Below, in pieces: positions 1 to 64,000 of a DNA stretch of 64,000 nucleotides (position 1 is the first letter of the stretch; every line of letters begins with the position of its first letter). The stretch lies in contig NC_092356.1 in NCBI RefSeq assembly GCF_963676685.1, positions 5,952,001 to 6,016,000 on the forward strand, given 5' to 3'. The stretch is from Mytilus edulis (lineage: Eukaryota). The notes under the pieces were generated by a model, which was not told where the DNA came from, ran no database searches, and was given only the letters and a program-made list of their open reading frames with translations. Made by a program: the position numbers and the translations under genes.

Positions 1-3000
1 TGGACAAAATATTTGAACGTGGTCATGCTGAAAAAGCACCAAGTCTATTACCGAATGATAAGCGATGGTATTTGCCCATGGTCGGGGTATACCATCCTCG
101 AAAGCCAGAATCTATCAGAGTTGTTTTTGATTCGTCCGCTCAATTTGGAGGTGTAGCCCTCAATGATGTGTTAATGTCGGGTCCAGACTTGTCGAATAGT
201 CTTCAAGGAGTTCTGCTTAGGTTTCGTCGTGAACGCGTTGCAGTAACCGCTGATGTGGAACAAATGTTTCATGACTTCCGTGTTAAGACCGATCATCGCA
301 ACTATCTTCGTTTCTTATGGCACCCAAATAGTGATTTAAGTAAACCTCTGGAGGAGTTTAGAATGACAGTTCATGTATTTGGAAAACAGCCCTTCACCAG
401 CTGTTGCCACATATGGTTTGCGTAGATCTGTCCAAACCGCATCTCTAGACGTTCAGAAATTTGTATCTAAGAACTTCTACGTCGATGATGGACTAATAAG
501 TTGTTCAAGTGTGTGCGAAATCGTTGATTTAGTAAAGAATACACAAAGTGAATTGATGAAAGGCGGCAGATTAAGACTACACAAAATCGCGTCGAACTCA
601 ACAGAAGTACTTAAACAATTTGCTAAAGATGATCTTGCGAAAGATTTGAAAAACATTGACATTGACGAAGAAAATTTACCGTTGCAAAGAAGTCTAGGCA
701 TATCATGGGACATTAATTAGATGCCTTTGTATTTAGTGTCGATATAGAACCGAAGCCATTCACGCGCCGTGGGGTGATCTCTACTATCAACAGCTTATTC
801 GACACCATTGGTTTTACCGCACCAGTAACTCTAGAAGGAAAGTTATTGCTACACGAGATTATGTCATGCTCTTCATCTACCGACCGGGATGATCCGCTAG
901 AGGAAGATTTTCATAAACGCTGGAAATTATAGGTTGACTCGTTGAAGAACCTTTGTGATTTGCGTATTCCAAGAATGTATTGTATTTATTCAGTTGAGAA
1001 TGCAAGTACAAATGTAGGTTAGAAGCTCATGTTTTTTGTGATGCATCGAAGGAAGCTGTAGCCGCCGTTGCGTACTTAAAGGTGTTCTCAGGAGAAACTA
1101 GTGATATAGGATTCCTTATTGGAAAAACGAAGGTTGCTCCGAAGCACGGACATACTACACCCCGTCTTGAACTATGTGCTGCTGTGCTTGGAATAGACAT
1201 AGCAGAGATTATTAAAGATCAATTAGGCATAGACAATGAAGACTTTCATTTCTATACTGACAGCCAAATAGTACTTGGCTATATTTCAAACGATGAAAAA
1301 AGATTTTTTGTGTATGTCGCAAACCGTGTAGGCCGAATCAGAGCTTTTAGTATGCCCAAACAATGGAATCATATCCCGACTAAAGAAAATCCAGCTGATC
1401 TTGCGACACGCCCGTTCTCTGCTAGTGATTTACCATCAAGCAAATGGATAAGAGGACCGAGTTGCCTAACAACGAATTTAAAAACTACCGATGATCTGAA
1501 TTTCCCGTTAGTGGATCCCGATATTGATAAGGAAGTAAGGACTGTTATTTCAACGGCTAAATCAACTCTACATGTATCTACATCTTGTCTGTTATAAACA
1601 GTATTGATAAATTTTCTAAGTGGTCAAAATTAGCTTGTTTGGTTCGACTTATGAAAGGTTGCATGCGTAGAAAAAGTGGCGACAAATCAGCTGTTACAAC
1701 AGAGGAAGCTGAACTTGTGGCTTTAAAACATGTGCAAAACGAATGTTTTCACACGGAACTTGAAGCAATAGGATGTGGTCAGAATTTACCGAAGAATAGT
1801 TCGTTAATATCACTCAACCCAATCTTAGATAATAATGGTGTCTTGCGAGTTGGAGGTCGTATCAGACGTATGCTTACTAAGGACGATAATACTGCAGACT
1901 TGTCACATGTGTCACTAGACAAACATCCGTATATTATACCGAGAAACCACCATGTCGCAATTCTTCTCATAAGACATTATCATGCGAAGGTTCAACATCA
2001 GGGCAGGACAATGACCGAAGGCGCAATACGTTCTGCTGGTTTATGGATATTAGGCGTTAAGCGAAATGTCAATAGTGTCATCCATAATTGTGTACTTTGC
2101 AGGAAATTACGTGGCAAGTTAGGTTGGACTCAAATGGCAGACCTGCCAGCTGACAGGTTACAAGTTGATGCACCGTTCACTTATGTAGGTTTAGATGTTT
2201 TCGGTCCATGGCAAGTTATTGTCCGTCGAACACGCGCAGCAAGTTCTTCAAACAAACGTTGGGGTCTATTATTGACATGCTTAGTATCTCGTGCAATACA
2301 TAAAAAGTAAAAACACAAAAATACTGAACTCCGAGGAAAATTCAAAAAGGAAAATCAAAAATCAAAAGGCATGTGGAACTTATTGAGGAATTAAGTAGTG
2401 CCTCTTTTCATGCTTTTATTAACGCTTTGCGAAGATTTATTGCTTTGCGTGGACCAATTCAGGAATTGAGGTCAGACCGTGGTACTAATTTCATAGGTGC
2501 TGCGAAGGAGCTTAATATTGTATCAGAATTCGTTGGACACTCCGATGAAGCAGTTTTTATCAGACAATGAAATAGTTAGGATTTTCAACCCCCCTCATGC
2601 ATCACATTTTGGTGGTGTGTGGGAGCGCATGATAGGCTCATGTAGACGTATTCTAGATTCATTGTTATTGCAAAATAAGTTCAAGGATTTAACACATGAA
2701 GTACTTTCAACATTAATGTGCGAAGTCAGTGCCATGGTCAATTCGAGGCCATTGGTTCCAGTTTCTAGTGATCCTGAAAACCCGTCAGTTCTTTCGCCAT
2801 CTCTTCTAACTCAGAAGCCTGCGTCGTCAAGTGGATCTCTTGGACAAGTCGAATTCGAAACAAAGGATGCGATGCGAAGCCAGTGGAAACTTGTTCAGTA
2901 TCTAGCCGATCAATTCTGGTCTCGTTGGCAAACAGAGTACATCGATAGCCTTCAGGCTCGTCCGAAATGGAAATCTGGAGGTGATAATTTCCTTGAAGGT

Positions 3001-3186
3001 GATGTCATTCTCATGCGGAAGACCGAACTTCCTAGAAGTCAATGGCCACTCGGTGTTATTGACACAGTATTTGAAAGTGATGATTCTAAAGTTAGAAAGG
3101 TCCAAGTGTCTATAGTCGTTGATGGACAAAGGAAGTCGTATGTGAGACCAATAAGCGAATTGGTTCGATTGATTGAAGCATCTTAA
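1..3186 (+). mobile_element. BEL/Pao LTR retrotransposon pol (RT, RNase H, integrase, C-terminal DUF5641-like); decayed and cut by the window start
   Basis: Motifs RVVFD, ADVEQMF, NFYVDD (RT); KTKVAP..TPRLEL, FYTDSQIVL, NPAD (Pao RNase H); H..H..C..C, GLDVFGP, SDRGTNF, GGVWERMI (integrase). The domain order RT-RH-IN is split across several frames by frameshifts and stops. Confidence 0.95.
2302..2372. mobile_element. Short insertion (68 bp plus a duplicated CAT) of a dispersed repeat end into the BEL integrase
   Basis: Removing it restores ...SRAI-H-VELIEE; CAT lies on both sides. A related sequence is present in reverse orientation at ~20545-20630. Confidence 0.8.
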
Positions 3187-3445
3187 AACTCTTCAGTTCG
3201 ACAATTGCAAGTTGTTTATATCATAGATACATTGTGAGATTTATGAGAAATTTAGTATGATCTTTATGTTCATTCATTGTCATTTTTTGAATGTATGTGT
3301 ATTGTGAGTAACAATGTATCACACATCTTTTCTCTAGTTATTCAAGTTTAACATGCTATAGAAGTAATAATTTTTTAGCATGTGATTAAAGATAAATGAG
3401 TTAATTTTTTATAGCGATTTTCAGTTAGAAATATCAGAAGGAGAG

Positions 3446-3998
3446 TGTAATGTTACCGGAACGGATTTCCGATTTGTTTCCTTTATTAGTATTTTTGTAA
3501 TATCAGACACATTTCCTGTCAAATTTGTTCTGCTTTCAACACTTATATTTGCTGGTTATAAGCGCCATAGAGTAAGTTCTTTACATTTATTTATCTTAAA
3601 ACTATTGTTAGATAAAGTTTACATAAGTATTTTTACTGATTATAAAGTATACGCTTTGAATTATTTCACACACAAATCACGTTGTTCAAATCACTGTATG
3701 AAAAGTGCGAATCGTCAAATGAGTTGATCACATGGGTCTTGTCAGATTTTTTAATTTTCACTGTATGGAACGTGTGAATCGTAATAAAGTTTTTTTACTA
3801 GTATAAAGTCGGCGTTATTCATCCAATATTTTTATGTTTGATATTGATTGTTTGTTATAAATGACTTATGATTGATACATGTATGTTTGCTTGTCATTTA
3901 CATATTTTCTTCTTTGTAGTCTTTTACCCTCAGTAGAAGGAGGAATAAACATATCCAAATTTATAGTGTTCTTTGATTTTGGGTCATGTAACATCACA
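3446..3998 (+). repeat. 3' LTR of the BEL/Pao element (~553 bp)
   Basis: Polypurine tract AGAAGGAGAG (3436-3445) immediately precedes TGTAATGTTAC. The end GTAACATCACA is a 10/11 inverted repeat of that start (TG..CA). AATAAA lies near 3945. Confidence 0.85.
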
Positions 3999-4100
3999 CA
4001 CAGTTAACGACAAACAATATGACAGACACGAACCAACAACAACCACTGAACTACAGCTCATAAATTAAGACAGGCACATAAAGTATTTGGCGGGGTTCAG
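3999..4100 (-). repeat. SINE-like dispersed repeat fragment into which the LTR element appears inserted
   Basis: aaccactgaactacagctc..gacaggcacata..ggcggggtt matches the repeat at ~40720-40790 and ~59840-59885. Confidence 0.6.
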
Positions 4101-4379
4101 CTTTTAAGAGCATTCAACTTTTCCCAATATTGGTGCGGTGGTGTAACAGCACAACATGCTCGAACAATCTTCAAGAATTAGTTGCAATTGGATTAACTCG
4201 AAAGATTGATATGAGGCAGAAAAACAATTAACATAAAACAATAGAATCAAGTCATCGAAATAATAGTACTCACAGTTACTGAAAGATAGATACAAGCCAA
4301 TTGAAGCTTTTAAATAAATAGTGTCCACCCAAAATAAAGACAAAAAATATTTTCGAAACAATTGCAAATACAAAGTTTC

Positions 4380-4849
4380 AGGAGAAATGCGTTCATATAA
4401 ACTATATTTCTGAAATTTGCAGCTATTTTAAAAATATAATTTTACAATTATATTTTAAAAGGAAGTTTGCTGCTCAGATTCAAAATATTAGCTATCCATA
4501 GCATTAGTATATGTTGATAGGAGATTAATTGAGGTATCAAAAAAGCAAAACAAATATAGGGGTCGATGTGTTTGTTTTCGAGATATAAGTCATTGGAATT
4601 TAGGCGGGTTAAATGTTCTCTCTTGATTTTTCTTAGCTCGATAATTGACCCATTAAAGTTCTCAAAAACTATTAAAAAATAAATAAGATTTTATAAGACT
4701 TTTACAAATGGCTTAAAATTATACATGTAAAAGATTTATATAAAGAACGATGGGGGATCATGTGCAAATTTGTTTAATGCATCCAATGGATAAAACCAGA
4801 GGATTTCGAAAATCTGAAAAAAAATCCAGAACATGACAAGCGAACATCC
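4380..4849. mobile_element. One end of a Kolobok-like non-autonomous DNA transposon
   Basis: Ends ...GAACATCC followed by TTAA, the same GGATGT-type terminus as the element at 16844-17553. The other end was not found and the left boundary is approximate. Confidence 0.4.
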
Positions 4850-5394
4850 TTAAGTCGATTTTTAGAATTTGATTAATTGTATATCTCTAATTCTATAGGA
4901 ATTTACCCCTTTTCCAACAAATTGTGTAAAAATAATTTTGAAAATAATTTTAAAATAAATGAAAGAGTACATAATTAGCCTATTCATTTTTCTAGAATAA
5001 GAACGAAACTTCAACCGAGTTTCAAAGCAGATTGTGTTTAAACTTTCCGACAAAGCATTGATGGATGTGCCACATTACATTCATTTAGTAAGTGTACTGT
5101 CGATTTGATTATTATGCCACATTTCAGTTTATTTGTGTCTTAAAGGTACAGTGTCACTGATGAGTGTGTTACGTATATTTTATTTGTGTCGTTATAGTAC
5201 TGTGTTGGCCGGATTTGTCACGTATTTTATGTTGTTTAAGTATTGTCGTGTTAGTATTTATGTTACATTGTTTTATTCGTGTTATATGGGTTGTTTTTCA
5301 TTGAGAAATATGCCATGTTTTGTTTTAATTGTGTTCTGTGAGTACTGTATCATCGACGGACATGCTAAATTGTTTTATTTGTCTTGACAGATCG

Positions 5395-8300
5395 AGCTCA
5401 TTGACGTATGTGCATCACCGTTAGTCATTGACGTATATGCATCACCGTTAGTCAATTGACGTATTTTCATCGCCGTTAGTTATGGACGTATATGCGTCAC
5501 CGTTAGTCATTGACTTATATGCATCACCGTTAGTCATTGACGTATATGCATCACCGTCAGTCATTGAGGTATATGCACCAGCGTTAGTCATTGACGTATA
5601 TCAATCGCCGTTGGTCAATGTCGTTTATGCATCACCGTAAGTCAATGTATTATATAAATCGCCGTTAGTCATTGACGTTTATGCATCACCGTTAGTCATT
5701 GACGTATGTGAATCATCGCTAGTCATGGACATATATGCATCGTCGTTAGTCATTGATGTATATGTATCGCCGTTAGTCATTGACGTATATGCATCACCGT
5801 ACGCCATTGACGTATATGGATCACCGTACGTCATTGGCGTATATGCATCACCGTTAGTCATTGACGTATATGCATCGCCGTTTGTCATTGACGTGTATTC
5901 ATCGCCGTTAGTCATTGACGTATATGCATCACCGTTAGTCAATGTCGTATATGCATCTCTGTAAGCCAATGTCGTATATGCATCGCCGTTAGTCATTGAC
6001 GTAAATTTACCCCCGTAAGTCATTGACGTATATGCATCACCGTTAGTAATTGAGGTATATTCATCGCCGTTAGTCATTGACGTTTATTCATGGCCGTTAG
6101 TTATTGACGTATGTGCATCACCGTTAGTTATTGACGTATAAGCACCACCGTTAGTCATCGACATATATGCATCGCCGTTAGTCAATGTCGTTTATGCATC
6201 ACCGTAAGTCAATGTAGTATATGAATCGCCGTTAGTCATTGACGTATATGCATCACCGTTAGTCATTGACGTATATGCATCGCCGTTAGACATTGATGTA
6301 TATGTATCGCTGTTAATCATTGACGTATATGCATCACCGGTAATCATGGATGTATATGCATCACCGTTTGTCAATGTCTAATATGCATCACTGTAAGTCA
6401 AAGTGGTATATGCATCGCCGTTAGTCATTGACGTAAATTCATCTCCGTAAGTCATTGACGTATATGCATCGCCGTTAGTAATTGAGGTATATTCATCGCC
6501 AATAGTCATTGACGTTTATTCATCGCCATTAGTTATTGACGTATGTGCATCATCGTTTGTTTTTGACGTATATGCATCACCGTTAGTAATCGACGTATAT
6601 GCATCGCTGTTAGTCAATGTCGTGTATGCATCACCGTAAGTCAATGTAGTATATGAATCGCCGTTAGTCATTAACGTATATGCATCACCGTTAGTCATTG
6701 CCGTATGTGAATCGCCGCTAGTCATTGACATATCTGCACCGCCGTTAGTCATTGATGTATATGTATCGCCGTTAGTCATTGACGTATATGCATCACCGTT
6801 AGTCATTGACGTGTATAGATCACCGTAAGTCATTGACGTATATGCATCACCGTTAGTCATTGACGTATATGGATCACCGTAAGTCATTGATGTATATGCA
6901 TTACCGTTAGTCATCGACGTATATGCATCACCGTTAGTCATTGACGTATATTCATCACCGTTAGTCATTGACGTATGTGTATCACCGTTAGTCAATGTCG
7001 TATAAGTAACACTGTAGGTCAATGTCGTATATACATCGCGGTTAGTCATTGATGTATATGCATCACCGTTAGTCATTGACGTATGTGAATCATCGCTAGT
7101 CATGGACATATATGCATCGTCGTTAGTCATTGATGTATATGTATCGCCGTTAGTCATTGACGTATATGCATCACCGTACGCCATTGACGTATATGGATCA
7201 CCGTACGTCATTAGCGTATATGCATCACCGTTAGTCATTGACGTATATGCATCGCCGTTTGTCATTGACGTGTATTCATCGCCGTTAGTCATTGACGTAT
7301 ATGCATCACCGTTAGTCAATGTCGTATATGCATCTCTGTAAGCCAATGTCGTATATGCATCGCCGTTAGTCATTGACGTAAATTTACTCCCGTAAGTCAT
7401 TGACGTATATGCATCGCCGTTAGTAATTGAGGTATATTCATCGCCGTTAGTCATTGACGTTTATTCATGGCCGTTAGTTATTGACGTATGTGCATCACCG
7501 TTAGTTATTGACGTATAAGCACCACCGTTAGTCATCGACGTATATGCATCGCCGTTAGTCAATGTCGTTTATGCATCACCGTAAGTCAATGTAGTATATG
7601 AATCGCCGTTAGTCATTGACGTATATGCATCACCGTTAGTCATTGACGTATGTGAATCGCCGCTAGTCATTGACATATTTGCATCGCCGTTAGTCATCGA
7701 CGTATATGCATCGCCGTTAGTCATTGACGTATATGCATCACCGTTAGTCATTGACGTTTACGGATCACTGCAAGTCATTGACGTATATGCATCACCGTGA
7801 GTCATTGACGTTTGTGGATCACCGTTAGTCATTGATGTATATGCATCACCGTTAGTCATTGACGTATATGCATCGCCGTTAGACATTGATGTATATGTAT
7901 CGCTGTTAATCATTGACGTATATGCATCACCGGTAATCATGGATGTATATGCATCACCGTTTGTCAATGTCTAATATGCATCACTGTAAGTCAAAGTGGT
8001 ATATGCATCGCCGTTAGTCATTGACGTAAATTCATCTCCGTAAGTCATTGACATATCTGCACCGCCGTTAGTCATTGATGTATATGTATCGCCGTTAGTC
8101 ATTGACGTATATGCATCACCGTTAGTCATTGACGTGTATGGATCACCGTAAGTCATTGACGTATATGCATCACCGTTAGTCATTGACGTATATGGATCAC
8201 CGTAAGTCATTGATGTATATGCATTACCGTTAGTCATCGACGTATATGCATCACCGTTAGTCATTGACGTATATTCATCACCGTTAGTGATTGACGTATG

Positions 8301-8612
8301 TGTATCACCGTTAGTCAATGTCGTATAAGTAACACTGTAGGTCAATGTCGTATATACATCGCGGTTAGTCATTGAAGTATATGCATCACCGTTAGTCATG
8401 CAAGTTATTGACGTATATGCATCGTCGTTAGTCATTGACGTAAATTCATCCCCGTAAGTCCTCGACGTATATGCATCGCCGTTAGTCATTGAGGTATATT
8501 CATCGCCGTTAGTCATTGACGTTTATTAATCGCCGTTAGTCATTGACGTATATGCATCACCGTGAGTTATTGACGTATATTCATCGCCGTTAGTCATTAA
8601 AGTATATACATC
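5395..8612. repeat. 27-bp minisatellite (~119 units, consensus GTCATTGACGTATATGCATCACCGTTA) with higher-order block duplications
   Basis: Direct periodicity. Variant blocks recur at offsets 1377 (51 units), 1593 (59) and 1323 (49). Confidence 0.97.
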
Positions 8613-9505
8613 ATGGAAACCAATTGTGCCCCTCTTCTTGCCGACTTTTTGCTTTAATATGAGGCTGACTTTATACAGGATCTTCTTAGGAAGAAAGATA
8701 AGAAGTTAGCAATATCCTTTAACTTTACGTTCCGCTGATGATGTTCTTTCACTAAATAATACAAAAATCGGTGACTATGTTTGACGAATCTATCCCATCG
8801 AACTTGAGATAAAGGATAGCGGAGTACTACATATACAGATAAGGCTGCCTCATATCTGGACTTGCATCTAGAAATTGAAAATGAGGGCTGGTTGAAAACA
8901 AAATGTTACGATAAAAGAGATGGTTTCAGCTTCCCAATTGTAAATATTCCATTATTATGTAGTAACATTTTAGCAGCGCCTGCATACGGATATTGATACG
9001 ATATACGCAAGCTTGCATCTCCTATCATGATTTTCTTGATAGAGGATTATTGCTCAAAAGGGATATATTAAACCAAGAATTCCAAATGTTGAAGTTGAAG
9101 TCATCCCTTTGTAAATTTTACGGACGCCATCACGAGTTGGTTGACCGTTATGGTATAACCGTTTTACAGATGGTATCAAATATGTTCTGTATGTCGTTAC
9201 TACAATACATTTCCAAAATTTTCACGAATGTGACCTACCAAATTAGACTATTTACCGGATGTGTAAAAACATAAGCAACACGACGGGTTCCACATGTAGA
9301 ACAGGATATGCTTATCCTTCCGAAACACCTGAAATCACCCTCCAGTTACTGGTGGGGTTCGTGTTGCTTTGTCTTTAGTTTTCTAGGTTGTCTTCTGTAC
9401 AATTATTTGTCTGTCTTTTTATTTTTTATTCATGGCATTGTCAGTTTATTTTCAATATATGAGTTTGACTGTCCCTCTGGTATATTTAACCCCTCTTCGT
9501 GTAAT
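8612..9505 (+). mobile_element. Penelope-like (Naiad-type) RT C-terminal half plus 3' UTR; decayed
   Basis: METNCAPLLAD, DDVLSLNN, YDKRD.FSFPIVN, IRY..ACISYHDFLDRGLLL, KFYGRHHELVDRYGITV. Shares the 3' end gactgtccctctggtat with the other copies. Confidence 0.85.
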
Positions 9506-10014
9506 TGACTCGCTTGTTTGCTTTCTCATTGACGAATTTGCCTAGTTAGCATCATGCGCTCTGCAACCTTTGCAACATTTCAATCCTTTAAAGGTTGGTC
9601 CATGTAGGTGGCCTGTTGCTAGTCAAAATTATGTCCTAATCCGCTTTTACTCTTTTTTAAAGACAGTCAGAATACTACGACTGCTTCTATTTTAGGACCT
9701 ACCTATTGTCTATACTGTTAATTTGTTAAAATTCTGAAAATGGAATATTGTGCCACTTGTCCTTAAGCAACAAACAATCAATTGTTGTCGTAATTGCCAC
9801 ATTGTTTTGTTTTGTGAGTGTCAAGGAGTTACATGAAAAATTTGTTTTATTATTTCTTTCGTTAGAGTACTCTGTCACATGATTTATATTATACATCCTA
9901 TTCTAGGATGTGTCTCGTAAACCTTTTTCACATTTAAAAAAAAAATAAAAAAATGGAGTTGTTTAAAATAACATTAAGTACTTGTGTCGTCAATGTTGTA
10001 TTTCATTTGTCTTT

Positions 10015-11405
10015 TCATTATCATCGTCGTAAGGGTATATATAGTCATTGACGTATATAACACATCCTTTTAAAATGTATTATCTGCGTCGTAAGGGTAT
10101 AATCTCATTGACGTATATTCCACATCTTTTTATTATCTCAGTCGTAAGTGTATAGTCACCTTGACGTATATTCCACATATTTTTATTATCTGCGTCATAA
10201 GGGTATATTTTCAATGACGTGTATTCCATCTTTTTTATCATTTGCGTCATAAGAGTATAATATCATTGACGTATATCCCACGTCTTTTCAATATGTGCGA
10301 CGTAAGGATATAGTCTCATTGACGTATACTCCACATCTTTTTACTATATGCGACGTACGGGTATCGTCTCATTGACGTATATTCAACATCTTGTTATTAT
10401 CTACGTCGTAAGGGTATAGTTTCATTGACGTATATTCCACATCTTTTTATTATCTGCGTCATAAGGGTATAGTCTTATTGACGTAAGGGTATAGTTTCAT
10501 TGACGTATATTTAACCCCTTTTTATTATCTGCGTCGTAAGGGTAAAGTCTCACAGACGTACATTCCATTTTTTTTTTATTATCTGCGTCATAAGATCTAG
10601 AGATATAGTGTAATTGACGTATCCATATCTTTTTATTATCTGCGTCGTATAAGGTATAGTATAATTGACGTATATTCCTCATCTTTTTATTATCTGCGTC
10701 GTAAGGGTATAGTCTCATTGACGAATTCATATCAATTTGTATCTTAGTCATACGGGTAACGTCTCATTGACGTATATTCCACATCTTTTTTATAACCTGC
10801 GTCGTAAGGATATAGTCTCATTGATGTATACTCTAACTCTTCTTTTTTTTATCTGCGTCGTAAGGGTTAAGTCTTATTGACGTACATTCGAAATCTTTTT
10901 ATTATCTTCGTTGATAGGGTATAGTCTCATTGATGTATATTCCAAATCTTTTTATTATCTGTGTCGTAAGAGTAAAGTCTCATTGGCGTATATTCCACAT
11001 TTTTTTTATTATCTGCGCCGTAAGGGTAAAGTCTCATTGACGTATATTCAACATCTTTTTATTATCTTCGTTGCAGGGATATGGTTATCGTAATCTGTAA
11101 TCGTAATCGATTGTAATTGATTACATTTTTTCCAGTAATCGACCATAATCTGTAATCGAAGACACAGTCACATTGACGTATATTCCACATCGTGTTATCA
11201 TCTGCTTCGTAAAGGTAAAGTCTCATCGACGTATATGCCACATCTTTTTATTATCTCAGTCGTAAGTGGATAGTCACATTGACGTATATTCCACATCGTG
11301 TTATCATCTGCGTCGTAAAGTTAAAGTCTCATTGACGTATATGCCACATCTTTATAATATCTGCGACATAAGGGTATAGTCGCATTGACGTATATTCCAC
11401 ATTTA
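10015..11405. repeat. ~53-bp tandem array (TTATTATCTGCGTCGTAAGGGTATAGTCTCATTGACGTATATTCCACATCTTT)
   Basis: ATTGACGTA recurs about every 53 bp; the array is interrupted at ~11075-11160. Confidence 0.92.
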
Positions 11406-11516
11406 CTTTATCTGTTTAAGTTCTGAATACTAGGTGTATATGACAAACCTGTATTGTTTCTTTGTGTCGCTTCAACTTCGTACTTTATTTGGCCTTTTTA
11501 ACTTTTTTGGATTCGA

Positions 11517-11560
11517 GCGTCACTGATGAGTCTTTTGTAGACGAAACGTGCGTCTGGCGT
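11517..11560 (+). ncRNA. Minimal type I hammerhead ribozyme (PLE/retrozyme type)
   Basis: Stem I GCGUCA/UGGCGU; core CUGAUGA; stem II GUCU-UUUGU-AGAC; GAAA; short near-palindromic stem III AC-GUGC-GU; GUC cleavage triplet ending at 11554. Confidence 0.85.
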
Positions 11561-12512
11561 ATATACAAAATTTAGTTCTGGTATCTATGATGAGTTTATT
11601 GGTTACTGTCTCATTCACATATGTCACATCTTTTCTTATGATTTGTTTCCTTGAGCATGTTGAGGTACCGCATTATTGACGGATATTTCACAGGATTTGA
11701 TCATTTGATTTTTTTCGTTTGCGTATGGTGTTATTGACCACGTCGGCTTTCTTTCTTTGGTCGTAATTTTATTAAGGACGTACTTTCTTGTCTCCCAAAA
11801 CAAACAAGAGATAGGTTTTTTTGGGGCCGTGGGGGGGGGGGGGGGGGGGGAAGTGAGGGGGGAACTGCCGGATAATAATGATATATTACAATTTTAAAGT
11901 TGTTATATCGAGGTCAGACTAAGATTAAGGTCATACAGCTTGATATAATTATCATCTTACTGTCAAATATCAAAACCCTGACGTGTTAAAATCCAAACAT
12001 TCAAGAAACATACGCCACTTCAGAAATTTCAAGTTAATAACATGTACATTATAGAATAGTTGCGAGTTCGTAAACATGCACTGAAATATCAAATGGAAAT
12101 AAATAAAGAAAACACATCCTTGGCGTATGCAAAATTTCCCAGACATTGCATATATAGCTGTTGTATAAGCTTCAATCATTTTTAATACATACATGAACAA
12201 ATTTAGTTAAAAACTATATTGTATTGAACCTTTAAGAAAGTACTGTTGTAATTCTGTAATATAAATGATTATGTTGATTTTGTATTCGGTTGATAACATA
12301 CATGTACAAAACAATAAAAATCATTTACCTTCACACTGAATGCTATCAGCTGTAATGTTCCTGTATGTCCGTTAGTTTCTAAAGTGTAACTCATAAACCA
12401 ATTTCTTTTTTTAAATCCGGACATGATTTATATTTCATACAAAAGTTCAGAGACCCGCCATTTTGTACAAATAAAAAGGAAATAATGAGGTGCTACAATA
12501 TAAAATATGATA

Positions 12513-13421
12513 AAGAATAGAAAATAATGGACAAACAGTATAACGAATAGAAAATAATGGACAAACAGTATAACGAATAGAAAATAATGGACAAACAGTA
12601 TAACGAATAGAAAATGATGGACAAACAGTATAACAAATAGAAAATGATGGACAAACAGTATAACGAATAGAAAATAATGGACAAACAGTATAACGAATAG
12701 AAAATAATGGACAAACAGTATAACGAATAGACAATGATGGACAAACAGTATAACGAATAGAAAATAATGAACAAACAGTATAACGAATAGACAATGATGG
12801 ACAAACAGTATAACGAATAGAAAATAATGGACAAACAGTATAACGAATAGAAAATAATGGACAAACAGTTTAGCAAATAGAAAATAATGGACAAACAGTA
12901 TAACGAATAGACAATGATGGACAAACTGTATAACGAATAGAAAATAATGGACAAACAGTATAACGAATAGAAAATAATGGACAAACAGTATAACGAATAG
13001 AAAATAATGGACAAACAGTATAACGAATAGACAATGATGGACAAACTGTATAACGAATAGAAATAATTGACAAACAGTATAACGAATAGAAAATAATGGA
13101 CAAACAGTATAACGAATAGAAAATAATGGACAAACAGTATAACGAATAGACAATGATGGACAAACAGTATAACGAATAGAAAGTAATGGACAAACAGTAT
13201 AACGAATAGAAAATAATGGACAAACAGTATAGCAAATAGAACATAATGGACAAACAGTATAACGAATAGACAATGGTGGACAAACTGTATAACGAATAGA
13301 AATAATGGACAAACAGTATAACGAATAGAAAATAATGGACAAACAGTATAACGAATAGAAAATAATGAACAAACAATATAACGAATAGACAATGATGGAC
13401 AAACAGTATAACGAATAGAAA
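12513..13421. repeat. 30-bp tandem array (~30 units, AACAGTATAACGAATAGAAAATAATGGACA)
   Basis: Direct periodicity with high unit identity. Confidence 0.97.
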
Positions 13422-13504
13422 AATGAAGAGCCCCATCCAGACCCTCATACCAAACAAATGAAGGAAAAAAAGTATCAGTTCAAAAGACAAGCAACCCGAC
13501 GACA

Positions 13505-14016
13505 CAAAACTAGAGGCCCTTAAGAGTCTGTGTAGCTCACCTTGGTCTATGTGCATATGAAGCTAAGAACACAGATGGATTCATGACAAAACTGTGTTTT
13601 GGTGATGGTGATGTGTTTGTAGATCATACTTTACTGAACATTTTTTTTGCTGATTACAATTATCTTTATCTTTAATGAACTTTGCCCAAAAGTAACATAG
13701 GGAAATATTTATTTTTTTTTAATTTACAAAATTTATGAAAATTGATTAAAATTGACTATAAAGGGCAAAACACTCCTTAAGAGGGCAATTGACCATGTTG
13801 GCCATGTTGACTTATTTGTAAGTCTTACATTATTGCTGTTTACAGTTTATCTTTGTCTATAATAATATTGAAGATAATAACCAAAAGCTGCAAAATTTTC
13901 TAAAAAATACCAATTCAGGGGTAGCAACTCAACAACGGATTGCCTGATTGGTCTGATAATTTCAGGGCAGATAGATCTTAACATAATGGACCATTTTAGG
14001 CCAGGTGAGCTAAAAA
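13505..14016. mobile_element. HINE/Helentron-like non-autonomous element
   Basis: Subterminal inverted repeat AGCTCACCT (~13534) and AGGTGAGCT (~14003), with A-rich flanks. Confidence 0.55.
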
Positions 14017-14730
14017 TTGAGAATTTGCTCTGATTTTAATTTACAAACTACACATCCTACAACTTAATAAGGAGACACATATGACTAAAATTCTATTTTT
14101 TTTTTTAAAGTTTTCAAAGATATGATGAAGTATTCTTGAGTAATGGTTTTCTCTGAAACAGTAAGTGGAAGTAAATCAAACAACATAAGATCTTTGTAAC
14201 AATTCTCTAAATTTTAATAAATCTGATTTGTTGTCACAGATGAAATAAATGAGTTTATCACCCAAAATACAACAACCCAACGATACACTACGATGTGTAA
14301 TTTATTTCGAATTTGTTTACAACCATTACATAGAATATGTGTTTCGAATAACACAATTTAATTAGGATATACATATGATTTATATTAAAATATTATCATA
14401 AAAAAGTTATATATGGTTTGAAAAGATATCATAAAAGATATTTTTAATATTGGTTTGTCTTCAACTATCAAACATCAAGTGGTGTTAACCAATAAAACAA
14501 CACATCTTTGTAACATTTCACAAACTTTCCATATCAAGTTACCCTCTTGTCATACATGAAATAAAAGTGTTTATTTACCAAAAAACATGTACATAACAAA
14601 GTCTTTCTGTACATAAATGAAATCCATTTAAGTTAGATTGATAGTAAAGAAAACAAAATTTGGTACAAAATATTTTGCACAAACAGATCCGACTTCGAAT
14701 ACACTCATTGTCTGAAGGAATTATTCATGT

Positions 14731-15561
14731 TTATTTATGTTGATATTTGACGTCAAAAGAAAAAGCATTTCCGTTAAAAATATTACAAACAAGAAGAATA
14801 TTTTCTTTTTTGTCATAATGAATTCCACACGGCCTAAACAATCCATCAGATTTAGTAAGAAGTTCTCTTTGATGTTTACCATCATCAGATACAACTATTA
14901 CAGTGTGTGCCGTCTTATTAGTCACATAGACATTCCCCTCATCATCTGTTGTTACACGAGTTAAATCTTGAAATCCATTCATTTTAAATTTCCACATTAC
15001 TTTTCCATCTAACGAGCAGCAGTATGTTGATGTTCTTTCTCTACAGACCAACCTGTCTCTGTGTACTGTAATGTCGAAGATATCGTCTGTAGGTAACGGT
15101 ATAGTACGTAGTACTTTACCTGTCAGGTCCATCACATGTATTATTCTCCAATCAATAACAACGTACAGGTTATTATCATTATATGATATTCCGTAGCAGA
15201 GACCACTGGTGTTGATTGTACTGGAGATAGAACGTGTAGATATATTTATTATCAGTATGGTATTGTTATGTCTACAGGATACTGCTACAGTGTTACTATC
15301 TATCTCTGTTATATAATATGGTTGATAGGATAGAGGAATGTAATGGATATCAGTACCGTCTGAATTACAAATAATAAGTCGTTTATTATTAGAGTCTGTA
15401 AACACCAATGTATTGCCTATTTGTATACAACTATCAATGAACTGACTTCCATCCTCTGACATCTTTATATTTATCTGTTTACGTAAAGTGACAGCAACAG
15501 GAAGGTTGTTTTTGACGGAGGCTTGATCATGGATGAATGTTTTTTCTTTGCTTGTTTCATT
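14731..15561 (-). CDS. Receptor-Roco exon 12 (terminal): NHL/6-bladed beta-propeller, similar to TRIM-NHL C-termini
   Basis: Blade repeats LVFTDSNNKRLIIC, CYGISYNDNNLYVV, VTTDDEGNVYVT, RPCGIHYDKKENILLVCN. The frame is open from 15561. The phase-0 acceptor position reads TAA rather than TAG; an in-frame CAG would start the exon at 15474. Linkage to exon 11 is inferred. Confidence 0.75.
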   Translation of the reverse strand, partial: NETSKEKTFIHDQASVKNNLPVAVTLRKQINIKMSEDGSQFIDSCIQIGNTLVFTDSNNKRLIICNSDGTDIHYIPLSYQPYYITEIDSNTVAVSCRHNNTILIINISTRSISSTINTSGLCYGISYNDNNLYVVIDWRIIHVMDLTGKVLRTIPLPTDDIFDITVHRDRLVCRERTSTYCCSLDGKVMWKFKMNGFQDLTRVTTDDEGNVYVTNKTAHTVIVVSDDGKHQRELLTKSDGLFRPCGIHYDKKENILLVCNIFNGNAFSFDVKYQHK

Positions 15562-16414
15562 TTAAAAAAAAATAAATTATGAAGTATCGAATTGATTATA
15601 AAAACAAGCGATTGCTTAATCTATAATTTAGTTTATCGCTTAAAGGAATTGAATGTTGTAAAACTTGTTTTGCACACTTTATACTGAACGTAATATTGAT
15701 TTGTTCAAGACCTCAAATTTTCTCTCGGATGTAAACAATTTAATTAAGTGTTATTTTCACTATTGACACATGAAGCTTAGCATAATTCAATGACATCATA
15801 TGTATATAGTGAAAGGAAAATTGAAAAAGTTTATAAATGACAGAGAGTCTTGTACTGGACACACCAATGCAGTGGAATACTATATGATTGGATTTATTTG
15901 GCCTTCCAATTTTAAATCATGAGCCCAAAAAAAATGTCAATATGATTCCTTTGTCCTAAACCTTAACCACGGACAGAAAAATGAACCGAAAAGGATGGAC
16001 TTTTCTTTACGAGTGTTTGTTGGTTGTTTAACGTCCAGTGACAAATAATTCGTGAATGTTCAGAACGAGAAAACAAATTAACAATACATACTACATTGGT
16101 AGGTAGGTTATGTAAGGGAGGCCGTGCAGGATTAAGGTCAGTGAAATATAGACTGCCACTGACAAACGAGAGTTAATTGGAAAGGGACAGAAATACCTTG
16201 TAAAATATCATATACGAACCCTTCGCAGAGCAGAGAGCATTGCACTATTAACACGAGTCTTAGATGTAATGTCCCCATTCTGACCGGACGTGGCTTGTAC
16301 ATCCCACACATTTAAACGAACGCTCTGCTTAGTCAAGAGTTTTACTGCCAATCGGAAGACATCTGATGTGACAAAAATTGAACATGCAATTTCACCAGAT
16401 TGTAAACATAATGA

Positions 16415-16675
16415 TATAAAAAGATGGGGTATGAGTGCCAATGAGACAACTCTCCATTCAAGTCAAACTTTGTAAAAGTAAACCATTATCGGTCAAAAAA
16501 CGACCTTCAACACGGAGCATTGACTCACGCCGAAGAACGAGTTTTAACGGGCCAAAACAATGACTAATTTAAACTATTCTGACAGGACAATCAACAGTCT
16601 AATTTTTATATAAAAAAAAAAACGGGAAACACTTAAAAAACGGGAACCACATAAAAAAACCGACAACCACTGTAC
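16415..16675 (-). repeat. SINE-like dispersed repeat (3' part)
   Basis: Reverse of ggagagttgtctcattggca.tcataccacatct, shared with copies near 40970, 46560, 47665, 59630 and 63140. Confidence 0.65.
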
Positions 16676-16843
16676 ATGTAAACAGGCCATTAATGTTCCT
16701 TTTTCGATTAGATATCTATATATATGCTGTTTTCTCTAATAATCAAATTAAGATGTAACAAAATGAAGAATACCACCATGGAACACAGATGAAGCCCCCG
16801 CTTTCATATGACGTTATAAAGGGTATAACTCGGAACGTGTTAA

Positions 16844-17553
16844 GGATGTACTCCTCTGAGGAGCCCACAATTTCTAGCATTAAACTTTTTTTTTTAAACC
16901 AGATTTTTTGGGTTTATATGACTGTAAAAAAAATATTCGTGAAGAAAAAATCATATGGTGGTGCGCTTCTTTTTTTTGCTACAGCCCTCTGAAAGTACCC
17001 AATTTTGAAGATTTTTCCATTTTTAATCAGTTTTTACCCATTTTTGGGCTATTATCGTGAAAAAAAATCACAGTTCCACAATTAAACTTTTTTTCATACT
17101 CTCAATAAAGATGAAGGGGACCAATCTGAATAAATTCAACTCACAAAAACTATAGGTAGGTGTTAATACAAGAAAGTTTTATCAGATTTTGATGCTTTTT
17201 CATGTCAAATTTATCATATTGACAATGTTTTTGATTTTTCTCTCTTCAAAGAACAAAATGCATATTTTTTCAACTCTCTAGTTATAAATGATTGAAAAAA
17301 ATACATATCTATGAAATTTGAAAAGAAAAAAATTATATGGAATGTTTATGTTTCTGGTAAATTATTTGTTTGTACCCCTCACCCATTTTTCTCAAAATTT
17401 CACTAAAAAAGACTGACTTGATTAGTAATAAAATTTGAAAATTTCATTACTTAAAAACTACTATTTTCCATTTATATCACAAGTTTTGGAAATAATTCTA
17501 GAACGAGATCTCAATGAGACTGAACGAGACTGAAATGTCAGAAGAATACATCC
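16844..17553. mobile_element. Kolobok-like MITE, 710 bp
   Basis: TIRs GGATGTACTCCTCTGA and TCAGAAGAATACATCC (14/16), with TTAA on both sides (16840-43, 17554-57). Purine termini favour Kolobok over piggyBac. Confidence 0.8.
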
Positions 17554-17591
17554 TTAAGACCTTGAATTCGGTACTGAATAAATAAATGATT

Positions 17592-18140
17592 AAAGAAAAG
17601 AGGGACGAAAGATACCAAAGGGACAGTCAAACTCATAAATCTAAAACAAACTGACAACGCCATGGCTAAAAATGAAAAAGACAAACAGAAAAACAATAGT
17701 AAACATGACACAACATAGAAAACTAAAGAATAAACAACACGAACCCCACCAAAAATTAGGGGTGGTGCTCCGGAAGGGTAAGCAGATCCTGCTCCACATG
17801 TAGCACCCGTCGTGTTGCTGATGTGATTACAAAATTTTAATCCGGTAAATAGTCTAATTCGGTAGGTCACATTCATGAAAGGGAAGGGAATTGTATTTAC
17901 GATGTAAGGAACATATCCGATATCATTTGTGAAACGGTTATTCCATAACGGTCAACCAACTCGTGATGGCGTCCGTAAAATTTAAGAAGGGATGATTTCA
18001 ACTTCACCATTTGGAACTCTTGGTTTAATAGCTTCCTTGTGAGCAGCAACCCTCTATCAAAAAAATCATGATAGAAAATGCAAACCCAGGGATATCGTAT
18101 CAATTGGGAGATATATACCCCGTATGCAGGTGCTGCTAAA
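17592..18140 (-). mobile_element. Penelope-like (Naiad-type) 3' fragment
   Basis: ORF 17897-18103 ..DRGLLLTRKLLNQEFQMVKLKSSL.KFYGRHHELVDRYGITVSQMISDMF plus the common 3' UTR. Confidence 0.85.
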
Positions 18141-21100
18141 ATGTTTTAATTATGAATACCATACTACGTGTCTTCCTGTAACGAAAACACCTGACATGGA
18201 GCAAGTTTTCCAAGGAAGGAGCTTCTTTACTGTGATTGAGAAAGCGGTACAAATGTCTCAATCTGAGGGTATCACCTCAAGACGCTTCAGGTGGCGCTTT
18301 GTGATGTATCAATATGCATCTACGTCAGATCGTGTAGGGCATCAAGACACTTTCTATAGATTTACCCTTACACCAATGTGTCCATGGAGTTGCACCCTTA
18401 CAAAAGGCTGAGTGTAATGTTTAATTACGCAGCCCCGTTCAGTCGAAATTGTAAATCTGAGATCTTGGTAAGTGAGGGTCATGTTCTCTTCGGTTTTAAA
18501 AACCTTTTAAGGATCTGCTTACCATTTTGAAGCTCATGACATCACCCAAATGTGTTCCATTGTTTGCAATCTTGTTCTATAGTTTTTGCTCGTATTTAAT
18601 ACCGTAATTAATGTTGCAGTATCTCGGGCTTCTGTTTTAGGTGAGACAGATTGTTATTGTATGAAAAATGCACAATGGACATCGCTTTATAATTCTCATA
18701 TGATGTGCATATAACAAATGTATAAGGGAATACATTTATATGACATTAAATGCATTATTTTTAATAAAGATTATGCCAATTCTACTGGTCTGAATGGGAT
18801 TAAATCGTCGTCATGGATATTCTATATTTTGAGTGTTTAAGAATATCCAGAAACCTATTGATTCGTTTCAGTTTATCAATTTCTTCAGGCTTTATACTGG
18901 TTTTCTTACTCCGCCACTAGCGTGGTTATTTTGATATCGACATTTCGTAGGGCATGTCTCCTCCTTAAAGTATGGTAAAAACAAGTAGGGCATTTACTTT
19001 GTATTTTTTTTTAAAAGAACTTTTTTTTATCGTAATGTTTATATCAAAACAAAACATAGCTTTACTAAATAACTGAAGGTTGATGTTATTGGATATAAAT
19101 GAATATGTTCTAGACTTAAACAAAGATAAACATTTTTAGCAGGCTATAAAGAATCAGTGACTTACGGGGGTGCCTTTGATTATGTACAATTCTGTATATA
19201 TATGGAGAGAAAAAAATAGAAAATGTGTAACAAAGTGGAGGTACTTTTCTTATTGTGAATGATTCTTAATTTCAATGAACTATTATATAATTTATTCAAT
19301 TACCAACAATATTCCGTGGATTATTTTCTGCATGCTCTTTATTTAATTTCGCAATTACCTGGAAAAGAAATGAGTAATTTTATTGAATGCAACACACGAA
19401 AACATGAACGATTAAACGATAACGTACGTGATGCAACTATATTGTCCTCTTTAATTTCAAATATACAATATTATCATTGACAAGCGATCTCGAGATAAAT
19501 TGTTCAAATAAACTATATCATACAGGGTTCATACTGATATACTTGAGTTGCTTGCATAGACAAAAGGAGGTTGTGTTTTTTCGAAGACCTAAAGACCGTG
19601 TCCTACAGAAGCAAAACCACTTACAGGTATTTATATTTAAAAACGAATTAACACCTCGCCACTTTGTCATCTGCATGGTCCGTGCCCGGAACAGTCGCAG
19701 AAGTTGCATTATGTAATTTTCCGAGACATAACCATGGTTCATCAACTTTCTATTTCAGACACTAGTGGCGTTTTTTTTTTAGAGTCTTAGCACCATAGCA
19801 GCAATTTTCCAACTTCACCTGTATATTTGATATATATTTCCCAACTCATTAGATATTTAATAGCTGCATCTGCTACTCAGACTTTATAAATCGTCAACAG
19901 TGTCTGGGCAGAAAGTTGATGAATCATCGTCATGTCAAAGAATGGATCTTCTTTTCCTAAAAAGGTTCATCGGAAGATACCAAGACTTCGTTGATAAAAA
20001 TACCGTATCAACTTAACATATAAAACATCATGGCCTTGAAGCATAGATGCTATGTATTGGCAGTGTTCATCATCTTGATAACGTGTTACAGTGTTCTCTT
20101 TATTTGACGTTGTTTTTTTTTTTTAACCTGTACTGTTCAGTAAATTTTTGGTATATACTTTTGGCTTTGCTATGTATTTATACAACCTGTCATTGTGCTA
20201 TGGTCCTATCTGTATTCTAGTCTTTCGTTTTTGCTCAAAAACATTGTCCATAAAGTGTCTTTATGACATTTCGGTTTTCTTTTGTTGAACTATAATATGT
20301 ATTTAACTCATATGGGACAAATGTGCCAAGTGAGCTTTTCTCATCGCATAAATGGAGTATATACATTTTGTACATCTGATAATATATACGATCGTTACAA
20401 TACATATTCATTAGTTACTACCATGTGGTGCTATCGTCTATTCGTTAGCTGGTGCCTTTGTTTTTGCAAGATTGAATATCACACCAATGTGATAGTAATT
20501 ATCACTTATAAAACTAACTACCAAAAGAAAAATTTCTGATACGTTTTGTTTTTTGATTTTGCCATGTGAGTATGGACTTTCCTAATTGATTTTCCTCTAA
20601 GTTCAGTATTTTTGTGATTTTACTTTTTACATAAAACATGTTCGTAGTTATCTTTAGTTTTTTGTGCTTATATGTTATAAGGATTTTATTTGAAAAATAA
20701 TATGGTTTCGACTATTTCGAATCGCTGTTACTTCGACAAATGGGGGAAAAAAAGATAACAAACGGCACCTTTGTCATGTATGGTGAATATCAACAATTAA
20801 TAATACGATTAATCAACGTGTGTTTTAAGAGTAGTCAAATTACTTTGAAAACCATTATCTGATGATAAAGAGTTAGGTTTTAACGATAAAGTGAAAAGCA
20901 AATTAATGAAAACAATGAAACGCAGAAGAAGAAAAAAAACAACAGCGAGATTGGATGGTTACACTATCAACATAGAAGTAAACTTTTGTTTAGAATTAAT
21001 TTAAAACACTAATATTTAACAAGTTTGATGTGCCATTAAACATGTAACCTGGACATGATGGATAAGCTATATTAGTTTACATGTTTTCAAATAATGCCAA

Positions 21101-21290
21101 AAAGACGATATATTCAAAACCTATTATATTTCTTTATATTCCATATCATATTATTTGATGATACTGATAGAGGTCTTCATTTACATTTAAATTCATTCTC
21201 CATTAACAAAAGCCAAATAAAAGCAACATCATTTTACGAACATACAATACCAAAACAAAATCGAGAACTCAAACAACAAATCCTACTTAC

Positions 21291-22520
21291 TATGTCAGCA
21301 TGTTGTAACCAGGTTTTCTCTACGTCGTCTTTACTATGCATTTCATTATGTTCAGGACACAAGTAGTGTCCATTTTCACACATTTCACCAAGTTTCTTCA
21401 AGGTAATCCTGCCTTCTTTATTAAAGTAGTCACCATTGCTACATTTTGCTTTAATATCGTAAGATATGCTCTGTCTTAATTTTTTCTTTAACTCTTTTAT
21501 CTTTCTACATAGCTCTACTAAAATGGTGCTATATGTGTTATCCTCCACATCAATTAATTTCCATATGTGTAAGGCTATGGCATTCTTTGAGAAACATATA
21601 CATAACTTTCTAAGACCAGTTTTATCTAAATTGACCAATGTCTTTCCTCTATATAACGTTTTCTGCCTCGCTTTCTCACAGACTGTATATCTTGTGATAT
21701 AATAGAATAGAATGTGATTGAAATAAGCCAGGGGGAGAAATTTAAATTCAAGAATCAACCATGGTGAAAAACTAAAACTACTCCTTTCACCTTCAAACAT
21801 TTTCTTAATAATATCGAGAGAAGTCGATTGCTGTTTAATCATACATGGCATATAGTATGAATTTGGTATTAAACTAGAATCGTCCTTGGTATCTTTAAAC
21901 TTGGGTTTTACTAAAATATCAAATTTTTCCATTACATGAAGTATATGATTTTTATATTTTCCGAACTCTAAGTCAAGTTCTTTTTCAAAAAGCCTATCAA
22001 TTATGTCATCTGATAACTGTCCTGTTTTTTTCAGATGTTGCCAGTCAGTGGAGTTTACTATTGCATGATTTCGTTTGAATTCATGGTCATCACATACTAG
22101 GCACCTGAAACATTTAACCAACCACTCTGGCTGTAAAATGATGTACTCCCTAATGTCATCGAAAAAAATAATGTTCCCAATTTTATGTTGGTAAGTAAGG
22201 AAAGGAAGAAGTTCTTTTTCTTCGATGAAAGTTATTTGGGATAATTCCACAAAATTCTGGAATGACAAAATAGTCTGTTTCGATTCGTGTTTCAACACGC
22301 TTAACGCATTTTCTAGTTGAATCCACTGCGTGGGGAGCTCTTCCTCGAAAAACATCGTCTCATTTGCAACTTCATAAATTTTGTCTTTCAATTTTTTACA
22401 GTCGCGTTCAAGTAATTCTGTGTTAGAAATAAAATGTATGCCTCTATTGTGATTAGCTTTATCTTCACCTCCAAAAATTTCTTCAAATCTTTCGATGTAT
22501 TCTGTTTTCCTCTTTTCAAA
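21291..22520 (-). CDS. Receptor-Roco exon 11: end of ROC (G5, HFISN) and COR domain
   Basis: Acceptor (T)nAG|TTT, donor ATA|GTAAGT, 1230 nt, phase 0-0. Motifs EELPTQWIQLE, LTYQHKIGNIIFF, IILQPEWLVKCFRCLV, MEKFDIL, YYMPCM, FKFLPLAYFNHIL. Confidence 0.93.
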
Positions 22521-23532
22521 CTAAAAAAAAAAACAACTGAAATTGAAATACTTTTGTCAAACAGATACACCTTTATACATTTTATAACTATGCACAAAAT
22601 AATACTGTGATATTTTAGTGTTCTAGACGTCTCAAAACAAGATTCTTTTGTAACATGGAATTTTAAATCTTTATATCTTTGTTCGTGTACAAGTTAAATC
22701 TAACAAACACACATGACACCAGATAATAACATGCAATACACGCTAATCGACTTGAAGACGCGAAAATATATAAGTTTATGCAAATCATATTGTAATTTTT
22801 GTTATATCGTTAATGGTTTTGTTTTAGCGTTTTGCTTTATATTCCTTTTTTTAAAACTCCAAATACTAAAACTAGTGTACAAATATAGTACAACATACTG
22901 TCCAAGCAGAAGTAAATGAACATACTCGTTTGCATACTACATATTATCTTGATAAACGCGACGGCATACACGTTGTAATTTTAAAATGTTTTTCTTTACT
23001 TCTTCTCGTTTATGGGTTTTGTTGATTATTCCTCTTTTTAAATAAAAAAAAATGGTAAGTAACATATACCTATTTAACATAATTAATCAACCAAATGATG
23101 TTTGTTTTTGTACTTTGTATTTGCTATTTTTGTATAGTACTCAATTGTCATACAAATTTGATTAACAGAACTTGTTCGTTGTTTACATCATTTAAATCGA
23201 TGCATCTTTTATGTTAAAAACATGCATTTACAATAATCGACAATTCAATAGTATATATATATAAACATTTTATTCATGTTCATGATGTTATTATCATATC
23301 AAAGTTTTGATTGTAAAAATGTTTAAGTTGATAAAAAGCACAAAATGTGTAATAATTAAGAAAAATATAAATAAGTTAACACATTTGTTTACCTTTAAAT
23401 CTCTATTTAAGTTTGCCATTGGTGCAAACAGTGCTTTCAAAGCGCAAACGTCGGAAAAGTTCATAGAATATCCTTAAAGATCGTTATAACTTCTTAAAAA
23501 TCATTTTGACCGAAGCGGTCTGCAGACTACAT

Positions 23533-25020
23533 TAAAGAGGGACGAAAAATGCAAGAGGGACAGTCAAACTCATAAATCGAAAATAAACTGACAACGCCAT
23601 GGCTTAAAATGAAAAAGACAAACAAACAAACAATAGTACACATGACACAACATAGAAAACTAAAGAATATCACGAATTCCACCAAAAATTAGGGATCTCA
23701 GGTGATCAGGAAGGGTAAGCAGATTTTGCTCCACATGTGGCACTCGTTGTGTTGCTTATGTGATAACAAACACGGTAATTAGTCTAATTTACTAGGTCAC
23801 ATTCATGAAAGGGAAGGGGGTTGTAGTTACGACGTAAGGAACATATCCGATATCATTGGTGAAACGGTTATTCCATAACGGTCAACCAACTCGTAATGGC
23901 GTCCGTAAAATTTACGAAGGGATGATTCAACTTCACAATTTGGAACTTTTGGTTTAATAGCTTCCTTGTGAGCAGCAACCCTCTTTAATGAAAATCATGA
24001 TAGAAAATGCAAGCACGGGAATACCGTATCAATTGGGAGATATATACACCGTATGCAGGTTGCTGCTGGAATGTTGCTACTTACTCTTTTGTCGTAAAGT
24101 TTTGTTTTCAGCCGACCCTCATTGTCATTTCCTAGATGTAAGTCAAGATATTAGGCCGACTTAACTATATCTGTAATATCCTTTATCCCTAGTTCGATGC
24201 GTTCAACATTGTCACCAAATTTTGAATTATTTCATGAAAGAATATCATCTATATAGCGGAAATTAGAGTTAAAGTATATTGCTAACTTCTTATCTTTCTA
24301 CGTAAGAAGTTCCTGTATGAATTCAGCTTCATAATAATAAAGAAACAAGTCGACAAGAAGAGGGACACAATTTGTTCCCATTGAAATACCGACAGTCTGT
24401 TGAAAACGTGCTCCGAACGTAACAAACATGTTGTCAATAAAACAATCAAGCATCTTGATAATGTCAGTTTCAGATGATTTTTTTTTGGAATCAGAGTGAT
24501 TTTTCCCTCCGTAAGACAAGATACTTGTATCTACGTTGTCCATTCTTTTTTAAGAAACACAGCAATACCAACTTTTTTCAATATGGCGTTTAGTTTGGAA
24601 TGTGAATTACTTGTGTAAAGTGTAGAAAAAATCAAGTTTTAATACTATTACAAGATGAAAGAGAGTAAGATTGTATGTACTTTAAAAGATCTTTGGAATT
24701 TTTAAGTATCCACATCTGATTCACGCCCCCTCTAGAATAGGCAGTTTCACAATAACTTTGAAGCCCGTCTTTGATTGCTGATAAAATAGATGTTAATTAT
24801 TTAGAAAGAGGTTTCGTAGAGCACTTGAAAGACCCAGCAATAAACCATGGCTTGTAAGGACACTTGTGTAGTTTAGGTATCCAATACAGTGATGGAAGAT
24901 CTTTGCTTTTATCTCATATATATACATGATAAAGCCATGGGACTTTTTCTCTGAACAATTGGTTTTTAATTTATTTGTTTTCTTTATTTTTTTACGGTGC
25001 TTTTTCATTTCGCAAGATGT
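23533..25020 (-). mobile_element. Longest Penelope-like (Naiad-type) RT copy; internally deleted and frameshifted
   Basis: DFSTLYTS, FIDNMFVTFG, FQQTVGISMGTNCVPLLVDLFL, FRYIDD, then the same C-terminus and 3' end as the other copies. Confidence 0.88.
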
Positions 25021-26342
25021 AGCTTAGATTTTTTTGCTTATGATATCGAACAGTTATTGCGACATTGAAACTGACACTGTTTTAACCGAACACTTTTTAT
25101 TTTAAGAATTATCACCGCAGACACTAGTTTTATTGTGTACGCATCTTCTTAACAGCCGTAAAAGATTACGAAAAAATTACGTCACCAATTTTCTCGTTAA
25201 ATCCTCAGGATCTCAAAAATAATGTTAACCGAGGCGGTTCGAAAACTCCATATGACAGTTATTTCCCCCTCCTGTATTTAAAATAAGTAAAATGTAATTG
25301 TAATTGGTAAACTAAAAGTCATAGAGACCTAGAATGACAAATGAGTTTTTATCCATTTATTTCCTTTTATTTTCAAAATTAATGACCACAATAACTTAGA
25401 TGAGTTTTCATATCAGTTATCAACATATCTTTGATCTTGAATAACTGAATCTTACCACATTTAACTAATATTATTTATCATAAAATGTTTGCTGCATTTT
25501 AAAATCTGGCAGCAATATCTATAATTTAATAAATTTTGTTCGTTGATTCATCTTAATTGTGGATATTTGTTGGAAATTTTATATATAACTAAAATCGATA
25601 ACATGTGGAACAGGTTGACTTTGTAAACTGGATTGCCTTTCTACTTTAGAGGTGGACACTGTAAAGAATAAAAAGATTTAATACCTGTTTAATTTGTTTA
25701 ACAAGATGGCATTTTAATTAGTTTGACGGATCGTTATTATCTATTTCGTTTACCTAATGACCTAAAGGGAATCTATTTGACTGGTACACAAATAATTTAA
25801 AACGTATTGGATTATATTGAATAAAGTTAACATTTTGTGTCAAGCTTATTAAATACGTGTATTCAGTAATCTATTTTAAATAGGGTTAATGTCTATATGG
25901 CCATGACCGATGCATATAAATCCTGGTTACCATTGACACTTTGGTAAAATTCAGATGCAAAACTATCTAGAGAACTATTCATACAATCGCTTGAAATAAA
26001 AACAATTCTGTTTAGTCTGTTAAGACTGTTCTGTAGTTGACACTTTGTCTCAAATATCTTTAAAGTTTTGCTTATGTTTGGCTTAAATTTGGCAAATAAC
26101 TGTAATGGTGCAATTTAATAAGTCATATCGCGTTTGCATTGTCATTTCTATAATGCTACTTTTAGCAGGTTATATGTAACCAATACTTATATCATCCAAT
26201 TGCATGTTTAATCGGTCAACTTCCATTATCAAATTAACACAAAAACATATCTTTTCTTGGAAACGTATGTTTATATTCTGACATATACAAATATTTGAGA
26301 AAGCTACACAATGTCTTTATCGATATAATCGTCATACTGTAC

Positions 26343-26497
26343 CTCTCCAACTGTTTTGTACTCATCAATATGAGTGCATACTACAATGACTGGTGGATAT
26401 AATCTATGTTTTGAATACCCTTTTGGTATAGTTGGTCTTATATCTGAAGAACTTGTATTTAAACAATGAATACTGTCAAACCAAAAGTCAATGTATT
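26343..26497 (-). CDS. Receptor-Roco exon 10: ROC G4 region
   Basis: ttttcag|AA TAC.. encodes EYIDFWFDSIHC...PPVIVVCTHIDEYKTVGE, donor GAG|GTACAG. 155 nt, phase 1-0; absent from the ORF track. Confidence 0.9.
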
Positions 26498-27159
26498 CTG
26501 AAAAGAAATAAACAAATTGCTCAACTTTTTATGTGGCGCATTTCATCTATGTGATAGACGAAAATTGAAAGCGAAGCGTGTCCCACGGACACAGCGAAAC
26601 CAATATCTTGACGACCGAGTAAATTATTGCAGGCAGTAGAGATTTAAACATAATATTAGCATCATTCAAAGGAAATTTATTTAAACCAAAATAAATTTAA
26701 AAAGAATTCAATGTATTTGAAAATTTGAGTTTTCGAAAACTACGACGTTTCTGTTGCGGTTCAGTATATATTAAATTTGATTGTATTATTGTTGAATAGG
26801 AAATGTGTCGCTTCTCTTCCTTCCCTAATAAATAAATCATCATACATTTTGTACCTCTGTGTCCTTTAGGTAACATGCATCGTCGCATTTGTCACTTATT
26901 CTTATGATTATTCAGATTGAGTTATTTTGGTAAAAAAAACCATAAAAAAGATGTCCGGATATTGTTTCCGACATCAGACTGATTTAAAGTCATACATAAG
27001 ATTTTCGGTGTTGGGGCATGTTATTGGGAACCAATCGTATGATAGATAACAAAAGTGAATAATAAATAAGCCAATGAGAGCGTTTCTTAATATCATGGAC
27101 AGGACAATTTTTTTTGTGTGTACATGTAAACTACGATTATACTACAAAAATATTATAAA

Positions 27160-27406
27160 GAGCCTCTGGCCTTTGTTAGTCTTGTATTATTTTAATTTTA
27201 GTTTCTTGTGTACAATTTGGAAATTAGTATGGCGTTCATTATCACTGGACTAGTAAATATTTGTTTAGGGGCCAGCTGAAGGACGCCTCCGGGTGCGGGA
27301 ATTTCTCGCTACATTGAAGACCTGTTGGTGACCCTCTGCTGTTGTTTTTTATTTGGTCGGGTTGTTGTCTCTTTGACACATTTCCCATTTCCATTCTCAA
27401 TTTTAT
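27160..27406 (+). repeat. SINE-like dispersed repeat (different subfamily)
   Basis: gagcctctggcctttgttagt...ttgaagacctgttggtgacc...gttgtctctttgacacat..ccattctcaattttat; the tail layout parallels the other SINE-like copies. Confidence 0.5.
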
Positions 27407-27599
27407 AACTTAAAATATTTGTTGTGAATGAATACTACCACTCTAGCGTAAAAATAAACGAATGAATAAGCAGTTTTTCGCTGAGGATATTTTTTTTTCA
27501 TAAAATTACTGATTTCTTTTTGTTTTCTGTCTACTGTTTTCTTTGAAATGATTACTAATTAAGGGTCATATCAGTTGTATATATATATATTGAAATAAG

Positions 27600-27895
27600 T
27601 ATAACATGTGGAAACAATAATGGGTCCATAGTAGACGGATGTCAACGTGATTGGCACTATCATTTTATATGTTCAGTGGACCGTAAAAAATGGGATTAGA
27701 TCTCTTATTTGGCATTTAAATTACAAAGATCATATCATACGGAACATATTTACTAAGCTTCGAGTTGATTGGACTTCAACTTCATCAAATACTACCTCGA
27801 CCAAAAACATTAACCTGAAGCGGGACAGACGGACAGACAAAAGAACGGACGCATAGACTATCAAAACATAATGCTCATCAATGGGGCATATAAAT
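27600..27895. mobile_element. pearl/HINE-like non-autonomous element
   Basis: ACRG microsatellite (gacagacggacagac) and terminal hairpin atgc..atcaatggggcat; homologous to 62470-62710. Confidence 0.6.
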
Positions 27896-28383
27896 TCATT
27901 GATGAAAGTGAAAGTAGTGATTTAGCCAAACTAAAAGAAGGGTAGGGAATAGAGGGAGGCAGGACCTTTTCCAGATCGTCAGTACCCCCTCCAACCACCA
28001 CTCAAATTAGCCTGAGTCATTTATACAAGATTCAAATCCTACCATTAGCATGTAAGTAGGGCTCTCAAAAAAAAAAAAAAACTCTGATGGATTGTCCCAG
28101 AAGCATATTTTATTAGAATAATAATGGTCTATAGGTAGTTTGGAGCGGTGATTTTTTTTTAATTTAATTTGGACTTTTAAAAAAAATGCATTGTAGCAAA
28201 GGGGAATAATAATGTGGTCTGAGGCCATGCAGACACACGAAAATAATTGACTTTAACATAAATGAAACGACTAATTACGCACTTTGAAAAAAGGGAGAGG
28301 GCTTTTGATACCTTTTATGAAATTCTCAGGACATAATATCTTTTATAAAAATTTATCCCACAACAGTATACAAGTTGTATATG

Positions 28384-28409
28384 CCCGCGATTTCGCGGGT
28401 GTGTTCTAG
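28384..28409 (+). mobile_element. Helitron-type 3' terminus
   Basis: GC-rich hairpin CCCGCG-ATTT-CGCGGG, then CTAG six bases later, followed by T. Confidence 0.6.
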
Positions 28410-28654
28410 TAATATCTAATGCAGAAATGTTCTGCTTTATTCATTTTAAAATATTTGAATATTGTGTTTGATTAGTTCATTTTTTTGTAAATCAACATGC
28501 TTCAAAGGAAATCTTTTATCAAAAATATATTTGTTGTGTTTGTATATGCATTTTAATAGGTTGACATCCTTTTAACTCAACATATATGTTGAGCCAATTT
28601 TTAAGAATTGGGATCTTGTTTGTCCTGTTATTAAAGACGATTGCTATAACTCAC

Positions 28655-29269
28655 CTTCAATTGAATCAAAGTCTGTCTCATTTTCTATAGTAGTTAAGTC
28701 ATCCAATATATTTGTAACAAGAAGATAGATAGCATGTGGATTTAAAAACGTTTGATGTGTGGCATAATAGTCTTTCTGACCTGCAAAATCCCAGAGACCA
28801 CATTCTACTAAACTCTCAGATGTCATTTTGTCTTGATCTTTTTGGATTTCTAAAAGAATTTTATCCATTTGTTCGGTAATCTTTTTCTTCATATCGTCAG
28901 TGTTTACCAAATATTCGGCTCTTTTTATATCTCTTGACAGATCACCATCATTTTCGTATGGTATGTCAATTTCAGACTTTTCTTCAACGATGGTAAGATT
29001 GTCTCCTATGTTCACTTTGATTTCACCTGTCAATGAGTGTTCCACTGTATTTGAACCTGGTAAAGCTATACTTAGTTTATCTTTAGTATGAGATTCATTT
29101 TCTTGTTTTCTTCCAAATTTAGGCAACGATTCATTTGAAGTAATTGCTTCTGTTTTGTTGTTTTCTCCTCCACATGGAATTACTTGATCAGAAACTGGTT
29201 CGCTTTGCTTTGGTTCATTACGAACAGCCTCTTGTATCCTTCTCATTATTTTATTCCTCTCTGTTTCAA
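28655..29269 (-). CDS. Receptor-Roco exon 9: charged insert plus ROC G3/switch II
   Basis: tattacag|TT GAA, donor GAA G|GTGAG, 615 nt, phase 1-1. Contains CGLWDFAGQKDYYATHQTFLNPHAIYLLV. Confidence 0.93.
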
Positions 29270-30677
29270 CTGTAATACGTTTTTTTGACAATATATAATA
29301 TGTAACATACTTATGGATTATTTAACAGGTTTTTTGTGTTTTTAATAGATTGTGTGATGAACAATAATAGATATGAATTGTTTACGCTGCACTGCAAATA
29401 TTAAAACAAGCGCGAATTGATAATTTTACACAAAGTTACTGAACTAACAAACTATTTAAAAATGTTGGTCAAATTTATAAAAACTGCCTTGAACCTGTGG
29501 TCGGAATATTTTGTGTATTGATTTGTCACAAAACTGCTCATATTATACTATCGCAAATTTTTCAATTTTTAATCCCTCAATCATGTCAATGACGATTATT
29601 AGGGCTGTCACAATAATGCCTACTAATATTTGAATCATTCACGAGGCATACCAATCTCAAAATGTTACAAAATAACATTGCCCAACGTTTGGTACAATAT
29701 AAAATAGTATAGGCGTAACTTGTGCCCAGTATTTTGTTAGCAATGTTACATATTGAATCAAATGACTTAAGTCGATTTGGGTTGTTATCTGTAGGTCAAT
29801 CTAGGTTTGCATGCTGCAATGATTTAAATCATTTGTTTTCCAGCATTTTGCATCATGCGTACCGGATGATTTTTTATCCCAGGAACACGTTTATTGATTA
29901 CAGAAATCTTGATTCGGATGACAACTTCATTTGTTATTCCTGTATTCAGTCTATTTACTAGGGATCTGATATTTATTACTAGAGTACTCGGGCATGATAC
30001 TTGCGAGTACTCGAGTAATCGGACAAATTTTGTGAAAAGTTTTAATTTTTGTTTTGATGTGGTATTTTAGTTATTTCCTTCCATTAACACCTATTTATGA
30101 TATGAGCGCTTGCCATCTTAACGAAAGACATACGTATTGTTGCAGAACTCAAGCTGTATGACTAAAAAATGTAACTTGATCCTTGTGTGTGTGTATCCCT
30201 AGTTTTTTTTGTGTCAATAGAAAAATGAAGAACGGACCACCGTGTCTATAAAATAACTTATCATAATAGCAATTATTGGTTGCGTGGTCATGACAAATTA
30301 GTAATATGCCAATTAAATCATCAATGTGTGAGAATAAAGTTAGTAGTGGAGTTACGTCCCTTTATATTCCTTATAAGGTAGTAGGGAGGCGGGGCTTATT
30401 TCATACAGGGCTAGTAGTCGTTTTACGTCCCTTTATATAAACAAAACGGTACTGAGAAAAAATTGTAAAGGTTTCAACAGACGAAGAAAGTGATGATTCA
30501 GATTGACATGAATTCATAAAACACAATTTATACCTAACAAGTTGTTATTGTTGGTATCTCTTTGTGTTGGATCCATGGAAGTAGTTTCTTATAATGCTAA
30601 CAGTATTGAAGACTTGCTCATTTTGATAGGACACTAGTCTAAATTTTACACGTTAAGATAGTCGGTAAGATAAATTC

Positions 30678-30773
30678 GTTATATAGTGTGCTAGTGACCT
30701 AATACGGTATTACCCCATATGGAATTTAATGACACCATATATACCGTATTAGGTCACTAGTATATTATGTAAC
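30678..30773. repeat. Short palindromic (foldback/MITE-like) element
   Basis: Perfect 20-bp inverted repeat at 30691-30710 and 30741-30760, extended by imperfect arms. Confidence 0.8.
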
Positions 30774-31099
30774 TAATAATATTACGGCTTGTCTCATAAT
30801 TTGTCAACAAAATATCGAACGCCATTTTACCTGTAATACAAATCGATATTAAGTATAAATTTAATAATAACAAAGTTTCAGATAAACATTTATTACATTA
30901 AATGTAGATCCGATACCAATCACGATTACACATTAGTCTTGATGAACAAAACAAGTAATTTAATGGGTTGTGAGTAAATTAATTCATGAAAGAGTTTATC
31001 CGTCTACTATAAACCGTTACAAATGTATTTAATCAGTTACATATGGTTTACCACAATTGATTGTGTTATTGTTCAAAAATAATATTTGACCCACAAAAT

Positions 31100-31470
31100 G
31101 TCACGAGTTAGTTGACCGTTATGGAATAACCGTTTTACATATGATATCGGATATGTTTATTATGTCGCAACTACAATACTTTTCCCTTTTCACGAAAGTG
31201 ACCTACCGAATTAGACAATTAACCGGATTTGTAATAACATAAGCAACACGACGGGTACCACATGAAGAGCAGAATATGGTTACTTCTCTGCAGCACCTGA
31301 GATCACAAGCCCAACCCCACCCGTCTGTGGTGAGGTTTGTGTTGCTAAGTCTTTAGTTTCCTATGTTGTGTCTTCTGTATTTTATTTGTCTGTTTGTCTT
31401 TTTTATTTTAAGCCATAGCGTTGTCAGTTTCATTTCAATCTATAAGTTTGACTGTCCCTCTGGTATCTTT
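31100..31470 (+). mobile_element. Penelope-like 3' fragment
   Basis: cacgagtta.gttgaccgttatggaataaccg through gactgtccctctggtatcttt. Confidence 0.8.
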
Positions 31471-31588
31471 CTTGTATCTTTATAGATAAACCTAAGCCTT
31501 AGTTATAACACACAGAGGTCTCAGATTAGACGTATTTATGTTGTGAAGAGATGATATTTTTCTAAGTAATACAAATAGTGAAAGGTAT

Positions 31589-34500
31589 TAGCAATCAAAA
31601 TCAAGGGAATTGTGCAAATGATGATACAAGCATGAAATTAGAACGTACAGTAGCATCATTATTATATACTTTTTAGGGAAAAACTGCTGGCCATAAGAAA
31701 ATATAATTTTTTTCAAGATGGCCACCACCTTTTCTAAAATGGCTGTTTTTTCAAGATTGAAATACTTCTTTTTTCTATAAACGTTTTCTTTTACCTTCTT
31801 TGAGTAAAGAATATTATCAGGATTGGTGTATACCTTCTTTACTTGTGACGTATATACTAGAAATAAATATTTGACATGATCTGGGTTTTGCGCATACGTG
31901 AAAATGTTACAAAATTCACATACAAACATTTTAACTATTAATCACATGCTTAGAGCTTTGAATTTGTAATGATGTTATGAATTTGTTTGATAACATTTTT
32001 ATGATACACATGCGTATTTCGCACATGCACAAATTATTTATCAATAAATAACGAATTACACGCACTACAAGGGCACAATGATGGAAATCTAGTTCAACTA
32101 TTAGATGAGGATTTGAATTTCTTAAACATATCTTTGTCGTCATTCATTGCTCTAAGAATCTAGGCTCTTTTCATCGAGTATAAAGTGTTACTTCTTTGAT
32201 GCCATTGTTTGAAAACACGCCCTTTCGCAATGATCGATGGATAAGGTGAAACGGGTTGTTAACTTTCTAACATCAATTATAGCTCCAGTTAAACCCTTTT
32301 GTATTGGCAAGCAATTTCAGTTAGAATGGCCAGACTTAAGGACAACTTAAGTGTATCGTCATGTTTGGTGGATTGTACATTAACATGGCATGTTTTAAAA
32401 TTCTGATTGATATATTGCGTGAAAGTGGATTGACATGTGCCCTCAATGAAGCCAATATTGAAACACCTATAATGGCAGATGCTTTTCATGTATGTTCATC
32501 ATGTACATCAAATGTAGTTCGGAATAGACACGCAGATCAGATAACTGCATGTGTTTTGCTTGCAATGATAATGCCAGCCGTTATAAAAGCGTAAACCCAG
32601 AAAATATAGTTCATGACTCTGTGACTTCAAGTACGTGATCAACGGGTTTAAGGAAAGAGAGTCATATCGACCACAGTTATGTGCCTTCGGTAGAACGCTC
32701 ATTTCACCTGTCATATATCGTACTTTAAAACTGTCCATACCAAGCATGATACCAATCTTGGTCTTGATCGTGTAAATAATGCTTGATGGCTTCCCTTCAT
32801 TAACATCGCTCACAGGTGGCAATGCAATTTGCAAATGGTAATTTTTATTGTACAATAAGACCAGCAAGTTGGTTTCTTATAATACAATTGAACAGGCACA
32901 AACAAAGAAAGATAAGTCGTATCGGCGATGTTAGTACCATACGTTTAATCGGTAGACTGGTAGATGAATTTGAAAGATTAAGTGGTTTTAGTCATTTTAC
33001 AACAGATGAACGACGTCATGAAACGCTACGAAAACATAAAAGGATTTCTTCGAAAAACTTCAAAGGCTTTTTAAAGTGTTGAACGAGTTTGGAAATTCAT
33101 TTCTGGAAGAGCCGTCAGATTTGTGCAAAATTTACTCTTTTAAGGAAATTGTTAATTCAGAAGTAGGTAAAATATATTTGGTTCAAACAGTACGTTCTTT
33201 TGAAGCGAATGAGAAGCGAAGAAGAATATGCTTTTTTTTAACCAGATGAAAAAAAAACGTTTCCATATAAAAACCATAAAATAAAACTGAAACTTCTTTG
33301 TCAAAAACAAAGCTAGAGAACCTGCACACTGATTGCGATCTCTTTTCTAGACTTTTCATTCCTTCTTTAGCCATCAAAACCAAACTGCTTCTCTGTCTTT
33401 GTGTCAGGATTGTGGTATTAAATCAGAGCAAATGGGTATACTTGAAACATTCTGGGATTTGCCATCATTTGATCTAAATTATGACGCATTTATCGTTGGT
33501 GAGGCAGCAATGGTTAATTTGTTGCCAACACTTGGGCAAACATATTTGATGATTATGCAAATGATATCATACTTCCTAACATAAAATATCCCCTTCATAA
33601 GTATCCAAGAGTAGACATCGAATTGATGTTTACTAAATTGATTACTTAAAGGCTGGGACTAAACAAAAGGCAAAGTACTGGTGCTAGACGGAAAGTTGTT
33701 GGTTCTGGTAGAACGCCAAGGGTTTGGAGTAGTTTTCTCTGTGAAGATGACAACCAAATGGAATGTTTCAAGTTTCTTACCGACAGATTTGCTTCTTTAG
33801 AAACTAATAAAAATGCTTATGCTACTCAAGGTGAAAATATTCTTTACAATTTCAATACAGATACTTCCCAGCTATCTCCGTGTAACCATGAAACAGCAGA
33901 TACACGAATGAGTATACATGATAAGCATGCTGCTGAAAATGGTTGTAAAAAAGTAGTACTGACATAGATGTAGTAGTAATTAAGAATTGGAGTACTCGCA
34001 AGATTAGGTGTGGACAAATTGTGGATAGGTTTTTAAAGGAATAAAGACACTATCGATGTCTTCCTCTACATGTCATATCAAATGCGCTTGGTCCTCGTGT
34101 AGCAGCTTTTACTTTGTTCCATGCATTTTGTGTGTGTGACAATGTGTCGGCATTTCATCGGAAAGTGAAGAGGTCAGCTTTGCAGACATTGGAAGTATTC
34201 TCAGATGTAAATGACGTTTATACCTGATTTAGTATGAAGATACAGACGTGAAAATCATAGAAGTATTTGTTTGCATTATGTACGAAAACATCACCGTTTG
34301 CTGACGCACGATTATTATCAAAATCATTCTCATTACCTGTGGTAGGCGAAATAGCATTATAAGGCCACTGCTTCCTTGCAAACGATTTTAATCTTCTGGA
34401 ACACATCAAAAGAGAACAATATCAATTATGCATTTGACAGATTTATATACCAAGTGATGAACACAGGAGCTGGGTTAAAGAAAAAACCCAATGACAGTTG

Positions 34501-35087
34501 GAAACACAAATGAACTTCTTTGGTGTCCGCTGATCTCGTGTTATTATTTTTTGAAATGCGAATACAAGAAATTCAGCTGTGTTGGTACCTGTAATTCCTA
34601 CCGTTCTGGCCTTCTGTGAACATGTGAGTGTAATTGTAGCTGTCAGATAATTATGATATTAGCAACCTGTCTTTCTAAACAAACTCTATATGCATTTTAA
34701 CTTAACAAAGTCAGTGATATCTCTTATTAAGTTGATAGAAATAATAAAATTGACATTTTCCAGTTTTTGCCGCCATTTTGGCACCGGAAGTCACTTTTTT
34801 CTTCATCTGGGTATTGTTTTTTTGTACTTTAGGAACTTTCATTTTAGATTTATCAAAACATACATTGAATTTTACCTATTACACAGCTTTTAAAAGATTT
34901 ACGAAATTTAACCAATTGGATATGACGCCATTTGGAAAATCAGCGGTGGCCATCTTGATAAAATGTAAAAAAAAATATGGCCAGCACCTGATTTTTTTAA
35001 TTATCATTTAGTCCACCCATATACCAAATGTTATGCTTGTATCGCGATTTGCACACTTATGTAAAATCCTCAATTCTCTTTAGCTTA
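31589..35087 (+). mobile_element. Decayed Academ (AcademX-like) DNA transposon; boundaries approximate
   Basis: Long imperfect TIRs (tgtgcaaatgatgatacaagcat at ~31611 vs atgcttgtatcgcgatttgcaca at ~35033; caagatggccacc vs ggtggccatcttg). Coding relics DLFSRLFI, KYPRVDI, LSPCNHETADTR, LFHAFCVCDNVSAF (XPG/FEN-like) and a Cys-rich tail near 34560-34645. Confidence 0.72.
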
Positions 35088-35121
35088 GTACTTGTTTGGC
35101 TTTATAACTATTTTGATGTAA

Positions 35122-35162
35122 GCGTCACTGCCGAGTCTCAAAACAAAACGCGCGTCTGGAGT
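35122..35162 (+). pseudogene. Degenerate copy of the hammerhead ribozyme
   Basis: gcgtca-CTGCCGA-gtctcaaaac-AAAAC-gcgc-GTC-tggagt, with flanks homologous to 11480-11600; both core boxes are mutated. Confidence 0.65.
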
Positions 35163-36358
35163 ATTCAATTATAAGCCTGGTATCATTAATAACTATCTAC
35201 TGTAATCTTTGAAAAACGCACTATAAAACGTTTAATAGGAAGTATCATTGCAGGATTATTTTTCCATCATATTTATTGATTTTAATATTCTATTTCATTA
35301 TTTTGTTTATTATCACTAAAAATGAAAAATAAATCTTACTTTGTTATTATCGGATACTCAAATATCGTTAAACTATTCCAAATATTATGCTTTGATTTAA
35401 GTTATCTTATATTAGCTAATTTTGCTATATTTCTTCAATTTGTTCATTACATTGTACATTGTAACTACGAAAAAAACAAAACACAGTCAACCAGAATTTT
35501 ACTTATTTCTGCAAGCCTATTATTCTGTAACAGTTTACATTCAAAACAGAAATAAAACTAATCTCTCTATCAGAATAAAAAAAAAATGCAATAACAGGAA
35601 GAAATGCCTTCTCAATAAACAAAATACTGTCAGGCACTTTTCTATCGCTTGGATTATACGGCACATATATCCCAGCGATCTTTAAAACTATTGGTTTAGG
35701 GTTACACATATCATATGATTCACGTTTTAAGCAATTTGTTGCAAAATCATTGAAATAGATAGATTGCATTTTTTTGTCAAGCTGTTCAAATAAAGTTAAT
35801 ACATAATTTGGGCATAAACATGACATATGATAATTATTTAATACTCGGAATTCCCATGATTTTTTTTTTGTTTTTTTATGCTTTATGTTTTGCCTGGATT
35901 TTTGATATTTGTTTTATCATATGAAAATGTAATAAAGATTTCTCAGCTTTTTACAAATTTTTTTTTAACCAGTCCTGGTTTTCTAATTACAACAGAAACT
36001 ACATTTGACCAAACAAAAAATACAGGCAAAAGATAAGGTATAGGTACTTTAAGTTAGTCATGAACGCGCGATGCCAGTGTATCAAATTTGCAAAATTATA
36101 TTTAAAACAAATTTAATGAATAGTGATTCATTGTCACAAACATGCATATGGATAATTTATTTCACTAATCAATCTGAAAATTGTTAATGATTGGGCTTCT
36201 TTATCTTTTTATCCCTTTAATCAAAATAACTTGTCAAAATAGATCCACTCACTGCTTATAATATACAAAATGATATATACAAAATGAATTGTAGAATGAT
36301 GCAAATCCTTTTCATTTTGTCTTTTGATTTTTAATAGGGAGTAACAATTGTAACTAAC

Positions 36359-36589
36359 CTTTACCAATTACCCATTCACCATCAGTTGTTCTTATTTGGC
36401 ATTTTCTAACAATATCGATTCCATCCGTGCTATGTACTTTCATATTAGAATCTCCAACTAATCTACGTACAAGACTCGACTTGCCAACTCCTTCTTTACC
36501 AATAACCTGAATTCTAACATAACGTCTTATCTCTGTTCCGTCTTTTATTGCAGTTAAATGGTCATTTCTGTTTGTTACTTTCAGACTTT
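36359..36589 (-). CDS. Receptor-Roco exon 8: ROC P-loop and switch I
   Basis: ttgttag|AA AGT, donor AAA G|GTTAGT, 231 nt, phase 1-1. Contains VRIQVIGKEGVGKSSLVRRL and HSTDGIDI. Confidence 0.92.
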
Positions 36590-36963
36590 CTAACAATGAT
36601 ACAAAATAACACAATCAAGATATGTGTTTTGAAACTAGACTCCAACAGTTTTTGTAACATATTTCAAACAATATGACATGATCTCATTTACTATACAATT
36701 CATTATTCACACAATTTAGACTTTTCTGTTTGGTACATAAATTACGTAAAGTAGAGGCGAACAGTACATAAAACACAAGATATTAAACTACAACTGAGCA
36801 ACATGAATCTCACCATCAACTCGGATTTTATCAGGTGTTCCGTATGATTGAGCAGATCATTCCCCACATGTGGCATCTGTTGTGATGCTCACATTATTAC
36901 ACACTTAGTTAATTATCTAATTTGGTAGGTAATATACAAGGAAAAGGAGATTGAATTGTTATT

Positions 36964-37471
36964 ACAACAATTGGAAGATATCCGTCGTCATCTGTAAAAC
37001 AAATATCCCACGTCATAGTAGTCGACCTACTGACCCATAACATAGTCTACAACAATTGGAAGATATCCATCGTCATCTGTAAAACAAATATCCCATGTCG
37101 TAGTGGTCGACCTACTGACCCATAACATAGTCTACAACAATTGGAAGATATCCATCGTCATCTGTAGAACAAATATCCCATGTCGTAGTGGTCGACCTAC
37201 TGACCCATAACATAGTCTACAACAATTGGAAGATATCCATCGTCATCTGTAAAACAAATATATCATGTCGTAGTAGTCGACCTACTGACCCATAACATAG
37301 TCTACAACAATTGGAAGATATCCATCGTCATCTGTAGAACAAATATCCCATGTCGTAGTGGTCGACCTACTGACCCATAACATAGTCTACAACAATTGGA
37401 AGATATCCATCGTCATCTGTAAAACAAATACCCCATGTCGTAGTGGTCGACTTACTGACCCATAACATAGT
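36964..37471. repeat. 85-bp tandem array (6 units) derived from a Penelope-like fragment
   Basis: Units start at 36964, 37049, 37134, 37219, 37304 and 37389, contiguous with the diverged PLE 3' UTR at ~36760-36960. Confidence 0.9.
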
Positions 37472-37682
37472 TGTTGTGAGGTTTTCTTATGTGGTAAAGG
37501 CTTGACAGAATCTGTACACAAAGCATCGGACTGAAAATCTACGTATATCTTCACCATGCACAATCAAATGGATGTCAAACTTTGGCAATGGTTTAACAGC
37601 CGGTCGGAAAAAAGACTAAGCATGATTACATTGTTTTAAACCCAGTCATCCTAAGAGGTCTATATAATGTTAACGTACTTAC

Positions 37683-37739
37683 CTCTACAAAATTGGATTC
37701 CTGGCCGGTTAATTATATAAACAACTATACACACAGCAA
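37683..37739 (-). CDS. Receptor-Roco exon 7: second half of the TM helix and juxtamembrane region
   Basis: tattttag|TT GCT.. encodes FAVCIVVYIINRPGIQFCR, donor G|GTAAGT. 57 nt, phase 1-1. Confidence 0.82.
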
Positions 37740-39299
37740 CTAAAATAGATCAAATGTCACGTTTAGAATAAAAGTATGTAAATGATATTGTATTTCAGAA
37801 AGAAGCGTATCGCTTTTAGACATAAGCCGGATTTACTAATACTTTTCTATAAATTCATCTCAGCATGTTATCAATAATCAGTTAGATATAAATTATGTGG
37901 ACACACTTTTTTAGTGGGTCACTATTTATAACCAGATGTTGACCACAAAATGATAAGCTACAAACTTATATATCTCTGTGTCTTTCCTCCTGGCTTCAAT
38001 GTATTTCTGAACAATAAATATGAAGAAGAAAATTTGTTATCTTAAGAAAAAATATAATACGAATAATAATAGTATGCATATTTAGTTTATTGCAATATTA
38101 TTGACAACTTTACCTGTATTTATATGAAATAATTGTGTTCCTCAACTTTATTGTGTTGTCTTTCTTGTATTTAAACTTAAAACAGATGCAATAAACAATG
38201 ATTAAAAGTAATGATACATTTATACTTCATACATTTTTTATTAGTGTTTTACTACGTTAGATAATTTCTTTCAATGTTTTGAATTATTTCAAACTGATGT
38301 GAATTTAGGGAAAACAAAAAATTACCATAAACGATTAGACTAACCGTGACAAATTATCTGGTCTATGCCATTAACCTTTTTAACCCTTTTTAGCCCTCCC
38401 TTCTATTTAAATTTGGTATTTTTCGTAGTTTTCTATCAATTGTTTTTAATTTTACGTTGTTTTTTTTCTAAACCATATGCAAATAAATCTTTTCTACTTA
38501 AATGTTAATGGCTGCTTACTTTCAATCTCAAATTAACTAATCACAGCAAGAAATGATTTGAAAAAAAATCCAGAGATTTAAAAAAAAAAAAAGGAAAGGG
38601 CCTTTAACACTTCTTGTCCTTCAGTACTAGGATCTATGCATGATGGTGCCATATTCCAACATTTACAATGATTTCCAAAATTCCGGTATAACAAGAGGCT
38701 GTCATTTTGACTGCAACTCTGACGGCAAACCAGATTTCTTGCAGAGGTCGAACACAGAACAGCCAAGAAAGTATAGACACAACATTTTAGCTTAAAACAG
38801 TACTTAATTTGAATTGTGATTGAATATTTGACATATCATAGGTTTGTGACACAAAATCGGTGTGGTCAAATTAAACCATTGTGGTGACGTCAGCCTATTC
38901 ATTTACCGTGGATTCTTTTTCTAGAATCAACGCTTCCTAAATCCGTCGCTGAAATGGACTCACCAAATAATATTCTATTGTTTTCTTTATGTGCCTAATT
39001 TCATTAAGGTTGAATTGACTAATTTACTGATTTCTGCTCACAAATGGAATTATTTTAAAAACTTACCTTTAATTTTTGTAATCTATGTATGCCTTCACTG
39101 GGAAGCGAACCCGTCAATGAATTCTGTTAAATGTTACTGACTTCAACATATCGATGAAACCTCTGGGCTACCAATTGGTTACAATTTATATGTTTATTTT
39201 ATATATATAAATGAATAAATGATATACATCGGTTCAACATACACACAGGGCTTGTACCTTTATTTACTAATAATAGGCAAACGTACAATATAAGTTGGT

Positions 39300-41010
39300 A
39301 GCCACGAGGTTTCATGGTTAAGATTAATGAGGTAAAGTTTAGGTCTTGTCTGTTTAGGTTCGAATCCCTGAATTCTCTGGTTTTCCAGTTTTTGTTCTTG
39401 TTTTGTATGTTATTGTGGATATTTTGTGTAATAAAAGTGAGTTTAGTCGTTTATAATCGGATTAATGTTGGCTATTCCACGTCCACTTGTATTTCTGTCC
39501 ATCTGATGAGTTAAGCCTGTTTCAACTGATTTTTATAGTTCGTTCTTATGTTGTACTGTTATACTGTGAGCCAAAATTTGTTCCTGTGAAAAAAGTTCCT
39601 GTGGAACTAATATCACAGGAAATATGTTCTGGGGGAACTTTTTTCATAGATAATTTCAATATAATTTGTTCCATCTCTATGAAATAAGTTCCACACTTTA
39701 CCTAGTGTGAAATAAGTACCGGAATGGTGAAATTTGTTCCTTACTTAGTGAAATAGGTTCCAGGTTTATGAGATTTGTTCCTTAACTGGTGAAATAAGTT
39801 CTGGGTTTGTGAAATTTGTTCCTCATTTGGTGAAATAAGTTCCTAGTCTGTGAAATATGTTCCACTGGTTAAACAGGTTATCTTATATACTGAACATTTG
39901 TCATCAATGAGTTTAAAGTTATCATTCAAGTGCATTATACAAATAAGTATAATATATTGATAATATAACAAATGAAAAATGTAAATCATCCAATAAGAAT
40001 CTTGTGGACTATAGCAAATGTTTAATAATAAACGTAAAAATATCAAACTGACAGTCCCACTTTGAGCCAGAAAAGAGTAGGATAAGAAAAATCTTTCAGA
40101 AAAAAATAAAGTCAAAGATGAACATGAACATATGAACTAATTTGAAAAGGACAAAATAACTGATTAATGATTCCAAAAGACACGAAGAAACAAAAGACAC
40201 ACTCTTTTGAAACTGTTCCATGACAAGTACATGTATGACTAGAAACAGGGCCATGACAGTTAACAGGAACCAAGGAGGAATACCACATATAACATAGATT
40301 TAAATTATGATAAATTATCATCCCTTTATCCTGTAGAACATGAAGAAAATGTTTCACTGTGCAATATGTTGCAAAGGTACTTATTTCAGTGAAAATAGGT
40401 TTGAGAAGAAATTATTCATTGATTTCTTTGAAAAATGTACATATTGATTTTAAACTAATATCACAGGAACTTATTTGAAACTTTTAATATTAACTCGAAC
40501 AAAATTCATGGAGCTATGATATTTGTTCCGGAACTTATTTCATATTTAGTCAAAAAATTAGTTAAGGAACACATTTTACAGTTCTGGAACATATTTTCTA
40601 TGATATAAGTTCCTGCGGAACATATTTCCTATGAAATTTGTTCCGCTATGTCACGCCGGAACATATTTTGTGTTACAATACCACTGTCCCAGGTTAGGGG
40701 GGTTGGGATCCCGCTAACATTTATAACCCCGCCACATTATGTATGTATGTGCCTGTCCCAAGTTAGGAGCTTAGCTGTAATTCAGTGGGTTTTTTTTTGT
40801 TCAATTTTTACATAAATAAGCCGTTAGTTTTCTCGTTTGAATTGTTTTACATTGTCATTTCGGGGCCTTTTATAGCTGACTATGCGATATGGGCTTTGTT
40901 CATTGTTAAATGCCATACGGTGACCTATAGTTATTAATTTCTGTGTTATTTTGGTCTCATAATAAGAGTTGTCTCATTGACAATCATACCACATCTTCTT
41001 TTTTTATATT
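39300..41010 (+). mobile_element. Near full-length tRNA-headed SINE-like element, interrupted by a TIR element
   Basis: B-box-like GGTTCGAATCCC at ~39357. The body resumes at 40678 with aaccccgccacat..tgcctgtcccaag and ends in the common tail cataccacatcttcttttttt. Confidence 0.6.
39565..40677. mobile_element. Non-autonomous TIR element, 1113 bp, Ginger-like termini
   Basis: TGT...ACA ends, imperfect ~20-bp TIR, 4-bp TSD ATAC (39561-64, 40678-81) and many subterminal GAAATWWGTTCC repeats. Confidence 0.8.
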
Positions 41011-41479
41011 CCACATGTTTGAAATAAAAATGATTACATTATTTTTGTCCATTATTGTTTTATAAATTAATTTAATATGATTTCATCTGTTTTACTGCAT
41101 AATTTTACAAATGTTAATTCGCAAATTCCTATGCTAGAAAATCGTTATGTGCCTAGAATTAGGCTTCGTGTTAAAAAATTTCGGAAACCCACTTATTATA
41201 TGCACTATATGTATCTTTTTCCATTTTCAATTTTAATAGAAATGAGTCCGAATAGAACTTATTTCGTATTAACAGATAATATTCAGATGCCTGATAATAT
41301 GAAGATCTTAAAGGGCAGACGTGTTGTGTAATAATGTATTTATATTTTTAAACATTTATTTGTGATATTTACTTTTATTTTTTATTGTAATGGATCATGG
41401 TTATTTAAACTCACTTACAATACCTTCTAATTAAGAATAGGCGTTAATTTTGAAAAGACATTAACACAATAGTTTAAGT

Positions 41480-41582
41480 TATAGATACAATGGATAAGCG
41501 TTGATTCATGAAAAACAAACCATTCGCCCTCCGGGCTCATGGTTTCTTTTTCAAGAATCAACGCTTATCCATTGTATCTATA
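41480..41582. repeat. 103-bp palindromic MITE-like hairpin
   Basis: Perfect 28-bp outer arms (TATAGATACAATGGATAAGCGTTGATTC and its reverse complement) with continued imperfect pairing; TA ends. Confidence 0.88.
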
Positions 41583-42056
41583 TCACAGAACTAATTTTTA
41601 TCAAAAAACAATTTGATAACCAGAAAACAAAAAATAATAATGTCCCCTCCAAATGATAATCTCCCTTTTTTCTTCAAAACAATACAATGTGTTAAGCTTC
41701 TCTTCCATCATACCCATTATTGTTTGACAACATCATAATTATGTCATACTTTTAAGTGTGTAATAATTGCTAATGTGCAAAACAATTAACAAACTACATA
41801 CTATAAATTACATTAATAGCTTAATCCCTTTAACATATTAACATAAATTATAATATAGTTACAGTTACTGTAATAGTTTTTTTTTTTATTTTAACGTTAG
41901 CAAATACATTCTTCTAAAAACCAACATCAATATTTTGTTGGATATGGTTTTTGAAATTAAAAGTACAATTATGTTAAGTTAAGTAACAGTTAATATAGGA
42001 AATGATATTTCCACCTCCGGCAGTGAGTTTCAATTATTATAGGAAATTATTATTTC

Positions 42057-42127
42057 CTCTCCGGCAGTGAGATTCGAACACACGATCTTTCCAACTTGGG
42101 TTAGTTCAAAATACCCCTGCACCACTG
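42057..42127 (-). repeat. tRNA-like relic (SINE head or tRNA pseudogene)
   Basis: The minus strand reads cagtggtgcaggggt...GTGTTCGAATCtcactg (A/B-box-like), with no convincing cloverleaf. Confidence 0.4.
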
Positions 42128-42719
42128 TCATCGTTTGAAAATTGTTAAAATTGAAGAACTGAATAAGTCTACTTCTTAAGACGTGCAAAAAAACACATAT
42201 GAAGATTCACACCCAGCTTGTTTTAAAAAAAAAATGTGTACAGATGACACATTTTTGTTGCCAAACGATGATTTTTACGCAAATATAGAAGAAATCCACT
42301 CATTAGACTGTCATTTGTATTGAAATATAAATGTTCCCTCATTCAAACACAAATGTTTTCAATTTTAGCATACATGTACCACTACACTTACGAAATTATG
42401 TTTTGTACATTGTAACACATATTACAACTTAGCTAAAACAATCAGGATATTGTAGTGAGTGTTGTCTTTTTTGCGATAAAATCTGTAAAAAATGACTACG
42501 GATTTTTAGCGTATTTCAAGTTTGTGATTGCGCTGATACACTAAAACTACACATTTAACTACCGTACAAGAAAGAAGTTTTATTTTAATACTATTCTTCA
42601 AAAACTCACTACACACTTATTAAAACAAAATCATAATTCCCCTAAAATGAGCAGTTTGCTATGCACTTCTTCATGTCTTTTTTTTTTAAATATTCTTTAG
42701 AATTCGAAGAAGAAAAACA

Positions 42720-42945
42720 AAAAAGAGACGCGAGATACCAAAGGGACAGTCAAACTCAAAAATCGAAAAAAAAATGTGACAACGCCATGGCTAGAAATGA
42801 AAAAGACAAACATACAAACAATAGTACACATGAGACAACATAGAAAACTAAAGAATAAACAACACGAACCCCACCAAAAACTAGGGGTGTTTTTAGGTGC
42901 TACGGGAGGGTAAGCAGATCCTGCTCCACATGTGGAACCCGCCGT
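42720..42945 (-). mobile_element. Penelope-like 3' UTR fragment
   Basis: Close match to 17595-17812. Confidence 0.8.
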
Positions 42946-42968
42946 GAAATATATTTAAGAATACTTAC

Positions 42969-43016
42969 AGTATGCTAATAACAATGTCACTATCGATATG
43001 GCTGCTTTGTTGCGAT
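42969..43016 (-). CDS. Receptor-Roco exon 6: first half of the TM helix
   Basis: aattgtag|AT CGC.. encodes NRNKAAISIVTLLLAY, donor T|GTAAGT. 48 nt, phase 1-1. Confidence 0.8.
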
Positions 43017-44482
43017 CTACAATTATACGAAGGTTTTTAAGTGTAACTGAGCTATATTTGGATGTAACAACATATTCATTGTTAATTTTCAATTAATGAA
43101 TAGTTTTATTTCATTGTAACCGACCAGTTAGAATTCTACTTTGTCAATATAATCTCCCCATTACGTCAACTAATGGTTATAACCGTAAAAATGGAAGACA
43201 TTGTAGTGATGACGCGCTGTCAATTTAGCTTTTGAAAACCGAAAGATTTATCCACATAGTATCGTTACGATCTTTAGATAGATATAAGAAAATATGATGT
43301 GAATGAATCAACTCTCCATCCAAGTCCAAATTTGTAAAAGTAAACCATTATAGATCAAAATACGGTCTTCAACACGGATCATTAACTCAAACCGAACAGC
43401 AATCTGTAAAGCGACCCCGTAAAGACAAATATAAAACCATTCAAACAGGAAAACCAGCTGTAAAAGACAAAAATATCTAATAGCTTTTGAGCGTCATTTA
43501 ATGTAGTATTAAGCATTTGATTAACTTAAGTTGAAGACTTTTCACCTTTAATAGCATACACAATAAATAAGATCCAGGTAAAAAGTTTGTCTTCAAGTTC
43601 CTTTTTGCAAAACGAATCTTATTCGAACACGCCTACTATGTTGTTATTACTCAGCCAGTTTGCTCGTTTGGATTGTTTTACATTTGTCATTTCGGAACCT
43701 TTTACAGCTGACTAAGTCGTATGGACTTTGCTCAATTAAGACCGTACGGTGACTCATAGTCTTCTCCAAAATTTATAACCATTCTTTGATTCATACAAGC
43801 ATGATCATTAATGAAAACGAAACTTTAAAATGTGTATTTTGCTGTATTGGTAATATATATTATATATTAAACAGTTCCGTGAATGTTATCAACGGTCAGC
43901 TTTGATATAAGAAGATCATGAAACGACGACCTGTCCAGGTATTGAACAGTTTTGAGACATCAACATGATCAAGTTAACTTGCTTTTTTCCTATAAACTTA
44001 TTCTGTAAACTTCAAAAAACAACCAATCAACAATTAATCACAAAACATGTCTGCTGAAAGTACAACACGAATCTGTATATTTTATTTTTTAATAACGGTC
44101 GACATTTTAATAATATGTTCTGTACAATTGCTTCAACAGTTCCTTGAAGGAGCTGTTAAGTATCAACTGCCTGTAATTAGTGATTGGTAAACTGATTTCA
44201 TGAAAAAGAATGTGACAATCATTGATTTTCAGAATCTAGTTCCAATATTAAATCAAACAAACATGTTGTAATGCTGAGAAATGAAAATGAGAATTGTTAT
44301 AATTCTATTCTGATATGTTTCCTAATATTAAAAACAAACTTAGACAAACTTGAACAAACTATAACTTTGAAATTGAAAGTATTGTTATGTTTATCTTTCC
44401 TAGAACTTATTAATGCTGAGTGATTTATAATTGTGTCCAATGTATCAGTTGGGTATTCTGCCTTTATAAAGTTAAAACGTAC

Positions 44483-44553
44483 TTGTAGGATAGTTTAGGT
44501 TGTATTTGAAGCTGTCAAACTCGATGATCTTTATTGTCCGTGAACTATTAAAC
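44483..44553 (-). CDS. Receptor-Roco exon 5: ectodomain stalk
   Basis: (T)nCAG|G TTT.. encodes MFNSSRTIKIIEFDSFKYNLNYPT, donor A|GTACGT. 71 nt, phase 2-1. Confidence 0.75.
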
Positions 44554-44619
44554 CTGAAAAAAAAATCTATACACTTGCATATTGATACATAATTTTGTAC
44601 AGATTCAATGAGAAAAAAT

Positions 44620-45695
44620 AACACAAGAGTGCACACGCAAAAATGTCTCCCCTTCTTTACTAATCATTGATGTTTTGTTGATAGTCCTAAATATAACGCT
44701 TTATTACAACTGTCACATACAATTAACATTAACCAAGAAAAGTAAACAATGACCAATGAACCAGGAACATGATAGCAGGGTAAGATGTACCATACCAAGC
44801 AGACATGTACCGCTAACATTTTTTCTATACAACAAATATAGTTAACCCATTGCTTATAGTCTAAGAAAAACAGACCAAAACACAAAAACTGATCAATGTA
44901 ATTTAACCGTGAAAAAGAAGTCAAGGTCAAATAAAACCTGCACGATTGACATATAGATCATGAAATATTTCCAAACACCAAATACAGTTGACCTATTGCA
45001 TATAGTATTAGAAAAAAAGACCAAAACTCAAAAACTGAACTTTGACCACTGAACCATGAAAATGAGGTCAAGGTCAGATGACACCTGCCAGCTAGACATG
45101 TAGACCTTACAATAATTTCATACACCAAAATAGTAGACTTATTGCATACAGTATAAAAACAGACATGAGCACAAAAACTAAACTATAACCACCGAACCAT
45201 GAAAATGAGGTCATGGTCAGATGTCACCTGACAGTTGTACATGTACACCTTACTGTTCTTCCATACACCGCATAGTTTAGACCTATTGCTTATAGTATTT
45301 GAGATATAAACTGTACCACTAAAACTTAACCTTGCTCACTGATCCATAAAATGAAATCAAGGTCAAGTGAATACTATTTGATGGGTATGACGACCTTGTT
45401 AGGTACGCATATACCACATATAGTTATCCTACTACTTATAATAAGAGAGAATTCAACATTACAACAAATCTTAACTTTTTTCAAGTAGTCACTGAACCAT
45501 GAAAATGAGGTCAAGGACATTGGACATGTGACTGAAGGAAACTTCGTAACATGAGGCATCTATATACGAAGTATGACGCTTCCAGGTCTAGCACCTTCTA
45601 AAATATAACGCTTTCAAAAAGTTTGCTAACCCGCCGCCACCAGAACACTATCCCAATATCGAGCTTTCTGTGACAACAGTTGAAGGCTCGACAAT
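44620..45695. mobile_element. HINE/Helentron-like element with internal ~143-bp tandem core repeats
   Basis: catgaaaatgaggtca recurs at ~44910, 45055, 45198, 45345 and 45498. Terminal hairpin cgagc...gctcg and A-rich flanks. Confidence 0.7.
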
Positions 45696-46029
45696 AAAAA
45701 CAAATATAATTTTTAATATTAACGGAGTGTACAACTATCTAAAGCAAAGAAGCTGCTAGCAAAATCCGTCGTTTTTTAGATAGATTAGACAGAAAAAATT
45801 TGTTAAACTTCAGGATCTGTTCGTCGTAGGCTAAGTTAATACATATACATCTATTTGGAATTGTTATAAACTAGTAGCACATAAACGTTGGAATACATAA
45901 CCAGTCGTAAATCCCAGAAACATTGATGTACGTTACAGAGACATAATATGTATTTTATATATATTAATTTGCAGAACAAAACATTGACAAAATAAATGAA
46001 TACAATTTGAGAAATAAACAAAAACTTAC

Positions 46030-46084
46030 ATTTCTCTTAAGTAAGGAAGTCTTGTCATTTTCGTGTCATAATAACATTTGATGT
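46030..46084 (-). CDS. Receptor-Roco exon 4
   Basis: (T)nCAG|AC ATC.. encodes DIKCYYDTKMTRLPYLRE, donor AT|GTAAGT. 55 nt, phase 1-2. Confidence 0.78.
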
Positions 46085-46967
46085 CTGAAAAAAAATTGAA
46101 TAGTTGAAACGTTTTAATTTCTTCTAAAAAAGAAATCACTACAAATCTTCTACGTCAGTGTTAATGGTTGGAATCTCGATAACCAGCAGGTATGCAAACA
46201 CTTTCAAATGTTTTCATTACACTATAAAAGTGTGTTGGTTTTACTCATACACAAGATTTTTCAGAACTTAAGATGCTATTCACTTTATACTTGCGAGCAA
46301 CATGTACGTATTTTAGTACATAATTGTGTAAATGTTTTTAAGCTAAAACCAGATGACAAGAAATATCAGAAAAACCATTGGAAGGCAACCTGATGTCTAT
46401 AATAATAGACAGGAATCTGTACAATATGTCAAGTTTTAAAGCGTCCCAAGCTAGTTAGGGGTTTGCATAAATTCCTTAGAAATAAGCCTAGGCTCCGTAT
46501 TGGAAACTATACATTCACTAATAATGGTTTACTTTTATAGATTGTGACTTGGATGGAGAGTTGTTTCATTGGCACTCATACCACATCTTCCTTTATATAT
46601 GTAGCCTTGTAATTTGTTTTTAATAACATTAAAATAGTTGGCATATACCGACGGGAAAACTAACCAATACATGAAAAACGACAAAGTTACTTAACATAAG
46701 TGTTGTAAACCTGACGAATGTTTCTCTAAAATTGAGTATTATGAATTATTAAACATATAATGAACATTAAATATGCATAAAAATAACGTATTCATTATTA
46801 TAGATATCTTCTGGAAAGTGATGACTGTTTGAATTTTTCTTATAGATAAACACGTTTTTTAAAAGTTTCCTGAACGTTAACCCTTAAATTAATTTCGATT
46901 TTTAATAAACAAGCTAAATACAATATTGATAGAACTTAAATCTGACTAAAACAATACTTTACTTTAC

Positions 46968-47273
46968 CTGTCAAATCGTTCGTTTTGTTGTATCGATTGT
47001 TTACGAGATAACAGGAGCAATCTTCAATTAAAGGATCGCAGTAACACTTATTTTTCGGTATCTTGACAAACGAATATCTTCTATCGGTATTGCAAATACA
47101 TTTTCTATCGACTGTAGTGTTGCCGTCGTCATAAGTTTCCTGACCTAAGCTGTTACAAAGAGTTTTTTGAAAGGTGCAGTCACTGTGCCCAATTGTGTCA
47201 AAATTAAAAGGCTGATATCTAGTTGCACTGCATGTTGCTCTGTTTAAGTTCGGCTGAAAGACGTATTTATGTC
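46968..47273 (-). CDS. Receptor-Roco exon 3: Cys-rich TNFR-like ectodomain
   Basis: ttgcag|GA CAT.. encodes ..TCSATRYQPF..SDCTFQKTLCNSLGQETYDDGNTTVDRKCICNTDRRYSFVKIPKNKCYCDPLIEDCSCY.., donor G|GTAAAG. 306 nt, phase 1-1; absent from the ORF track. Confidence 0.9.
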
Positions 47274-47299
47274 CTGCAAATATTAAGTAAAAGAAGTGC

Positions 47300-47705
47300 C
47301 TGCCAATTGATATTTTATCGTGTGTTTTTCTATGTTGTTATGTTATGTTATTGTTTCAGAAAAAGGGAGAAGGTTTGGATCCATCAAAAAGGTTTAATCC
47401 CGCTGCAAATATTTGCACCTGTCCGAAGTTAGGAATCTGATGTACAGTAGCTGTCGTTTGTTTATGTAATTAATATGTGTTACTCGTTTCTCGTTTTTTT
47501 TTATTCTATATAGATTAGACCGTTGGTTTTCCTGTTTGTATGGTTTAACACTAGTAATTTAGGGGCCCTTTATAGCTTGTTGTTCGGTGTGAGCCAAGGC
47601 TCCGTGTTGAATGCCGTACATTGACCTATAATGGTTTACTTTTTTTAAATTGTTATTTGGATGGAGAGTTGTCTCATTGGCACTCACACTACATCTTTCT
47701 ATATC
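47300..47705 (+). repeat. SINE-like dispersed repeat
   Basis: Same body and tail organisation as 39500-41010. Confidence 0.65.
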
Positions 47706-48005
47706 TAGTAATACTTTACATTATAAGTTATATTTCGCTACATTTGTCACCTCTTAATTCAGGTACATGTTATTAAATACGTGCACAACCAAGTTATTTA
47801 TTTACAGTGAAATAAAATAATTAATAAAAACGACTATTATTCATTGAATAAACTTTCTTTTTAATTGTTTATCAAACATTTTTATTATATGAAAATACAG
47901 TTATTGTTTAACATATATGACATGTATGACATATTGGTCATATGTTGTGCTCAAAACAATGCTAATATTAATAGTACAACTATCTATACATCTAAAAAGG
48001 CTTAC

Positions 48006-48177
48006 CAGGACTTAAAAGTCTAGGTCTGTTACACGTATCATTGTATACATTTACTCCAAAAGTTACGTTAAATAAGCAAGTATAATTTCGTTCAGGCTTA
48101 CACATGGATTTTGCCCGAAGATTCCAGTGTGCCTGCGATGGACAAGTAAAGTTGTATGCTTCATTTAAGGATAACAT
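48006..48177 (-). CDS. Receptor-Roco exon 2: end of signal peptide and N-terminal Cys module
   Basis: tttgtag|ATG.. encodes MLSLNEAYNFTCPSQAHWNLRAKSMCKPERNYTCLFNV..TCNRPRLLSP, donor G|GTAAGC. 172 nt, phase 0-1; three N-x-T sequons plus NDT. Confidence 0.88.
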
Positions 48178-48497
48178 CTACAAAAAAGATAAATATCCAT
48201 CAATAATTCAAACAATACGTCAATTAAAATTGTAATTTTTCGACACAAACGCACATAGTCAATGGTTTGTGAGCACGTTGACCTTATCAAAAACAGCAGC
48301 CTTAAAAATGTGTATTAAGACGTACATTGAGTCTAGATAGCACTCGCCAATAATGTTGCTAGGCAAAATCAAATACGAAATTGTACAAATAAATGTTATA
48401 TTACTTTGCTGTTACAACATTGTGGAAAGTGTTTTAAATTAAGATATTTCTCTCCCATTCAAGCTCTGATTCCTTGCCTTACGTTCGGAAATACTTT

Positions 48498-49345
48498 AAA
48501 AGAGAGGCGAAAGATACCAGAAGGACATTCAAACTCAAGTAAAAAAACTGACAACGCCATGGCTAGAAAAAGACCAACAGACAATCAATAATACACAAAA
48601 CACAACATATTAAACAAAAGACTAGGTAACACGAACCCAACAAAAACTCCAGAAGGGTAAACAGATCATGTAAAACGGTAATTCCATTACGGTCAACCAA
48701 CTCGTAATGCGTCCGTAAAATGGAAAAAGGGATGATTTCAATTTCACCACTTGGAACTCTTGGATTAATAGTTTCATTGTTAACAGCAACCCTTTATCAT
48801 TGAAATCATGATAGGAAATACAAGCCCTGGAATATTGTATCAACTGGGAAATATATACCCCGCATGCAGGCGCTGCAGAAATGTTGCTACATAGAAATGG
48901 AAAGTTCACAATTGGGAAACTGAAATCATCTCTTTCGTCGAAAAGTTTTGTTTCAACCGACTCTGATTGTCAGTTTCAATAACTATGTAATTCAAGGTAT
49001 GAGGTATACCTAACTGTTATCTGGTGTATCCTTTATCTCAAGTTCGATCGAATGGATGCATTCAACATAGTCACCAAATTTTGAAATATTTAGTGATAGA
49101 ACATCATCTATATAAATTGTAGCAGAAAGTACAGTTTAAGGATAATTCAAACTTCTTTGGCTACTCCTTTTTTTTTGTGAAAAAAGCAGGACCAACCCTT
49201 TCAATTGATCGTTTAGTTTGGAATGGAGAACACTTGTATAAAGTGAAATATGTTTTATCACTATTGCAAGATGAAAGAGTGTTAGATTATAGGTTTTGAT
49301 TTTTTTAAGTATCCTTATCTGATTCACGCCACCTCTAGAATAGGC
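48498..49345 (-). mobile_element. Penelope-like RT copy with internal deletions
   Basis: VNFPFLCSNISAAPACGVYISQLIQYSRAC, YIDDVLSLN; the upstream part matches 24590-24740. Confidence 0.85.
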
Positions 49346-49768
49346 CTTTATTTATTACGAAACGGACAGGTTTCGTCGAAATATGCATCTGATGATCGTC
49401 AGTGTGCCAAAAAAAATCCCCTCTAACCGTTGCTAGGGGCGTCTTAAACTGGCAGTGAACTGAGAGTGTGTTTGCTTTTGCTCCATTGAAAGACCTCACT
49501 GTGACTTTGAGATGAAGAACAACAATAACGGCGATGCTTCATTGCTTTTTTTTTCTTTTTTGCTGTGCAATACTGATTTGATGTCATCAATGCATCGTGG
49601 GATTATCCCATATCCTTTCTTTTCTACTACATTAAAATAACTATTTGTTCAAAATTTAATATTTATGTAACAACTGTGTGGTAAACTTCCTTAACCGTAC
49701 TCTGCAACCCAAAACAAGACGGCGATACAGAAAAGAAAACATATGTGTCAGATTTAAATGATATATAC

Positions 49769-49801
49769 CTGAAGGAGAGTCAGTAGGATAAACATGTCCA
49801 T
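49769..49801 (-). CDS. Receptor-Roco exon 1 (coding part): start codon and signal peptide
   Basis: ATG GAC ATG TTT ATC CTA CTG ACT CTC CTT CAG|GTATAT encodes MDMFILLTLLQ, phase 0 into exon 2. An acceptor ttttctttttag before 49833 implies an upstream UTR exon. Confidence 0.75.
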
Positions 49802-51899
49802 GAATTTTGTTCTTCATTTATAATCTATGCCACCTAAAAAGAAAAACATTAAACAAATCTAAGGAACATAAATTGAAAATCAAATCGGAAAGTCCCTAAT
49901 CATTGCAAAATTCAAACGAAAAAACACATGGACAACAACTGTCATATTCCTGACTTGGTACAGGCAGAAAATGGTGGATTAAACCTGGTTTTACAGCGCT
50001 AAACCTCTCACTTTGTATGACAGTCTCATCATATTTACAGTGATGCGTGAACTAAAGAGACATAATAAATAAAATAGTCGAAATATTGGTACAGCAGTCA
50101 TCATCGTGTTACAATTTTAAAAGAAACAATTGCTGTGCGCGTCTGACGTCAGAAAATGTATACGTCACATATTTGTATCGTTGAATGTTTATACAAACAA
50201 TTTAAAATGTTCACATGGGCAATGTTAGCATACAGGGTTAAAAAAATCAAAAGTATGTAAGAATTAATTTCAGAAATAGACCGAGATTTAAAATAGCCAA
50301 AAGTTCTATAGAATTTATAAGAATCCACAAATGGTTCATTCCACTACGTGATTAAATAATAGTGTTTGGTTCAACGTATTTTCTAATTTATAATAGAAAT
50401 ATAATATAATGACATATTATAGAACAATAACATGCTGACAGGATCTATTAAAATACAGTCACGTTTTAAGAACAAAAGAAACAAAACGTTGCATATACAA
50501 AACACACCTTATCTTCAAGTTATTCTTGTTAAGATTCTACTTTTGAAAATGCCTGTACCAGTTGTTGTCCATTCGATGTTGATGCGTGCTACAGTGAGCT
50601 GTCGGGAGAATTGTAGAATAGTTTGTCTTATTATAATTTTAGTTAAAATAGTAAATGTGTGTAACAAAAAAATAATCCGGGTATTTTGACAATTTTCACA
50701 ACAACTCTTGTTTGGTATTTGAGTTTTCTGACTTGTAAGTGCTTCTTTCAAATTATCATTTGAAAAAAAAGAAAGGTTTGTGATCTTATGTTTATAAAGG
50801 CTTTTCGATGTGAAATATAGGAAAAGTACATATTTTATTAGAGAAATACTGGATAAAGTTACAAACTATAACATAAAATATGTTCACATATGACATTTGA
50901 CTATGAAACCTACAACAGAACAAAATATGTTTTCTTAATGCATTTAAAAATACAAGACGTTTACATAAAGATCAATACAATTATTTTAATCGACTCAATG
51001 AAAAGATCACAGTTCAACACTTTTTGTTACTAGGATAGCACTTTATTAATACTATGGTAAATAGTGGTGTTTTAAATGTGTATTATTATACCGGTTATGT
51101 TCGTCATACTTCGTAAACATTTGAAATGTATATAGCGTCTATTGACAAACCGTCTTTGTCATCTTGTAGAAAATTAATCCTACGTCAGTGCAGTGAAACA
51201 CATTTCGGGTCATAATTATATATCATGGGTGTTTCAAAGCACCATTATTTTTTTTTTATTTTGTGTTTCTATAAAAAAAATTGGAAACATGAGGTTATAT
51301 GGTTACTAAAGCTTGTACACAGGTAAAAACGAGGTGAACATTTGATTGGTTAACTTCCAGTGATGGTTATTTTCTTATATGCAATGAATGTTATGCGAAA
51401 TTTTGTCTATAGTACTTGACAGGATGAAACTTTACCCATAGCTTTATTTGAAACAAAGATAAATTATGCACAATTGTTTTAAAAGTGCAAATTTAACAAA
51501 GACTAATAGGGGAAAATCATTGGTGGTATTACACGTTATTAACAAATTTTACATCAATTTTCTCAAAATCAGAAATATAATTGTGATAATTTGATTTATT
51601 TCTAATCATCATTTATTTCCTTCCTTATCATGATTCTTAAAGAATACAGAACTCACATCCAACAAGTGACAACGGGTAGCCTGCTTTGTTATTTAATAGT
51701 GTAGTTTTAAAACAATATTTGAAAGTGTGTGAACACATTGCAAAAAGAGTTTAATTGTCTTTATAAGTTGACATTTTTAAGACTAACATGAGGACATTTA
51801 CAATCATATCATTTTGTGAAGATTGAGTTAACATGGTTAGTGAAATCATGTAATTGTTGTTACATTTTCAAAGATATTAAAATGATTTAAGATATATAA

Positions 51900-53855
51900 A
51901 ACGTAGAATGACAATATTTACTGAACTTATTTTGCTTACCTCAAACTACTTGATCCATTTATAAATATTAATAAAACAAAGATGATGAAATAAATGCTGT
52001 ATGTTGTCCATTTTGAGTTTTTGGCTAGGAAGTGCAGAGTGTGTATTGTGCAATTTCATGACATATTCGTCATTGTTGTGAAATGTTATTTGATATCACT
52101 TCTAACTGAACGGATACTGCATTGGAACTTTTTATATTAAGGGATATTTTGTGATTCATTTGGACACAGCACAGTATTTATAATTCTTTTATGAATATGT
52201 GTACCTTATATTGACATATTTTAAATAACTTGCTGTATTTAGAATAAACATTTAAACAGGATACCTGATATTTTTTCAATAGAAAACTGACAGACCATGC
52301 AAATGATATTTGAACTAAAACTTGAAGTCTTATATTTAACATTGACCTAAATAAGAATTGTAAAATTGTAGTTTAACAATTTCAGTTTAGGTACTGAATT
52401 TAAACTTTCAAAAATGATTTAAATATCGTGCTCAGTACTTTTTATTTAGGTAAACCTTTGAATGAATGCATACAGAACGATACTGTTCAGTATCTATAAT
52501 CCCAACAAAAGAGTTATGACCTCACATGTTGACAACAAATGTGTAAAATAAATGAATTTTCTTGGTACAATTTTGTTTAAAACTTCAATACTCAAAATCA
52601 GAAAACAAACTATGGATAGGAAATGACCAAAGTTTGCGAACAAGGATACATACATACCTGTGATAATAGATACAGTACTTGATTTTTAGTAGTAACAGTT
52701 ACTGACAAACATGTTATATATACTGGGTTTTAATGTTGTGTATACGGTCATTTTTACAAAAGTGGAAAATCGAATATATACTGTCGTCATTTATTCATAG
52801 ATATTTATTTGTGATAAAAATTGTATGATAAGTTATTGAACGGAAACGAAATAAAGTGTCAGTTTCCAATAAATCAAGGAGCATACCTCCTGAACAATAA
52901 AAATCATATATATCGAACTTGATCTTAATTTTTGTCATCAAAATCAGCAGCTCATAATTTGAAAAGCATTACTTGAAAGGTTTATAAGCCATTGCACGGA
53001 CACAGTTGTCAGCTGTCAGTTTCCAATAGATCAAGGGACATACGGTAACTCCTGAACGGTAAAAGTAAAAAAAGTCTATACTGAACTTCACCTCCTTTTT
53101 GTCATAAGTAATAACAAATCGAAATTTGAAAATCAATTGTTAAACGGTTTATAAGTTATTGCACGGAAATGTTTGAAGCCGTCCGCCTGCCTTTCTCTCC
53201 AAAAAAATGTACAACTTAAGATAGATAAAATATAAAATGACCATGTTCAGTTAACTAAATATGCTTACCTGAAACTATTTCATCCAGGGTTTAACAAGAC
53301 AAAGATGATGCAATGAATGCTTTATGTTTTCCATTATAAGTAACTGACTTGAAAGTATAGAGTGTCCATTGTATAGTATCTTCCAATATTCATCACTGTA
53401 ATGAAATGCTATTTAACATTTACTTCTATTCAAACACAACAGATTCCGCATATGAACTTTAAAATGATATTTAGTGATTCATTTGGACGAACCTCAAAAT
53501 TTATAATTGTATGATGTACCTCGCATTGCGACTGATTTAAAATAACTCGTTGTATTTTAAATCGAAAATTTAAACCTGATATTTTTCAATAGAAAACTGA
53601 CAGACCATGCAAATGATTTCCAACTAAAGTTTGATGTCTGGTATTTAACATCAACCTAAATTAGAATAGCAAAAATGTATTAAAAAATCGTGCAGACTTT
53701 AAAGTTAAAATGTTTTTTTTATTTTTTTTTTGATAAAGGAAACTTTTGAATGAATGCATAAGGAACAAAAGAGTAATGACCTGATATGTTGAAAACATAT
53801 CATGTTCTAGTTTGAGTAAAATAAAAGAATTTATTTTATCAATGCGTTTAAAACT
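51900..53855 (-). promoter_or_regulatory. Diverged tandem duplicate of a candidate 5' exon plus upstream region (~51900-52580 and ~53235-53855)
   Basis: Both copies have an AG|GTAAGC donor (exon ends 51940 and 53269) and share blocks such as ttttcaatagaaaactgacagaccatgcaaatgat. Confidence 0.55.
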
Positions 53856-54229
53856 ACCAAAAATAGGTCGTAACGTCGGCGACCTAACCTCAACGTCGTT
53901 TGGTAAACGTCTGTCTGACGTTATAGAACGACGTATATAAAATCTTGCTTTTTGGTCGCGTCCTATACAACGCAAACACAACAGTGGATGCCATATGTCG
54001 GTTGGACGTCTAAATTAATCTAAAATACTGAAATCACACGTACACGAAAACAAAGTTTTTAATTATATATCATCCTTTCACATTAATATGAAAATATATA
54101 TGTATCCTATTGTTATCTAAAATAAATATGTCTTGTGACCCTTAATTAAATTTCTCCTGCTTGTCTTTTTGGCGAATGATCCTCTTTAAATGAAGGGTTG
54201 GTGTAATGGCTAACATGTATTATAGTATA

Positions 54230-54840
54230 ACTCGGTCAAGATTGGTTCAGTCATAAAATCTGTTAACGAATTCGGACCCCGTAGACAAATCGGATCCAAA
54301 ATTCAGTCAACTCGGACAGTCTATGAAATCAACTTGGACCGACTATAAAGTCAAATTGGACCGTTTATAATGAAAACTCAGACAAAGTATGTCAATAGGT
54401 CAACTCAATATTAACTTACTCATACAGCTTTGAAACAGCAGAAATGAAAATAAATCAATGGAGTGTCATTAAATCTTCAACATTAGACGGATGCATATTA
54501 ATACAATTTGTACTGAGTCCGTAATCTTGAATCATCTCATCTCAGATGGTCTTAGTTGTCTTTTCTATCAATTATAGTCTTCGCCTTATGGAAGGCCTGA
54601 ATTCTCATCAGACACACTTTAAATCGTCGAAAAAAATTATTAAATTATTTGTATAAGTAAAAAAATCTCCTTTTATACTGTTCCAGATTTTTTTAGTATA
54701 GTCGGTCCGATTGATAGACGGTTCTAGTTGACTTTATAAATAGTCCCAGTTGACTTATTGACGGGGTCTGAGTTGTCTTCATATACAGTGCGGGTTTTCT
54801 CTCTTTTTTATTGTAGAGGGTCCTAGTTGTCTCGCATTCC
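54230..54840. mobile_element. MITE-like element with arrays of inverted subterminal motifs
   Basis: AACTCGGAC-like motifs on the left and GTCCNAGTT-like motifs on the right. Confidence 0.55.
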
Positions 54841-56632
54841 TATTTTACAATAGACCTTTTCACTAATTCAGAAACTGTGTCACTTGAGCATTTGAGACAC
54901 ACACATTTTTGATTTCATGATGTTCATCATGCTTGAATAACACATGCGTGTCTTAAAAAAATGAAAGTGTAACCAGTGTGTATACCGTGCGATTGCAAGT
55001 ATACGATTAAACATATTTTAATTGAATATTTTGACTTTTCCGATATCCGAAAAAAAACAACATATGAATGTTAAACAACATATTAATGTAAATAATATGT
55101 GTGATTTGTTTAATAATATTTCTGATGAAATAATTGTTTCATTTTTAAAAGAAATTTGAATACATTCCAAAATTTGAATTTGAAGTATTAGTTTAAAATA
55201 ATTTTAAGTTTTTATCATATTATCTTATTGATGAGTTTTCATTTGTTCATAAGTCTTTTGTTTTTAAGTTAAAGTTTCAGTAAAGTGAAATACTTTTTGT
55301 CTGTTTACAACAACAACAAAAAAAAATGGAGTGTTATAGTATTTAGAATAGCCCTGTACGCGATATAGCCCTTTTAAAATGATTTGGCGTAAAGTAATCA
55401 TACAATAATCACTTTTATTTTTCGGCGACAGACATTTTCTCTTCCATCTCATGTGAATGTGGTCTTGTGATATCAAAGTTTTACAGGAACATGTGTGATA
55501 TCCAGCTGGAGTGTATATGCTATTTGAAACTCAATTATATGCACAAAATAGCAGTACATGCTTTTAGTATTCTGTCATTTATTACATAGCAGAACAACTT
55601 GTCATAAGAATAGATGTTAAAAAAAATGCGTATACATAAATTAAACGTTTTTTTTTTCTTTCATAAAATGACGCTTTTTTATTAAACATAACTTTTACTA
55701 AATTAATATCTAGACGTATTATTAAAAAGTATAACCTAGACAAGAAGTTTATTTTCACTGCGAATATTCTAAAATGCCTCAAACACATGTATTTATATTA
55801 TGCGGTAAATAAATAGTTTGAATAATTTGTCTCCACCAGAAGTATTTCAGGTTAACAGACATGAGACTTTCCCGGTTTCGGCCATAAATTCCTTTACACT
55901 GATTAGATATGTTTTTGTTGCATGCATGGGTATGTTGAGAATGTTGATGCTGTCCTCCTCAATTTTTAACAGTATTCTTAATGCGATGTCATTGATGTCG
56001 ATTCCATTGGTTGGCGTAACATTTATTCTTACACTCAAAGCTCGAAAAGGCATCAAAACAAACAATTGCGAGTCAACTTTTTCCCAGGTCTTGACACGAT
56101 TCTATGATTTTTCTGACAGGAAACAAGACTCATACACAATCATGAGCATTCAAATGTAAGTACAATATCACTTAACTTATGTTTGTCTTCATACGATCTC
56201 TTAAAATATGTTAATGTTAGGTGCTATATTTTCTTTTTCGATAAGAAGGGGGAGGTTGTTGAAATCCAACTTGACCCTATTTATTTTATAATCTGACTGA
56301 TCACTAAGTGTTCGTTCTTTTTTAAGTCGAATAATATTGGATTCAGTTATATTACACTACTTGTAAAGTCTTTGAATTCAATTCACATACAATAAGTTGC
56401 CATTTGATGTCAGAAAAAGTAAATGCAATATGTACATAAAATATTTACTGATTTGTCTTATCAGACATGTATATGAGACAAACCTTTAACGGTATTTACT
56501 GTATTGATACTTTATTTCATGGAAACTTGTATAGACATAAAAGGTATGAATGAACAATTTATTGATGTAAAAATATCACATATTGTATAAAAAATGTCAT
56601 GACGTGGAAATGTTTGTCAAAATGAATATAAA

Positions 56633-57140
56633 TAATCCCAGGAGCACCTACATACGGGGTATATATCTCCCAAGTGATACGATTTTCCCGTGCTTGCATT
56701 TCCTATCATGATTTTCTTGATAGAGGGAGTTGTTGCTCACAACATGCACAAGGAAGCTATAAAACCAAGAGTTCCAAATGGTGAAGGTGAAATCATCTCT
56801 TCGTAAATTTTATGGACGCCATCACGAGTTGGTTGACCGTTATGGAATAAACCGTTTCACAAATGATATCGGATATGTTCCTTACGTCGTAACTACAATA
56901 CCATTCCCTTTCATGAACATGATGAATGTAACCTACCGAATTAGACTATTTACTTGATTTGTTATAACATGAGTAACACTACGGGTGCCACATGTAGGGC
57001 AAGATCTGCTAACCCTAGCACCTGAGATCACCCCTAGTTTTTTGTGGGGTTCGTGTTGCGTATTATTTGTGTCATGTGTACTTTTGTTTGTCTTTTCATT
57101 TTTAGCCATGGCTTTGTCAGTTTATTATAGATTTATGAGG
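56633..57140 (+). mobile_element. Penelope-like RT C-terminus and 3' UTR fragment
   Basis: PGAPTYGVYISQVIRFSRACISYHDFLDRG...YGRHHELVDRYG. Confidence 0.85.
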
Positions 57141-59611
57141 TGTTTGCACATTATATAAATGTAGCAAGATAGCTAGGTAAGTATTTAAGTTTTGAGAAAG
57201 GGATTTTTGTACCTTCATCATATAGTAACAATAAGAATGTATTTATATATAAAAGGTTTATACTGTATAAAATATAGATATCATTGTAATTAAAATTGTA
57301 TATTTTAGTTGCTTGATCATGATTCTTTGAATAAATTTTCCAAATTAAATTTTGCCAAAAAAGCCTTTCAATTATTCATGTGTTCTCTGTTTTCTTACAG
57401 GATCTGACCAGACTTTATGATGTAATAAGATATTAATTTGCCATACATTGGATTAACAAGACAGATAATTAATTTCAGTATAAAAATAAGAAGATGTGGT
57501 ATTATTGTCAATGATTAGCCAATGATAGCACTTAGGTTTAAAAATGTAATCAGTAGTTGAGCCAAAACTCCATGTTTTGTCAAATCAATCTAAATTTGAA
57601 ATATACATAAATTCATTAAAAAACTGTTTGCATTAATGATTGTAATTTAAATTAGGTTGAATACTTGTTATTTAAAGGCGTTACAACTTAACAAAATTAA
57701 TTATGTATATAAGTTCAAACTCAAGCTATGATTTTATACACATGACAAGAATATCACTTTTTAAAGATGATCGGTTATTTTTTGTTCAAAACAATCGAGA
57801 TTTAAAATAATTTCGAGCTGTACATCATTAAATTTTTCAAACAGTTTCATCATACAGATATTTTCTTGGGTCCTGATTTCACAAGTCTTGTTGACAGGAT
57901 GATTTAGTGATAGTGAATTTTCATCCATCATTGACGATACACGTGATCACAATCTTTTGAAATATTATAATGATCATTAATTAATTTAAAAAACAAATAT
58001 TATTTAACACACAGCTTTACATATACATGTTGATTACTGATTTAATTGATAAGGATATATTTTTGTATGTGTAAAGTTGAAAATTTTCAATTTATTCATA
58101 CATCAACATGTATATATAAAGTTGTGTTTTTTTTTTAAATTACATGCAGTATGACCAAGGTGTTACTTCTTATTATTATTATATTTCAGGTAAAATGCAT
58201 ATATCCAAACTGTGAGAAACAAATGAGAAAGTAACCTATATATTTACACTAAAACTAGAACATAGATAGTATCATGCCAACTTGAGAAAACCATGAAAAG
58301 AGAGGATTGATTTTATAAATGTTCATCACACATGTGTTATTTATAATTTCAAATTGCCTGGGGAGAATATATCAATGTGGGTTTATTCTGGCTATTCCTA
58401 CATTTTGAATTTTATGGGTAAAATAGTAAAATTTTATGATAGAGTTCCCCGTATTTTTATGCAAACTAGAGGTTTATGTAGGATTATGTTGTAATAGATT
58501 TCCAATAAAATGACTTTACTCCATATAACCGACCTAACTCAACGTATTTCGTCCTATTGCATTGAAGCACGACGGAGGGGAGCATACACTGCATGCATTT
58601 TTTGATCTTTGAACACGTATTGTTTGCTGGAATATATTTAAAGAAAAAACAACCCTAACTATTTTTTTTATTTTAAATATTTTGTCATTAAACTTTGAAC
58701 GATTTTATTGACACGAATGTTATAATGGAATAAGTAAGTTAGAAACTTGTAATCAAATACACCCATCATTTCTTGTCATTTCACTTGACCCATATTTTAA
58801 TTCTTCACCAATTATGAATTTTAAAAATTTCCAAGACAAAATTTAGCATGAAAATATTAAAATAATCAATTCCGAAGCGAGAAGGTTGCCTTTTAATTGT
58901 TTTTACAAGTTTTAACATTTTAAGAAGATTCCAACACACCCGAATGTAAAAAGTGTACTCAACTATTTATAATTTACTTGAAGATAATTTGATGTGGACA
59001 GCAATTAATATCATTGATATATTTAACCAATAGTACTTGTGTTTTACCTATACAAATGTACTATGTACATGTATACCTTAACGTGCATTTGAGATACAGG
59101 ATAGAGAGCGTACCCTCCCCCCCTTTTTTCGATCGCTGAAAATCATGTTTCCACAATATCTATACAAATGTTTATCGTATAATCGTCCACATTATTTTTC
59201 GCATCGCTCCGCTTGTCAGTATGAATTCAATTATCGACAACTACAACATCTTTCAAATGTCTTGGATCCGGCCATAATCCCAAATTGTATTGCAAGAAAG
59301 AACTTAAACGATTGTCGTTCGACTTTGATAAATACTTCTTAAAACAACAATGACTGAACATTAGGCATCTCGCATGAGATTTAAGAGTTAAGACTACATA
59401 CTGAATTGAATTTTTTCCGTGATTTATTAGCTCGCTGAACAAAAAAATGTGACACTCACGTGTAATCTATTGGACACTTGGAAACTACATATGATCTGCT
59501 ATACGATATGACCACTAATGGCCCTAAAGACACTATGCTTTTGACATGACGAAAGATCTCGCTTTTCTAGACTGTCTATGAATTTTGTATACTTAATCTG
59601 TGATATGTACA

Positions 59612-59885
59612 AAAACCAAGGTGTAGTATGATTGCCAAAGAGTCAACTCTTCACAAGAGTCCAAATGACACAGAACTTTTAACAACTATGGACCACTGTA
59701 CGGCTTGCAACAATGAGCATAGCCCCTACAACAACGTCAGCTATAAGAAGCCTCAAAATGACAAATTTAAAACACCTAAAACGAGAAAACTAACTGCCAA
59801 ATTAACGTTAAATTTTTTCAACGAAAACACAACAACAAACGATAAGCACTGAATTACAGGCTCCTGACTAGGGACATGCACATCC
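59612..59885 (-). repeat. SINE-like dispersed repeat
   Basis: Reverse match to 40745-41005 and 63030-63182. Confidence 0.65.
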
Positions 59886-59996
59886 ATACTAGGTCAATGT
59901 TGTAACAGTACGACATAAATGATCAGTATTATAGACTTGATAATTATTTTGTTTTTATAAGTTGTAGTTGTTTTTAAAATAGTGCTCAGCAGCTCT

Positions 59997-61020
59997 GGAT
60001 ACTATCAGATCAATACATAGTTTATTTGGAAATACTAGAAATTGCTGTTTTTATGCTTCGTTTCAGTCTCACGAGTCAGCCCTTTCTTACTGTTTTAATT
60101 GTAACAATGACCATTTGCTAAACATACTTGTATGATCTCTATTTGCTTTAACATTGATATTTATAATGCTATGTAGCATAGAAATGCATGCGTAAAATAA
60201 CTTCTCGACATTAATTGGCTGAAATTTCAGATTGGAATTAAGCCTCAAGTTAAAATACTTACGACGAAGAAGCCTCAAGCTATATATATATATTACATGC
60301 ACTTACGACGGAGATTTAGCCTCAAGCTATAGTACTTATAAGGATGATCATATTTATGTATGTCTTTTATCCAGCGACAAATATTACATACTAGTATATA
60401 TTAAGGATGATGAAAAGATAATGATAAATGCATATCCCTTTTTAAACATTTCCCAACACTTAGAGCCGCATTTTCATATGCTGAGGTAACAAGAGAGCGT
60501 AACCAGGATACTATCAGATCAATACATAGTTTATTTGGAAATACTAGAAATTGCTGTTTTTATGCTTCGTTTCAGTCTCACGAGTCAGCCCTTTCTTACT
60601 GTTTTAATTGTAACAATGACCATTTGCTAAACATACTTGTATGATCTCTATTTGCTTTAACATTGATATTTATAATGCTATGTAGCATAGAAATGCATGC
60701 GTAAAATAACTTCTCGACATTAATTGGCTGAAATTTCAGATTGGAATTAAGCCTCAAGTTAAAATACTTACGACGAAGAAGCCTCAAGCTATATATATAT
60801 ATTACATGCACTTACGACGGAGATTTAGCCTCAAGCTATAGTACATGTACTTATAAGGATGATCATATTTATGTATGTCTTTTATCCAGCGACAAATATT
60901 ACATACTAGTATATATTAAGGATGATGAAAAGATAATGATAAATGCATATCCCTTTTTAAACATTTCCCAACACTTAGAGCCGCATTTTCATATGCTGAG
61001 GTAACAAGAGAGCGTAACCA
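59997..61020. repeat. Near-perfect tandem duplication (509 bp + 515 bp)
   Basis: Copies 59997-60505 and 60506-61020; the only difference I could see is a 6-bp insertion near 60845. Confidence 0.95.
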
Positions 61021-61849
61021 CTATAAAGACACACTTGTCTTTCTACGAGTAAACCAGCCAGCCTGCTTCCAGTCAATCCCATGTACAAGTATATAATTAT
61101 GAATATAAAATGTTTTGTTTAGTCGTGTAACACCTTCACTGGTGATCCTGTCCATGGAACTGTGGCATAGTTGTCACTTTTTTATATATATATATATATA
61201 TACCCCACACTTGCCCCAAAAGCGAAACAAAAATGGAAATTAAAAATTTCCGCAAAATTAATCAATATACGTAATAGCTTTAAAATCTACTTCTATTTGG
61301 ACAAGTAAGAGTACAAGAAAAGTCCCGTAAAGACTGAAAAATGTAACAACTATGTAAATTGGCATTTTCATTCATTTTTAATCAGAGATACTTGGGGACA
61401 GGATGTTTTTTTAGCCAATTACTATGTACTATAAATTGATAGTTTACTATCCACAGTGGTCAATGTTTAAATGCGGATTGTTAGTTATCAGTTGCTAATC
61501 AAGTACACCTTCCAAATTACAATCTATATAACGAATTGATGTACATATGTACATGCATTTACATACATTATTTGCAATTACAATATTCTTTGTTTTTAAT
61601 GTTCGTTGAGTTTCATTTGAAAGAAGAGTATATGTCAACTATTAAAATTTTAAAAAGTACAAGACCTGTATTATTTTTTTGAATATACACTTCCTGTTGA
61701 CGTATGTTTTCCCTATCGAAAAAAAATCGGAGATGGTAAATTAAGGAGATTAACTGCAGAAGAAGCGAGCGTTTAAAATGATGCTTAATAAAGTATGATG
61801 CCATCCCAACTATCAACTTTAACAGAGACGCATTCTCACTGGGGTAAAG

Positions 61850-62240
61850 CTGATGACCGTAACTGCATTCACGGTCATCCCAAGATGTCGGATGAAAAAT
61901 TAGGTCAGTTTCTGTATTGTCTGTTTAAGTGTTTCTATATCATTTTCTTTACAAATCATACATTGAAACGATGTAAATTTATAAAAGAATCACTCGAAAA
62001 TCACTAATTACTTCCGGGAAATGTGCATGAAACGGGAAATTCGATTTGAAAAAATCGTTAAGATGACCGTAAATCATAATCAAAATATTTTCAAGATGAC
62101 CGTAACATAAAACAAGGATGACCGTGATTGGTAAAAAGATGACCGTAACTTGTAAAGGATGACCGTAATTTGTAAAGACTGACTGTAATTTATATAGGAC
62201 GACCGTAACTTTTATAGGATGACCATCAATTCTAAGAAAT
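61850..62240. repeat. Cluster of GATGACCGTAA motifs (probable MITE subterminal repeats)
   Basis: About 9 copies spaced ~20-30 bp apart in 62060-62230, plus an inverted pair at ~61853-61880. Confidence 0.55.
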
Positions 62241-62469
62241 ATCCGTATTGTATTCAAAGCTTTTTTGTTGAGTTTGTCGATCTCAATAGGGGCACGGTTA
62301 GCGGATATAAATATGTTTCATAAATTTCTTTTTTTAAACTATAATATAATTGGCCATATTTAGGATTTATAACAATGATAGTAAATTGCATATTTCTCGT
62401 AAACAATGAAATATTTATTGATATCGACGTTTAAACACAAATTGACAGCGATACGACGAAAATTTGAAG

Positions 62470-62710
62470 AAACATGAATGTGTCCCTAGTACACGGATGC
62501 CTCATCTACACTATCATTTTCTATGTTTAGTGGACTATGAAAATGGGATAAAACTGTAATTTGGCATTAGAATTAAAAAGATCATACTATAGGGAAAATG
62601 TGTACTAAGTTTCAAGTTGATTTAACCTGAAGCTGGACAAACAAACAGACGAACGGACGAACGTACGCACAGACCAGAAAAACATAATGCCAATAAATGG
62701 AGCATTAAAA
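62470..62710. mobile_element. pearl/HINE-like element, same family as 27600-27895
   Basis: Shared actatcatttt.tatgtt.agtggac body, ACRG microsatellite and terminal hairpin. Confidence 0.6.
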
Positions 62711-63029
62711 ACATTAATAATACATACGAATATTTGGTAATCGAGCCCATGTGTATGGTTCCAGAGGAAGCAGATTAAAATCTTAATTTGTCTTGGTATA
62801 TGCAGGCGGAAACACTTTTGAAATAGAACAAAAGAATCGAAGCTCTGTGTGTATCGAGAAAGCGATAAATGTTAACTGTAATGTTTGATATAGTAACAAA
62901 ATTCTAAAAAGTTAATAAAAACAAATAAAACGACAATTTTCTTATTTTAAAAACACCATTTGCATAAGTTTTCAATGTATCTATTACATAGTAATGCAAA
63001 ACAATAAGATATCAAGTCGACGACATGGT

Positions 63030-63182
63030 TCTTATCGGGGCCTTTTATAGCTGACTATGCGGTATGGGCTTTGCTCATTGTTGAAGCCTTACGGTTACCT
63101 ATAATTGTTAATGTTTGTGTCATTTTGGTCTTTTCTGGATAGTTGTCTCATTGGCAATAATACCACATCTTCTTTTTTATAT
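63030..63182 (+). repeat. SINE-like repeat 3' fragment
   Basis: cggggccttttatagctgactatgcg...taccacatcttctttttt, matching 40860-41008. Confidence 0.7.
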
Positions 63183-64000
63183 ATAGTATCTATAAGTTGG
63201 ATGTAGAAAATGCATAACCTCCGATTTTTTTTTAACACGGACGGAGAACATATCAATCTTATAGTTCAGAAATTTTCGTGTCTGCCCTTCCATTATGTGA
63301 ATCAAGAGTAACGATTGTATCGAAAAGAGAAAAATCGAGTGCACCGTTTTATGTTAGGGCATGTTTGGGTGTATATTTTGTCTTTAAAACGTACAAAGCA
63401 AGAGTATTTTATATAGCATCTCGCTTCAGATTCTATCATTATTATATATCAAAGCTACAGGTTGACTTTATAACGTAAAAAAATGACAGTACGAAAAGAT
63501 GAAATATATGGGTCAAGTGAGATACCTATCTAATGAATCACAAAAACAGAGTAGGTGTGTTCGAATAGCTATTTTTTTCTAAAAGTACTTGACGACAGTC
63601 TTTTAATTTGGATGATGAAAATGGATATCTTCGAAAAAATATGATTTTCGTGTGTGTGATAACTAGGGTTTATAATCTTCAACCACTAAAATTGTTTAGT
63701 CTGCCCTTCCACGAAATATTTAATTAGAATTTTTTTAAATGCTTAAGAATTTTCAAAAATTCCATCTGACATCCGAACAGACAATATTTTTAAGTTGAAT
63801 CAATGCAGACAAGATCATTAACTAATGCTCATTAGCTAGTAGATACATTTGTCTTTTAAAATATAACTGACATATAACGATCGATCGTAATGGTGCTATG
63901 TGGATAAATTTATCAGTTTTCAAGAGCAAAATTGGCAGAGCGTCATCCCTACAATGGCTGCCATTTCTACGATTGTGAGCATGAACTGGCGTAATGGGGA

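Follow-up and report, generated by a model that had tools for sequence, protein, structure and literature searches.

Structure of the gene

The window, a 64,000-nucleotide stretch of the Mytilus edulis genome, carries on its minus strand one intact, transcribed gene for a protein with the predicted topology of a type I single-pass membrane protein. All 11 exons first proposed for this gene were recovered in place on the minus strand, with internal boundaries of the form AG...GT and matching phases, and they joined into a frame of 2973 nt (991 codons) without a stop. Its translation matched residues 1–991 of a RefSeq model annotated as "uncharacterized protein [Mytilus edulis]" (XP_071146866.1, P0176 below; 1011 aa) without a single difference. 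Exons were searched one by one, and each matched P0176 at 100% identity with the order kept; whole-protein steps were run on P0176 itself. A chance origin of the frame was excluded, because a single exon keeps 410 codons open in DNA of ~31% GC and because the frame matches an independent public model. The features, with coordinates in the window, are as follows.

49769..49801, minus strand: exon 1, coding part; carries the start codon, encodes the first 11 residues of a hydrophobic, signal-like N-terminus and is followed by a GT donor (P0176 residues 1–11)
48006..48177, minus strand: exon 2; completes the signal-like segment and begins the ectodomain with its first Cys-rich part, which has 4 Cys and 4 N-X-S/T (100% identical to P0176 residues 12–68)
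46968..47273, minus strand: exon 3; core Cys-rich ectodomain module with 9 Cys, of which 8 do not vary among 32 paralogues
46030..46084, minus strand: exon 4; ectodomain stalk with 1 Cys (100% identical to P0176 residues 172–188)
44483..44553, minus strand: exon 5; membrane-proximal stalk (100% identical to P0176 residues 190–212)
42969..43016, minus strand: exon 6; first half of the predicted TM helix (100% identical to P0176 residues 214–228)
37683..37739, minus strand: exon 7; second half of the predicted TM helix and basic juxtamembrane residues, spliced to exon 8 in contigs
36359..36589, minus strand: exon 8; N-terminal part of ROC with G1 (GKEGVGKS) and G2 (STDGID), matching Pfam Roc positions 1–46 (E 3e-5)
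28655..29269, minus strand: exon 9; acidic disordered insert of ~105–140 aa in the ROC beta2–beta3 loop, then G3 (DFAGQ), Pfam Roc 30.3 bits
26343..26497, minus strand: exon 10; C-terminal part of ROC with G4 (THID)
21291..22520, minus strand: exon 11; G5 (SN), COR-A, COR-B, a conserved C-x27-C-x2-H-x3-H motif, then a long helix
19291..19358, minus strand: exon 12 region; mini-exon 19358–19304 (18 codons and 1 nt), found by tblastn with the protein models P0002 and P0183, with an alternative end carrying TGA and AATAAA
14731..15545, minus strand: exon 13; encodes an NHL/PQQ-like beta-propeller of ~270 aa up to the stop codon; its phase fits that of the mini-exon

In the 991-codon frame the signal-like start lies at residue 1, the TM segment at 217, GKEGVGKS at 278, DFAGQ at 485, THID at 571 and ISN at 612. 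Adding the mini-exon and the propeller exon gave a 13-exon model of 1280 codons with intact splice sites and a single, terminal stop.

The original prediction had placed an NHL exon in phase behind the 11 exons. The phase was right, but the direct join of COR to propeller was not: the COR exon leads into the 55-nt mini-exon (AG/GT; phase 0 in, phase 1 out), which leads into the propeller exon, and the latter starts at 15545 (AG acceptor, phase 1) rather than at the ATG at 15462. Where the mini-exon donor is left unused, two further codons run into a TGA (19298–19296) that overlaps an AATAAA (19296–19291); the RefSeq 1011-aa isoform accordingly ends in NIVGN after the mini-exon, without the propeller, while the RefSeq model of the neighbouring paralogue (P0183) joins mini-exon and propeller. 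Within our favoured reading, the gene would thus make a short form ending at an intronic poly(A) signal and, as predicted, a long form with an NHL/PQQ-like propeller of six-blade size. Identity of the propeller as NHL proper was upheld in part, since the exon showed weak to moderate sequence matches to six-bladed propellers of the NHL/PQQ type and its Pfam NHL score of 14.6 bits lies below the cut-off of 20. In this resemblance it recalls the TRIM-NHL proteins (TRIM2, TRIM3, TRIM71, Thin) and the PknD sensor propeller, and in one member of the family (P0021) Pfam detects a B-box between COR and propeller; unlike TRIM-NHL proteins, however, the mussel protein lacks a RING or coiled-coil TRIM core, and this gene gave no B-box match.

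Transcript and comparative evidence for a single gene

Ectodomain, TM helix and ROC-COR had been predicted to belong to one spliced gene, and they do. The exon 7–8 joint (36589|37683; GT..AG, minus strand) was present in contigs of three runs (X1, X2, X3) from three studies, presumed to be RNA, with the whole 57-nt exon 7 as its short side. An X3 contig (record 17) continued 55 nt past exon 7, a length equal to the 48 nt of exon 6 and 7 nt more. The exon 6–7 junction (42969>37739) was not directly seen in reads, and in the raw RNA run X24 neither exon 7 nor exon 8 was covered by any read, hence low or restricted expression. At 28 paralogous loci an ectodomain exon precedes a COR exon on the same strand by 10–47 kb (none reversed; ~0.3 expected by chance). 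The ectodomain occurs in 21 database proteins, which come from several annotation pipelines and five Mytilus species, and every one of them has Roc and/or COR-A. A TM helix just upstream of the P-loop was found in ~35 models.

We consider it extremely unlikely that the ectodomain/TM exons and the ROC-COR exons are two neighbouring genes wrongly fused in annotation. Such a chimera is suggested by the M. trossulus model of the closest relative (P0001, XP_063418376.1), which joins a different short first exon to exon 8 and lacks the ectodomain, as does an older M. edulis model (P0002). However, the P0001 start (MKTQHTK) is not encoded anywhere in the window, and the splice joint in three runs (with one contig reaching further upstream), the colinear loci and the joining of both parts in models from five species and several pipelines all argue against fusion.

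Ectodomain and membrane anchor

A signal peptide, a Cys-rich ectodomain and a single TM helix had also been foreseen, and the sequence agrees: the N-terminus is signal-like, the predicted TM segment has a Kyte-Doolittle hydropathy of 2.71 over 19 aa, and AlphaFold2 placed a helix of modest confidence at residues 214–238, with a linker of ~35 residues to the P-loop. The ectodomain comprises 195 aa with 14 Cys (an even number) and seven glycosylation sequons; sequon density is 3.6 per 100 residues outside v 1.0 inside. Its core was modelled with a pLDDT of ~85 over residues 38–95.

The ectodomain falls in no recognised fold class. The label 'TNFR-like', part of the original prediction, was not supported: there was no Pfam TNFR_c6 match at E ≤ 1, and structural searches gave no significant match (Foldseek best E 1.3; VIA best Z 3.0, with CCP, EGF and TNFR modules mixed). 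The mussel protein shares with the TNF-receptor superfamily a small disulfide-rich extracellular module, and most of the top, non-significant Foldseek rows were CD40, DcR3, TNFR1, RANK and HVEM. In contrast to that superfamily, it has C-x-C pairs instead of the TNFR Cys spacing, CCP and EGF modules ranked equal to TNFR in VIA, and a death domain is absent.

The ROC-COR GTPase

By sequence and structural model, the ROC-COR identity is solid, and the predicted set of intact ROC motifs with a COR domain was confirmed. Pfam Roc on exon 9 exceeded its cut-off of 27 bits, and COR-A on exon 11 scored 57.6 bits v a cut-off of 35.3. The best Foldseek match was the C. tepidum Roco structure 6hlu (E 9e-17), with 3dpt (COR) at TMt 0.68; matches to CtRoco, LRRK1/2 and MbRoco2 (6hlu, 3dpu, 8fo9, 8e05, 4wnr) had E from 1e-10 to 1e-16. 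Across 32 relatives the G1–G4 residues vary little or not at all (T571 and D574 invariant), and the exon 11 motif is conserved in the family alignment as C941, C969, H972 and H976. The ROC insert (residues 342–446) had a pLDDT of ~22, and an insert of comparable length occurs across the family alignment. GTPase activity and dimerisation would be expected of such a domain pair.

The known ROCO proteins of solved structure (C. tepidum Roco, M. barkeri Roco2, human LRRK1/2) are soluble and reach membranes through recruitment by partner proteins. The mussel protein shares with them the tandem of ROC and COR-A/COR-B and the Roco-type motifs (P-loop, TxGID, DFAGQ, THxD), but lacks LRR, ankyrin, kinase and WD40 domains; a death domain is likewise missing, as had been stated for kinase and death domains at the outset. 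It differs further in its signal-like segment, Cys-rich ectodomain and predicted TM helix shortly before the P-loop, in the ~105-aa disordered beta2–beta3 insert, and in the C-terminal NHL-like propeller.

A Mytilus family of shuffled modules

The gene is a member of a large Mytilus family in which exchangeable exon modules surround a ROC-COR switch and some relatives are cytosolic. Dozens to hundreds of copies occur in five Mytilus species, with modules shuffled, and the same ROC-COR is fused to CARD, caspase, BIR, fibrinogen-C and C-type lectin domains in other members. Among the matches listed, which Mytilus filled, the family was found only in Mytilus. The exon 3 module alone has at least 150 paralogous copies in the M. 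edulis genome (38–92% identity), and a 94%-identical tandem paralogue lies ~90–160 kb away on the same chromosome. We found no paper describing a membrane-anchored mussel ROC-COR family, in keeping with the novelty suspected for this receptor-like architecture; RefSeq already lists the proteins as 'uncharacterized', so what is new is the recognition of the family and not the sequence.

Selection differs between modules

The cytosolic propeller, not the ectodomain, is the diversifying module. We estimated dN/dS pairwise by the Nei-Gojobori method in four related genes; the pairs are non-independent, and gene conversion can distort such estimates. Against the tandem paralogue the propeller had dN 0.137 and dS 0.064 (dN/dS 2.1; bootstrap P = 0.003), whereas dN/dS was 0.48 for COR and 0.37 for the ectodomain (exon 2, 0.33); introns of this pair are 94–97% identical. 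Among the four genes, the propeller had dS 0.06–0.16 and dN/dS 0.96–2.6, the ectodomain dS 0.25–0.56 and dN/dS 0.2–0.47, and COR a dS from 0.62 up to saturation. Overall, ectodomain and COR lie at 0.2–0.5 v about 1–2.6 for the propeller. Thus, the ectodomain, under purifying selection beside a diversifying propeller, is not obviously the variable sensor. For three further paralogue pairs, no propeller that could be compared lay within 10 kb.

These rates also bear on whether the gene is a redundant, decaying copy, dispensable and on its way to loss, with a product that has no function of its own. The RefSeq isoform that stops before the propeller, the lack of X24 coverage, the nearby tandem paralogue and the abundance of COR-domain genes among presence/absence-variable mussel genes (by abundance, COR ranks within the top 30 domains of dispensable genes; PMC7653742, Suppl. 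Table S48) would fit such a fate. We nevertheless think it very unlikely, as 13/13 exons are open with intact splice sites, every G motif is preserved, spliced contigs exist in three runs, and a dN/dS of 0.35–0.48 for ectodomain and COR against the paralogue points to constraint after duplication.

Proposed mechanism

In the reading that we hold probable as a whole, ROC-COR would be a nucleotide-dependent switch held against the membrane. By analogy with NLR or TRIM repeat sensors, the fast-evolving cytosolic propeller may serve as a variable recognition or partner-binding surface, with the conserved ectodomain providing a constant extracellular or luminal input, or localisation. Function and direction of signalling are read from these features, and a role in innate immunity or cell-death-type signalling seems likely. 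The fusions of the family's ROC-COR to CARD, caspase, BIR, fibrinogen-C and C-type lectin, and the place of COR among the commonest domains of dispensable mussel genes, supply the immune context.

A classical outside-in receptor, in which a ligand clusters the ectodomain and so shifts the ROC-COR monomer-dimer state and GTPase cycle, with the propeller an output adaptor only, is a real if doubtful possibility. In C. tepidum Roco, ROC-COR is known to cycle between monomer and dimer; the type I features, the short span from TM helix to P-loop and the many ectodomain-exon paralogues, a repertoire across genes, all suit this scheme. Against it, ectodomain exons were under purifying selection in every pair tested, the excess of amino-acid change fell in the propeller, and no ligand-binding fold was recognised in the ectodomain.

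Signal, TM, Cys and sequon features would look the same in a luminal domain. The N-terminal part might therefore face the lumen of the ER, Golgi or endolysosome, with ROC-COR and propeller acting from the cytosol in trafficking or organelle surveillance, and a conserved ectodomain would suit an unvarying task in sorting or retention. Structurally, the protein is closest to LRRK1/2, and LRRK2 acts on organelle membranes after recruitment by Rab proteins. On balance we regard such an organelle anchor as unlikely.

Comparison with other ROCO immune-type families

ROC-COR occurs as a module in lineage-specific candidate immune genes elsewhere, fused to TIR, Death or LRR in molluscs and cnidarians (Aplysia immunome, PMC9334734; sea-anemone immunome, PMC5094078), and for Aplysia a 'novel GTPase TLR signalling cascade' has been suggested (PMC9334734). 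Those fusions combine LRR with TIR or Death, whereas a Cys-rich ectodomain, a ROC-adjacent TM helix and a propeller are not described in the available portions of the two papers. Brown-alga LRR-ROCO genes, for which a function as immune receptors has been proposed (PMC11378527; Zambounis 2012 as cited in PMC4104024), likewise form a large clustered family whose repeat module is shuffled exon by exon under diversifying selection. The lineages are unrelated (brown algae v bivalves), and the variable module there is an N-terminal LRR, in contrast to the single-exon C-terminal propeller of the mussel gene. According to a review, the C-terminal part of some Ectocarpus ROCOs resembles transmembrane proteins; the predicted mussel anchor is N-terminal, with an ectodomain.

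Gene structure and splicing

The gene structure read from the minus strand of the window is confirmed, and the interpretation first placed on it, a single-pass receptor-type ROCO protein whose GTPase is controlled by clustering of a TNFR-like ectodomain, is partly supported. The eleven exons have AG and GT at all internal boundaries and compatible phases, and when joined they give 2973 nt, or 991 codons, with no stop. The motifs named in the original prediction fall at residues 1, 217, 278, 485, 571 and 612 of this frame. RefSeq protein XP_071146866.1 ("uncharacterized protein [Mytilus edulis]", 1011 aa; P0176 below) is 100% identical to the eleven exons, with order and residue numbers in agreement, which bears out the spliced open frame. 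Exons were queried singly in searches and whole-protein analyses were run on P0176; exon joining was a local frame test only.

The predicted junction 37683>36589, between exons 7 and 8, was seen among contigs over 36350-42349 in one contig each of three public runs (X1, X2 and X3) from three studies, all of them only presumed to be RNA. This joint skips 1093 nt, with GT..AG on the minus strand. In contigs of two of the three runs the short side of the joint contains the complete 57-nt exon 7, and one contig of 357 nt extends 14 nt past exon 8 and, at its other end, 55 nt past exon 7, exon 6 being 48 nt long. Therefore the second half of the transmembrane (TM) helix is spliced to the P-loop exon in real molecules. 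The joint occurred only in the contig runs, with zero depth over exons 7 and 8 in the raw RNA run (X24). When exon 8 was searched against the protein database, the best match was 78% identical and no fragment bridged exons 6-7-8.

Extracellular-type region and membrane topology

The N-terminus has a signal-like hydrophobic stretch of 13 residues after Met-Asp, followed by NEA|Y, and this arrangement is conserved in relatives. The ectodomain contains 14 cysteines and seven N-X-S/T sequons in 195 residues (3.6 per 100 residues, vs 1.0 per 100 in the remainder). A single hydrophobic segment spans residues 217-235 (Kyte-Doolittle mean 2.71 over 19 aa), and there is none elsewhere in the protein. 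AlphaFold modelling of P0176 with 32 relatives as input gives a helix at residues 214-238, ROC at 266-611 and COR at 619-1003, and about 35 database models likewise place a TM helix shortly before the P-loop. Exactly one TM helix thus divides an extracellular-type part from a cytosolic part, as had been proposed. Judged from sequence, cell-surface and luminal organelle locations are equally compatible with this layout.

The proposed resemblance of the ectodomain to TNF receptors was not borne out. The ectodomain matches no Pfam family, and neither exon 2 nor exon 3 found a TNFR family, TNFR_c6 included, at E<=1. Fold comparison used a model of exon 3 alone, with pLDDT of about 85 for residues 38-95 and low confidence for the first 37; Foldseek returned nothing significant (best E 1.3), and VIA-align gave a best Z of 3.0 with CCP, EGF and TNFR modules intermixed, which is unspecific. 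With no Pfam family and no significant fold match, the label TNFR-like is therefore unsupported, and a fair description is a Cys-rich extracellular-type module of unassigned fold class. Ectodomain pLDDT is below 35 in the full-length P0176 model. An ESM Atlas search with residues 1-250 gave one mollusc cluster at 0.84, which is a lead only. P0152, a 155-aa database fragment, was dropped as an ectodomain proxy, its C-terminal part being misaligned. The Ig and fn3 domains of relatives were likewise rejected as proof of an extracellular part, because in the database proteins P0021, P0163 and P0165 the Ig I-set or fn3 domains follow the TM helix and precede ROC, which puts them on the predicted cytosolic side, where they resemble intracellular Ig/fn3 domains of the titin/obscurin type.

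The ROC-COR core

ROCO proteins are defined by a Roc domain and a COR domain directly C-terminal to it, and the window gene has both. Exon 9 scores 30.3 bits against Pfam PF08477 Roc (cut-off 27), exon 8 scores 24.6 bits over profile positions 1-46, and exon 11 scores 57.6 bits against PF16095 COR-A (cut-off 35.3). The Roc motifs GKEGVGKS, STDGID, DFAGQ, THID and SN are present, and 32 relatives show little or no variation at G278, G283, K284, T302, D485-G488, T571 and D574. COR has pLDDT 75-90 in the P0176 model. Foldseek matched this model to C. tepidum Roco (E 9e-17), LRRK1, LRRK2 and M. barkeri Roco2 (TMt 0.72), with 523-565 columns aligned to the RocCOR of 6hlu, 3dpu and LRRK1/2; COR alone (3dpt) matched at TMt 0.68. 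Profiles above cut-off, motifs and fold matches together bear out the full ROC motif set and COR of the original prediction.

Two further segments on the minus strand were noted in this part of the protein:

28655-29269, minus strand (P0176 residues ~342-446): acidic, Ser/Asn/Lys-rich insert of about 105 aa in the ROC beta2-beta3 (interswitch) loop
21291-21500, minus strand (P0176 residues 940-1003): near-invariant C-x27-C-x2-H-x3-H (C941, C969, H972, H976), then a long helix

The loop insert is predicted to be disordered (pLDDT ~22), and relatives carry one of similar length and variable sequence, whereas an insert at this position is not a known feature of LRRK2 or bacterial Roco structures. 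The Cys/His motif lies between COR-B and the mini-exon described below, and the region may be a small zinc-binding linker module. At the corresponding place between COR and propeller the relative P0021 has a Pfam B-box match; the window gene has none.

The 3' end and the propeller

The original prediction had an in-phase NHL exon following the 991-codon frame. An in-phase propeller exon is present, but it does not adjoin the COR exon in the spliced frame, as a mini-exon found by tblastn of relatives intervenes. The features of the 3' end are as follows:

19358-19304, minus strand: 55-nt mini-exon flanked by AG and GT, between the COR exon and the propeller exon
19298-19296, minus strand: TGA, reached by the RefSeq isoform two codons beyond the mini-exon donor
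19296-19291, minus strand: AATAAA, overlapping this TGA
15545, minus strand: start of the propeller exon after AG, phase 1

With the mini-exon and propeller exon added, the gene has 13 exons and 1280 codons with a single terminal stop. A stop codon and overlapping AATAAA just past the mini-exon donor make a propeller-less short form plausible, and the sequence at 19291-19304 fits an intronic polyadenylation site that would yield the 1011-aa RefSeq isoform. In the RefSeq model of the tandem paralogue (XP_071146864.1, here P0183, 1309 aa), the mini-exon is spliced to the propeller.

The propeller exon product is about 270 aa, a length that fits six blades. The exon matches beta-propeller families and may be of NHL type, but Pfam NHL reaches only 14.6 bits, where the cut-off is 20. 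Two other propeller families, Mala_s_1-like and SdiA-regulated, narrowly exceed their Pfam cut-offs, and a PDB sequence search matched designed 'Scone' (PQQ/NHL-type) propellers (E 3e-11), PknD (8e-4) and TRIM2/3/71 NHL (~0.02).

A large family in Mytilus

The M. edulis genome contains at least 150 paralogous copies of the ectodomain exon (exon 3) and at least 103 of the COR exon (exon 11). At 28 loci, in lists paired by eye, an ectodomain exon and a COR exon share a strand, with the ectodomain exon 10-47 kb upstream, where ~0.3 such pairs are expected by chance, and the reverse order occurred at none of the paired loci; at about ten further loci the two exons are 50-100 kb apart. Each of the 21 database proteins that have a similar ectodomain also has Roc and/or COR-A; the set spans five species (M. 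edulis, M. trossulus, M. californianus, M. galloprovincialis and M. coruscus) and several annotation pipelines. The exon 7-8 joint, the 28 colinear loci and these 21 proteins argue for the proposal that the ectodomain, TM helix and ROC-COR belong to one gene.

The tandem paralogue (C13:5,814,655-5,912,787; loci L002, L034 and L035) is on contig C13, which carries the window at 5,952,001-6,016,000; the COR exon of this paralogue is at C13:5,814,655 and the ectodomain exon at C13:5,912,485. Its exon order is that of the window gene, but it spans ~100 kb rather than ~35 kb. For its relative in M. trossulus, XP_063418376.1, the gene model lacks the ectodomain and begins with another first exon.

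A profile search found 116 relatives, nearly all from Mytilus, with Potamilus and Lingula only as distant matches; these taxonomic searches were saturated by Mytilus proteins, and the family range they give is limited accordingly. Some members have no signal or TM segment, such as XP_071124080.1 (ROC-COR-propeller). Relatives fuse the same ROC-COR to Ig I-set, fn3, CARD, caspase, BIR, fibrinogen-C or C-type lectin domains. Fusions of the last five kinds occur for example in P0205, P0222, P0230, P0051, P0220, P0226, P0206 and P0265; ROC-COR thus appears to serve as a general hub in mussel genes of immune or death type.

Full-text literature searches yielded no description of a ROCO protein with signal peptide, ectodomain and TM helix, in agreement with the earlier view that no receptor-type ROCO had been characterised. 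The nearest published proteins are LRR/TIR proteins with ROC-COR in Aplysia, for which a "novel GTPase TLR signalling cascade" has been proposed (PMC9334734), LRR-ROC-COR-TIR genes in sea anemones (PMC5094078), LRR-ROCO genes of brown algae, which show exon shuffling and diversifying selection (PMC11378527), and some Ectocarpus ROCOs with a C-terminal part resembling TM proteins (PMC4104024). The window gene is a new ROCO domain-architecture variant within a large lineage-specific family, whose proteins are public but unnamed.

Module histories and selection

We compared the window gene with its tandem paralogue, and as one of four genes with those at C13 5.81 Mb, C13 6.32 Mb and C13 0.81 Mb.

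Divergence of gene modules in pairwise comparisons
Comparison; region; divergence; dN/dS
Window gene vs tandem paralogue; flanking introns; 94-97% identical; -
Window gene vs tandem paralogue; ectodomain exons 2-4; -; 0.37
Window gene vs tandem paralogue; COR exon; -; 0.48
Window gene vs tandem paralogue; propeller exon; dN 0.137, dS 0.064; 2.1
Four genes; propeller exon; dS 0.06-0.16; 0.96-2.6
Four genes; ectodomain exon 3; dS 0.25-0.56; 0.2-0.47
Four genes; COR exon; dS 0.62 to saturated (35% aa identity); 0.22 where measurable

For the propeller exon against the tandem paralogue, bootstrap P(dN<=dS) was 0.003 and Fisher's test gave 0.01. On these pairwise estimates from few related genes, the propeller is apparently the module that accumulates amino-acid changes. 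For the intron that immediately precedes the propeller exon, identity of the window gene to the more distant genes is only 66-69%. Database proteins are mosaic: P0167 and P0170 share 72-80% of the ectodomain and 71-75% of the propeller with the window gene but only 30% of COR, whereas P0173 shares 75-85% of ectodomain and COR but only 36% of the propeller. Discordant dS and this mosaic imply that the modules have different histories, a pattern that indicates probable exon exchange or exon-limited conversion among them. Three further paralogue pairs, considered for replication of the propeller dN/dS (C12 24.4 Mb, C14 47.5 Mb and C13 5.0 Mb), have no comparable propeller within 10 kb downstream.

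Proposed working of the protein

To our knowledge, the characterised ROCO proteins are all soluble and reach membranes via partners. For LRRK2 a central question is how the ROC-COR cycle is governed by membrane attachment and dimerisation, and a natural ROCO whose GTPase lies ~35 residues beneath a TM helix would offer a simple system for testing this. The window protein would insert as a type I membrane protein, with ROC-COR acting as a nucleotide-dependent switch ~35 residues from the membrane. The ectodomain would supply a conserved input, extracellular or luminal, or else a localisation signal, and on the cytosolic side the propeller would present a variable surface for recognition or for partners. 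Dimer-monomer behaviour of ROC-COR is known from C. tepidum Roco and LRRK2, and control of the GTPase by ectodomain clustering, from outside in, is possible. However, a conserved ectodomain with a diversifying cytosolic propeller fits a membrane-tethered intracellular sensor of the NLR/TRIM kind equally well.

Large copy number and apparent exon-module exchange are features that the mussel family has in common with NLR, TRIM and brown-alga ROCO genes; it also resembles them in the CARD, caspase, BIR and lectin fusions of relatives and in a recognition-type repeat domain with dN/dS >1. COR, B-box and six-bladed propeller domains are abundant among dispensable mussel genes (PMC7653742, Suppl. 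Table S48), and the family may help to explain the frequency of COR among mussel genes that vary in presence and absence. The relatives with CARD, caspase, BIR and lectin domains, the copy number and this domain abundance in dispensable genes suggest a role in immunity or cell death; the family would be a further candidate class of receptor in the mussel immune repertoire. A wider reading, which we put forward tentatively and consider rather unlikely to be right, is that Mytilus has dozens to hundreds of membrane-tethered ROCO switches, each with a conserved extracellular module, ROC-COR and a hypervariable, positively selected cytosolic propeller recombined exon by exon. These would form a new class of animal innate-immune receptor, either a true transmembrane receptor-GTPase or a membrane-anchored NLR-like intracellular sensor, and would provide a natural model, relevant to LRRK2, of how membrane-bound ROC-COR is activated.

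Repeats in and beside the gene

Several repeats were observed within introns and downstream of the gene:

39350-41150, intron 6: interspersed repeat, with summed contig depth up to ~1.6e5, high in all four runs
36963-37471, intron 7: six tandem copies of an 85-bp unit (96% matches), between the TM and P-loop exons
5398-8613, 10078-11402 and 12510-13422, downstream of the gene: three satellite-like arrays

The intron 6 repeat has many internal joints skipping ~1.1 kb (39554-39564 to 40678-40700), and resembles a transposable element that is abundant and transcribed, together with a deletion derivative of it. The satellite-like arrays have units of 27 bp (119 copies), 53 bp and 30 bp (30 copies), and the 30-bp array gives long spurious repeat ORFs at 12428-13556.
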